Positions 1 through 64,000 of a stretch of 64,000 nt of DNA are shown one piece after another. Within the stretch, counting starts at the first letter, position 1. Each line of letters starts with the position of its first letter. The translations under genes were made by a program, and so were the position numbers. A model generated the notes under the pieces. The model ran no database searches and was not told the origin of the DNA. It worked only from the letters and a program-made list of their open reading frames with translations. This stretch comes from Gnetum montanum (lineage: Eukaryota; Plantae; Gnetophyta), in assembly GCA_015680685.1 (NCBI GenBank), contig MNCI01003306.1, positions 924,756-988,755 on the forward strand. The letters run 5' to 3'.

Positions 1-2013
1 AAATAAAACAACACTACCATAGCAACTATAACCAAGGAAACCAAGGCCAGGAACCAAGGGCCAAAGGCTAACCTACCCAAGGCCCTCACCAATGATTACA
101 ATAACTAATCATTAACTTCTAGGATCACTGAATCAACAACAAATACACCTAACTTTGAAAGGAAGGAAAAGTCTAAATATACAACATTGCTATTAAGACC
201 AACCAATTTGCTAGACCAACTATTAAGGAGTGGGCGTATGCAACACAAATAAATGACCAAAGCCACTTGAAAGAAACATGAGCAACTATGCAAAATAGCC
301 AAAGATCCCATTCAGGCAATGAAGAATGATCTCTAGTTGCATAGATACTTCAAGCTAGACTACTTCTTCCATTATCATCAACTACCTAGCCATGATACAA
401 ACTTTTGCCTTGCACTGAAAGATGACTTGCAAAGTAAGATAGATAGAAGGGAACTAATCTTAGATGCTTCTAACCTAGTTTAGCAACAAAACTAGTTAAT
501 GTAAGTCTACAAAGACCTGTTGAATGCTAAAGATAGCCCCTATGTTATTTTTACATTCAAAATCAATGAAAATCAAAGACCTACAAGAGAACTATTTATG
601 ATTCAAGTATTCCTCTATAATGAAAGGGCTTCCTTAGCTTTCTGTAGCTCAAGATTCCCCTTCGTTGTGAGTGTGCCATCACGAATGTCTTTGAGAAAAC
701 CTTTTTCATCAAGGTCTCCCAACCCAATACAACCAAAACAACTATAGCCCAACCAACTACACAACAACCCCCTATGGTGGCCAATGCTACTGCCTCTTCC
801 TTACAACCAATGGCTAATAACTAAAAAAATATAGCCAAACAAAGGAATAAGCATAAGCATAAGCCTAATAACAAGGGAGACAAGCATATGAAGGCATGAA
901 AGGAAGTGGGTCCATTAAAGTGCACTTTCATTTTGGCTATACCCATGACCTCCTCTGGCCCAACCTCTTTAACCAACAAGCCACATGAGGATACCAAAGC
1001 CCACAATCAAAACAAGAAGGAAGATTCACAATAGCCAAAGTCCACATTTTGGGATGCATGAAGGATGTAAAGCACAACCAGTGTGACAAGTCCACAACTG
1101 ACAACAAATCTTCCTTAATGTAATGGACCAATTTAGGCAATCCCTAAAGTAGAAAAACACAACCCTAAGCTTGTATGACCTGATCATGACATTCTCCACA
1201 CATCGTGAGGCACTAGTCAAAATGTTGACCTTCGTACCCATTAGTGAGGATATTCCTGCTAATGAGGAAGACATCCATGTAGTGATGATTTCTCCCTCAC
1301 TAAAGAAGGAGAATTCAACACCCTTAACATTTTGCAATAGCAAAATTAAGGTTAATCCTTAGAATGCCAAAGTGACTACAATCCCTTTCTTCATAACCAT
1401 ATGCATAGGAAAATTTCAAATACATCAAGTGCATGTTGATGATGGAGCTACAACCAATATCATCCCATGCATCATCATTGAACGCTTTAGCTAAATTGAG
1501 CAAGTACAACTTACAACCACCGCAGCTCTTAAGTTCTTCAATGGATCAAGAGTTGCTATTAAGGGGCCTATATCGTTGGATTTTTTAGCTAGAGAAAAAT
1601 TCCCTAAAACCTCAAATTTCTTCATGGTGGAAGAGACATTAGGATTCAACCTGATCCTGAGAAGATCTTGGTTGGCTCAGTTATGAGTTGTGTCCTTGCC
1701 CATCTATTAAGAAATTCACCTTCCTTACAAGGGAGGTGAAATCATCATTCATTGTGATAATGCAGCTCCCCTAGCTATCAGTAATGTAGACATAGAACAA
1801 GGATCTAAAGTGGAGCTTCAAGAAAAATCTCCAGGCCATGAACAACAAAAATCCAAGATAGCCAATGATGACAATGATAAGTAATGGGATACATTATGAG
1901 ATGAACTCTATTTTAACATCGTAAGTAAAGGGGATGGTGAATATAAGCTTGTGCAGATTAGGCCTTACTTACTTCCTAATCTTGCAAAGATTAGGAAAAA
2001 TCTACACAAGTGA
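1..2013 (+). pseudogene. gag: Element A Gag C-terminus plus aspartic protease, ending RPYLLPNLAKIRKNLHK*
   Basis: Homologous to the gag-PR of B and C (LYDLIMT..HREALV, VHVDDGA, FNLIL.RSWLAQ). Many stops and frameshifts. Confidence 0.85.
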
Positions 2014-2217
2014 AGTTCACCTTAACCTTTTCATGCCCTTATGACTAAATGCATCAATAGCCAAGTAGCCTTACTTTTCTTTTGCAATTTATTCTATCTT
2101 TATGCACATAGCCTATGCATGTAGCCTACGTTTGTTTGCATGTTTGCCTATTTACTACAACCCTTCTTATGATTGAAAAAATCCTTATAAATATATGTCT
2201 CTTTTGCATCCCATTCA

Positions 2218-2347
2218 CTAAGATGTTAAACTATCACTATTGCCTGCTAAGACATTAAACTGGTACTCTGGCCTACCATGGCCTTAAACTAGCAACATAG
2301 CCACAATCATGCAATATAACTTGTGCTTGCAATGGCCTAAAACTAGG
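2218..2347 (+). repeat. Array of 4 degenerate gaCCTTAAACTgGCA motifs after the protease
   Basis: gatgttaaactatc, gacattaaactggt, ggccttaaactagc, ggcctaaaactagg. Confidence 0.75.
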
Positions 2348-2612
2348 AAACATCTTGTTTATTATGATACTTCCTTTTTTCGATTATCCATAACCAAAAA
2401 CATCAATATAGCTGTTTTCAATGTTCACTACTACTATAGATGCATATAGTCAAAAATAAAACCAAAGTTTAAATTTAAAATTAAAATTTCCATAACATGC
2501 ATAGCCATGGCCACACTGTGTGGCAAAAATGTCAAAGAATAGAAACCATCTATAACATAGTCTTGGCTAGTCATAGCCATCAACATGAAAACAGAAACAA
2601 ATACCCAACAAG

Positions 2613-5600
2613 TTAAACTGAAGGACACTGTTGAGTGGCATTTGGAGGAGGAAGCAGTGGATCATACTCTCACCACTGGGGCCATCAATGTCTTCTAAGG
2701 CCTAAAATGCAACAACATATAGCCAATTAGTAACCCATAGCCAAAATCATGACTTAAAATAAAGACTAAAACATAAAATATATCAAACCTATGGAGATTC
2801 TAGATTCATTACTTTTGGGGATAGATGGGGAAGGCATTCCTCCAAATCATGGAGGATCTAGTCTACTGTCATGTTAACCCACTCAACATTTCCAAGATCA
2901 ACACCAAAATGAATGTTGGTCCTATACATTATAGTCAAAGCAGGATGCTCATGGGTAGCAGCAGATGTAGAGGTCTCACCTACAATAGTGGTAATTCGAA
3001 GAGTAGGGGATTGCTTCACCTTGAGAGTACTTTCAAAAAGTTAATAAGCACTTCCTACTTGGATCCCCTAAATGAACAACTCTCTCTTGCATCATTCAAC
3101 CCACTCCTCCTTGAGCCCCTTTAGGTATGACCCATGATCAGCCTTATACTGTCACTTGTGGGCCTTTTATGTCTTGCCCAACTCTAGGACCCAAGTGCAG
3201 TGGTCCTTCCAATACTCAACCTTTTGGAAGATGAGGTCCATCTACATATGTTGTTCCACCATCTCTTGTAGGATTGTTAATTTTCCCAAAAAAATATGCC
3301 ACTAGAGGATCCATGTGATCTCCTTAGTCCCTAATTTGCTTGAGTTAGCCACTTGGGCTTTTACAAAGGCTTTACAATCTTGGAGATCTCTAATCGTGTC
3401 CTCCTACCTTTAAGTCTTTTCCCTTAGGCCATAACTTCCTCCCATAGGTATTCATTGGACCTCTATAGCTCCCATGATTTTTTTGCACATGACATTGCTA
3501 AATCAATAGCAGTCTTGTACAACTTCATAGGTACACTAGACACATCAAAGGGAAGTTTAGGCAAGGAGTTTATCTCCATGTCTCTACTAGGGTTCCACTC
3601 CATAGAAGGCACTACACAATCATAAAATCCAACTATAAAACACAACCTAAGATAGCCATAATGTAAGTAAAGCCCACAACTGAAGCACATAAAAAAAATC
3701 CTTACCTATCTCAAGTGCAACCTAATGTAACCAATCGATGATGTCCTTAGCCATCCCACGCAAGAATTCCACTTTCTCTAGAGTCTCTACCCATGGTTTC
3801 ACAAAAAACTTAGGGAAAGGAGCTAGCGTTGTTGGTTTAGGAACTATTATAAGCATATCAATCATTGAAATGTTATGATGACAACCAAAGATAACCAATG
3901 ATATATAGCGAAAATATTAAAACATAGGCATACCTAGCTCCTCCTCCTCTCCTCCTACTAGGATGATGATGGGAAAGGTACTTGGTACCACCTCATTAAA
4001 CAAGGTATCTAAATCATATATACCTACATCAACAAATCCTTTAATGATAGGTTTTTTTAGGAGTGCCTCTTATGCATGCCTTTGTTCTATTTCCATAGCA
4101 GGTTGGGCTATTATACCCTGACACTTATCTACAACCATAACACATAGAAAATCGGTTAACACATGAAACCATAAAGTAACCATAAAATTTTAGAACATAA
4201 AATAACCAAATTTAAACAAAGCATACCTGAAATTTCTTGATGTGATGGCTTAAGCTTCTTCAGGGTAGGCTAATCTAATGTTGGGTTTTCCTCCTCCATT
4301 GACCTCTTGAGTTTCTTCCTAGCTACTCCTTTGACCTCCATATGTCATTCTTTTTCATCCTAAACACTAGAAGGAAACAAGAGGGGCTCATCATCATTAG
4401 TATTGTTAGGAGAATCACATTGCCTAACATTTAGATTCTTAGTGGTGATGGATAACATATCATCCATTCCCTCCATTGATTGGATAAATGTGCTTTATTT
4501 AAATCTTAGAAAGTTGGCTTAGGTCTTGGGAAATCCATCATCCATTCCTGTGCACCACCAGAAACTCTGCAAACCTCTTTAGATAACTTGCAAAAAATGC
4601 AAAGTGCATATGGATTAGCATAGAGGTGTCAACACAAAGTCTAAGGATCTCCTCTCAAAGCCCAGTAGCCAAAGTAGTAACCCAATCAAATATAATGCCC
4701 TCCATAGGACCTTCTTAAAGGTCCACCCCTATGCTGGGCCAACTACCTTCTTTTGTGATAGTAGTTTGGGAAATGCATGAGACCTAAACAAAGCATATGA
4801 TTCCTTTGCATTAGGGTTCATAAAGCTATCTATTAAAATTCCAAAGTGTCCCATGTGGATACCAAGCCACTCTAGAACTTCATCGCAATGGCCCAATTCC
4901 CTTACTATTCTACTGGGAACCTTTACCTTGTCAGCAAGGACACCAAACAAGTCACGGAAGAGGCCAGCACTCACATTCATGTTCACCTTCACATTTTGAA
5001 TGATGGTGCTAAAATGACCAACCTTCTCATCAAAGGAGTTGATGACATATAACATCTCTAAAGTGGGAATGGAAGTGATAGGTGCCATGAATATATTGAG
5101 CAAACCTACATGCTAGATGTTTGCTTGAACGTATCTAAGCACTTGTCCCTTTAGCCACTCCTGTGCTAATGTCACTTCACCAAACTTCAAGATGAGGGTA
5201 TCCTCATGATACAAACCTGAAAGTGGTATGGTAACATCAGCTGAGGTGGAAGGTCTTGTGAAGCAATAACCAAAGGTTAGCATCAATATGAGCAATTTCA
5301 ACAACTAAGAAAAGTAATAGAACACCTAGAACCATAAAAAAAATAGAAGATATATGTTTACCTTTCCTTTTCTTCTACAATGTGGAGGTTCTAGCTACAA
5401 GGGTCTGATTCATGCTATTGGCATCTACCCACCAGTTGTGCATCATCCTCATCGTTACACTTTCTGTATACATGGTTAAAGCTAGTGACTTATTCATCAA
5501 AGTACCATCTTAACTGTTGATACTCAGTAGTTCTAATTTGAGGACTCTTGGTGAATTTATTTAAAGTAGTTTGAGCCATTACCAAGATTTGATCATTGAC

Positions 5601-8300
5601 AATCAAACCCTGATCATTGACATTGTACTTGTAAGAAGTTGTAAAATCAATAAATTTAGGGAAGGTAATCAACCCAAAAGCATAAAAGCATTACAATAAC
5701 TATGTTTACCCCTGTAGATGGTACATGGTGCCAAGTGGGTTCTGGAATAATGTGTGGACTCTATGTGCTACCATTAGAGTATTGTCAGTATTATACTAAC
5801 TATACTCTGGCATCGTTTAGATCTCTGAAAGGTAACATGGACTTATGGCACTTGTTAGTCCCCCTATAGTTTTAGGAAGTGGCATATCAATAATGTAGCT
5901 GGTAATCAAGTTGGATGCTTGAGGCAACAGGTTCTCCACAATAACCCTAACTACATCTGCAGACAAGTGTGACCACAACATCATATTGAAGTTCCTAAGG
6001 AGGTAGGCAAGGAAGTCCCTTGCCCCAAGCTAAAACCACAATGAAAGCTTCCTGAAAGGCATGTCATGTGGTGGGGTGTTGGTCTTAGGATGACCAATGT
6101 AGCACAAGATACCAACCAACTCCACTATGATGAGTATAGGCCTTAAAAAGACCCTACATGAAGTAAAGCACAAAAACATCATAATCGATTGAAATTTCTT
6201 TAAAAATTTAGAAAAAACATCCTATTTGGAGGTGAAATTAGCTATGTAAAATGCTCTAAGGTGTTTATCTAAATTAGCTTAAGAAATTACACAAAAAAGA
6301 GGCATTATTACAACCTTTCAAAGCAAAAAAAAGTATGACCTATTAGAGTTACTTAGCAAATTTAGATAAAACATCTAGTCAGAGGTGAAATTAGCCTTTG
6401 TAAAAAGCTCTAATGTGTTTTTGTAAATTATTCTAAGAAATTTCACTAGAAACATTATTACAAGCTTGCATAGCCTTACATCATGACCAATGGAAATTTC
6501 CTAATAAATTTAGAAAAAAAAAACTTCCTAAGTTAGAGGTGAAATTAGCCTTTGTAAAAAGCTCTTAGATGTTTATCTAAATTACCTTGAGAAATTTCAT
6601 AAAAGAATTTTTACCATATTTTATAACCTTTATAGCCAAAACATTATAGCTAAAACTAAGTCTTAGCCTTAGTTATGCATAAATTTAGAAAATAGCATCT
6701 ACATTATGCATAAATTTAGAAAAAGCAAGCATAAGTTTAGAAAAAACATCTAAAATATGCAAATCATGCATGAATATAGAAAAAACATCTAAAATATGCA
6801 CAAAGCTTATGGAAAAACATCTAAATTATGCACAGCATGCATAAATTCGAAAAAGGCATCTAAGCTATGTGTAAATTTAGAAAAAAACATCATAAACTTA
6901 GAAAAGGCCATGTAGCCATAGTAAAAGCTTATTTAAAATAGAAAAAGCTTTTACTCTTCTTAAAAAAATCAAAATTAAGTACTAGTTTTACATGTTCACA
7001 AAAGAAAAACATAGTTATACATATCAATCACTTTCATTAACAAATGGGTAGTGTACTACAACCATGATTTTGCCTTGTTCACACAACCATAGCCAAAAAA
7101 TTCATTTAAGCTGCAAACAGAGTGATTCCATCATTGTTTGAAAGCTTAAATTAAGGCCTACACACCCATTCTTAGAAAAAATTCAAAATTTTTGCCATTT
7201 ATGTAGGGAAAATTCATCAATTTGGACAATAATCCAAAAATGGCACAAACATCCTTATTACACATGCTTAGTAAAAAATTCATAGAAAATTCATCTTAAG
7301 TCCAATTAGAGTGATTCCACATCCACTGGAATGTTGAACCCAATTCCAACTTATCCATGACTAGAAAATATCCAAAACCTTTGCTTTTTCCTTATAAAAT
7401 ATTCACAAAATTATATAAAATTACAAAAGTGGCCCAAACAACCTAACTGTGCAACATTAGGAAAGCAACCATAACTTCTTTGTTTCAAGGTCAAATTAAG
7501 TAAGACAATAGCCATCGAAAAGCTTAAACAAAGGGCTACAAAATATTACCTTTAATTTTATAAATGTGTAACCATTATACTAAGAAAAAATACACAATAT
7601 TGCTTACTTTTTCATGCTAAAACTTCAAGAAACCTCAAAGCCTAAATTTCATATAGCCATGTAAATAGTCAAAATAGGTAAAACCATTGAAACCCTTTAA
7701 AATTTACACCAAAATAATGGGGTAGGATTTTTTTAAAATTTATTTTTAATAAATCCTAATGCCTATATTTGAAAAAACATCCATACCCTAAAATTTTGGG
7801 GAAAAAGCATGAAAAAACAAACCCTATTTTTAAAATGAAATCTACAAAAGATAAAATAATGAAACAACCATGGATCCATGTGAAAATGGCCAAAATGGAA
7901 GGTGGGATTTCATTATAATTCCATTGTTATCCCTCAATAAAATTATATCTTAGAAATACAACCCTAACACATGGAAAACAAAACTTGAAAAACCTTAGAT
8001 CAAAGGCAAAAATAGGTAGAAATGCCTACCTTGGAGAAAAAATTGAGGAAGCCTAGATGGATATGGATTTGGGTACTTCTTCTAGCTCCAAATTATGTTC
8101 ATCCACCTTCTAAATCACTAGGATTTTGCTCTTTCCCTCTTGTGCCTTTGGCACCATGGCAGGCTCAACACTGAGAATGGCTAGAAACTAAGAAGGATGA
8201 GAGATCAATGCTAGCTGTGAGGAAGGTGGAAAGCTTCCATACTAAGAATTGGTTATTGCTACCACAAGAACCTCTACTAGAGGTCTCTTCCAATGTGCTA
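2613..8300 (-). pseudogene. Antisense multi-exon gene inside element A (PMD/plant-transposon-protein-like core plus coiled coil); 5' end approximate
   Basis: Minus-strand introns at about 2702-2788, 3633-3705, 3844-3933, 4129-4226, 5256-5361, 5639-5709 and 6154-8029 (GT..AG; two acceptors decayed to CAA). Exon peptides align with the antisense gene of B (AFPKLLS, EWLG, HFAFF..YL.RFAEFLVV, PWVET). Confidence 0.8.
6185..6910. repeat. Tandem repeats (three ~155-bp units, then ~30-bp units) in the long first intron of the antisense gene
   Basis: Recurrent gaggtgaaattagc(c)t..gtaaaa.gctct at about 6229, 6382 and 6536. Recurrent atgcataaatttagaaaa.catcta in 6670-6910. Confidence 0.8.
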
Positions 8301-8599
8301 TTGATGTAGAATTAAAATTGTGATGAAAACTTATGAGATTCCATAATAAAGTCACATCTAACACCTAAACACATAACTTAAAAACCCCAACTACCAATTC
8401 AACGCACCATGACTATAAGTGTACTAAAGTGAAAAGGGGGAAAGTCTAGTTCATGTTAGTTTTGGGTGGGAAAAAACTTCACTTTTCAAAATTTTTAATT
8501 TTTTTGGATTATGGGCCCCATCGTATGCCTTCATTCTTAACCAAAACTTGCATTAACACTGAGATTTTTGACAATTTTGACTCTTAAAACCTTATGGCA

Positions 8600-11300
8600 A
8601 CCTTAACCCCATGCATCCACGTTGGGAATGCCATGCCCAGCATGGAAACATGCCTATTATTTTACAAATTAATTAGAATTACAAATTTTTTTCCATTTTT
8701 AGTAACCCAAACCTGCCTTTTTCAACCCTATGTTTCCAAAAGTGGGTAAGACATGAGAAAAGCTAGAAACCATGGGTTTCCATGTTGAGGCAATAGTTTC
8801 CAACATGGAAGAAGGGGGTAACACCCACTCTTATCCCCAAACACCCATCTAGCACAATTTTAACCCCAAAGTGAACCCCACATGATCTAGAACCCCTCCA
8901 AGCATCATCGACAACCTCAGAATCCCACCAGACCTAGTCAAAACTAGTTGAAATCTAGGATTTGGTGTTTTCCACACTAGAGAAGGCTTTTTCCATGCTG
9001 AGCCTCTTACCCTTAGCATGGGTTGATGGCAGGAAGCCAAAAATGACCCATGTTAATGACTTAATGACCATTTCTTAATACGCAATGACCCCTAAGCCCT
9101 ACCAAAACACTTTGGAGATTTTAAAAGCTTCAAAAGTCATCAAATATGATACAAAAACATCATCCCAATATCATCCACGCTAGGGCCACTAGGCCCAGAA
9201 TGGAATAAATGGGGGAGATTTCATGAGGAACTTACAAACCTCCAAACTATAGAATTTTGACACCTAACATTGACCATCGACAATGGCAACCCCGAAGGTT
9301 GACATGCATGGTTGATCGATTATCGATTTAGCCTAGATTTGACTTTCTTCATTGAGATAGATCTTTTCCATGCTAATCCTCCCATCCTCAACATGGAAAA
9401 AAGGGGTAAAGCTTGAAAACCCCCTCACAACCTACAAAATGACAAGATCTTAACCTTAGGCACTGATGGTCGACACCAGCAACCTTGTGAACACTCATGC
9501 ATAGCACGATTGATCATAAAAAGATAAAAATTTCTTCCCCCTAATTTTCTACATTGAGCATGGAAGGTCTAGCATGGGAAATGGGGGAGAGCCAAAAAAT
9601 TACCTAATGATCCTTGAAGCAAACAGATTGTAACATCAGGTATTAGCAATTGATGCCAGTAACCTTAGAAGCCCACATGCACGATCAAAAGTGACCACAA
9701 AGGGCCAAAAAGTTTTTCCCATAATTTTCCATGCTAATCATGAAATCCCCAACATGAAAAAAGGTAGGAAAACCAAAAAACCACTCATTACCCTTCAAAA
9801 TAATAAGATTTTGACATCAAGCATTGACCATCATCACTAGAAACCTCAGGGACATACATGCATGATCAAGAATGATGAAAAAGTATAGAAATCTATTGCC
9901 CCCTAATTTTTGATGATGTTCATACTATCCCCAACGTGGAAAAAGAGGGGGAAGCTCAAAACGTCTTGGAAACCCTATAAACTGACCATTTTTTACTCCA
10001 AACCCTAGTCTTCAACCCTGGTAGCCCTAAAGGCTGACATGCATGGTCAATTGAAGTCAAAACTGGGCTAGATTAGAGTTTTATGGTGTCGCCACATTGT
10101 GAATGCCCCCTTCCATGTTCATCAACATGTAAATTAAATGGGATACATACTTGAGATCCATAACTACCTCAAACAACATTAATTAAACTTGCATGTGCTC
10201 TAGGACCCTACCAACATCATTTGGAGCCTTCAAACATCAAGAAACAAATGTCAAAAGGTCAAAACGTGATTCCTCCTAGTTTTCCACATTAAGCATCCCA
10301 TTCCCATCATGGAAAAAATGAAAAAAAAGCCTAAAAATTCTTAGAAATACCCAAAATGACCAGAATTTAACACCAAACCCTAGTCATCAACTTTGATAGT
10401 CATGGAGGTTAACATACACAATCAATTGGGGTTGAAATTGGTCAAAATTTGAGTTGCATGATTCTTCAATGCTAAGGATCCATTTTTACATGCTAAGGAT
10501 AGTATCCCCAACATGAAAAATCAAGGGAAAACTTGTTTGGAACTTCCAAACACCTCAAAATGACATTAAATGACCTTTCATGCACTCTAGAACCCTAGTA
10601 GCAGCCATTGGATCCCTTCAACTTCACGAGACTAATCCTAGATGGCTAAAAAGTGGATCCCCCTAATTTTCCATGCTGAGATCTTCATCAAAATCATAGA
10701 AAAATGTGTATAAGTCAAACAACCACTTAGGAATGCCCAAAATTTCTAAAGTTTTACATGGATCCATAGCCCTTAACCATGGCAACTCTAGAAGGTAACA
10801 TGCACGGTCAGTTGTGATCCAAATTAGTTTAGATCTAATATTCTTCCTTCTTCCATGCTAGAGTAACTTCCTAAGTGTGGAAAAAATGAGGAAAAGCTAC
10901 TTTTCTAGTTTTGGTGACAAGATGGCACTCGTAGAAGACAAAGATCTACACTAGAGAAGCCAAGAACCTCATAGCCTCTAGATTTTGCTTGTTTGACCTC
11001 ATTTCAACCTCTAAAACCTAGTACCCTCATTCTTCCATGCTAGAGTAACTCCCCCATCATGGAAAAAGTGGGGAAAGACCTTAAGTACCCTTAAAAAACC
11101 TTCGAACGAGCCTAAAATCAACTGGAAACTTGCAATATCAAAGTCTACAATCCTAGGGGCCTAGAAACCTAGTCAAAATGCCCTTGAATCATTCTAAATT
11201 CATAAAACAAGTGTCCCCCTATTTTTCCACACTAAAGATACTATGCCCAACATGGAAAAAAGAGGGAAAGTCATTTTGCCACATCTTAACACTCAAATTG
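8600..11300. repeat. Degenerate ~180-200 bp tandem array, most units carrying an inverted pair TTCCAYRYT-N~13-ARYRTGGAA
   Basis: ttccatgct/ttccacact at about 8778, 8991, 9366, 9727, 10282, 10670, 10851, 11033 and 11225, usually followed by caacatggaa/agtgtggaa. catgca(t/c)g motif in many units. Confidence 0.7.
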
Positions 11301-11435
11301 CATCATAATGAAGCCAAGAGATGCACAAGTTCTAGATCTAGACTCCAGCCATCTATTTGACCTAATAGCCCTAATTGATGCCCTAATTAATGCCTAAACT
11401 AACCTAATAGCCTTATAGACTCAAAACATAACCTA

Positions 11436-11785
11436 CTAAGCCCTAAAACTGGAAACACCTAATCATTTTTACCAATATTAGCCATATTCTATCATATATA
11501 GCCTATTTTACTTGATTTTTGACTTGTTTTTCGACTTATGTTGCCTTGTTAACCTTGCTAACCTTCTATGGCCTTTATACAACCTTATATGTTCATTTTT
11601 TGTCTTATTACAACTCTATTTTCCTTTGTTTGGCCTTTAAATGGTATCACATAGTGGGGTTTGACCTTCCTTGACCACTTTTTGACACCATATGACCATG
11701 GCCTGCTAAAGCCCTAAACTAGCATCATAGTCCACCAAGACTATAAAGTGGCATCATGGCCTAATAAGGCCCAAAACTAGCAAAA
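11436..11785 (+). repeat. CCTTAAACTGGCA-like motif cluster before the RT of element A
   Basis: gccctaaaactgga, gccctaaactagca, gactataaagtggca, ggcccaaaactagca. Confidence 0.65.
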
Positions 11786-11999
11786 TTATGGCCTTTATTG
11801 ACTAGCCTTATACTTCCCCTTGTTTGACCTTTATGTAGTCTTTGTTCGCCCCTATTACACTATTCTGAACTGACCTTATCTCAATGATGAACTTGGATGG
11901 CCTTCATTCGATTAGATTTGCATGTGTTTTATGGAATTTTAACATTATTTATTTAGTTTTACCTAGGTGCCACTTAAAATGCTTTTGGTTGACATGCAG

Positions 12000-14900
12000 G
12001 ATCAAAGTATGAGTACCTATGAGCATATTAGTTTGTCTTGGTGTCTACATGGACCTCATGGTGATATTAAATAGTGTATTAACCTTGATTACCTACATCT
12101 TGAGCCTAAGAGTCTTGTAGACCACATAGCCTCAATAGAGTAACCTCTAGAATGGCCTAAAAACCTAGTCAAAACACTTAACTTAGTAGGAGACATAATC
12201 AAAGACTCTCTAGTTGAGGTCCCTACACAACACATAGTGGTAAGAAGAAAACCCTTAAACTAAGTTCCTCACTAGAGCCTCAATGTACCCAAGACATCAT
12301 GTTGGATCCTATCATTAGACTAGTTAAGCAAAAAGTGTGCAAGATTAGACCTAATTTGGCCTTGATAATTTGTGATGAAATCTCAAAGCTCTACCAAGCA
12401 AGTTTCATTAGGGTTGTCAATTATGTAGAATGGGTATCCAACATAGTGGTAGTCCCTAAGAAAAATGCAAGTATTTGTGTTTGCATTGATTTTTGAGACC
12501 TAAATAAAGCAACTATCAAGGATGACTTCCCTTTGCCTAGTATTGATCAACCTATTGATACTACAACTGAACATGCCTTATTGTCCTTTATGGATGGATT
12601 CTTGGGATATAACCAAATTAGGATCAACCTAAAACACCAACTTAGCATGACCTTTATGATTCCATGGGGTAATTTTTGTTATACCATGATTCCCTTTAAT
12701 CTTAAGAACACCAGAGTGACATACCAAAGAGCCATGACCTATACCTTTGGTGATTACATGTTAGGTTTGCTTAATGATTACATAGATGACATAGCCATGA
12801 AGTCTAAGATAGCTGATGATCATGCTAATGACCTAGAAATTGTGCTTAAAAAATTTCTTAAATAAAATCTTAAGCTTAATCTTAAGAAGTGTGTTTTCGG
12901 TGTCAAGACCTGTAAGATGCTTGGCTTTATAGTCTCTAAAGCAGGAATACACGTAGATCCTGATAAGGTTAAGGCCATGTCCAAATTAGCAACACCTAGC
13001 AACCTTAAAGAGCTTTAGGGATTACAAGGAAAATTACAATTTATTCATAGGTTTATTGTTAGGCTTACGGATAAGTCATAACCCATGCAACACTTGCTTA
13101 AGAAAGGAGTTCACTATGAGTGGATGACTTAATGCCAAGCGGCCTTTGAAAACCTTAAGCAAGAATTAACACAACTACTAAAAGTTTATCCTTAATAAGA
13201 GGGTAAACCATTTTACATTTATATTACCATCTCTGATACATTCATTTCCTCTTTACTCTATCAAAAACATGATGACAAAGTAGAAATGTGTGTATACTAC
13301 CTTAACCACACATTAGTTGCCCACGAAACCCGATACACTAAAGTGCTACTGCCATCATAACTTGGTTAACTATGTCTAGGAATTAAATGTCTAGCCATCA
13401 AAGATGAACTGAAGTCTATGCATGTAAAGCTAAGAACTTATAGCCTTACTGTGACCTAAGGAAGCAATTATTACAACAATTCATAGATGTTGATGTCTAG
13501 CACATACCTAGAAATGAAAATGTCATAGCTAATGCAATTGCAACATTAGCCCTTAGTGTGATGCCAAATGTGTTTAGCAAGTTACCCACCTTAATCATGG
13601 ACTATGTTACTCCCATCACACAGAACACTGAGGATACCTTTGTGATCATCGTTCATACTGCTCCTCCTAAGGAGTGGTATGATGATATCAAACTTTACCT
13701 TATGCATGGTGAATCCTCAAAAGGCTTGACTACTACTAAGAAGGACATCATACATAAGTAGGTGAAGCAGTATGTCATTATAGTTGATAACACATTATGT
13801 CGATAATCTTTTGATGGCATACTCCTAAAGTGCATAGGTAAAACTGAAGCTAGAATAGTCCTAGAGGAGGTTCATGAGGGAGTTTGTGGAGGGCATATAG
13901 AACCTAGAGCCATGGCCACTAATATTAGATGATTAGGCTACTATCGGCCCCATAGGTACATGGGAATCCAAAATAATAGGCAAAGGATTGGATCTCACTA
14001 GATGGAAATGTTACGATGGCAATAGCACTAGCCCCATGGGTGGTTAGGAATTAAATGCCTAGCCATCAAAGATGAACTAAAGTCTATGCATGAAAAGCTA
14101 AGCACTTACAGCCTTATTGTGACCTAGGGAAGAAATTATTACAACAATTCATAGATTTTGATGTCTAGAACATACCTAGAAATGAAAATTCCATAGCTAA
14201 TGAAATTGCAACATTAGCCCTTAGTGTGATGCCAAATGTGTTTAGCAAGTTACCCACCTTAATCATGGACTATGTTACTCCCATCACACAGAACACTGAG
14301 GATACCTTTGTGATCATCGTTCATAATTCTCCTAAGGAGTTGTATGATGATATCAAGCTTTACCTTATGCATGGTGAATCCTCACAAGGCTTGACTACTA
14401 CTAAGAAGGACATAATACATAAGTAGGTGAAGCAATATGTCATTGTAGTTGATAACACATTATGTCGATAATCTTATGATGGCATACTCCTAAAGTGCTT
14501 AGGTAAAAATGAAGCTAGAATAGTCCTAGAGGAGGTTCATGAGGGTGTTTGTGGAGGGCATATAGAACCTAGAGCCATGGCCACTAATATTAGATGATTA
14601 GGCTACTATCGGCCCCATATGGAAAATGACTACCTACAAAAGGTTAAGAAATGTAACACATACCAACAATATAGAAACCTGATACATGTATCATCAACTA
14701 AGTTACATACAACCTAGATAACATGGTCATTTCAAAAATGGGGGTTGGATATCATTAGATCTATAATTCCTAAGTCCTCTGTAAGACATAGCTTCTTCAT
14801 CACCGCAACTGAATATTTTACCAAGTGGGTTGAGATGCATACCCATGACCATAGTTACAAATAATAGACTTCAATTTAGTAGCCAAGAAACCAAGGATTT

Positions 14901-15510
14901 CTGTCACAACCAGAGCATTAAGTAATCTTTCTTGTCACCTTACTACCCTCAAGCCAATGGACAAGTAGAAGCAAGCAACAAGGCCACCATCAACTTGCTC
15001 AAGAAGATGCTCAACAATAGCAAATGCAAGTGGCATGAGCATCTTGTTCATACACTATGGTCATATAGAACAACCTATTGCACAACAACTATCTTGAACC
15101 CTTATAGCCTTGTTTATGATTCTAAAATTATTTTACCTCTTGAATTACAGGTGCCATCACTCCGAGTAGCCTTGAATAACTTCTTTAATGATAAGCAGAA
15201 TAAGGAGTTACAAATGGTAGCCCTAGATTCAATGGAGGAGCAGCATATGCAAGTGCTTGCTCACATCAAGCACTATCAAGAGAAGCAAAAGTGAAAACAT
15301 CACCATAACTTGACCATGTGCAAGATCAAGGTGGAGGACCTAGTCCTCAAGGTCATCCATGAGCATGCAGACAAATTCTTAGCTAACTGGGAAGGGCCCT
15401 TCCTTGTCACCAAATCCTATAGGAACAGAGCATTCAAAATAGCTAACATGAATGAAAATGAACTAGCCAATCTAGTCAATCATTCCTATCTAAAGTCACA
15501 CTACATGTAG
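12000..15510 (+). pseudogene. pol: Element A RT-RNaseH-aRH-integrase (decayed, internal deletions and a duplication)
   Basis: WVSNIVVVPKK, CIDF, DGFLGYNQI, YIDD, HEGVCGGH, WGLDII, TEYFTKW, YYPQANGQVEASNK, WEGPF. Begins in frame after the acceptor tgcag| at 11999. Confidence 0.92.
13363..14617 (+). repeat. ~580-bp direct duplication of the aRH/integrase N-terminus with an inverted aRH fragment in between
   Basis: ORFs 13558 and 14226 are near-identical. 13956-14035 is the reverse complement of aRH N-terminal sequence (ASAIAIVTFPSSEIQSFAYYFGFPCT). Confidence 0.85.
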
Positions 15511-15762
15511 TCGATAGATCATGGATAAGCGAGCTTACTTTCAAATAGTCTACTACAACCTCAAACTAGTAACACAACTTGCTAGGGCCTTAAACTGGTA
15601 CCATGGGCTACCACAACCTTAAACTTGCAACCTTGGTGGCCTAGATAACCTAATTCTCATATGACCTATATGCATTGTAGCATTATAATATGTAGTGGTG
15701 TCTTGTATTCTTTGTCAATTCTTCTCGAGTCAATCCTCTAGGCATCAACAAAGTGAGACCAT

Positions 15763-17122
15763 TGAAACAACACAAAAATTTGCATATTATAGCCAATCTT
15801 CATCATTTAGCTTTCACCCCATGAAACATGAGACAAAGCTTCATTGTAAATGCAANAGGCTATACATTTTTCTACGTTGGAAATACATGCAAGGGTAGAT
15901 CTCACCTACCCTAAATGTGGAAGGGTGGGGGTTTTGGAAACTTTCCTCCTTAAAAATGGAGATGACATTCATAGCCTAGAAACCTTTCCCCTTAGTGTGG
16001 AAGTTTCCCCCCAACATGGAATCTTCATCCTTGGCATGAAAAATTACATTGCCCAGTGTGAAAGCCACAAAAGCCAAAATTCATCACTTCATGCACTTCA
16101 ACATTGACCAACCACTTTAGCAAGCATAGTGAAGAGCTCAGTGTAGGAGATTCATCTCCAATGTAGAAGGTGTGCCCTAGTTACTATTTATAATAAATGG
16201 AATGGCCATGGGTGGAAGCACTTACTATGTATGGTAACCCCCCAAATTTGGACATCCATCTCACCTAAATTTGACAGCCAATTTGTAGCCATCTTTGTAA
16301 CCAAATCATGGCCATTTTGTAGCCCCATTCATGGCCCAAAAAGCATATAAAAATCAACCTCCAACACCATTTACAAGTTTAGCAATTTTTTTCAAGATTT
16401 TGAAATTTCGAGTAAGTTCAGTGTTATCAAGCAATTTTTGGCATACACACAAAATTATTCATAATTCCACACTTGGAGCATTCTAAGGCACTCAAGAGCT
16501 CTTTCAAGTTTCCATACTTGCATTCTCTTGAACCCCAGTGTGGAAGACTTATAGCCTTGAGATTTGTGGATTTTGGTTGTTAACACTGCACTTCTGGGAT
16601 TTCCAAACCCCAGCGTGGAGTAATCTTGCATCTAGATTTTCCACTTTTCTCACCCCCGGTAGTGACCCAACTAGCATATCTAAGGTTGCAGTAGTTTATG
16701 CAGGTTTGATAGCATCAAAAATGGCTTAGTACTTAAATCATGGAGCAGATCCCATTGACTTCAATGGGCTGAACTCCTACACTAGTGGACCCCCTTTGAT
16801 ACCCACTCAGGCACCATTTATACACATTTCTTGAAACTTATTCTTTATTTTCATTGTCAATAAAGTTTTAAGTTTTGGGTTTGGTATATGAAATATATTT
16901 ATTTATCATCTGTGCATTATTTTAAATCTACTATCAATTTTGCATTTTGTTTCCTTTTATTTCCATGTTTTGCATTTCATAAGTCCCTAGTTGATTTTCC
17001 AGACTAGCAAGGATACCTCAAATCCCATTTTTTCTCATGAAGGCCCTAGGGATTCGAGGTTCAGGAACTATTACACCAAGGATCCTTGGTTTTTCCAACA
17101 ACCAAAGTTTTCAGTCACAACA
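15763..17122 (+). repeat. 3' LTR of element A (~1.36 kb)
   Basis: Starts TGAAACAACAC right after the conserved pre-LTR motif. Ends ttttcagtcacaaCA, like C (ttttcagtcattaCA). TATA-like cATATAAAA near 16345. Confidence 0.75.
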
Positions 17123-17129
17123 ATCCTAA

Positions 17130-17560
17130 TTTTGAGTACTTCTTAAGAACAAAAAGATTTCCTTGGTAAACTAGTAGAACTCACCCTCGGTCTATTTGTA
17201 TTCTACTAAGACATATCATTTCTTGAAGACCATAAGAAACTTATTACAAGAAACATCAATCTTCTTCTAGTCCTTTACTTTCTTTTCAGTCTTTCACCAT
17301 TGTCCTACTAAATCTTTCAATTCATACCTTGTTGCTTGTCTGGTCTATTGTGCAGCCATGTATCCCATTAATTTGAGCACATTCTTTTCTTTGTTAATAT
17401 ACTCAATGACTATTGTTAGGTCCTTAAAACCAATAAAGGAGGATGGCCCAAGCTTACAAAACTATTCCATAAGCTTCCTACTAATCAACTATCTATTACC
17501 CCTTGCTTCACTTTTCATAGTAGAGGAAGTCACTAGAGTTTTCTTTATTTATTATTTTAG
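17130..17560 (-). pseudogene. gag: Gag N-terminal fragment of an older Gypsy element E (Tekay/Del-like)
   Basis: Minus-strand translation FCKLGPSSFIG.KD....EYI....V.KLMG....A.RYELKD.VGQW resembles the chromoviral Gag F.RL.PP.F.G..DP motif. Degenerate Met PBS (tggtattagatag) at about 17783-17795, next to an LTR end at about 17799. Confidence 0.55.
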
Positions 17561-17798
17561 AAAATTCAACAAGTACTTGTTAATATCTTCATGGTTGGCA
17601 CCTATACTTATTGCTAGAGCCAAAATACGAGGACCTTGAATGTGCATATTAACACTTGTAGTATCATTTAAAATCTGTAATGGATTCATATTCAAACCCC
17701 TATGTGTAGGATTCTTATGCATCCTATCACCTACTATCTCCACACTATAAATCATAAGTCATTTGGCATTAATGGAAACCTACTATCTAATACCAACT

Positions 17799-18324
17799 TA
17801 TAACACTCTTGTAACCAAGCTAGGCTAGAGAGATATTATGTAAGGAATTGACGTTAAATGGTGGGTTACACATGAAATATGAGTAGTGAAACCATGTAAT
17901 ATACACACAAAATTTCATACATGATAATAAATAATTAAACATGCAATAAATATAAATACTAAAAAAATAAAATCTCTAATCTATCTCATAACATCACTAA
18001 AGAATAATCAAGAGCATAATTAGAAATCCCATATATCATCCATAAGGTCAAAAATGTATATTATCCAATACAAAGGGAACAATGTCATAAAAACCTATCA
18101 ATTTAACATGCATAGAACTCCATCCATCAGGCCTATCCCATATATGTCAATGAGCTATCTTATGTAGCATCATCACCTAGATGGAAATAAGAAATCAATA
18201 TACATTGAGTAGAATCTTTTAATACCTTAACCATTCAACTTGTAGGTAAGAACCATGGAATAAGAGTCTTGAACATGGATAAGAGACTTGCACACCACAT
18301 TGATATGCAAGTGTATACATATGT
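17799..18324 (-). repeat. Part of the 5' LTR of element E, interrupted by solo LTR F and continuing after 61239
   Basis: LTR-end-like gtgtta(t/c)a precedes the degenerate PBS on the minus strand. Interrupted at TSD TATGT. Confidence 0.45.
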
Positions 18325-19568
18325 TGTAATGCCTTGCGTTCTTGATCTCTTAGTCTATCTTTAACTTTCATTAATCTTTGGTTATCTTATGTTTTGTAGA
18401 GGATTTGATCTCATTATTGTGTGTTCCATTATATTTGTAAAACCTTTTAAATTATCTTTTAATTAACTTGCCTTGTATTATTATGGTCTTTCTTTTTGAA
18501 AATATTCCTCTTTTGAATTTTCATTTTTGTATCAATTAGCATATTTTGTTAATATTGTTTTATTGAGCTTTTGGATTTGGACATTACTAATTTCTTATGT
18601 TTTTTTTTTTTTTGTGCTAAGAATAGGTTGATGGAAGGTGGTACATGCTATGAATAGGAAGATGAGAATTTTGGAAAATATCATACTTACTTGCATAAAG
18701 ATTTCTTCTATTTCCTTTCCTATGTGAACTGGGTCTTTTCTATTATTTATCAAACTCTTGTTTGAACTTTTATATTTATCATGGATTTGATCCAAAAGAT
18801 AATTCATTATAACTCATTATTGCTATATTGTCTACAAATATGTGATCTTGTATTTAACTGAGTTTTATCTCTCACACAACAATTGCATTTACTCATTGAT
18901 TATTTCTTCCTTTCTTATGGTGATCTAATCTCTTGGCATTCAACTTCATGTGTTGCAAATGAACTTTATTGTCATTCAACTTCTAAAGGTAGAGTAAATA
19001 GTCTAGGCTTTATTTTTCTATACCTTTTCAACGATCTAATTATTGTTTCATTATTACCAACTTTTTCATCCTTTTTTTCAAAGTTTTTAATGAATCTTAC
19101 CTTTTTGTTAATCTCTTGCAACCATTTCAACCTTTTTTCCAATTGAATGATATGTCTTGAAGGTTAAGGAACCATCCTTACCAAAGTAGTGAGAGTTGCA
19201 AAAAGATGTCTTTATGGCTGAGAAGATGTCTACCAGGTAGGATAAGACATCTATTTATGTGTATGGTTTCTCCATGAATAATGGTACCTTTGGCATCCCT
19301 AGGATGATCTTGTAGTCTTACTAGAGACATCAATCCTATACTATATACGTAATGCAGTAGACATCTACTTCTAAGCCAAGACGTCTATCTTGCCAAGGCT
19401 ATTAGGAAAGCCATTCAAACTGAAGTTCAAGGCCTCATTATGTGCTTAAATAGGATCCCTTTGACCCTGTAACACCTTCAACTCATCAAAACACATCCAA
19501 ATACAACCAAAATCAGGTAAAATATACCATTTTGTTGTCAACTTGTGGCTACTATTTTCTTGTCTATT

Positions 19569-19778
19569 TCACCCTGCACTAGAAGAGTCGAGAAGCCTTG
19601 TCTTCTCCTATAAATAAAGTATTGTGTGATCATTAGAGGCATCTAAAGAAGATAGATCAAAAGTAACGCTCCTTTCTCCTTCTAAGCATTCCTTCTTTGA
19701 AGCATTCATGAGGCTTTCTATTGTAATTTCTCCTATTTTGAGTAATAAAAGAAGTGTTCTTTCTGCTCATATTTAAGT
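19569..19778 (+). repeat. 5' copy of the viral terminal direct repeat (TATAAATA 19609-19616, AATAAA 19744-19749)
   Basis: Aligns to 50458-50670 with roughly 27 substitutions and one small indel by hand count. Confidence 0.9.
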
Positions 19779-19829
19779 TTTCTAAGTAACGTAAGGAAGA
19801 GAGTAAACATTTTTTATCCAAGTAGAGAG

Positions 19830-19847
19830 TGGTATCAGAGCCAAGTT
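19830..19847 (+). promoter_or_regulatory. Primer-binding site for initiator tRNA-Met (viral minus-strand priming)
   Basis: TGGTATCAGAGCCAAGTT versus the canonical TGGTATCAGAGCCAGGTT. Confidence 0.92.
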
Positions 19848-19958
19848 ACTCATAGATTTTCCATCCCTTTATGTGATTTTGTTGATCACTGAGGCATTAG
19901 GGAAGTAAGACACACAGTAAGGTTGAAGGATTGGTGAAGTAAGATGTGTATCTGAAGC

Positions 19959-20958
19959 ATGGCAACAACTACATCCTCACCAACCACAATGGCATCGTCA
20001 TCTTGCAACATCTCAAGTTCCTCTTCCTCTTGCTCTTATGTTACTCATTTATCTTACTACTGTAGCAATAAACAAGGCATCAATCTTCCACCCCTTCCTA
20101 CTCAACAAGACATTTTTCTGCTTAGTAGCATCAATTTTTCTAAAAGCTTTAGTAGTATGCACCTCTCTAAATGTGATTTAGAGATTACTAGCTCTAGTCT
20201 ACATCCAATTGTCCTAATCTTTTTCTCCCTGGAGGAGGTAGAGGAATGGATTAGATATGGGTATAATTACATCCATATTACCTAGATTGATATCCATATT
20301 TATCCTCATTTTAAGTATCATCTAAAAAACCCATACTAGATAGCCCTAATAGATTGACACTTCAAGAACTTTGAAGATGCAATAATCACACAAGCCACAG
20401 GTCAACTAGAAAAAGATGTGTTAGTAGTAACCCTACCCAACTTTACTCTCTATCTACATGACCCTAATTTATATAACAGTATAATGTTAATTACTTATAT
20501 TCCCTTAGATATGGTTCAAGATAGTGTTTATGCTACCATAGGTACTAGGTTAATTTTTAAGGTATTTGAAACCATGAGTATTAAAACTTTAATTCCCTTT
20601 GGACAACAAGCCCTACAAGTAGGCTTGACAAATATCAAATATGATGTTCAAATAAATAATGAAGATTTTCCCATACATAAGATGTATCCAGATCTAGATA
20701 ATGTACAAGAAGAATTTTATGGTTATATAAGGCCTAGGAAATCAAAATATAATAAACTTAGATATCAGGTCTAGTTGGCAATCCCCAAGTTTACAAAGTA
20801 TGACCCTCTCTATGAAGAGCATTACAAAAGAAAACCTAAGCTGAAGAAAATCCTTCCCCTTGTAAAAAAATCCACTAGATCTCATCCCAAGAACATCTAC
20901 TACCTCTATTCGAATCCTAGTAGAAGACGAAGAATTAAACATAAAAAAGAAAATTAAG
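19959..20958 (+). pseudogene. Caulimovirid 30K-superfamily movement protein (start of the polyprotein)
   Basis: One frame with TAG/TGA stops attributable to CAG/CGA decay: GYNYIHIT*IDIHIYPHF..IALID*HFKNFEDAII..L..VLVVTLPNFTLYLHDPNL. Confidence 0.88.
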
Positions 20959-23259
20959 TGAAACACCATCAATTTTGGGACTTTCATGATTCATCACAAT
21001 CCCAAAATTTGGACAAGGATCTCTGCAAGCTCGGTGTCATGCTAGACCGTGTAGACAACATGGCACCTTGGAAGTCCTAACACCTACGAAGCCACTTCTG
21101 GGCCTACCTACCACCCTTTGTAGAATAGTTGACACAGCACCCAGTCATGAGGCCAGTTTGCATGAATGAAGCACTAACAATGGATCATATAGTTTGGCAA
21201 GTTTTCTAACTGTGGGACCTGCTACGCTGCATAGCATAGCAGGCCACATGGTAACTGAAACCTTCTAAAGTGTCGAATCAAGTGTCAAAGATGTAGTTGG
21301 CAATGATTTATTCCTCAAGGATATCTACCCTACTTCATCCTTGGAATATGATTAGCGTAACATGGAAAAAAATATGTCAAATGTTGCAAAATGCATCCCA
21401 TTTTGGGCACCATGCTATGCTACACTACACAGCGTAGCACAATGCCAATCGTAACACAATCTTTCTTGAAGTTGTGTTGATAGAGAAAATGCACTTGACC
21501 ATTCTTCAATCCTTAAGGATGCTTGCCTTACTCTACCCTTGAAGTGTGATTGATGTGACGTAGGTAAATTTTGCAAAAGCCACCCCAACTTGGGTGCTAC
21601 GCTGCACAGCGTAGCAGGATGCCAGCACTAAGAAAGTATTCTCTCATATTGCTTTGACAAAAGAACTACATTTAGCCATGCAATAACCTCTAGGACTAGG
21701 TCTGATCAAAGTCCCACTCCACCTTCAGAGTCTGATCAAAGTCTCTTAACAAAGCATTGCAAATTAAGCTCAAATTCATGTTAGACTAGGTGCTACGTTG
21801 TGCAACGTTGCATAGCGTAGCACAGCGTAGTGGAGACATTGAGGTTAAAAGTGTCCCAAGGATGAAACCAAGAAGTCTCAGGCTCCTTTAGCATGAAAAG
21901 TGTAAAGGATGGTTCCTAAAATAGCTTTCCTTCCTAGCCCTCGAAGCAGGATTTTCAGTTTTTAGGCAAGATTTGTCTCAAAGGTGGCCTCAAACAGCAT
22001 AGATAGTATAACACTTGAAAAGAAGTCTCAAGACATCTCCAGAAGCTCCAAGACTTGTCGTCAGTAGTCATTTTTGCCCCAGCATCTTCTTGATAGTCGA
22101 GATCAATAGTTTGCCTTGCTTGTTGCATCCTTTGTCGAGTCCCGAAATTGTCTCTACACTTGACCCTACTCATAAGAGAGGGGAAGACGTAGTCCCGAAG
22201 TGTAAGCTTCACTTTACATTTGTCATAAGCATTTTTTGTAAAAATATGGCATTCCCTTGGGTACATGTAGTTTGAATGATATGATCATAGCTAGGCAGGT
22301 TTAACTTGTAGCCTTTTTTCATTCAGCATAGCACATCAATGTAGCACCACACATTAGCATAGCACATCCACGTTGGTGCTCTATGGGACCTAGGACACAT
22401 GATATCCAAGCCATATATCTCTCCTGCTCTTGGTTCTATAAATACCCCAGCAAACAACATTCTAGTTGTTAGCTTTTAGCAGTTGGATTTTGGTAGTTGG
22501 CTTCTCGTAGTAAGCTTCAACGAAGAGATTGGCAAACAAAAGGTTGATAATAGCAAATCCCAACAGTAGCACTTCCAGATCTCTCTTCAACCCAGCGTAG
22601 CAGCTCTTAGCCCAATAAGCACCGGCTCATTAGTTCCTGTCAGCACCACATCTGCAGAAGTCTAGGAGCTATGATCATATCATTCCATTGCTAGCTGTAC
22701 ATGTCCAGTACTGCATACCAGTTGTACACATTCATCATCCAAACAAAGATCAGATCCCCTAATTTTGGGGTGATGCATTCCCTCACCTAAACTCTCATTC
22801 TATTTTTGCTATAACATATATGTTGCATCATTGTGTAATTGTTCATGCTTATTTTCCTGGTTACATACTTTGATGTGTTTCTATTGTTGTGCACCCCATG
22901 TTTTCTTTTAATTCAACCTCAACATGTTACATTTTAAAATTACTATTTTCATATGGTTATTGTACATCATGTAAGTCCTTGACTGATCGACTAGACCTTT
23001 CAGGGCATCCCATTTCCATTTTCTCTAGCATGGTTATGCATCTCACGTTTTCTTTTAATTCAACCTTAGCATGTTACACTTTAAAATTACTATTTGCATA
23101 CGGTTATTGTACACCACGTAAGTCCCTGACTGATCGACCAAACCATTCAGGGCATCCCATTTCCATTTTCTCTAACATGGCCCTCACACAGATCTAGGGT
23201 TAGGTTGTACACCCAATAACCTCTCAGTCTTCCAGCCACTAACATTTTTAGATGTCACA
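20959..23259 (+). repeat. 5' LTR of B (includes a ~146-bp internal tandem duplication near 22885-23180)
   Basis: Aligns with 38839-41032 (about 20 differences in the first ~160 bp). TATAAATA near 22437. Confidence 0.93.
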
Positions 23260-23264
23260 GTTTT

Positions 23265-23292
23265 TGGTGCTAGAATGAGGGCCTGAACCTCC
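23265..23292 (+). promoter_or_regulatory. PBS of B, complementary to the 3' end of plant tRNA-Asn
   Basis: TGGTGCTAGAATGAGGGCCTGAACCTCC versus TGGCGCTAGAAGGAGGGCTTGAACCTCC (tRNA-Asn sequence recalled, not searched). Confidence 0.7.
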
Positions 23293-23801
23293 ATGTATTT
23301 TTCATGTGTTACGGGTGATCCTGCATGCTATCTGTACGCCATTACCAGTAGCCTGCTGGAGTAGACATGACACCCCTGTGGTTGTCTATGCACTGGGTGG
23401 TGCAAATTGGTCACCACGATGGTTCCTCTGGAACCCTATAGGACAAACTAATGTGTTACACTACCTGTTTATTGTGTTATGCTGTCTACATTCTATATAG
23501 CGTAGTGACCCTATCAGTGTAGTAGTTCCTAAACTATATACTGTGTTATGCTACCTATCTACTGCATTACGTTGCCTATGTTCTCTGTAGTGTAGTGCCC
23601 TGTTGATGTAGCTATTTCTCTCAGCGTAGGAAGAGTAACAGTGAAGAAAACTAGCTTTTCAACATTTTCAGATGCTCCCAGTTTCAGTCTATTCTCTCTG
23701 TGGCTTTAGACCTTAACCGTTTAATGTAAAACATACTATTTTTAACTGTTTCTTACACATATCTCTCCCTTTTTTCTTTGCACCTTTTTCATATTGGAAA
23801 A

Positions 23802-26800
23802 ATGAATCCTGCTACCACTTCGATTCCTACCATGGGTTTGGAGGTGTCTCACTTTGTTCCACACATGGTGGATCTTGAGCAACCGCCTAGCCCAATGTGG
23901 ATACTACAGTAGTCTCTTAGACTACAGCATCAATCACCCGAATGCTTACCTCAAGACAAAGAGTGATATAATTTTCTATGTGCGAAAATCCAAGAAAATC
24001 TACCATTTGACTATCATGAATTTTAGGAAAAATGTAACTTTGAGATCATTCATTAGAATAGAAGGGAGTTCATTCCTACGTGTGATACCACTATCACATT
24101 CACTAACACATGTCAATGGCTTTTAAACCAGCTTGTGCAATTAAGTAGGTCAAGAGAATGGGACATAGTATCTCACTATGATGAACCTTTTCATGATGGC
24201 CAAGAGGAGTTAGACTCCCATTCTGAAGGTGGTGGTCCAACCTATGCTACGACTGTCCCTTCCACCTTTGTTGTTCATTCACACCAATTATAATTTTCTG
24301 CCTCTTTTGCTACTACCATGACACTACTACAACTGAGACCCTCTTTGGTGATGGGTAGTCATCAAATGTTGTCAACATATCAGCATGCAGGCCCTTCAAC
24401 CTCATTTCCCATTAATCATCCTTGCAAGTTTGTCCAAGCCCCACACCCAACGTCAATGATGCCCACATTGCCATATGTGCACACCATGCCCACATCACAA
24501 TTGCATGTAAGTTTTATTTCTATCCCCTCCTCTATACCCATTCCACCATTAGTAGTGGGCCCAACCTCAACCACATGGTGGACAACAATGACCTCTTTTC
24601 CTGCAACTCAAATGTCTCACATGCCACAATACGCATAGTCCCAAATATACCAAGTTTCACATGTAACGCAATCGAACACAGGGTTGTGGCCCACCCCAAC
24701 CATTGGGCAGATAACCACCCCCATAGCACCATCGATGTCAGCAGCTCCAATGGTACCACCCACTAGGTTGTAGGATCCTCAAATAACACCACTAGTAGGA
24801 GCTATTCTGATAGCACCCCCAATGGGACTAGTAGCCACACCAATAGCACCACCAGTGATGGCTACTCCAGTAGCTTCACAAGCCCCTGTAACACCCCCAA
24901 GTCTAGACCACACCTTTTAGCTCATCCATACCCTCACCGAAGAGATTAAACGGCTCAAAGCCGCCGATTCTGAAACTGTTCAAGTCATGGACTTCTACCA
25001 AGATGACCCGATCAGTCCAATTGTTCCCATGCTTACATTGCCTCCTAGGGTATAGCTTCCCTAGTTTACAAAATACAATGGGAAAGGTAATTTGAATGCC
25101 CACCTGATCACTTTCAGGTTTGAATCCTTGTTACTACAACTGTGGCCCCATACCATCATTCATGTTTTTTCCATGTCCTTGATAGACAAGGCCTTAGACT
25201 GGTACAATGCGCCTCCCTATGCTTCTATCTCAAAATTAGAAGAATTGCTAAGCCAGTTCATGACTCGTTTTAAGTATAACTTGAAGCTGGAGGTCACTTT
25301 AGATTAGCTCATGAACATTAAACAAGAATCATTAGAATTTGTACAAAAATTCATACACCGTTGGAGTGCTACCCTAAACGAAATACATGAACCAATTTTC
25401 GAGGCCCATTTTCTAGCTATTTTCAAAAGGGCAATAAATGATTTTATCAACTCCAAACTATATTATTTGGCTCCGCATTCCCTTAGCCACGTGTTGGCTC
25501 AAACTAAAAGCATTCAGGATGCGGCGAAGGCTAGTAGAGATCCAGCATACGTAGCCTATAAAAACACACATACAATGAAAGACAAGGAGAAAGGTAAGGC
25601 CACAACAACCACAGTGGCCACTGTGGCTAATGAGACCAAGTCAAACAATAGTAAAAGGATTTCCAGAACACCCGAAGCCTCCACTAACACAACACTCAGC
25701 TCCAGTAGCACTAGTCCATCCCTGACATTAACACCCATAGTGCAAACTCTACCAAGGCCAAATTTTAAGTGCAAGGATCGCTCAAAATATACCCCGTTAC
25801 CAATTAAGCCTTCGAAGCTTCTAAGTTAATTATTTGGAGCTGAGTGTATCCAACATAAACAAATGTCAGAGGAGGTCCTTAAGCGTCACCAAAGGTACTT
25901 TGAAGTCCTTCGTGATCCCTCCTTGGCTATGCCTAATGAACCACTAGTACCCAGGAACTTCAAGCTAGAGCATTTTTGCTATTATCATCAATTGTGTGGG
26001 CATGATACAGATTATTTCCTGGCATTGAAAGATGATATCCAGCGAATGATCAATCAAGGTAAGTTGGTCCTGGATAAGAGCAGTCCTTTCTAACTTGAAA
26101 ATCAATTAATGAATGTTTACAAAGATCCTTTGAATGCTAACAATGCAGGTTACACTATCAATGCCATTGGCATTGATGATAACATAGAATCAAACATGAA
26201 CCCTTCGTGGTTCATGTACCTCCCCGCAATGCTAAAGCTTCAACAACAACCAGGTCACAAACCCCTTTGTCATTAGGGCCTCTCCATAAACATCTGTTGC
26301 ACCATTTGTACTTAAAACTATATTGTGTCCCACTACAACAACCCAAGCAACATTTGTTATCAAGATGCCAAAGCATGCACGTTCCCCTACTACCCAAATT
26401 TAAGTGACAAGCAATGCGTCTCAACTTCCTCATCTAAGGAAACACGAAGAACATCTAGCAAATAAGTTTGCTAGAGAATGCACTACGTTGGGCCCCCTTA
26501 AGCCCATCCCCTTGTCCACAATTCCCATGACCTCTTCATCATCAGCCACTAGTGGCAACACACACATGCAACCATCATCCTCTGATTCAAAAAGGCTTAT
26601 TATCCAACCCAAAGCCACTCCCCCTTAGGCAATTCATCTTCTAGGGTGTATAGAAGAAGAAAAATTTAGCAAATAATCAGATAATGGGCAAGACTTCCTA
26701 AATGCATTTTCATAGGTTAAATAGGCCTTGAAACAAAAGAACACAACATTAAGCTTTTACGACTTAATAATGACCTATACGGTGCATCATGAGACTTTGG

Positions 26801-27605
26801 TTCACATGTTAGCATCTATTTCTATTAGTAAAAACATGCCAGCCAAAGAAAAGCTATCCATGCCATTATGCTTCCCTTTGTGATTGAAGAACCATAGCCA
26901 GCCCATTTAACATTTCATGGAAAAGCCATTAAAGATGACCCTGAAAAGGGTCAAGTGACTACCACCCCCATGTTTATCACAATTCGGGTAGGTCAGTATA
27001 AGATTTGTAGAATACACATCGATGACGGGGTTGCCACCAATGTGATCCCATTCCCCATAGTGGACAAGTTGGGCCTGGTGGATTAAATCAAGCCCACAAC
27101 AACCTCATGTTTAAAGTCATTCAATGGGGCATGCATCGTGGTCAAGGGGACTGTTACCATCAACTTTATAGTAGGGGACTAGTTTCCCACTAGCGCAGTA
27201 TTTATTATGATAGAAGAGATGCCTGGGTTTAACTTGATCTTGGGAAGATCGTGGTTAGCCTAACTAAGAGCTATCTCCTCACCCATACACCAAGAGATCC
27301 ACTTACCCTATGCAGGTGAAGAGGTGGTGATCTTTGGTGATGAAGTAGCTCCCCGAGCCATAAACAATATAAACATCGAGTAAGGATCAGAGATAGAAAT
27401 CTCTGAAAATGAATCACCCATTCATCCTAAAATTCCATGTTTGACAAATGAGCCGTCCAAAACTACCAACTTAAATGAAGAAACCATGTGGGCCAAATTT
27501 CCCTTCCAAACGGCAGATGATAGCATAGAGGAATGCCACCACAAGGCTTCCCGACCATATGCCTTGCCTAACCCACGTCGGATTAGGAAATAATTACATG
27601 ATTAA
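23802..27605 (+). pseudogene. gag: Element B Gag-protease ORF (decayed), ending RPYALPNPRRIRK*LHD*
   Basis: FTKYNGKG, FSMSLIDKALDWY, KQESLEFV..FI.RW, FCYYHQLCGHDT, IHIDDGVATN, FNLILGRSWL. Confidence 0.9.
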
Positions 27606-27726
27606 AGTTTTCCTCCACTTTACTTCAATCAATTTTATACTTCTGTTTGCATGATTTCCATTTTGCATTAAGTTTTTGTTTACATTGTCTCTGCTACTAG
27701 CATTAGTTAAAGCGATTATGGCTTGG

Positions 27727-27965
27727 AATGGCCTTAAACTACCATCACGGCTTGAAATGGCCTTAAACTACCGCCATGCCTCGCTAAGGCCTAAAACTGG
27801 CAACATCACTTTCGAAAACCACCTTACACATGACCCAAAATGGCCTTAAACTACCACCACAGCTCGTTAAGGCCTAAAACTAGCAACCCTACTTTCAAAA
27901 ATTACTTCACATATGGACCAAAATGGCCTAAAACTAGCAATGGCCTGAAATGGCCTCAAACTAGA
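27727..27965 (+). repeat. GGCCTTAAACT motif array after the protease of B
   Basis: About 7 copies of ggcct(t/a/c)aaact with variable spacers. Confidence 0.85.
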
Positions 27966-28115
27966 GCATGGGGGCCCACAAGGGGCTATAGTACACCAAC
28001 AAACACATTAACCAAAAGGAATAAAACAAGTGTTTTAATTTCCATTAAATATAAGTCTATACTCAGAATACATAACAATAGGCATTTCATTTCAAAGAAA
28101 AAATTTGCCAATGGG

Positions 28116-31100
28116 CTATGAGTCTTTGCCAGTATCTTTATCCCCTACCCCACTAGGTCCTACATCCTCATTTGGGTCTTGCATAAAGTAAGAATAATAT
28201 AATGAGTCAAATTACAATCACATATCATAGAATAAACTACAATATAGTAAATCTTGGCTAACTTGAGATGGGCTTGCATCCATCTCTAGAGGTATTCTAT
28301 CCATGCTAACTACTAAGTGTCAATGTATTTCATCCTCACTTAAGTTGGCCTAATCTTCTTCCCCTAGATCAACGCTTGCTACAATTTTTCCCTTTTCCAC
28401 AACTGTCCATGTGGGCGGTCCTAGAGAGAATGTAGTAGTAGTGGTCTCCCCAAAAGGCAAGGTTACCTCTCCCTCAAGAGATTCACTTACCACTACCTAC
28501 TTTGTAAATCTTTCGTAGGCCTTGGTAGCACCAATTACATCAAGAAATAGCTCATGAGTATGCAATTCAACAAAAGCATCTTGATATTTTTGATGGTAGG
28601 CAACAAGTTCCACCTTGTACATGTGTTTATGATTTTTCTGTGCCTGCCCCCATTCATACACCTTGGCGTTGTAGTCTTTTCAATCCTGGTTTTTCAGGGC
28701 CAATAGATCCATTTGCAAGCATTGTTCAATCACTTCCTGGGTAGCTTCATTCCTTCCTTGTACAGCCAACCAATATCTTGCATAATCGATTACAGTCGTA
28801 CGCCAACTACCATCTGAACTATTGCGAGCCATTAAGAACTCATTCCTTGACTGCAGATCTTCCAATTCAACTGCTTGACTAGCTTTCTCCTTGTCGAGTT
28901 TCTAGACCCATTTTCAGAGGTCTTCATTAAGGCACCTACACTCCCACAACGATCATGCCAAGTATAGTGCACATTTACTTGCCTCCTCGTATATATTAGG
29001 AGGCACCTTAGTTACCTCGGGAGGGAGCTCAGGCACAACATCAACTTCAACTGTCTATTGTGGGTCCCATTTGAGTCAAGAAGTTGGTAATCATACACAA
29101 AGAAGCGTTAATCACTAGATGATAGCAAAAATACAATAAAGTAGAGAGAAAACATTGTACTTCAAATGAAACTATCCCGGGGTCAATTTTTCTTAAGCAA
29201 TCAATCATGTCATCAACAATCCCCTCCATAAAGGCAAACTTATCTGACGTTTCTATCCATGGCTCTAGGCAAAAGGAAGAAGAAGACTCAGGACCTTTAG
29301 TAGCAGTGTCTACTATATAGTAAAAGCACATTAGCATTATGAAAAAGAGGGATAGGAAAGTGGGAAGTAACATAAAAAATAATGTAAATCTTCTACCCAA
29401 ACAACCCTCAAGGGTAAGACTGGGGGGGATCACCCATTAGCACACTGTCAAACAAACAGTCAAACTCATCAGTGCCAAACTGTAGCCCTTCTACCTCTAG
29501 CTGACTTAACAGTGTAGCAGCATCTTCAACCGTCATGTACCCCTCAAGTGCTGGGGAACACTTTTCCAAAGGTTCATCTATAGTAGGGGCCTCTTCCTCT
29601 ACTGCAGGGGCCTTGTCCTCTACAACTGAGGCCTCTTCTTCTTCTATAGCAAGGGCCCCTACCCCAAGGGCCAAAGTTTCTTCTTCATCATCTATTAAAC
29701 ACATCTGAAGTGAGCATGCTAGTCTAACAAAACAAAAAAAGGGGGGAGGGGTAGCTAACGAGGCAATTAAATCATACTCACTAGCAAATGCAGGTTGCAC
29801 TTTACAAACCTTGATCCGTAATCTTTTGCCTCTTTCTTCATTGGTATGCAAAGGCTCTTCTATGGGAAAAGATTTCTTGTGTTGCAACTTTGATTTCACC
29901 ATTTCAGCAATAAGGCATGCATCCCTTACCACATTGCCTATGTTAGTATGAGGCGCTTGTCCAATGCTGTCTTGTGCATGAAAGGGTCATCCCACCTGAT
30001 CCTTCGTTGTTAACGAAAAAAACTTCCCAATAGCTTCTAGGGGGTTCTAGGATCGAGTGGTGTAGAATACTTAGCAGATCCATGGCTTGGATATCTAGGT
30101 GTGATCCTACAACACCCAAATGTCATTCTCTCAAACCACCAAGAATTCAGCAAACCGTCATAGGTAGGCTATAAAAAAGGCAAAATGCACATTAAAACAT
30201 GCATTAAGATTCTCATAAAGCTTAATCATTTTGGCCCGCAAACCCTCAATGAGATACTTAGCCTAATTATAGTGAGTCCCTTCTTCCATGACATCCCTCA
30301 TAATCCAAGTCTGCTCTACCCCAAAAATTTTCCCTTAGGAGAGTAACTTGGGGAAAGCACGACCCCAGAAGACAAGGTAAACCTTATGGGCTACCTCTAG
30401 CTTGACCTTATTCATGTAAATCCCCTTTCAATCTTTGCGCATCCCTAGCCATTCTTCTATGTCCTCTCGATGGTTTACATATTTTCTGGTCTTCTCCCCT
30501 ATATGTAAGCCATCAGAAGGAACACTTAAGAGATCTGTGAAAAGGTTGTCAGTGATCTCAAACACCACCTGTACATTATGCACTCACGTGCGAAAGCGGT
30601 CAGCCCTTTCCATAAAAGAGTCAACAAGGACGAGCATCTCTACAGCTGGAATGCTTGGATTTACTACTAAAAATAAGTTCATGAGCCCAACCTCTTGGAC
30701 ATTCTAAACAAGGGTGGCTTAGGCCCCATTGTAAAACCAGCATTGTGTCTTGTCCACTTCATCATATTTAAAGAAGAGGTTAGTTTTGTCACATCCTGAT
30801 GTGATTACTGTAACCTCTATAGACTCGGCCACCACTATAGTAATCAAAAGATAAAAGCAAAAATAATTAATCGATCAATCAAAGGCATGCAAAAATACAT
30901 ACAAAACCTAACCCACCAAGTGTAAACAGCGTAGGGAATAATAGGATTTTCACTAAAACTTCTTCCACAGTAGGTATTCAATGAGACACCCATTCGCTAT
31001 CCAACCACCCAAGCTCTTTGCACTTCAGAGAGAACTTGGCATACTTGGTTGGATAGGTTCTAAATTTGGCCCCAAGCTATTCTATGACACTGGCCCACAT

Positions 31101-32860
31101 GCTCTCAGTAGAAGAGAACTCCTATAGGGCTATTTAGGCCAATGCTAATGTCCCCTCTTTATCGTGAAGATCATCCTTGTCGATTACGAACCTGGCAACA
31201 CAATAGATCACAATAAGCATTTCAACTATGCAAGACAAATAACACAATAGGTCTAAGTATCTTCATAGGACTCACCCACCAGCACAGTAGATGATCCCAA
31301 GTGGATTTTGGAAGAAAGTGCCCATGTGGCATGCGACGAATAAGGTGTTGTGCTTATGGCAACATTTAAATTCAAGCATGGCCCAAATCCAAGATAAGTG
31401 CCTCAAACCTTTTGGATGTTGATTTGAGCCCCCTGCCCCTTCACCTTCAACAGACCCATCAACCAAAAATTTTAAGATGCCTCAGTTTGCCCCGGGCAAT
31501 AACGTTTCAACCAAAACACTAGTTGTACAACCGATAAGTGTGACCATACCATCACACTGAAATGGCGAAGGAGGAACTCTAGAAATTCCTGTGTGCCTTC
31601 CTAAAACTAGACTACTTGATCCCTTACTTGTGCATGGGGAGGGGGAACATTAGCCACAAGGGTACTTAAGCAACACAAAACCCCTACTAGCTCAATCACA
31701 ATTAATATGGGTTTTAACATGACCTTGCATGGTATAGCACAAAGCATTAGTTCACCACATTCAAGTGATGGTTACTATATAGTGTAGCAATCCCTTGTGC
31801 ACAAATTTCTCCAAGTATGAAACGTGATGCCCCTCATTTTGTGACTTGCCCTGTATAGCGCAGTAGCTGTGTTACGCACAGCATAGCAGTGTAGCGTGTG
31901 ACACAGTGTAGCGGGTACAACCCGTGTAGCGTAGTGGCTGTGTCATGTGCAACATAGCAACGCAACAGGTACACCATGTGCAACGTAACAAGCATAGCAG
32001 CATAATAGGTATGGTAGCGTAGCAGTGTAACAGGCATAACAACATAGTAGGTATGACAACGTAGCAAGTATAGCAGTGTAGCAAGGATGGTAGTGTAGTA
32101 GCATGACAACATAGCATAACAAGCAGTGAAAACACAACACGGCCTATCTATCACGCTGACAAAAGTAACATGGCCCAAGAAGGAACACAAAACATTTCCA
32201 TAGCCCTAGCTCTATTCCACTGCATGGAATGTAACAAAATAAAATATAAACCAAACCCCATTTACATGCACTATGCTGCCAAGAGCATGTGCTACGCTAC
32301 CTGAAAACCTCTCAAACCAGAACCCTCTACATCCTTGAAATGGTACAACGTCCCACCCACCACAATGATGGCTGTGGTAGTAGCATAATGACCATGGCCA
32401 TAGCAATCACCACAAAGGCAGCGACAACAATTGTAGCATAGTAGTTGTGACAAAGACCACAACCAGAGTAGTAACAGCCACAACATAGTCGCTGTAGCAG
32501 TAGCCAAAGCCATGACAATAACAATTATATTGTAACAAATGTAACAACCGTGGCCACTGAGGTGCGATGACCACGAAAATAGCCCCATCGAATAAACCAA
32601 AAAACATTAACAAATGCAACATAGCAACATACCGGGTAGATGGTGCTTCCTATCATTCCTCAATGCATGCCCTAGGGAGATGTCATAAGGTGGGTTCCCC
32701 TTCATCTACGTTGGCAAGACCTTGATATATGCACTCACTCTTATGTGCCATCATCTTATTGTCAAACTCGAGTGTATCGATTGCTACGCTAAAACTGCTA
32801 CACCGCCTCTCTATCTGAACCGTGCTACACTCTGGGTGTTAGCTTTGACATTAAAAATGA
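28116..32860 (-). pseudogene. Antisense multi-exon gene inside element B (homologue of the one in A)
   Basis: Minus-strand introns at about 28179-28262, 29071-29160, 29313-29396, 29724-29809, 30835-30916 and 31192-31275, plus upstream donors at 32300 and 32632. Core exon reads VGLMNLF..SIPAVEML.LVDSF..LFTDLLSVPSDG..EEWLG..RAFPKLLS..VHFAFFIAYL*RFAEFLVV. Confidence 0.82.
31850..32130. repeat. Low-complexity (A)GCGTAGC/GTGTAGC/GCATAGC repeat in a 5' intron of the antisense gene
   Basis: Dense decayed copies of cagcgtag. Confidence 0.75.
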
Positions 32861-32883
32861 CAAGACTACCATGGGTAATCCCC

Positions 32884-32891
32884 TATTTATA
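32884..32891 (-). promoter_or_regulatory. Candidate TATA box of the antisense gene of B
   Basis: Plus-strand ctatttatag reads CTATAAATAG on the minus strand, ~250 bp upstream of the first donor (32632). Confidence 0.6.
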
Positions 32892-33079
32892 GCTCATAGG
32901 GTTATAGCACCTGTTACATTTTGGGACGTTCCATGTCCTGCGCGTAACGTGGGACGTCCCGTGTCCCTCACGTAATGCAGAATATCCCTGTTCCTTGTAG
33001 CGTAGCACACAGCTGCAGTGTAGCACATGAATACACCAAAATTTTCACCTCATTTTCATAAGGTTGCACAGTTATGATC

Positions 33080-33442
33080 TGCTACAACCTTAAACTGGCA
33101 ATTTTGACATACAATGTCGCTTAATCACGGTCCGCTATGACCTTAAACTAGCAAGTTTGCGGTTTTTTTTCTTTTATATTATAATCATAGTAGCGGTCCG
33201 CTACGATCTTAAATTGGTAATTGTTGGCATATAATGTTGCACGGTTGTGGTCCACTATGACCTTAAACTGGCAATTTTAGAATTCCCTCTATATTCTAGT
33301 CACAATGATGGTCTGCTACAACCTTAAACTAGGAATTTTGACATATAATTTTGCATGGTTGTGGTCAGCCAAGACCTTAAACTGGCAATCTCGAAATATA
33401 ATTTTGCATGGTTGTAGTCTGCTAATACCTTAAACTGGCAAT
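33080..33442 (+). repeat. ccgctatgaCCTTAAACTGGCA array before the RT of B
   Basis: 7 copies with ~50-65 bp period. Confidence 0.88.
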
Positions 33443-33541
33443 TATGTGACATTGCATAATCACCTTGCATATATTTCATCGCATGTCGCTCTATTAAGAA
33501 GGTATCACTTGACATCTATTTTTTTTTTGCTTATTTTGCAA

Positions 33542-36500
33542 GCGTGCTTTAAAAATGGCTATGCATGTTGATCTCCATTTGCCCTTGATCTTGGCAGACT
33601 CATGAGGTGCTTGAACATAGAGTTGGTAGACTTGGAACCATCCCCTTATGATACCAACATAGCAGCCTCAGAAACATCCCTGGACTGGCCCAAGCATCTG
33701 GTCCAATCCTTAGATTTAGAAGTCGGTGATGTAACTAAGGATCCCCTTGTTGAAATCTCCATGACCACACCTAGAGGCAAGGCGAGAACATTAAAAGTTA
33801 GCTTCCTACTAGAGCCACAGGTGCAACAAAACATCTCTAAAGTTCTCAACGATAATGTCAAAGTATTTGCATGGTCATATGAAGATATGCTAGGCTTATG
33901 CCTGTGAGTCATACAGCACAATATCATCCTAGATTCACGTGTTAAAGCGGTTTAACAAAAAGCTCACAAAATTAAACCAGAGATCACCTTAGCTATACGT
34001 GATGAAATCACCAAACTTTATCAGGCTAGTTTCATCCGAGCTATTGATTATTCAGACTGGGTTTCAAACATCGTAGTTGTCCCTAAGAAAATTAGGGGTA
34101 TACAAATTTGTATAGACTTCCAGGACTTGAATAAGGCAACAATTCAAGACAATTTCCCATTGCCTAGTATTAACTAACTTATCGATACTACAGCTAATCA
34201 TGCCTTACTATCCTTTATGGATGGATTCTTAGGCTGTAGTCAAATCCACATAAATCCAGAGCATCAGCTAGCAACTACTTTCATGACCCCTTGGGGAACC
34301 TTTTGTTACACGATGATGCCCTTTGAGCTAAAGAATGCTGGAGCAACATATCAATGGGTAATGACTTATATTTTTAGCAACTACCTTTTGGAGAGGCTAA
34401 ATGATTATGTGGATGATATAGCTGTTAAATCTAAGAAAGCTCCTGATCATCCTAATGATCTAAACATGGTCCTTCAACATTGCCATAGGCATGACCTTCA
34501 CCTCAACCCTAGAAAATGTGTTTTCGGAGTCAAAACTGGATGCATGCTAGGCTTTGTAGTGTCAGAAATGGGGATACGAGTGGACCTTGATAAAGTTAAG
34601 GCCATCATTAACTTGGCACCACCTAAAAACCTTAAAGAGTTATGTGAGTGAGTTTTAAGGCAAGATGTAGTTCATAAGAAGATTTATCATAAGGTTAACA
34701 GATAAATTGCATCCAATGCAACACTTGCTTAAAAATGGAGTCAACTTTGAATGGACAAACCAATGCCAAGTAGATTTTGATAACTTAAAGAAAGAGCTTG
34801 TTCATCTTCCCATCGTTTACCCTCCACAGAGAGATAAGCCTTTCTACATTTATCTTGCCACTTTAGACACGTCTATTGTTGCATTGTTATGCCAAAAGAG
34901 GCACGATGGTTCCAAAATCCCTATTTACTACCCAAGTCATGTGTTGATAGCTCATGAAGCAAAGTACAACAAGGTGAAGAAAAATTGTCTTGCTTTAGTA
35001 TTCATGCTTAAGAAGTGGAGGCATTACTTGTTTCGTAGCCAAGTAAACATCATATGCACAAGTAACATACTTCGGGCTATTACAACCAATATATACGAAA
35101 GTAGCAGGATAGCCTAATGGAAAGCCATGACTATAGAATTTGATCTACGCTATATAGCACAATCATCTATAAAAGGTCAAGCAATAGCTACACAACTCAC
35201 GACTTCACCCACTAATGACCAAGCAATAATAGAACTTGAATACCCAAATGAGCATGTCAGTAGCATAAACCTCGTACCACCAGATTTCAAAGCCATTCTA
35301 CATTTCGACGATGCTTCAACTACATGAGGTGGTAGTGCCACTACCATTCTCACATTCCCCTCTAGGAAAATTTGACCATTCGCATATCACTTCATATTTC
35401 TTTACACAAACAATGTAGCAGAATATGAGGGTCTCCTTAGGAGTGTGCTAGCAGCTCGAGAGTTGGGGATTCAAAACTTAGCAATTCGAGGTGACTCGCA
35501 ATTAATCATTAACCAGATTACAGAAGTTTATTCCTACAAGGCACAACATTTGCATCCTTACTACGATTTGGTCAGATGCTTACTAAAGCAGTTTGCAATC
35601 CTAGACATCCAACATGTGCCCTGTAATGAAAATACTATAGCCAATGCGCTATCCACATTAGCTTTAAGTGTGCCACCACACATGTTCGCTACCTTGCCTA
35701 CCACAATAATGAAATGCACCGACCCCATCATTCACACAATACACATTATGTCTGTAAGTGTAGCTCACACTCGAGAATGGTATGACGATGTTAAAACATA
35801 TCTCCAACAAGGTGAACCCCCACACAACCTAACACCTGCCCAAAAGGATGCAGTACAAAAGCAAGCACGGTAATATGTCCTCATAGGAGACAACACTCTA
35901 TGAAAATGCTCTTATGATGGAATATTGCTAGTTTGCATTCATGGGGATGAGGTGCAAAAAATTGTTGATGAAGTCCATAAAGAATTGTGTGGAGGGCACA
36001 TAGCTCTTAGAGCTATGGTAGCAAAAATTAGACGATTAGGCTACTAATAGCCTTATTTAGAGCACAATTTCATCTCTTAGGTTAGAACATGTGATGTGTG
36101 TCAATGTCATGGCAACCTCTTACATGTATCGCCCACCAAATTGCATACCACATAAATCACATGGCCCTTTCAATGTTGGGGACTAGACATTGTAGGGCCC
36201 ATCACACCCAAGTCTTCTATAGGGCACAGTTTCATCATTACCATAACTAAGTACTTTACCAAGTGGGTAGAAGCCATACCTCTTATAAATATCATATCCC
36301 AACAAGTTTTCAAGTTCATTTTGGACAACATAGTGACACGATTTGACCTTCCCATGACTATTGTTACCAACAACATGCCACAATTCAATAGCGCAAAAAC
36401 CAAAGCCTTTTCCAAAAGTCTTGGTATCAAACACTCTTTCTTATCATCATATTACCCCCAAAAAATGGCCAAGCAGAAGTCACTAATAAGGTTATTATCA

Positions 36501-37018
36501 ACCTTTTGAAAAGGATGCTCAGCAATAGCAAATGATGATGGCATGAGCAACTCCTCTATGTGCTTTAGGCTTATCACACAACATGCAGGATGGCTACAGG
36601 TAAGACCCTGTATAGTCTTGTATATGGATCTAAAGTAGTGTTACCTCTTGAATTGCAGGTCCCGTCACTTCGAATGATCCTTTCAAATATCATGAACAAC
36701 ACTCAAAATAATGAGTCAAGGATCATTGACCTTGAGTCTGTAGAGGAGGAGTGCACCCAAACACTTAACCACATTGAGTGGTACCAAGACAAGCAACAGT
36801 GGAAACATCATTGCAATTTGCATTAATAATTGATCAAAAAGGGGGACTTAGTCCTAAAGACCATTCGTGAACCCGTGAGCAAATTCTCAGCCAACTGGGA
36901 AGGCTCCTTTGCAGTTACAAAAGCATATGAGAATGGGGCATTCAAGCTAGTTGACATAGATGGCAACGAATTCCCAAATCCTGTCAATCATTTGTACCTA
37001 AAGCCATCTTGCACCTAA
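33542..37018 (+). pseudogene. pol: Element B RT-RNaseH-aRH-integrase
   Basis: VFAWSYEDM, MDGFLG, YVDD, GDSQLIINQ (archaeal-type RNase H), ELCGGH, WGLDIVGP, KYFTKWVEA, WEGSF. The order RT-RH-aRH-INT is Tat-like. Confidence 0.95.
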
Positions 37019-37061
37019 CATACAACGTCATGCCAAATATAAAGCAAGGTAAGCACCATCT

Positions 37062-37405
37062 TCCGCTATGACATAAAACTAGCACAGATCATCCACTACG
37101 ACGTGAAATTGGCATAGAATGTCTGCTATGACATTAAACTGGCACAACATTTCTTTGGGCCATGACATAAAACTGGCACCCATAGATTGTCCTTGGGCCA
37201 TGACATAAAACTAGCACCCGCAGCATGGTCTGCTATGACCTTAAACTGGCCATCCTCCATCCGCTATGACTTTAAACTAGCACAACGGTCTACTGGAACC
37301 TTAAACTAGCATAGCTCTATTTTCCCAGACCTTAAAATAGGACCACGGTCTACTAGGACTTTAAACTAGCACATCTAATGGTCTTCCAAAACCTAAAATT
37401 GGGTT
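37062..37405 (+). repeat. ccgctatgaCCTTAAACTGGCA array after the integrase of B
   Basis: About 11 copies with ~30-37 bp period and variable spacers. Confidence 0.88.
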
Positions 37406-38784
37406 CACAGTGTAACACCTCCCAACTCACACATGTGAGCTTGTGAACAAGTGAGCATGCATATCTTCAAGCTTCCTAGGCAAGATGGGATGGGACATTG
37501 CAATTCCAGAATGAAGTTCACATCATCAAGAAAAATACCTTTAGGACACATGTAGTGTCGCCATTCCTAGCATCTTGTTGATCTTCCTGAGATGCCATAT
37601 GGCATCTTGATGACCTTTCGGAGCTATTGCCGCCATCACCAATCATCTTGGAGCACCTTCTACTAGAATCCCAACACTATTGTGGCCCAGCCACAATGCT
37701 ACCATCCTCCAACCCTTGCCATCATTAGAGTCTAAGAAATCATTCAACTATTAGGCTTCTCACCTTGTAGCTAGACATCCTGGCTATTTCCTTTGTTGGG
37801 GATTCCTGAGCACCCACATTACCGTTGCTCCTAGCCTCTTCAGTGCTCATTTCCAACATGGCTATTGAAGTTTTCCAGCTTGCCACCTTCAAAGCTGATA
37901 CTAGCCTTCATGCTTTGGATATTACACATGTCAAACATAGCACTTGTTTCTTCAACAATGTCCCGAGAAAACAGGACTTCGCCCTCACCTCACATGCTCA
38001 TTGTTTTTCTAGTTTTCTCTCTATTGTATTTGCAGGATAAAAGACAAGATGGCATTGTTCGAGAATACATTTCACCACCAGGACAAGGTGCTACATCATT
38101 CCAAAGTACCCAATCTAATCAACCTAGCTACTTGAGAGTGCATACCCTACTATCCCTTCAGCCAACCTAACTTCCCTTCCTTATACTTACAGTTTTTGAC
38201 ATCTTCCTCCCAACCTTTTCCAATGTGTGTGAAACCCTTTTCTGTGCTCAACCACCAAGCCCATGGTGGATGTAATGTAGCTCGTCCTATGGGAAGCCTC
38301 TGTAGACTAGTCAAAGCCCCACATGGATGTAACACAAACTCATCCTGGGGAGAAAACACTCGTCTTACAGTAATAACACAATTACCTTCGAATGAACATG
38401 GGTGTGTGATTTTTTCTCCCAAAAAAAAGAATAAAAAGTGGTGATATAGCCAAGTTCCCAAGACAAATGGTACAGTTTCCTTGTAGTCATCTCAACTTTG
38501 GATCAACCACCTCTAAGCACTCCAATGAGAGGTCAAAATCCAAAGGGAGAAGCCACTCATGTGCACCAAATCCCCCATAAGAATTCTGACAAGGGATCAC
38601 ACTATGGCAACAACTCCCATGATAACGCATCCTACACCTTTCCTTTTCCCTAGTAGAATTTCCTCAAAATCGTCTCTTTCTCTATCATACTTAGCTTTCT
38701 CACCACTCCCAAGAATAGTAAAGCATTATCTAAGCAGGCACTCACGAACTGTATGATTGTCATGTTCAGCATAGTGTTTCATTT

Positions 38785-38838
38785 TCTTTGTCGATGTCTC
38801 TTAGGCAAATACTCTAGACATCAACAAAGAGCAGTCAT
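38785..38838 (+). other. Pre-LTR hairpin plus decayed polypurine tract of B
   Basis: tctttgtcgatgtct ... agacatcaacaaaga inverted repeat immediately before the 3' LTR. Confidence 0.7.
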
Positions 38839-41032
38839 TGACACACCATCAATTTTGGGACTTTCATGATTCAACACAGTCCCGAAATTTGGGGAAGGAT
38901 CTCTACAAGCGTGGTGTCACGCTAGATTGTGCAGACAACATGGCACCCTAGAAGTCCTAACGCCTACGAAGCCACTTCTGAGCCTACCTTCCACCCTCTA
39001 CAACACAGTCAACATAGCACCCAATCATGAAGCCAATTTTCACGAATGAAGCATTGAGGATGGACCATACAATACAACAAGTTTTCTAATTATGGGACCT
39101 GCTATGCTGCACAACGTAGTAGGCCACGTGATGACTAAAACCTTCTCAAGTGTCAAATCAGGCATGAAAGATGCAATTGGCAATGATTCAGTCCTCAAGG
39201 ATACCAGCCCTACTTCATCTTTGGAATATGATCAGCGTAACATGGAAAAAATATGGCAAATGTTGCAAAAGTTATCCCATTTTGGGTGCTACACTGTGCT
39301 ACACTGCACATCACAGTAGGGTACCAACCATAACATAATATTTCTTGAAGTCATGTTGACAGAGAAAATGCACTTGACCATTCTTCAATCCTTAAGGATG
39401 CTTACCTTAATCTACCCTTGAATTGTGATCGATGTCACATAGGTAAATTTTGCAAAAGCCACCCCAACTTGGGTGCTACGCTATGCTATGCTACACAGCA
39501 TAGCACAGTGTAGCAAGATGGCAGCACTAAGAAAGTCTTCTCTCACATTACTTTGACAAAAGAACTACATTTAGCCATGTTTCAACCTCCAGGACTGTCC
39601 ATCCCACTCTGCTTTTAGAGTCTGATCAAAGTCTCTTGAAAAAGCATTGCAAATTAAGCTCAAATTCATGTTAGACTAGGTGCTACACTGTGCTACACTA
39701 CACAGCATAGCAGATACATTAAGGTTAAAAGTGTCCCAAGGATGAAACCAGGAAGTCTCAGGCTCCTTTAACATGAAAAGTGTAAAGGCTGGTTGCTGAA
39801 ATAGCTTGCCTTGCTAGGCCTCAAAGGGGTATTTTTGGTTTTCAAGCAAGATTTGTCTCAAAGGTGGCTGCTACATTATGCTACGTTGTATAGCGTAGCA
39901 TAGTGTAGCGAGTGGGTATTCATGCTACTATGCTACTCTAAACAATGTAGATAGTGTAACACTTGAAAAGAAGCCACAGGACATCTCCGGAAGTTCTAGG
40001 ACTCATCGTCGACAATCATTTCTACCCCAGCATCTCCTTGATAGCTGAGATCAGCAGTTTTCCTTGCTTGTTGCATCCCTTGTTGAGTCCCAAAATTGTC
40101 TCTACCCTTGACCCTACTCATAAGAGAGGGGAAGACATAGTATCGAAGTGTAAGATTCACTTTACATTTTTCATAAGAATTTTTAATAGAAATATGGCAA
40201 TCCCTTGGGTACATGTAGTTCGAATGATATGTCATAGCTCAGTACGTTTCACTTCTATCCTCATTCCATTCAGTGTAGCACCACACGTCAACATAGCACA
40301 TCCACATTGGTGCCCTGTGGAACCCAAGACATGTGATACCCAAGCCACATCTCTCTCCCACTCTTGGCTCTATCAATACCCTGGCAAACAACATTCTAGG
40401 TGTTGGATTTTGGCAATTGGCTTCTCACAATAAGCTTCAATGAAGAGATTGGTGAATAGAAGGTTGATAATAGAAAATCCCAACAGTAGCACTTCCAGAT
40501 CTCTCTTCAACCCAATGTAGCAGCTCTTAGTCCAGTAAGCACCGACTCATTGGTTCCTATCAGCACCACATCTGTAGCAGTCCAGGAGCTATGACCATAT
40601 CATTCCATTACCAGTTGTTTCTATCAAGTACTACATACCAGTTGTACACATTCATCATCCAAACAAATATCAGATCCCCCAATTTTGGGGTGGTGCATTC
40701 CCTCACCTAAACTCTCATTCTATTTTCACTATAACATATATGTTGCATCTTTGTGTAAAATTTCACACTCATTTTCCTAGTTACATACTTTGATGTGTTT
40801 CTATTGTTGTGCGTCCCATGTTTTCTTTCAATTTAACCTTAGCATGTTACATTTTCAAATTACTATTTTCATATAGTTAGTGTACACCACATAAGTCCCT
40901 GACTAATCAACCAGACTATTTAGGACACCCCATTTCTATTTTCTCCGGCACAGCCCTAGCATAGATCCAAGGTTAGGCTATACACCCGATAACCTCTCGA
41001 TGTTCCAGCCACCAACATTTTTAGGCATCACA
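38839..41032 (+). repeat. 3' LTR of B
   Basis: Direct repeat of 20959-23259. Ends catcaCA, followed by the TSD. Confidence 0.93.
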
Positions 41033-41037
41033 TTAAG

Positions 41038-43300
41038 GTACCTAAAAAAATGGAAAGAATCTTCAAAGACTTAAATATATCTTTAGATGTTGAGAAGGTT
41101 TTTATGACCTATTCCATCTAAGGATAAAGGAAAGGAAAAAGTAGAAGAAGTATCATCTTCCCAAAAAGAAGACGAATCATCATCCTCTTCTTCTGAACAA
41201 CTATCTATAGAATCTTCTATTGATCCTTCGTGCCCTTACACATCTATACAAACACAAGAACAATATTATTGTATGGGATGTGGTGCTTTACTTAAGATCA
41301 ACATGAATGAAAGAAATTCATAATCACAATCAACACCACAATTTATATGCTGCAAGCCAAGAAAACATACGACACTCTAGCTGATATGATCCAACTCCAA
41401 ATTTGGACAAATAATAGGATAGGATTAATACTAGATTATAATTATAGGCACAACTCTATGCAAGAAAAAATAAAAGAACAAGTAGAACAAATCCACCAAA
41501 TTTGGGTCCCCAAAGGTAAACACTCTAGTCCTTCAGAAAGTAGTAGCTCTAAAACTAAGACTAAAGACAAAGGTAAAGAAAGACTTCTTCCATTTTGAAG
41601 ATCACTACCTCCTATCAAAATATCCCATAGGGCTAGATTTAGAGCAAAACAAAAGGCTGAAAAGGAATCCAAAAGTAAAGAAAAGGTCATTAACGCCAAC
41701 ACTAGAGTTCAAGGACCTATGATCACTTCTAATCAAGAAGGATCCACAATTATTACAAAAGCCTTCCTTGACTGTGAAGAAAAACTCATGACTAAGAAAA
41801 ATTTTGGTGGATGCACTAAAGATCCTATAGATTTCTCAGAAATGCAAATTAGAAAATTGGATGATAAGGCTCCCACTTTCTCTATGGATAATAAAGATTT
41901 AAAAGGTTAACGAGATACTATAGATTCCCTACACAGTTTTGTCATGATCTAAATAGTTTTAGAAAGGAAACACTCCATTGATGACATTTGGAATGATACC
42001 TTTAATTTTTGAGGTATCTTGAGAAGATGGTGGAACCATATACCTAATGATGTTTAAAGAAAAATCATGCATGCACCTACTGTCATATTTATCAATGCTA
42101 TCATAAAAGAGTTTATCAGAGATAAACTTCATACTAATAATCTTTATCATGATAGATTTTACAAAGCTAGGCTACATATAATCCAAGACCTTCATCAATT
42201 CCTTAATGATATGAAATAATAGTATTACTAGGGAAAACTTACCCATGAAGTAGGTGCAAAAAAACACTTGATAGGATGTCTCCCTCAATCATTCTATAAT
42301 AAGTATTTTGCTGAACTTAAACATCAAGATTTAAATTTACAAGAAATGAGTTTTCAAGCCATTAGACAATTTATCACAAATGTGAATTGAGAAATCTATT
42401 ATGATCAACAAGCATAAAAATAGGTTAAAGATTTATGTAGGAAATTAGGCAAATCATTATGTTTAGAAATCTATCTAGAGGATAAGTTCCATAAGTCATC
42501 CTAGTGTTGTCCACAACAAGGGCATAAGAGACGGTACTACCATCCACAACACTAGGAGATATCCTTATTGAGTTCTTTGATTATTACACTGATGGTAATA
42601 TCAACACAAATCTTGAGTATATCTTAGATCTTGATTCTACTTTTTCCCGTGGAGGGGAGTTTGTAGACTTAGATGATTCCAATGTTGTTTTCTGTAAAAT
42701 ATGAATCACCACATATCGTTTTCAGGCAGATGATCCCAAGGTAATAGACTAGGTCAAACCACTAAAGATGAATCTATGTCCCATAGATCTCATCAATCAA
42801 AGAGATGTCATAGGTCTAGAAAGACAAATCCTGAAGATGACCCTACATATGTAAACATAAAAGAATAGATATTAGAATTAGAAAGTAAACTAAAAAAGAC
42901 ACTAGTAGACAATATACATAAATACATCTCTGTTCAGAAAAAGCTACAAGAAAAAAAAGAAGAATTAAGATCCCAAAAACATCATCTGAAATAAAGAGAT
43001 ATGTTTTTCCAAGAGGCCCAACTTCCATTAGACATAGAAGACAAACTCAAGGAATTAGAAAAAGTAGAAAAATCCACTAATGAATCCTCTCCTGAGGCAT
43101 CCTCTCCTGAGTTATCTCAACCTACTTCTCTAAAAAGGTAAGAATCTCCAAAACACCCAAACCTAAAACCATTTCTTTGAAGAACACATCAAATAAGGTA
43201 ATTACAAGCCTTTATCCAATGGGCTACAAATGAACTAGAATAACTATAGATAGAAGAAAATAATAAACAGAGACAATAGTACAAAGAAGAAACAAAGGCT
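41038..43300 (+). pseudogene. Caulimovirid polyprotein middle region: linker, coat protein and a charged coiled-coil-like segment
   Basis: F*GILRRWWNHIP..FINAIIKEF..IGCLP (caulimovirid CP-like) near 42010-42290. Zinc knuckle not clearly preserved. Confidence 0.65.
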
Positions 43301-43700
43301 ACCATGTATGTCCAACTAGTGAACAAAAATATCCAAATAAAATCTTCTCTACCTATTTTCCCATTTTATATTAAATTTCCTCTTATAAAAAATAAATAGA
43401 GATATCACTGGCAAGATCAAGTGCCATACCAAGGCATTTTTTTAACCAAAAAGACAAAGTCTTTTGTCTCTTTCAACACATAGAAGAGACCAATAGATCA
43501 TTAGGCTGAAATTCCAATCCAATCAACCCAAGGTAAAACTTTTCTCATAATTTTATATCAATCTAATATACCTTCTTATGATTTACTTCTTAAGACTAAC
43601 AATTTGCAACACTTAGAACCTTATACTATAACATCTAGACATATAGTTCTAGGTAATCAAAAATTTAATAACATAGAAAAATACATAAGTAGATTTCCCA
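43300..43700 (+). pseudogene. Caulimovirid aspartic protease remnant (catalytic DTG apparently deleted)
   Basis: EISLARSSAIP ... YDLLL..NNLQHLEPYTI matches the C-terminal protease motif and lies just before the RT. Confidence 0.55.
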
Positions 43701-43839
43701 TTGAAAAACCTCAAAAACTAGGGAAAAAATGGATCATAAATCAAGTAGAAAAGTTAGACGATCAATTCCAACAATGTAAAAACAAATTATTAGAGTTAGC
43801 TAATAAAAATCCTACTTTCTTTCAATACAAAATGGAACC

Positions 43840-44506
43840 CTAGTGCCATATCAAATTAAAAGAGAGCATAAAAATTAGTTCAAAAGCTCATCACATAGGT
43901 ATGCCTCCAAATTTATGGAAAGAATGTGATGAAGAGATAAAACAACTTATAAACAAAGGTTTGATCTAACTAAGCGCAAGTATGTTTACCTATGTCGCTT
44001 TCTATGTTAATAAACATGCAAAATTAGGTAGAGGAAAGAAGCACTTAGTAGTTAATTACAAACCTTTGAATAATCTAATTAAACTAGTGGAGCATCCTAT
44101 TCCAAATCAGGATAATCTCTTTTAAAGACTGTTACATACCTATGTCTATTCAAAATCTGAGTTAAAATCTTGGTTTTGGTATATACAAGTTTATCCTAAA
44201 GATCATTGGAAAATTCCTTTACTGTCACTAGAGGTCTATATGAATGGATTTTTTTACCTTTTGGGATGAAGACTACTCCTTCCATTTTTCAAAATTGCAT
44301 GGATCATATTTTTTCACAATATCAATTCATTATGGTTTATATAGATGATATTTTAATTATGAGTATAAATGTTAACCAAGATCTTGAGCATTTAAAGATA
44401 TTTTATGATCTTATAGATAACCATGGTTTGGTTCTTTCACCAACACAAATGCAAATTGGTCAGGAAAAAATAAGATTTTTAGGATTAGAAATCTCACAAG
44501 GTTTTA
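43840..44506 (+). pseudogene. Caulimovirid reverse transcriptase, truncated after FLGLEISQG
   Basis: EIKQLINKGLI, AFYVNKHA, RGKK.LVVNYKPLN, GLYEW..LPFGMK..PSIFQ..MD, VYIDDILI, FLGLEI. Confidence 0.93.
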
Positions 44507-45559
44507 GGAGGCCAACCCATAAAACATTGGGGCATAGGGGTATTTATAGGGCTAGGGTTAACCCAAAATGTAGATCAAGCACCACATGGTAGTGTGATAG
44601 GTGGGACTATGAGAAAAAGTCAAAAAAAATCTCTAAGTTTGGAGGTGACCATAAAAGTTCAAAAATTTTCTAACTCTAGTTGCTACACTCACCCCTTCTT
44701 ATGCATAGGACACGTAACTTAGCAGATAGAAAACATTTTGCAAAACTAGTGTTCCATGTTGACTATGCTCTAGAGCACAATAGGGGCAATGGGAGCATAG
44801 CATAACAGTTAGCAAACTTCTACAAAACTGGCCATTTATGTGTTGGCTATGCTTTCTACGCTCTAGAGCATAGCAGCTATAGTGCCAGGGCATAGCACAA
44901 CACTTAGAAAAATTCTATAGATTTTGACCTTATTTGAACACTTAGCCAAGATTATAGAAGATTGGCCATTGAAGTTGACTACACTCTACTGTAGTGGAGA
45001 GCATGGTCTCAGCACTTGGACAAATTTGTGAAAAGTGCCATCATTTTGACACTTAGAAAAATTTTGCAAATCTAGCAGTTGGAACTTACTACACTCAACA
45101 CTTAGAAAAATTTGGGCAAAGTGCTACCATTTTGACACTTAGCCAAATTTGTAGTTGAGACACCAAGACCTGAAATTTTGTGCTATTTTAATGTCCCCTC
45201 TTTGTTGATGTCTAGAGGAGTAGCCCGAGAGGCATCAACAAAGAATTGTAAAACATCACAGCAAATGTGGCACCAACATCGCTTCTCAATACTAGATCGA
45301 GTGTCATTCCACCATGTTCAAGAGTGCTGTGGATAACGATGTGCTAGGGAAAAGTGTGTAGGAAATGTGCTAGGGAGATGAAATTCAAGTAGAGAAAATA
45401 AAATGCAAACAATGTATCTTGATGCAAGATGTGAAGTCAGCATGGCTAACGGTGACCATGGCATGAAGTGGCTTGCTCTTAAGTGTTGACTCCTCGTTGG
45501 GATGCTTATGAGAGAGGCAAAGTCGATCCAAGGCTAGGCTGATTGAGAAATTTCAATGC

Positions 45560-47001
45560 TAGGGTTTCTATATGCCACGTAGGCTAGGTCATTACTAGCT
45601 TGTAATGCCTCTTCTATGCCCTTCATTTGGGCAAAGGCTTAGCTAAGAGACTTCAAGGCTAGGTAATATAGTTTGGACCTGATGAAGTCATTCACTACAC
45701 CCTTGAATATGGCCAGTAGGTGTGTCTCTGCTAAGGATTCACACATTTCACTCAATGCAACATTCCAGCATTAGAGGAATTTTGGCACAAGCTCTAGGAG
45801 CCCCTACTTGACTTGCATGAGCTAGTCGAGGGTTGCTTCAAGCTTTAGGTTGTACCTAAAGTGTGTCAAAAACTGGCTTATGAGATCCTCTAAAGAAGAG
45901 ATTGAGGCCTTAGGTAGTGCACGATACTAGTCTAAGGCCTTACCAATGAGTGACATGGGGAACATGTGCATGATGTCATGTGGCCAGGCTTGAAGGAGTA
46001 GGCACTCAGATCGAAATGTGCCAAGTATGCATTGGGGTTCCCTTTACCATTATACTTGGTAAGTTGAGGCAATAGGACCCTAGTTGGGAGAGTCAAGGGT
46101 GGGACCGTAGGACTTATGGGGTCGTCTTGGTAAAAGTCCACCACCTTGACAGTTTCAAAGGATGCAACTTTGAGTTGGTTGGTCTCCTCTGTCAAACTTT
46201 GGATTAGCTGGAATGCCTGATCCAAACATGGGGATGTGTTGGTTGGTTGCATTGGCTGGGTTTGTGTTGGTCATATGGCGTAGGGTCGAATTTTTGGTTG
46301 CAGATTTTTTCAGCTTAATGTCAAAGTGGATGTCAATTGCCAGTTTAACATCATAGTGAATGGTCATTACTAATTTAACATCATCGTGGATGGATGGTAA
46401 CGGTGATCAAGGTGGACCACACATGAGTGGGTTGGATGGACATCGTGGGCATTGATGAAACAGGCAAGATGTAGGATGCTTGAATAGTATAGGGCTAGGA
46501 GGTAGCCCCTTTGTGAGCATAGGGTTGGGCAAATGCAACAATTATTTGCAAGGAAGGCTAAATTAGCATGGTCACCATCTTGGAGAGGATGGATGGACTG
46601 AACCAAGGAGGGATTGTACTAGGGAGTGATTGTTGAAAGATAGTGTAGAGGAGGCTCTCATGTTTAGAGTAGGCCTCAAACTCATCTTCTTCCTCCTATG
46701 AGGCTTCCTCGTAGGTTGTTCTTGCATCATGCTCATTTGCACAGATGAGTTGGGACAACAGCTGGTGGTAGGACTCCATGAGTGGAATTATGTCAAACAA
46801 GGAGGATTTGTACTCTCGTCCATCCTAGTGGACTCATTCATAGTTTTGTTTTGCCTCCAGGTCAAGGTAATCCACTAGTAATCCTACTTGGATTTTGGCA
46901 CAAACAAAATTCTATTGTTTGTGGCTTAGCGTAGCATGCTTTAGGTGGATCATGGTGTCAAATGTGTTAAACACTTACATGAAAGGTTGATCTGGATTCA
47001 T
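45560..47001 (-). pseudogene. gag: Partial gag of D
   Basis: DFYQDDPISPTVPPLTLP...LTKYNGKGNP, homologous to B and C. Confidence 0.85.
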
Positions 47002-47039
47002 ATTCACAAATCAGGTTGTGAGAGTTGCTATTTGTAGAA

Positions 47040-47320
47040 AAAGGCTAACTCTGAAAACTGCAGAAAAATGACTAACTTTGCCAATAGCAGAAAAATGGCT
47101 AGGTATAAAAATGTAGAAAACTGGCTAAGTGTAAAAATGCAAAAAAATGGCTAAGTATGGAAACTACAAAAAATTGACTAAGTGTAAAACTATAGAAAAT
47201 TTAGCTAAGTATGAAACTACAAAAATTTGGCTAAGTGTGAAAATGTAGAAAAAAATGCTTAAGTATGAAAATGCAAAAAAAAAAATGCTAAGTGTGAAAG
47301 CTACTAAAAATGGCTAACTC
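47040..47320 (-). repeat. ~30-bp tandem repeat in the 5' UTR of D
   Basis: Recurrent aaaatgtagaaaa..tggctaagt(g/a)t. The same repeat occurs inverted at 53250-53580 in C. Confidence 0.85.
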
Positions 47321-49057
47321 TAGTGCTACACTCACTACGCTAGAGCTGGCTACGCTCTCTACACTGAGAGCTAGCTACGCTCTCATGAGAACCTAGAATT
47401 TTAGTTAACTGGCAAATATACACTTTGGCTTTTGTCCAACAATGTTCCAGGGGAACTGACTACAGGGTCCAATCTACACCAACTAGTGGTGGAGAGAGTA
47501 CGCATGACAACAATCAAAAAATGTAGAAGAATGGCAAGGCCCTACTTCTAGAGCCAAAAATTATAACAACTAAAAATGTCGATGGCTAGAATCACTAAGG
47601 GATCAATGAACACACAACCTTAACCTTGCCTCTGCATGAGGACCTTGCTATAAATGGAGGCAGAGTGCTCTAAATGGTCTTGTTGATTGAATAAGGACTT
47701 TGTCAGTTACAACTAGGGTGGTGGGTGCAACTGGGGGGTGGCATGGTTAGCCAAAATACAAATGCAAGTGAGGTGAAATGGTACTAAGTGTCAAAGCAGT
47801 GCTTTGTAGTGCTAAGTGTAAAGCGTAGCCACAAAATGGGGTGATCATAGCTAAGGGTTTTGACCACAATGAGGGTGTCAACCCATGAAGACTATTGCCC
47901 GAGCATAGTATAGTGTGATGATGTGTGAAAAGTGCAGAAAGATGCAAGAAAAATGTAAGAAAATACTAAAAATAGGAGAGAGAAATGAACACTACCCCAA
48001 ATGGAAGAGTAGTTAACTCCAAAAGGATCTCAAAAGGTACATAATGTACAAAAACCATAGTGGAAGCATAGTCAAAATCTCGATGGTGTAAGGCCGTGAA
48101 GTCTAGTGCTAGCCATGATGAACCATGTTTGCTAGGTTGGCCACCGCAGTGTATTGTGTGGTGTTTTGTAGGGCTGCAATGGGGTCGTAGTGTACCTTGC
48201 AGTGCAAGGCTACAATGGGGCCATGATGTATCAAGTGGTGCAACTATGCCTCTCTACTATTGTTGTGTGCTTTGGGTCTCGTTTGCCCACAAAGCTAAGT
48301 GTCGAGATGCCAAAATGCCAAATGCCAAATGAAAGTGCCAACTACTAGTTGATGAAAAATGGAAGCCAACCCCTAAAACATTGGGACAAAAGGATATTTA
48401 TAAGACTAGGGTTAACCCAAAATGTAGATTGGGCACTATGTGGTAGTGCAGTAGGTGGGACTACAAGAAAATCTTAGAAAAATTTTCTAAGTCCGCAAGT
48501 GACCAAAAAAGTTCAAAAATTTTCTAACTCTAATTACTATGCTCATCCCTTGTTACTCCTAGGACATGTAACTCAGTAATTAGAAAACATTTTGCAAAAA
48601 CTAGTGTCTCATGCTAGCTACACTCTAGAGCGTAGCAGGTGCAATGGGAGTATAGCATAACACTTAGAAATATTCTACAAAGCTAGCTATTTGTATGTTG
48701 ACTATACTGGCTACGCTCTAGAGTGTAGCATAGCGTAGCAACTACAATGCTAAAGCATAGCACAAAACTTAGGAAAATTCTATAGATTTTGACCTTATTT
48801 GAACACCTAGCCAAAATTGCAAAAGATTGGCCATTGAAGCTAACTACACTCTACTATAGTAGAGAGCATGGTCTCAGCACTTAGACAAATTTGCAAAAAG
48901 TGCCATCGTTCTAACACTTAAAAAATTTTTGCAAATCTAGCAGTTGGAGTTGACTACACTCAACACTTAGAAACATTTGGGCAATGTGTCACCATTTTAA
49001 CACTTAGCCAAATTTTCAGTTAAGATGCCAAGACTCAAGATTTTGTGGTGTTTCAAG

Positions 49058-49346
49058 TATGCCTCTAGAAAATTTTCTCCTAACTAGTTAAATTACCATA
49101 GCACTCACAAGGAGCTATTAGCCATCACCAAAGGGATTGAGAAGTTTTGGTTATTCCTGCAAGAAAAACATTTTATTATCCATAGTAACCATAAACAATT
49201 TGAAAAGTACCTTAATGTAAAGAATATAAATAAATTCGCCCATACTCGCTTAATCTGTTGGGCTTTATTTCTAGCAAATTTTGAATTTTCTACTAAATAT
49301 ATTAGTGGTCAACTGAATGTTTTAGCTAAATTTCTGACAAGAGAGT
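49058..49346 (+). pseudogene. Caulimovirid RNase H (N-terminus lost)
   Basis: YASRKFSPN*LNYHSTHKELLAITKGIEKF..F..TRLICWALFLANFEF..YISGQLNVLAKFLTRE. Confidence 0.92.
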
Positions 49347-49387
49347 ATAATCTCTCTTTATTACTAACTTGTTTCTATTTTATGTAG

Positions 49388-50311
49388 ATATCCTACAAAG
49401 GGAAGGATGGGAATTATGATCTTCCCTCACATATTAGAGCATGCCAAGCAAATGAATTTTATATGCTGGCTTTAGAAGCACATACCCTTGAGATCCAGCA
49501 TGATTCTACTTTTGAAGCCTACCATCTATGGTGTCAATCTAACAATAGAAGTGCTTGTATTAGGCAAATGTCCTACCATCCTTTTATACTTCCTATAGTT
49601 ATTAAAAATATGGTCATGATGTGTAATCTTAGCTTAGCCCTAGAAACCTTAACATATGATAATGAGGATGTTTGCACAGAGATGCATTTACTTCAATGGC
49701 CATTGTATAAACCTTCTCCATTCCACCACTTTGTCATCAATATTAATAGGTGAAGTCCTCCTAACGAATTATTTTGGCAATGGTAAAGTAAGCACAATCA
49801 TACCCATATGTATTATGGTCTAGGATATCCTTGCCACCTATACAACCGATGTAATAAGTACCATGGTGACTTCTTGTACTATCGTGATCTACAATCCAGA
49901 GGTTGGCACATCCTAATTTATGGATATAACCCTTGCTATTTTCTCACAACTTGTATAAGCAAGCATATAAATTGGTCTAACCCCTACGGATATGCCTTTT
50001 ATCGTGATGTATATACTACTAATCATCATGACATTGTAGAAACCTACAAGTTACAAGACATTCCTCCTTCTACTCTTCATTTAAAATTCCTTGATGACAG
50101 AATCTAGACTAAACATAATGATGGTTCTAGATATCAATTATTCCAATTCCTGTATGAAGGAAGAACTCCTAGGTTCAATAGGCATCATCCACCTACTCCA
50201 TGGTCAAACAATCATAGGCTTAATCCTAGTCATCATCACCCTTCCTTCACACCACCTACCAATGATGATGAGCCATAATCAAAAGATGATAATGGAGCAT
50301 CTGCCAACTAA
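49388..50311 (+). pseudogene. Unknown ~308-codon viral ORF downstream of RNase H
   Basis: Single frame, in frame with RNase H. Its four internal stops are all TAG/TGA/TAA attributable to C>T decay. Preceded by the branch/acceptor-like ctaac..ttctattttatgtag. Confidence 0.65.
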
Positions 50312-50457
50312 AAGGCACTAAGAACTTGCATTATTGTAGGCATGCTTGCTATGCTAAGATTCTCCTTAAAAGTTTTGTTAGTGAAGAATCCTATACAAAG
50401 TACTATTTGTAGTAAAGAATATATTCTTCCTAATCTTATGTGATGGTGCTAGATGAG

Positions 50458-50670
50458 TCATCCTACACTAGAAGATTCAAGAAGCCTTGTCTTCTCTTAT
50501 AAATAGAGTCTTGTGTGACCCTTAGAGGCATCCAAAGAAGAGAGATTAGAAGTGAAGTGCCTTGCTCCTTCTAAGCATTCCTTCTTTAAAGCATCCCTAA
50601 GGCTTTCTGTCGTAAGTTCTCCTATTTTGAGTAATAAAAGAAGTGTTCTAGTTTCTGCTATTATTTAAGT
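50458..50670 (+). repeat. 3' copy of the viral terminal direct repeat (TATAAATA 50498-50505, AATAAA 50633-50638)
   Basis: Aligns with 19569-19778. Confidence 0.9.
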
Positions 50671-51129
50671 CATTTTTAATCTTCAATGTCTCATACCAAT
50701 CTCTTGATGGTGCATGTCAACAAGATCAATGGATAGACATTGTGCAGAGTCTAGATTGGCATTTAGAATTTGATGCATATCACCTATAATCATCCCCCAA
50801 GTAGCCAAATCTAAGTGTTAATTAATAGGCATCATGAAGGGTAGGGTTAGCTTCCTTACTAGATCCACATCACCTATGACTACACTTATATTGTGACATT
50901 GGACAAGCATTGTGGAAAAACTATTTAGCCAATCAGTGTCTACTCACATCACTTGTGAATTTCATGTGGCTAGTTTTCTTAATGCAAAACTAAATGATAG
51001 GTAATCAAGATGTTTTTCTTACTAGGCTTAGTCCATCCAAGATAAAGTGAGGCTGGTCAACTAGTTCTTGAGGAGGGTCACTAATAGGATCTAAAAAGGG
51101 TGAGACCTTTGTGGGCCAATATTCGTTAC

Positions 51130-53019
51130 TGAAATACCACAAAATTTTGGGTCATGTCGTCTCAACTGCAAATTTGGCTAAGTGTCAAAATAGTGGCACT
51201 TTGTACAAATTTTTCTAAGTGTTGAGCACAGTCAGCTGAAACTACCAAATTTGTAAAATTTTTCTAAGTGTCAAAATGACAATACTCTCTGCAAATTTGT
51301 CCAAGTGTTGGGACTATGCTCTCCACTGCAGTAGAGTGTAGTCAGCTTCAATGGCCAACTTTTAGCAATTTTGGCTAAGTGTCCGAATAAGGTCACAAGC
51401 TACAAAATTTTTCTAAGTATTGAAACTACGCTCCCCACTGCTGGAACTACACTCTAGAGTGTAGTAAGCATAGTCAACACACAACAGCCAGTTTTCCAAG
51501 ATTTTCTCTAAGTGTCAGAACGATGACACATGCTGTAGATTTTTCTAAGTGTTAGACTATGCTCCCACTACCCCAACTATGCTCTAGAGCATAGTCAGCA
51601 TGAAACACCAATTTTGCAAATTTTTTCTAACTATTGGGACTACACCTCCTGACTATGCTCTAAAGCATAGTCAGCGTAGTCATCTTAGATGCCAAATTTT
51701 GCATAGATTTCTCTAACTATCTTACTATGCTCACTGTGCTCGCTATGCTCAAGAGTGTAGTTAGCTTCCTTTGAATCATAGTCAACACTTACCCACATTT
51801 TTCCAATTTTGCTAGTTTTTGACCAAATTTTGCCTAAGTTTGGGACTACGCTCTCACTATGCTCCAAAGCATAGTTGGCAAGAACAGCCTCCAAAGGCCT
51901 CCACACCGTAGCATCAACATTGGCATCAACTCTAGCACCTCTCCAACAACAACATTTTGCATTTTTCATTCCCCTTTACCCAAAAATTGTAACTACATTC
52001 TAAAGCAAAAACCCATAGCGTAGTCTCCAAAAGTTGTATTTTTAGCATTGTTTGCATCTTTTTAGGTACATTTTGATCTTGTTTGTGCAGTTGGGCAGTG
52101 TAGTTACAATCTCTCAGCTTCATAAACTCCATCAGAGCAACAACATCACTCAACACTGCAAAGCTTCACACTAGAGCGTAGTTAGGGTGAGCATAGTCCC
52201 AACTACCCCAAAGTGTAGTCCCACCTACCACACTGCCACATGGCACATTATTTGCATTTTGGGCTAACGTTAGCCCTATAAATACCCTTGTGCCCCAACA
52301 TTTTAGAGATTGGCTTCCATTTCACCAGTTGCATTGGCATTTCACACTCTTGGCATTTTGGCATTTCAGCACTTAGCTTCTTGGGTGAATGAGACCTAGA
52401 GCACATCACACCAGAAAAGAGGCAAAGTTGCACACCATGGCCCACTGCAGCCCCATTGCAACCCTACAAAACCTTGCACAGTACACCACAGTGGCCAACC
52501 CGACAAGCATAATCCATCACCGCAAGTGCTAGACTTCACAGCCCGACACCACCAAGACTATGACTATGCTTCCACTATGCTTGTTGTACACCGCATACCT
52601 TCTAAATTTCTTTTGGTGTTAACTACACTCAACTCCATTTGGGGTAGTTTTCCATTTCTCTCTCTTCTTCCTTTGCATTTTCTTCACATTTTATCTGCAT
52701 TTGGCCTACAATTATGCTCGAGCCGCAATCCATGCATGCTAACACTCTTATTTTCTACTAAAAAATGTGACTACTCTTGGCATTATTCACATAATTAACA
52801 CAAACTACGCTCAGCATTATTCACATGGTTGACACCACTCAACACTTAGCATCATTTTTGCATTATCATCCTTTCATTTTGTAAGTCCCTATTCAATTAA
52901 CAAGAGCATTCAGGGAACCTCATCTCTGCCTTTAGTCAGGCCCTTGCACGGACATGAGGTTAGGCAATGTGCTTGCAAACTCCTTGGTGTTCCAACCATC
53001 GATGTTTGCGATTGTTATA
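51130..53019 (+). repeat. 5' LTR of C
   Basis: Direct repeat of 58869-60682. TATAAATA near 52277. Many ctac(g/a)ctctagag(c/t)gtag palindromes. Confidence 0.9.
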
Positions 53020-53249
53020 GTTTTTGGTGCAAAAAGAGGACTTGTCATTTTCTTCTTTGCACTCATTGTGGTTGTCTTTGCATGCTCTCTGCACCCCTAT
53101 CAGTGTAGATTGGTCCCCGTCATCAGTCTTCCTAATACCTCGTGTAATAACACAAATTGCACTATTCTCCACCTTTCTCTAAGTGTTCACTCTCTAAGCA
53201 TAGAGAGTGTAGTAAGTGGAGAGTGTAGTTGATGTGAAGTGTACTCTCC

Positions 53250-53580
53250 ATACTTAGCATTTTTTCTGCAATTTACACTTTGCCATTTTTTCATCATTTT
53301 TATACTTAGTCATTTTTCTGCATTTTTATACTTACCCATTTTCTGCTACTGGCAAATTTAACTATTTTTCTACATTTTCATACTTAGCATTTTTTCTACA
53401 TTTTCATACTTATCATTTTTCTACATTTCCATACTTAGCATTTTTTTCTACATTTTCATACTTAGCCAATTTTCTACAGTTTTACACTTAATCAATTTTT
53501 TGCAGTTTCTAAAATTAGCCATTTTCTATTACTGGCAAACTTAGTCAATTTTCTACATTTTTCAAAGTTACCCATTTTTT
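53250..53580 (+). repeat. ~30-bp tandem repeat in the 5' UTR of C
   Basis: Recurrent tttttctacattttcatacttagc. Confidence 0.85.
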
Positions 53581-53614
53581 GCAAATAGTAACTCTTCCAC
53601 CTTGATCTATCAAC

Positions 53615-56600
53615 ATGAGCCCAAGTCAACCTTCCACGTTGGTGTTTAACATACTTGACACCTTCATGATCCACCCAAAGTATGCCACACTCAGCCACGA
53701 ACAATATAACTTTGTTTATGCCAAAATCTAAGCAGGGTTACCCATGGATTGCATTAACCTAGAGGCAAAATAGGACTTCAAATGAGTTCACTGGGATAGA
53801 CAAGAATACAACCCTACCTTGTTCAATATAATCCCACTCACAGAGTCCTACCACCAATTGTTATCCCAACTCATTCGTGTGAATGAGCACGATGCAGGGA
53901 CAACCTATGAGGAAGCCTCAAAAGAGGAAGAAGATGAGTTCGAGGCCTGCTCCAAACATGAGAGCCCTCTTTACACCATCTTTCATCAACCACTTCCTAG
54001 TATGGCCCCTCCTCGATTCAATTCACTCGTCCTCTCTCATATGCTAACCATGCCAATTCATCCTTCCTCACAAGCAAATGTTCCATCTTCACAATCCTAC
54101 GTTCACACAGGGGTCACCTTTTGGCACCAAATGATTCAAGCATCTTATGTCCCACCTATTTCATCGGTGCCCTCAATGTTAATCCAACCCACATGTGTGT
54201 GGCCTACCTCGATCTTCATGTCCATTGCTTAGCCAATTTATCAACTGCATCCATCCACTACAACATTAAACTTGCATACTCCACAACCAACAATCTAGCC
54301 CTTTTCCATGTAACCAACACAAGCCCAGCCAATACAACCAATTGGCACACCTCTAATCTTGGATCAAACATTCCAGTTGATCCAAATTTTGACGAAGGAG
54401 ATCAACCAGCCCAAGGTTGCCTTCTCCAAAACTATCAAGGTGGTGGACTTTTACTAGGATGACATCATAAGTCCTACGGTACCACCCCTAACCCTCCCAA
54501 CTGATGTTCCACTACCTTAACTCACCAAGTACAATGGTGAATGCAACCCCAACACGCACTTTTTCACATTCAAGTCCAAGAGCCTGCTTTTGTAAATATA
54601 GTCACATGCCACCATACATGTCTTCCCCATGTCTCTCATTGGCAAGGCCTTAGACTAGTACCATTCATTACCCATGGCCTCAATATCCTCCCTAGAGGAT
54701 CTCCTCAGCCAATTTGTAACACACTTCAAGTACAACCTAAAACCTAAAGCAACTCTTAACCAGCTCATGCAAGTCAAGTAGGGGTCCCTAGAGCTTGTGG
54801 CCAAATTCATCCAATGATGGAGTGCCACCTTGCAAGAAATTCTTGAGCTGCTAGCAAAGACTCACCTATTGGCCATTTTTAAAGGTGTAGTTAATGACTT
54901 CAGCAAGTCAAAACTATACTACTTGGCCCCAAAATCTCTCAACCAATCCTTTTCCCAAATAAAGGGCATAGAGGAGACAGTGCAAGCAAGCAACGACCTA
55001 GCCTACGTGACCTATAGAAACTAGCACATGCACAAGCAAAACACAATAGTGGCAATAGTAGCCACACTTGCAAAAGCAACCAACTAGGGCCTAAACACTA
55101 AGTTGACCAAGGTGCTAACATACAAAGCCGCCAACTCACCCACATTGGCAAGGCCCACAACACTAGCCACTACAAAGCCCCACTTTGAGTGTAACGATCA
55201 TTCAAAGTACACCTCATTGCTAATGAAATCCTTAGAGTTACTAGAATAACTCCTAAAAGCTAGGTTTATCCAATCCAAGCAAGTGTCAAAGAATGCCTAC
55301 CAATGTCATGACAAGTACTATGAACTACTGAGGAACCCACCTCAGCAATACCAAACAAGCCCCCAATCCTGCAACACTTCAAGTTGGACCAATTTTTTTA
55401 TTACCAATAGATGTTCAGTCATAGTATGGACTTATGTTGGGCTTTGTAGGATGATTTTCAAACAATGATAAAAAGGGATCAACTTTTGCTTAATGTAAGA
55501 AACTAGCCCAGCATGGATGACACCACCTATGTCATCAACTTCATCAGCATAGGAGGCAAGTCTAAACCTAGGAAGCAACCTTTTGTGATATGAGTGGCCC
55601 CTAGCAAGGCAAGTATTCCCTCAGCCTCCACAAGTAAGAGGCCTCCTTTTGTGATCAAAGTCCCACCTCAAGCATGCACAACACCCTTTGTGGTCAAGGT
55701 TCTACAACCTCCATCTGCTAAGAAATTAAACTGGCATGACACTGCACCTACAACTGCTAAACAACCCTTCATCATCAAGGTGTCACAATGAGCTAGCCTT
55801 GCAACAACAACTCCCAAACAACCATCATTTGTCATCAGGGTGCCATAACGTGATGGCCCCTCACCTACCTGAAGCCTAATAGTGGGTAACGTGTTAATCT
55901 TTTCTCCTTCAAGGGCCACCCCCACTGGCAACCTAGGTAGGCCTACTAAATGGCAACATAAAAGGTTGAATGAGCACCTCATGACCCCGATGGTTGAAGT
56001 AAAGGACGTAACCAGCAAGCTGTAACTAAACACTGGGGCCCCTACCCCCAAGCAGGCTAAACAACCCACACCTAAGTCCCCTCCATGAAAGATCCATTTC
56101 TCAAGCCATATGAAGGATATCAAGGCTAACATAACAATCAATGACAAGGACTTCATAGCTGCACTAGCCCAGGTAAGCCAAAAACTCAGGTAGAAGAACA
56201 CAACACTAAGCTTGTATGACCTAGTCATGACCTCATCTACTCACTGCCAAGCACTAGTCTGGATGTTGGTCTTCATTCCTATTACAAAGGACATCCTTGC
56301 ATATGAGAATGTTATCCATGCAGTGATCTTGCCTCCTACACCACAAGAATTGAGTTTAACATCCCTAACCTTTCACGATGAAGCAGTCAAGGTCAACCCC
56401 AAATAAGGAGAGGTCACAACAACTTCATTGTTAATTAGCATATGCATTTCATAGTGTGCCATTCGTAGGGTGCACATTGATGATGGTGTGGCAATAAACG
56501 TAGTTCTATACTCTATCATTGACAAGCTAGGCTTGACAAACAAGATCAAGTCTACCAAAATCACATGTCTAAAATCCTTCAATGGATCATGCATCACCAT

Positions 56601-57001
56601 TAGAGGTATGATCAATTTAGCCTTCATGGCAGGGGAGAAATTCCCCACCTCTACAAATTTTAGTCAGAGAGGAGATGCCAAGCTTCAACCTAATCCTAGG
56701 CCAACCTTGGCTAGCTCAATTGTGAGCCATCTCCTTCCCAATCCATCAAGAAATCCACCTTCCATATGAAAGTGGTCAAGTTATCATCTACGGTGATAAC
56801 ATCTCCCCTCCAACTACCCACAACATAGACATGGGATAAGTGTTGGAGGTGGAGTTTCTTGGTGGTACACCTATGACAACCAAGGCAACGCCTAAGGCTA
56901 ACATACCTGAACAAGTGGATGAAGCCAATAGTCTCCCAGAGGATCCTAATCCTTACACACCCCCTAATCCATGCCTAGTTAGAAAGCAACTACATGACTA
57001 A
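53615..57001 (+). pseudogene. gag: Element C Gag-protease (decayed), ending NPYTPPNPCLVRKQLHD*
   Basis: LTKYNG, LLAIFKGVVNDFSKSKLYYLAP, LYDLVMTSSTH, VHIDDGVAIN. Confidence 0.88.
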
Positions 57002-57248
57002 GACTTTCCCTTGGCCCACAACATGTTAGACACCTAACTACCCCTTGCCTCCACATGCCATGCATTTTTGGTTTTCACTTGCATTGCATTTGTTCATGCA
57101 TTTACATTTTTCTTGCTCGCTTAGTTTACACACTACTTTGCTTTATTTACACATCCATCCACTTAGCTTACGCATTGCATTTGAAAAACATCAAAAACAC
57201 ATAAAAATAAAAAAATCATAAAATTGCAAAAACACATGGCCAAAAAAA

Positions 57249-57735
57249 TGCCTTAAACTAGCAATGTCTTGAAATGGCCTTAAACTATTGTTGTGGCCTG
57301 AAATGGTCCAAAGTTATCACTTTTCACATTACTTTCCTTTCACTTGTGCACATTAACCTTATTACACAGTTGTCACTTGATGTTGTTTTTCTAGTTGATT
57401 TTTGTAGGATCTTGCATGCACACAACATGGCTATGCATGCAACACCATACCTCACCAAATCAAGGTAAACACACAACATGTTTGTTATGATCCTAAACTG
57501 GCATAGACCGTCCTTGGGCCATGACGCTAAAATTGGCACCCACAACATAGTCTGCCACGATGCATAAACTAGCATAGCTTGTCCTTGGATGTTGATGTTA
57601 AATTGGCACAACATCCACCATCCACTACGACATTAAACTAGCACCCAGCAGTCTGCTAGGACTATAAATTAGCACATCATGATCTACTAGGACCTTAAAC
57701 TAGGTTCACAATCTGTCAAGACTTTAAACTGGCAT
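57249..57735 (+). repeat. CCTTAAACT motif arrays in C (post-protease type at 57249-57300; post-integrase type at 57485-57735)
   Basis: Same motif and flanking context as B 27727-27965 and 37062-37405. Confidence 0.82.
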
Positions 57736-58868
57736 GTTGCTAATCTTTTGGAGCACCTACCATTGATGCAACCTTTGGGGCACTTGCAGCATCATCGCAC
57801 TAACACTTCCACTAGCTTCCTATGTAGTTGCAACTAGTTCAACTTTTCACACATCTACAACATCTTCGCATCTGGCATTTCACTTGCCTTTCACATTATG
57901 TGGTTTTTTTTTAATCTTCTCGGAGTTGTGTTTGTAGGATGAAGCCCCAGAGGTGGTCATGTAATGGTGCATCTCATCATAGTGGCAAGTTTCCACATTG
58001 CTCCGAGGTTCATGATTAGGCTAGCTAATCCACTCAAGAGTGCACATTCCCTTCATCTTATTTTAGCCTACACACATCCCCACATTATAGCCTATGCATG
58101 TCCCTTACATTCCAATAACCTCTTGCATTCCCCACATTCCCTTGCATGCAAGCCCCTCTAATGCATACACACTACAAATGCACATGGCATACTCTCTTCA
58201 CATCACACCATCGAACCCATGGTAGACATAATGTAACTTATCCCATGGGGAGCCTTTGTTGGCTAGTCAAAGCCCAAGCAAATGTAACACACCTCATCCT
58301 TAGGAGGAAACCCCTATCCTATAGACATAACATGGTTGCATCAAAATCAAAGCCCATCTACTCAATGGCCCACAAAGCCCATCCACTTGATGGCCAACAC
58401 CTTACAGCTAGCATTCAACAGTAAACCAAACCCAATGGAGGTTCTCCTCATGGCAAAAAGTAGAGAAAAAAACAAAAAAAAAAGGAGAATGGGGAAAATC
58501 ACATCCCTAAGCAAATTGACAACTCTACAATTTCGCAACTAGCCTAGCCTTAGATCAACTTTGGCTCTCTCATGAGCACTCCAATCAAAGGTCAATGTTT
58601 CAAGGGCAAGCCACTTCATGTCATGGTCACCGTCAGCTGTGCTAACTTTGCATCTTGTATCATGATACACTATTTGCATTTCATCTCCCTAGCATTGCCT
58701 ACATTCTTTACCCTGGCATACCCCTATCCATAACACTCTTGAATATGGTGGATGACACCCGATCTGGTACTAACAAGCAATGTTGGTGCCATGTCTGACA
58801 TGGTATTTTATGATTCTTTGTTGACATCTCTCAAGCCACTCCTCTAGATGTCAACAAAGAGGGGCCAA

Positions 58869-60682
58869 TGAAACACCACAAAATTTCAAGTCCCAGCATC
58901 TTAACTACAAATTTGGCTAAGTGTCAAAATAGTGGCACTTTACCCAAATTTTTCTAAGTGTTGAGCATAGTCAGCTCAAACTACCAAATTTGAAAAATTA
59001 TTAAGTGTCAGAATGATGACACTTTCTGCAAATTTGTCTAAGTGCTAGGACTACACTCTCCACTATAGTAGAGTAGAGTCAGCTTCAATGGCCAACTTTC
59101 TACAATTGTGGGTTCGAACAAGGTCACAAGCTACAAAATTTTTCTAAGTGTTGAGACTATGCTCCCCACTACTAGGACTATGCTCTAGAGTGTAGTGAGT
59201 GTAGTCAACACACAATAACCAGTTTTGCAAGATTTTTTCTAAGTGTCAGAATAATGACACAAGTTGCAAATTTTTCTAAGTGTCGGACTACACTCCCACT
59301 ACCCCAATTACGCTCTAGACTGTAGTCAACATAAAACACCAATTTTGCAAAAAAATTTCTAACTGTTGGGACTACACCTCCCAACTACGATCTAGAGCAT
59401 AGTTAGCATAGTCACCTCATATGCCAAATTTTTCACAAAATTCTCTAACTATTGAGCCTATGCTCACTACACTGCTATGCTCAAGAGCATAGTTAGCCTC
59501 CCCTGGAGCATAGTCAACACTTAGCCACATTTTGCTAATTTTTGCAAATTTTCAACCAGATTTTGCCTAAGTTTGGGACTATGCTCTCACTATGCTCCAG
59601 AGCATAGTTGGCAAGAATAGCCTCCAAAGGCCCCCATACCTCAGCATCAGCATCCACATCAACTCCAACAATTTTCCAACAATAGCATTCTGCATTTTTG
59701 CATCCCCCTTTCCCCAAAAATTGTAACTAGACACTAGAGGATGGACCCAGAGCTAGGTAGGTAGCATAGTCACAATCTTTCAGCTTCACAGACTCCATTA
59801 GAGCAACAACATTACTCAACACCACATAGCTTAACACCATATCTTAGTTGGGGTGAGCATAGTCCCAACTACCCTAGAGCGTAGTTCCACTTACCACACC
59901 ACCATGTGACGCACGCATTTTGGGATAACCCTAGTCTTATAAATACCCCTATGCCCCAACGTTTTAGGGGTTGGCTTCCATTTTCATTGGTTGGCATTAG
60001 CATTTCACACTCTTGGCATTCTGGGACTTCAGCACTTAGTTTCTTAGGCAAACAAGACCCAGAGCACACCACACTAGCAAAGAGACAGAGTTGCACACCA
60101 TGGCCCACTACAACCCTATTGTAGCCCTACAAAACATTGCACAGTACACCACAATGGCCAACCTGGCAAGCATGGTGCATCACAACAAGCACCAGACTTC
60201 ACATCCTGACACCACCAAGACTGTGACTACACTCCCACTATGCCTATTATACAACACATACCTTCTAAATCCCTTTTGGTGTTAACTACACTCAACCCCC
60301 TTTGGGATAGTGTTCCATTTCTCTCTCTTCTTCCTTTGCATTTTCTTCACATTTTATTCACATTTGGCCTACAACTACTCTCAGGATATAGTCCACACAT
60401 GTTGACACTCCCATTTTCTACTAAAAGTGTGACTATGCTTAGCACTATTCACATAGTTGACACAAACTATGCTCAACATTGTTCACATGGTTGACACTGC
60501 TCAACACTTAGTACAATTTTCGTATTAGCACCATTTGCATTCCATAAGTCCCTGTTCGATCGACAAGACTATTCATGGCTCCCCATATCTGCCTTCAGCA
60601 AGGCCCTCGCTCAGACATAGGGTTAGGCTATGTACCCACAAATCCCTCGGTGTTCCAACCATCAACATTTTCAGTCATTACA
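58869..60682 (+). repeat. 3' LTR of C
   Basis: TGAAACACCAC...cattaCA, followed by TSD GTTAC. Confidence 0.92.
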
Positions 60683-61409
60683 GTTACAGATGATTGATGC
60701 TAGCACATTCTCGATTTACGTATCTCTTGATATTTTCTAAATATCATGGTTTTAGATTTGGCTTTTAGTATTTAATCTCATGGATCTTGAGATGACTTCT
60801 TGTGGAGCATGTGCCCTATCCTTCAACTTATTCCAACTTGTGCATATGGATGTAGATCCAAGTGGTAGGAGCTCGAAGCTTGATGGTGATGTTGTTAGAT
60901 CTTTGGAGCTTTCCTTTATATTTTTAGATTTTGGTTATGTTATCATGTGATTTGATATGTTTGCACTTTTGTAATGATGGATATTATCAACTCTCTTTTG
61001 AGGCTATGGACTTGTTATGTTATGAAATTTCTTTATAGATTATGATTAATGGAATTGTTGCTTAAAGTACTCTGATATGAATTTTAGTTTTATCATGTAC
61101 TTTGATTAAGATTTATAATGCTTATGATGATCATTCTCCTTTGGTTATAAGCATTATGACACCACATGCTCAAGTAATAAGTTTTTTGTCATTAAAATTA
61201 GATTATTTAAGTATAAAATTTTGAGGTGTAACATATGTTTACCACCATAAGCCAAAAAAAATACTAAAAAACATCATAATACAACCTAAGGATAAGTAGA
61301 GTGTCCAAAATCATAATACCAAATCTACAAGCATCAATACTATAATCCACTATCACATCATGAGAAACTAGCATGCACTACACTTGGTATCATTATGTGA
61401 GTCATGTTG

Positions 61410-61937
61410 TTATGTGTAATCAGTATTAAATCTATCACAATACATACCCATTGAATTTTATATTATTAGTTTCAGCTAGTTTCAGTGCTAGACTAACAAT
61501 CCACTATTTGAAGTAATACTAGTGCTAGAGGCATACTAACAATCCTCTAACATTCTTGAGGAATAAAAATCCAATAGAGGTACTCACACTCCCTCTTTCC
61601 CATAGGGTGGGGCTTATGGTAAGAGCTACACTAATGGATCCTCATATGGAATAAATGGCTTTCTCATTGCTCTCCCAAACTCCATCTCCTCTTCTAAATT
61701 AGCTCTCTCTAACTTTCACTACTCAACTTGAATTGAAAGATGATGAAATCCTAGGCAACCCAATCCTCTTTTTATAGGTGCTAGAAATTTGAAATTCCCC
61801 CCAAGAGTCTTCAACCAAGTTTCCTTCTTTTTAGGCATTCTAACCATTTGTCACAATCCTCACTAAGTGGTGGATGAGTCACCTTCTCCACTTGTCACAC
61901 TTGTAGAATTCCACTTGCTTCACTTGTAGGCTTCCAN
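61410..61937 (-). repeat. Probable 3' LTR of element G (boundaries approximate; an N at 61938 may hide a gap)
   Basis: Non-coding and downstream of the integrase. CTATAAAAAG TATA-like box on the minus strand near 61770. cacttg repeats. Confidence 0.4.
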
Positions 61938-61938
61938 T

Positions 61939-64000
61939 TATATGCAAAACATTATATGGAAATTGCAATTCTGTGCCATCCAAGGTTGATAATTTGTAAG
62001 TATCCTCTGAAAATTGCTTTGTAATTTGAAAGGGACCAATCCATGTCAAGGTAACCTTATTCGGTTTCTTCATATTCCATAATAGGATAAGGTCCCCTAT
62101 CTTGAAATTTCTTTTCAGAGCTTTCCTATCAAACCATCTTCTAACTTGAGAGGTATTCTGTAATAAATTATCCCTTGCTTTATCTACTTCAGCTTCTCTT
62201 TTAATAAGAAAAGTCATGAAACTTCTATCTTTATCAGTTTTTTCGCTATATCTTTGTACAAATTTAGAAGCTGAGCTTACAATCTTATTTGTAATTCTAG
62301 CTGGCAAACCATAAACTAAGTTATACGATGATGTCCTAATAGCTTTCTTGAATCTAATTCGATCTAACCATAATGTGGATTGTAGATAATTGATCCAATT
62401 TCCTGGATTTCCATCCATCGATTTCTTGATATAAGCCATAAGCTTTTTATTGGTGGATTTTGCTAGGCCATTTCCTTGGGGATAGTATTTTGATGAGGAA
62501 AATAACAAAATAGATTTTTCTGATGCCCATATGATAAACTCTTCGAATTTGAAGGCGGGTCCATTGTCTGACACTAACACTTTGGGTAGACCAAATCTCC
62601 TTAGAATGTGGTCTTCTAGGAACTTAATCACATCTGATGCTAAACTTCCTCTTACAGCCTTTACTTTAGACCATTTAGTGAAATAATCAGTAGCTGTGAG
62701 AATAAACTTGTGTCCAGCTTTTGAAGGAGTAATTATTCCAATAAAATCCAAACCCCATTGCTGAAATGGTCTATCTGCAACTACTGGCTTCAAAAGGGCT
62801 CTAGCCTTTTTAATTTTGGGCCCATGAATTTGACATTTATAGCATTTCTAAATCTTCGAACTAATGTCTTGATACATGGAAGGCCAGTAATATTCATATC
62901 AAAGTATATGTTGCATAGTCGGCTTAGGGGATTTATAAAATAAATTCAAATGATCATGAAATTGTTCCAAAATGAAACTAATTTGGTCATTATGAATACA
63001 TTCCAATAAGACCCCTCGAAAATCCTTTCTATATAATATACCATCTTTAACAACGAATCTTTGTGCTCTTTTGAAGAAAGCTCTCTTTTGACTTGCAGTT
63101 AAATTGTTTGGGATTTTCCTTGTATTAAGAAACTTGAGAATTTCATCATACCAATTCTCTTCATGGGTATCAAGCGTACATACTTCACTTTCTCTAATCA
63201 TTAACTTGGCCAATCCCATTCCCTTAATTGTTTGGCATATTTCTAATGAAAATCTGAAACTTTGCAACTTTATAAGCCATTTTCCTTTTTTTAATCCAAT
63301 CTCATTTTGGGCTAGGAATCGCTTGACTGCAAGTTCAATTAGCATAATGTGGATTAATGAACTTTCCAAATAATATTTAAAATGTTGGAGTGCTTTGATG
63401 ACTGCAAAAGCTTATTTCTCTAAGTATGAATAACTTAATTCTAAACCTTTCAACTGATACCCAAAAAATCCAATTGGTTCATCTTGACCTTCATCATCTT
63501 TTTGTGTTAAAACGGCAACGATAGAATCATTCGAAGCAAAAGAATATAACCAAAAATCTTCTTTTAGCCTCGGCTTCACCAAATATGGAGCCTCTTGTAT
63601 AGCATTTTTAATTTCTGATAAAGCTCTCTCTNNNNNNNNNNNNNNNNNNNNNNNNNNNNNNNNNNNNNNNNNNNNNNNNNNNNNNNNNNNNNNNNNNNNN
63701 NNNNNNNNNNNNNNNNNNNNNNNNNNNNNNNNNNNNNNNNNNNNNNNNNNNNNNNNNNNNNNNNNNNNNNNNNNNNNNNNNNNNNNNNNNNNNNNNNNNN
63801 NNNNNNNNNNNNNNNNNNNNNNNNNNNNNNNNNNNNNNNNNNNNNNNNNNNNNNNNNNNNNNNNNNNNNNNNNNNNNNNNNNNNNNNNNNNNNNTGTTGG
63901 AGATGATTAATATGATCTTCCTTTTTCTTTGAGAATATTTTAATATCATCCAAATAAACCACCACAAATTCGCCTAATAAATCCTTAAATGCTAAATCCA
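61939..64000 (-). pseudogene. pol: Element G: Ty3/Gypsy pol (RT end, RNase H, integrase), less decayed; spans an assembly gap
   Basis: VVYLDD, RNase H region, NWYDEILKFL, PFQQWGLDFIG, ATDYFTKW, SDNGPAF, YYPQGNGLA, WIGPF. No aRH between RH and INT. Confidence 0.9.
63632..63894. other. Assembly gap (N run)
   Basis: Run of n. Confidence 0.98.

What the first reader, a model, noticed from the sequence alone, without database searches (positions are those of the whole stretch)
19569..50670. Near-complete endogenous caulimovirid hidden in three pieces, with LTR-like terminal redundancy spanning TATA box to poly(A) signal
Seen: removing B and D leaves ~6.5 kb in the order repeat(TATA, AATAAA) - tRNA-Met PBS - MP - CP - AP - RT - RNase H - unknown ORF - repeat(TATA, AATAAA). 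The ~205-bp repeats differ by about 13% by hand count, similar to B's LTR pair (~12% over the first 160 bp), consistent with identity at integration. There is no integrase, no TG..CA ends and no 4-6 bp TSD (at most a shared TCA at both junctions). Known: caulimovirids integrate accidentally, and only greater-than-unit-length copies can make terminally redundant pregenomic RNA. A single MP-to-RH polyprotein recalls petu-, florendo- and the gymnosperm/fern endogenous lineages. Inference: this provirus was once able to template pregenomic RNA, may belong to an undescribed lineage, and is datable from its repeats.
Basis: partly seen in the sequence, partly recalled or inferred. Interest (0 to 1): 0.8.

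Follow-up and report, generated by a model that had tools for sequence, protein, structure and literature searches.

The report
Fossil plant pararetrovirus with repeated ends
An old, broken plant pararetrovirus sits in this genome in three pieces with a 210-base repeat at both ends; it was likely pasted in by DNA-break repair as a slightly over-length by-product of reverse transcription, and the repeats give it a rough internal clock, but over-length viral fossils of this kind are already known.

Summary
Three viral pieces (19569-20958, 41038-44506, 49056-50670; about 6.5 kb) run repeat - tRNA-Met PBS - MP - CP - AP - RT - RNase H - unknown ORF - repeat. The repeats differ at 27 of 210 sites (K2P 0.142). 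RT/RH fragments group inside Caulimoviridae with Taxus, Ginkgo and Cryptomeria elements (97/95); grouping with Ty3/Gypsy is rejected (AU p=5e-5). Corrections: the copy lacks the zinc knuckle, the protease catalytic motif and about 116 aa of RT thumb/RNase H. The shared TCA is no target duplication: an uninterrupted copy of the host repeat shows about 8-14 bases lost and microhomology at the junctions. Other family copies run through the repeat's 5' edge into the viral 3' UTR, so a fixed LTR start is not supported. The right end lies 50 nt short of the PBS, as do 3 of 6 ends in an unrelated family fetched here. Best reading: a 1.03-mer linear reverse-transcription by-product, trimmed and captured at a break. 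Both junctions are shared with a second organism (about 1.8% divergent). Over-length and LTR-bearing caulimovirid fossils are in print; genus-level novelty could not be tested.

The parts
19035..19571 (+). Left host flank: high-copy LTR-type repeat into which the virus inserted (TGTAACACC at 19468)
   Evidence: One 788-nt contig of run X7 matches 19035-19571 (record 16) and 50674-50907 (record 23); 11, 8 and 8 contigs in X1, X5, X7 leave the window at 19571
19569..19779 (+). 5' terminal repeat: core promoter (TATA 19609-19616), R-like region, AATAAA 19744-19749; begins in the middle of the GATGAGTCATC palindrome seen whole at 50452-50462
19780..19829 (+). 50-nt U5-like stretch present only at the 5' end
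19830..19842 (+). tRNA-Met primer-binding site TGGTATCAGAGCC
   Evidence: the same 13 bases or the first 12 open all 10 reference genomes checked there, and the WolV1 PBS in PMC13308828
19956..20958 (+). Movement-protein region (broken by stops)
   Evidence: Pfam PF01107 E=8e-10; 49% to P0009 residues 4-279
20959..41032 (.). Element B: nested LTR retrotransposon with its own insertions, TSD TTAAG
41038..42850 (+). Linker and coat-protein region; zinc-knuckle stretch missing near 42550
   Evidence: 48% to P0009 residues 591-827; no knuckle motif in any plus frame
42851..44506 (+). Coiled-coil, protease region (catalytic motif absent) and RT fingers/palm with YIDD at 44338
   Evidence: 35-57% to P0009 residues 1012-1553; Pfam RVT_1 E=4e-17; best PDB hit 8r0s 'Enzymatic polyprotein' E=1e-19 against Ty3 RT 1.6e-11
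44507..49055 (-). Element D: nested LTR retrotransposon; left LTR truncated together with about 350 nt of viral RT/RH
49058..49348 (+). RNase H, C-terminal part
   Evidence: Pfam RT_RNaseH E=7e-14; 66% to P0009 residues 1670-1766
49388..50278 (+). Unknown downstream ORF (about 296 codons, three internal stops); purine tract at 49397 is a candidate plus-strand primer
   Evidence: no Pfam hit, no hit among 154 loci
50458..50670 (+). 3' terminal repeat with TATA 50498-50505 and AATAAA 50633-50638
50671..51129 (+). Right host flank: continuation of the same host repeat (itself interrupted by element E, 51130-60682)
   Evidence: record 23

Best explanation
This is a dead endogenous caulimovirid of a gymnosperm-associated clade-B lineage, about 1.03 genome units long, which likely entered as a linear, terminally redundant by-product of reverse transcription that was likely trimmed and captured by break repair inside a host repeat. 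Shown: viral identity, the repeat, junctions without TSD, loss of a few target bases, 3-nt microhomology on the left, later insertion of B and D, internal losses. Inferred: the minus-strand origin at the PBS gave the right end (50 nt trimmed); strand displacement beyond the promoter gave the overlap; the left end was trimmed to 40 nt upstream of TATA. The two repeats would then have been identical at integration, so they date it; and the fresh copy could have made one promoter-to-poly(A) transcript, weakly or with the host repeat's help.
For: Tree and AU test. Empty-site contig bridging both flanks with 17 letters between 19571 and 50674. Related viral contigs cross position 50458 unbroken: 5 of the 24 records listed (records 3, 11, 19, 20, 21), and 5 X7 contigs carry the viral 3' UTR before 19580. 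Right end 50 nt before the PBS. In an unrelated young caulimovirid family, L032 is a 1.02-mer whose 147-nt repeat ends exactly at the PBS without TSD; 3 of 6 right ends that lie inside a locus fall within 90 nt upstream of the PBS, P about 1e-3 against a uniform null. Over half of rice ERTBV ends lie in the intergenic region and are ascribed to free ends of replicating DNA (PMC526188 passages). Repeat divergence is compatible with being at least as old as nested B and D.
Against: No canonical polypurine tract lies just upstream of the repeat; the nearest candidate is about 1.06 kb upstream (49397), so the left end needs long trimming or another primer. The 90-nt window in the L032 survey was chosen after seeing the data, n is 6, ends were read from alignments in AT-rich DNA, and 5 loci were dropped (four run to the locus end, one duplicates L032). 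Right-side microhomology is 3-5 nt depending on the run. K2P of the repeat (0.142) is nominally lower than D's LTRs (0.189), although intervals overlap. Only 24 of 803 and 21 of 482 loose ends were shown, so fixed ends in other copies are not excluded.
Confidence: 0.55

Rival explanations
1. Repair synthesis copied round a circular (open-circular) viral DNA for slightly more than one turn, starting or ending near the PBS gap; no linear intermediate existed.
For: Gives the same junction features and identical repeats; free ends of open circles are the mechanism proposed in PMC526188 and 10.1101/170415; needs no long trimming of the left end.
Against: With unbiased ends, a 210-nt overlap would hold both TATA and the poly(A) signal in under 1% of placements, so a strong bias to this region is still required; L032 ends exactly at the PBS, as a linear product would.
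Confidence: 0.25
2. A head-to-tail concatemer (n + 0.03 units) integrated and later lost internal units by recombination, leaving the outer junctions.
For: Tandem arrays of endogenous caulimovirids are common (PMC10377300 passages; PMC4241990 passages).
Against: No trace of extra units in the window; both junctions are the original ones; it does not by itself explain ends beside the promoter and PBS.
Confidence: 0.08
3. The lineage has true, fixed short LTRs and re-integrates from chromosomal copies like an integrase-less LTR element, as proposed for the grass 'Moridahovirus'.
For: The repeat holds exactly the signals a provirus needs; no TSD, as in Hvu-EPRV, whose LTR also starts with TCA; fixed ends could be hidden among loose ends not shown.
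Against: 3' copy lacks the 50-nt U5-like part; left end cuts a promoter palindrome in half at a 3-nt match with the host; listed related contigs run through the 5' edge and none of the listed loose ends shows varied host flanks at 19569.
Confidence: 0.12

Closest known systems
Clade B gymnosperm endogenous caulimovirids (Gymnendovirus OTUs; group B.2.2 of Vassilieff et al. 2026, PMC13308828)
   Same: MP-CP-AP-RT-RH order plus a downstream unknown ORF, tRNA-Met PBS, no integrase; tree position with Ginkgo, Taxus and Cryptomeria elements next to Petuvirus matches the paper's description of B.2.2 (the match is my inference).
P0009, an unnamed 1,768-aa polyprotein from a 6,010-nt Logan contig
   Same: Closest relative over the whole length: MP 50%, CP 48%, RT 59-62%, RH 67%; one ORF from MP to RH.
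   Different: Intact, with zinc knuckle and DSG protease motif; its DNA context could not be fetched.
Greater-than-unit-length florendovirus loci (Geering et al. 2014, PMC4241990)
   Same: Over-length insertions (1.2-mer in Prunus; also Malus, Glycine) that could be transcribed into a full genome; ORF1 polyprotein plus unknown ORF2.
   Different: Angiosperm lineage, intact ORFs, longer overlap; this copy is dead and its overlap is confined to promoter core and R.
Hvu-EPRV / 'Moridahovirus' (bioRxiv 10.1101/2025.06.08.658526)
   Same: Endogenous pararetrovirus with terminal direct repeats, no integrase, no TG..CA, no TSD.
   Different: About 1.3-kb repeats shared by many copies, TA-repeat flanks, grasses only; the paper states that its non-grass homologues, gymnosperms included, lack terminal repeats. 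Here 0.21 kb, one copy, inserted in a host repeat.
Petunia vein clearing virus (Petuvirus)
   Same: Single MP-to-RH polyprotein; sister clade (90/69, weak); 'quasi terminal repeats' noted.
   Different: Only 35-40% identity in RT/RH fragments; endogenous PVCV makes full transcripts from tandem arrays.

Membership tests
Caulimoviridae | RT/RH groups with caulimovirids | tested here: met
   100/100 split from the retrotransposon rows; AU p=4.7e-5
Caulimoviridae | 30K movement protein | tested here: met
   PF01107, 39.1 bits, cut-off 23
Caulimoviridae | Coat protein with CCHC knuckle; aspartic protease with D-S/T-G | tested here: inconclusive
   Both regions align to P0009, which has the motifs; the motifs themselves are missing in this copy
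Caulimoviridae | tRNA-Met PBS and no integrase | tested here: met
   PBS at 19830; no integrase Pfam hit in five segments or in P0009
Caulimoviridae | Circular gapped dsDNA genome and terminally redundant pregenomic RNA | not testable with these tools
   Fossil copy; the layout permits such a transcript
Ty3/Gypsy LTR retrotransposon (Metaviridae) | Integrase, TG..CA LTRs, 4-6 bp TSD, RT grouping | tested here: not met
Petuvirus | RT/RH inside the Petuvirus clade | tested here: not met
   Petuvirus clade 100/100 excludes the window rows; 35-40% identity to PVCV
Florendovirus | Polyprotein plus ORF2, and RT/RH inside the florendovirus clade | tested here: inconclusive
   Layout fits; no named florendovirus was in the set; the angiosperm clade I take to be florendoviruses (my label) excludes the window rows
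Gymnendovirus / 2026 clade-B OTUs | At least 62% RT amino-acid identity to an OTU representative | not testable with these tools
   Representatives not held; best named proteins 45% (RT N-part) and 54-56% (RT C-part)
LTR-bearing EPRV (Moridahovirus type) | Family-wide terminal repeats with fixed ends | tested here: inconclusive
   Related contigs cross the 5' edge; no pile-up of varied flanks among listed loose ends, but most were not shown; 3' edge of other copies not covered

The most novel reading that the evidence does not exclude
A gymnosperm-type caulimovirid lineage that routinely makes linear, LTR-like DNA and integrates as promoter-to-poly(A) proviruses able to seed new rounds of replication: an integrase-less retroelement life style outside grasses, in a genus-level lineage with no name, datable copy by copy from its own repeats.
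Probability: 0.12. Interest if true: 0.72.

Novelty: new member of a known kind. Interest (0 to 1): 0.4.

Why it matters
Endogenous caulimovirids are hard to date because they lack LTRs; Gong and Han found no orthologous insertions among their gymnosperm species. This locus offers three clocks at one place: its own repeat pair, two nested LTR pairs, and orthologous junctions in a second organism, which put integration at about 7 times the age of that split. Together with L032 it suggests that short PBS-anchored terminal repeats are a recurrent trace of how these viruses integrate, which could explain the grass 'LTRs' without a new genus-level mechanism and gives a general dating handle. The copy is dead and has no evident host function.

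Tried and rejected
No host assembly is held, so other copies could be seen only as contigs laid on two short stretches. Exact-pattern scans for a motif of the repeat found 0 matches in metagenome and viral contigs. Single-protein locus searches found none; the alignment search found 80 of 489 relatives kept and 74 viral loci, none close to this lineage. No RNA holder listed; one RNA run (26% read) gave 14 reads on 50150-50950, all under 90% alike and on both strands: nothing from this copy, no statement on expression. The leader 19636-19960 folds no better than shuffles (z=+1.34). Homologues of the downstream ORF remain unsearched in the large protein collections. Rejected: retroposed transcript (5' copy includes TATA, no poly(A) tail); TCA as TSD (empty site has two TCAs); 'solo LTR' status of the host repeat (no TSD at 19468/61232, and the paralogous contig continues upstream to 19035). 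P0266 was mislabelled as Gypsy and left out. Earlier findings of the scan: none in three look-ups. Literature searches for a prior description of short R-spanning repeats in gymnosperm caulimovirids listed none, but the library lacks most subscription papers; the 14 spreadsheets of PMC13308828 were listed and not read, and the supplements of the barley preprint could not be seen.
Full report
OBSERVATION. The repeat search finds a two-copy direct repeat at 19569 and 50458; alignment gives 210 columns with 27 differences, K2P 0.142, interval 0.087-0.203, blastn E=7e-66. Both copies hold TATAAATA and AATAAA. The tRNA-Met PBS follows at 19830, 50 nt after the 5' copy. Element B (20959-41032) has TG..CA ends and TSD TTAAG; element D (about 44507-49055, minus strand) has one complete end and a truncated left LTR. 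The three viral pieces total about 6.47 kb. Pfam finds MP, RT and RNase H and no integrase in five segments.

HOW COMPLETE. The closest protein among 1.84 billion representatives with a single RT match is P0009, unnamed, 1,768 aa. It maps along all three pieces in order: MP 49-50%, CP 48%, AP-RT 35-57%, RH 66%. It is one ORF from MP to RH, which supports the single-polyprotein reading for the lineage; the window copy is too decayed to show it. Missing here: P0009 residues 1554-1669 at D's left end, the zinc-knuckle stretch, and the protease catalytic motif. The copy is dead.

WHAT IT IS. Of 273 proteins hit, 178 covered RT-RH, 88 remained after de-duplication and 36 went into an IQ-TREE LG+G4 tree with three window fragments as separate rows. 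The fragments group with P0009 (95/83), inside an 8-row clade (97/95) with elements annotated in Taxus chinensis, Ginkgo biloba and Cryptomeria japonica (names) and one unnamed protein; that clade is weakly sister to Petuvirus (90/69). The seven outgroup rows are split off at 100/100, and holding the fragments with them is rejected (p-AU 4.7e-5). Two outgroup rows carry retrotransposon Pfam domains; five were labelled by their place in the tree. Each fragment fills only 22-26% of columns. Identity to named viruses is at most 42-45% (RT N-part), 54-56% (RT C-part) and 36-41% (RH), under the 62% OTU threshold of PMC13308828, but decay lowers identity and that paper's 26 new clade-B OTUs could not be compared. 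Its group B.2.2, sister to Petuvirus and spread over Ginkgoaceae, Gnetaceae, Cupressaceae and Araucariaceae, is the likely home; this is inference. The host is not identified; runs hold about 3 Gb of contigs and the relatives suggest a gymnosperm.

JUNCTIONS. Contigs of the host repeat leave the window at 19571 in three of four runs (11, 8, 8 contigs). One X7 contig (788 nt, depth 9.11) matches both 19035-19571 and 50674-50907 with 17 letters between: an uninterrupted paralogue. Its family has TCA twice, 14 nt apart. The left TCA is shared by host and virus (the 3' copy shows the viral context GATGAG-TCA-TCC); the right TCA is the host's second one. So about 8-14 target bases were lost, with 3 nt of microhomology on the left (chance about 2%) and 3-5 nt on the right. 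This is a repair junction, as proposed for caulimovirids in PMC4241990 and PMC10377300 (passages). Related viral contigs cross the repeat's 5' edge into the 3' UTR (5 of 24 listed records; 5 contigs at 19580). No listed loose end shows varied flanks at 19569, but most loose ends were not shown, and other copies are too diverged to report on the 3' edge.

WHY THE ENDS LIE HERE. A random 210-nt overlap would hold TATA and the poly(A) signal in under 1% of placements, but ends are known to be biased: over half of rice ERTBV ends are in the intergenic region (PMC526188 passages). Among fetched plant contigs, L032 is a 1.02-mer of another caulimovirid with a 147-nt repeat ending exactly at the PBS. 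Of 11 loci of that family, 4 run to the locus end and 1 duplicates L032; of the remaining 6 right ends, 3 lie within 90 nt upstream of the PBS (P about 1e-3, window chosen afterwards). The window's right end is at -50. From general retroelement biology (recalled): minus-strand synthesis starts at the PBS, and full strand displacement gives linear DNA redundant from the plus-strand primer to the PBS. A purine tract at 49397 would predict a redundancy of about 1.3 kb, the length reported for barley Hvu-EPRV repeats; the 210 nt here would be a trimmed remnant. I put this at 0.55, copying round an open circle at 0.25, fixed LTRs at 0.12, a collapsed concatemer at 0.08.

COULD IT HAVE TEMPLATED PREGENOMIC RNA? 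The layout permits it: TATA in the 5' copy, PBS, and AATAAA with 32 viral bases after it in the 3' copy. But the 5' copy has only 40 nt upstream of TATA and half of the palindrome; core promoters without upstream elements are weak (recalled from CaMV 35S). Not shown.

AGE. Under all four readings the repeats start near-identical. K2P: virus 0.142, B 0.153, D 0.189, E 0.192; transversion distances 0.055, 0.033, 0.040, 0.036. Nesting needs virus at least as old as B and D; intervals allow it and transversions favour it. Organism C bridges both junctions (record 15; record 22) and differs at 50 of about 2,760 sites over four records (1.8%), so integration is about 7 times older than that split. 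With recalled rates, 0.142 means about 30-100 Myr (conifer-like) or about 5 Myr (grass-like).

KNOWN OR NEW. Over-length florendovirus loci able to yield a genome are described (PMC4241990 passages); repeat-flanked pararetroviruses without TSD are described in grasses (10.1101/2025.06.08.658526, parts 1-3 of 4 read), which states that non-grass homologues lack repeats. Also seen: PMC13308828 abstract, sections 6-9 and most of 11, supplement list only; passages of PMC10377300, PMC8256270, PMC5766536, 10.1101/170415, PMC526188. Six searches listed no paper on short R-spanning repeats in gymnosperm-type elements. Verdict: real, a new member of a known kind, useful as a dated and orthologous fossil and as a clue to the integration intermediate; interest 0.4.

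Noticed in passing
L032 3231-11795 (same locus as L033): Young endogenous caulimovirid (genus not tested) of 1.02 units with a 147-nt direct repeat (99.3%) ending exactly at the PBS, no TSD, beside a TIR-like gene fragment; the 5' copy lacks TATA and AATAAA. An independent case of PBS-anchored terminal redundancy.
   Followed up: partly
L018 about 4570-4750; L077 6750-7065: Short tandem duplications of the last 70-110 nt before the PBS at viral ends, as repeated template switching during repair would leave.
   Followed up: no
window 49360-49390: Branch-point-like CTAAC, pyrimidine tract and TAG directly before the downstream ORF; GTAAGA donors-like sites at about 19905 and 19939 in the leader. 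The ORF may have been expressed by splicing, as recalled for rice tungro ORF4; untested.
   Followed up: no
window 50528-50608: A motif in the R-like region draws far more contigs than its surroundings (summed depth 480-635 against under 60), so it is conserved across many diverged family members; 80%-alike RNA reads also fall here.
   Followed up: partly
window 51130-60682: Complete LTR retrotransposon E (TSD GTTAC, LTR K2P 0.192), related to D (about 75%), inserted in the same host repeat 460 nt from the virus.
   Followed up: partly
window 13377-14619: Tandem duplication of about 580 nt at 95% identity, much younger than the surrounding repeats.
   Followed up: no
window 61879-63632: Minus-strand RNase H and integrase ORFs of another retrotransposon with long open frames, ending at an assembly gap.
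   Followed up: no
P0009: Intact 1,768-aa polyprotein on a 6-kb Logan contig, no more than 50% identical over RT-RH to any other protein fetched: possibly a young or episomal member of this lineage.
   Followed up: partly
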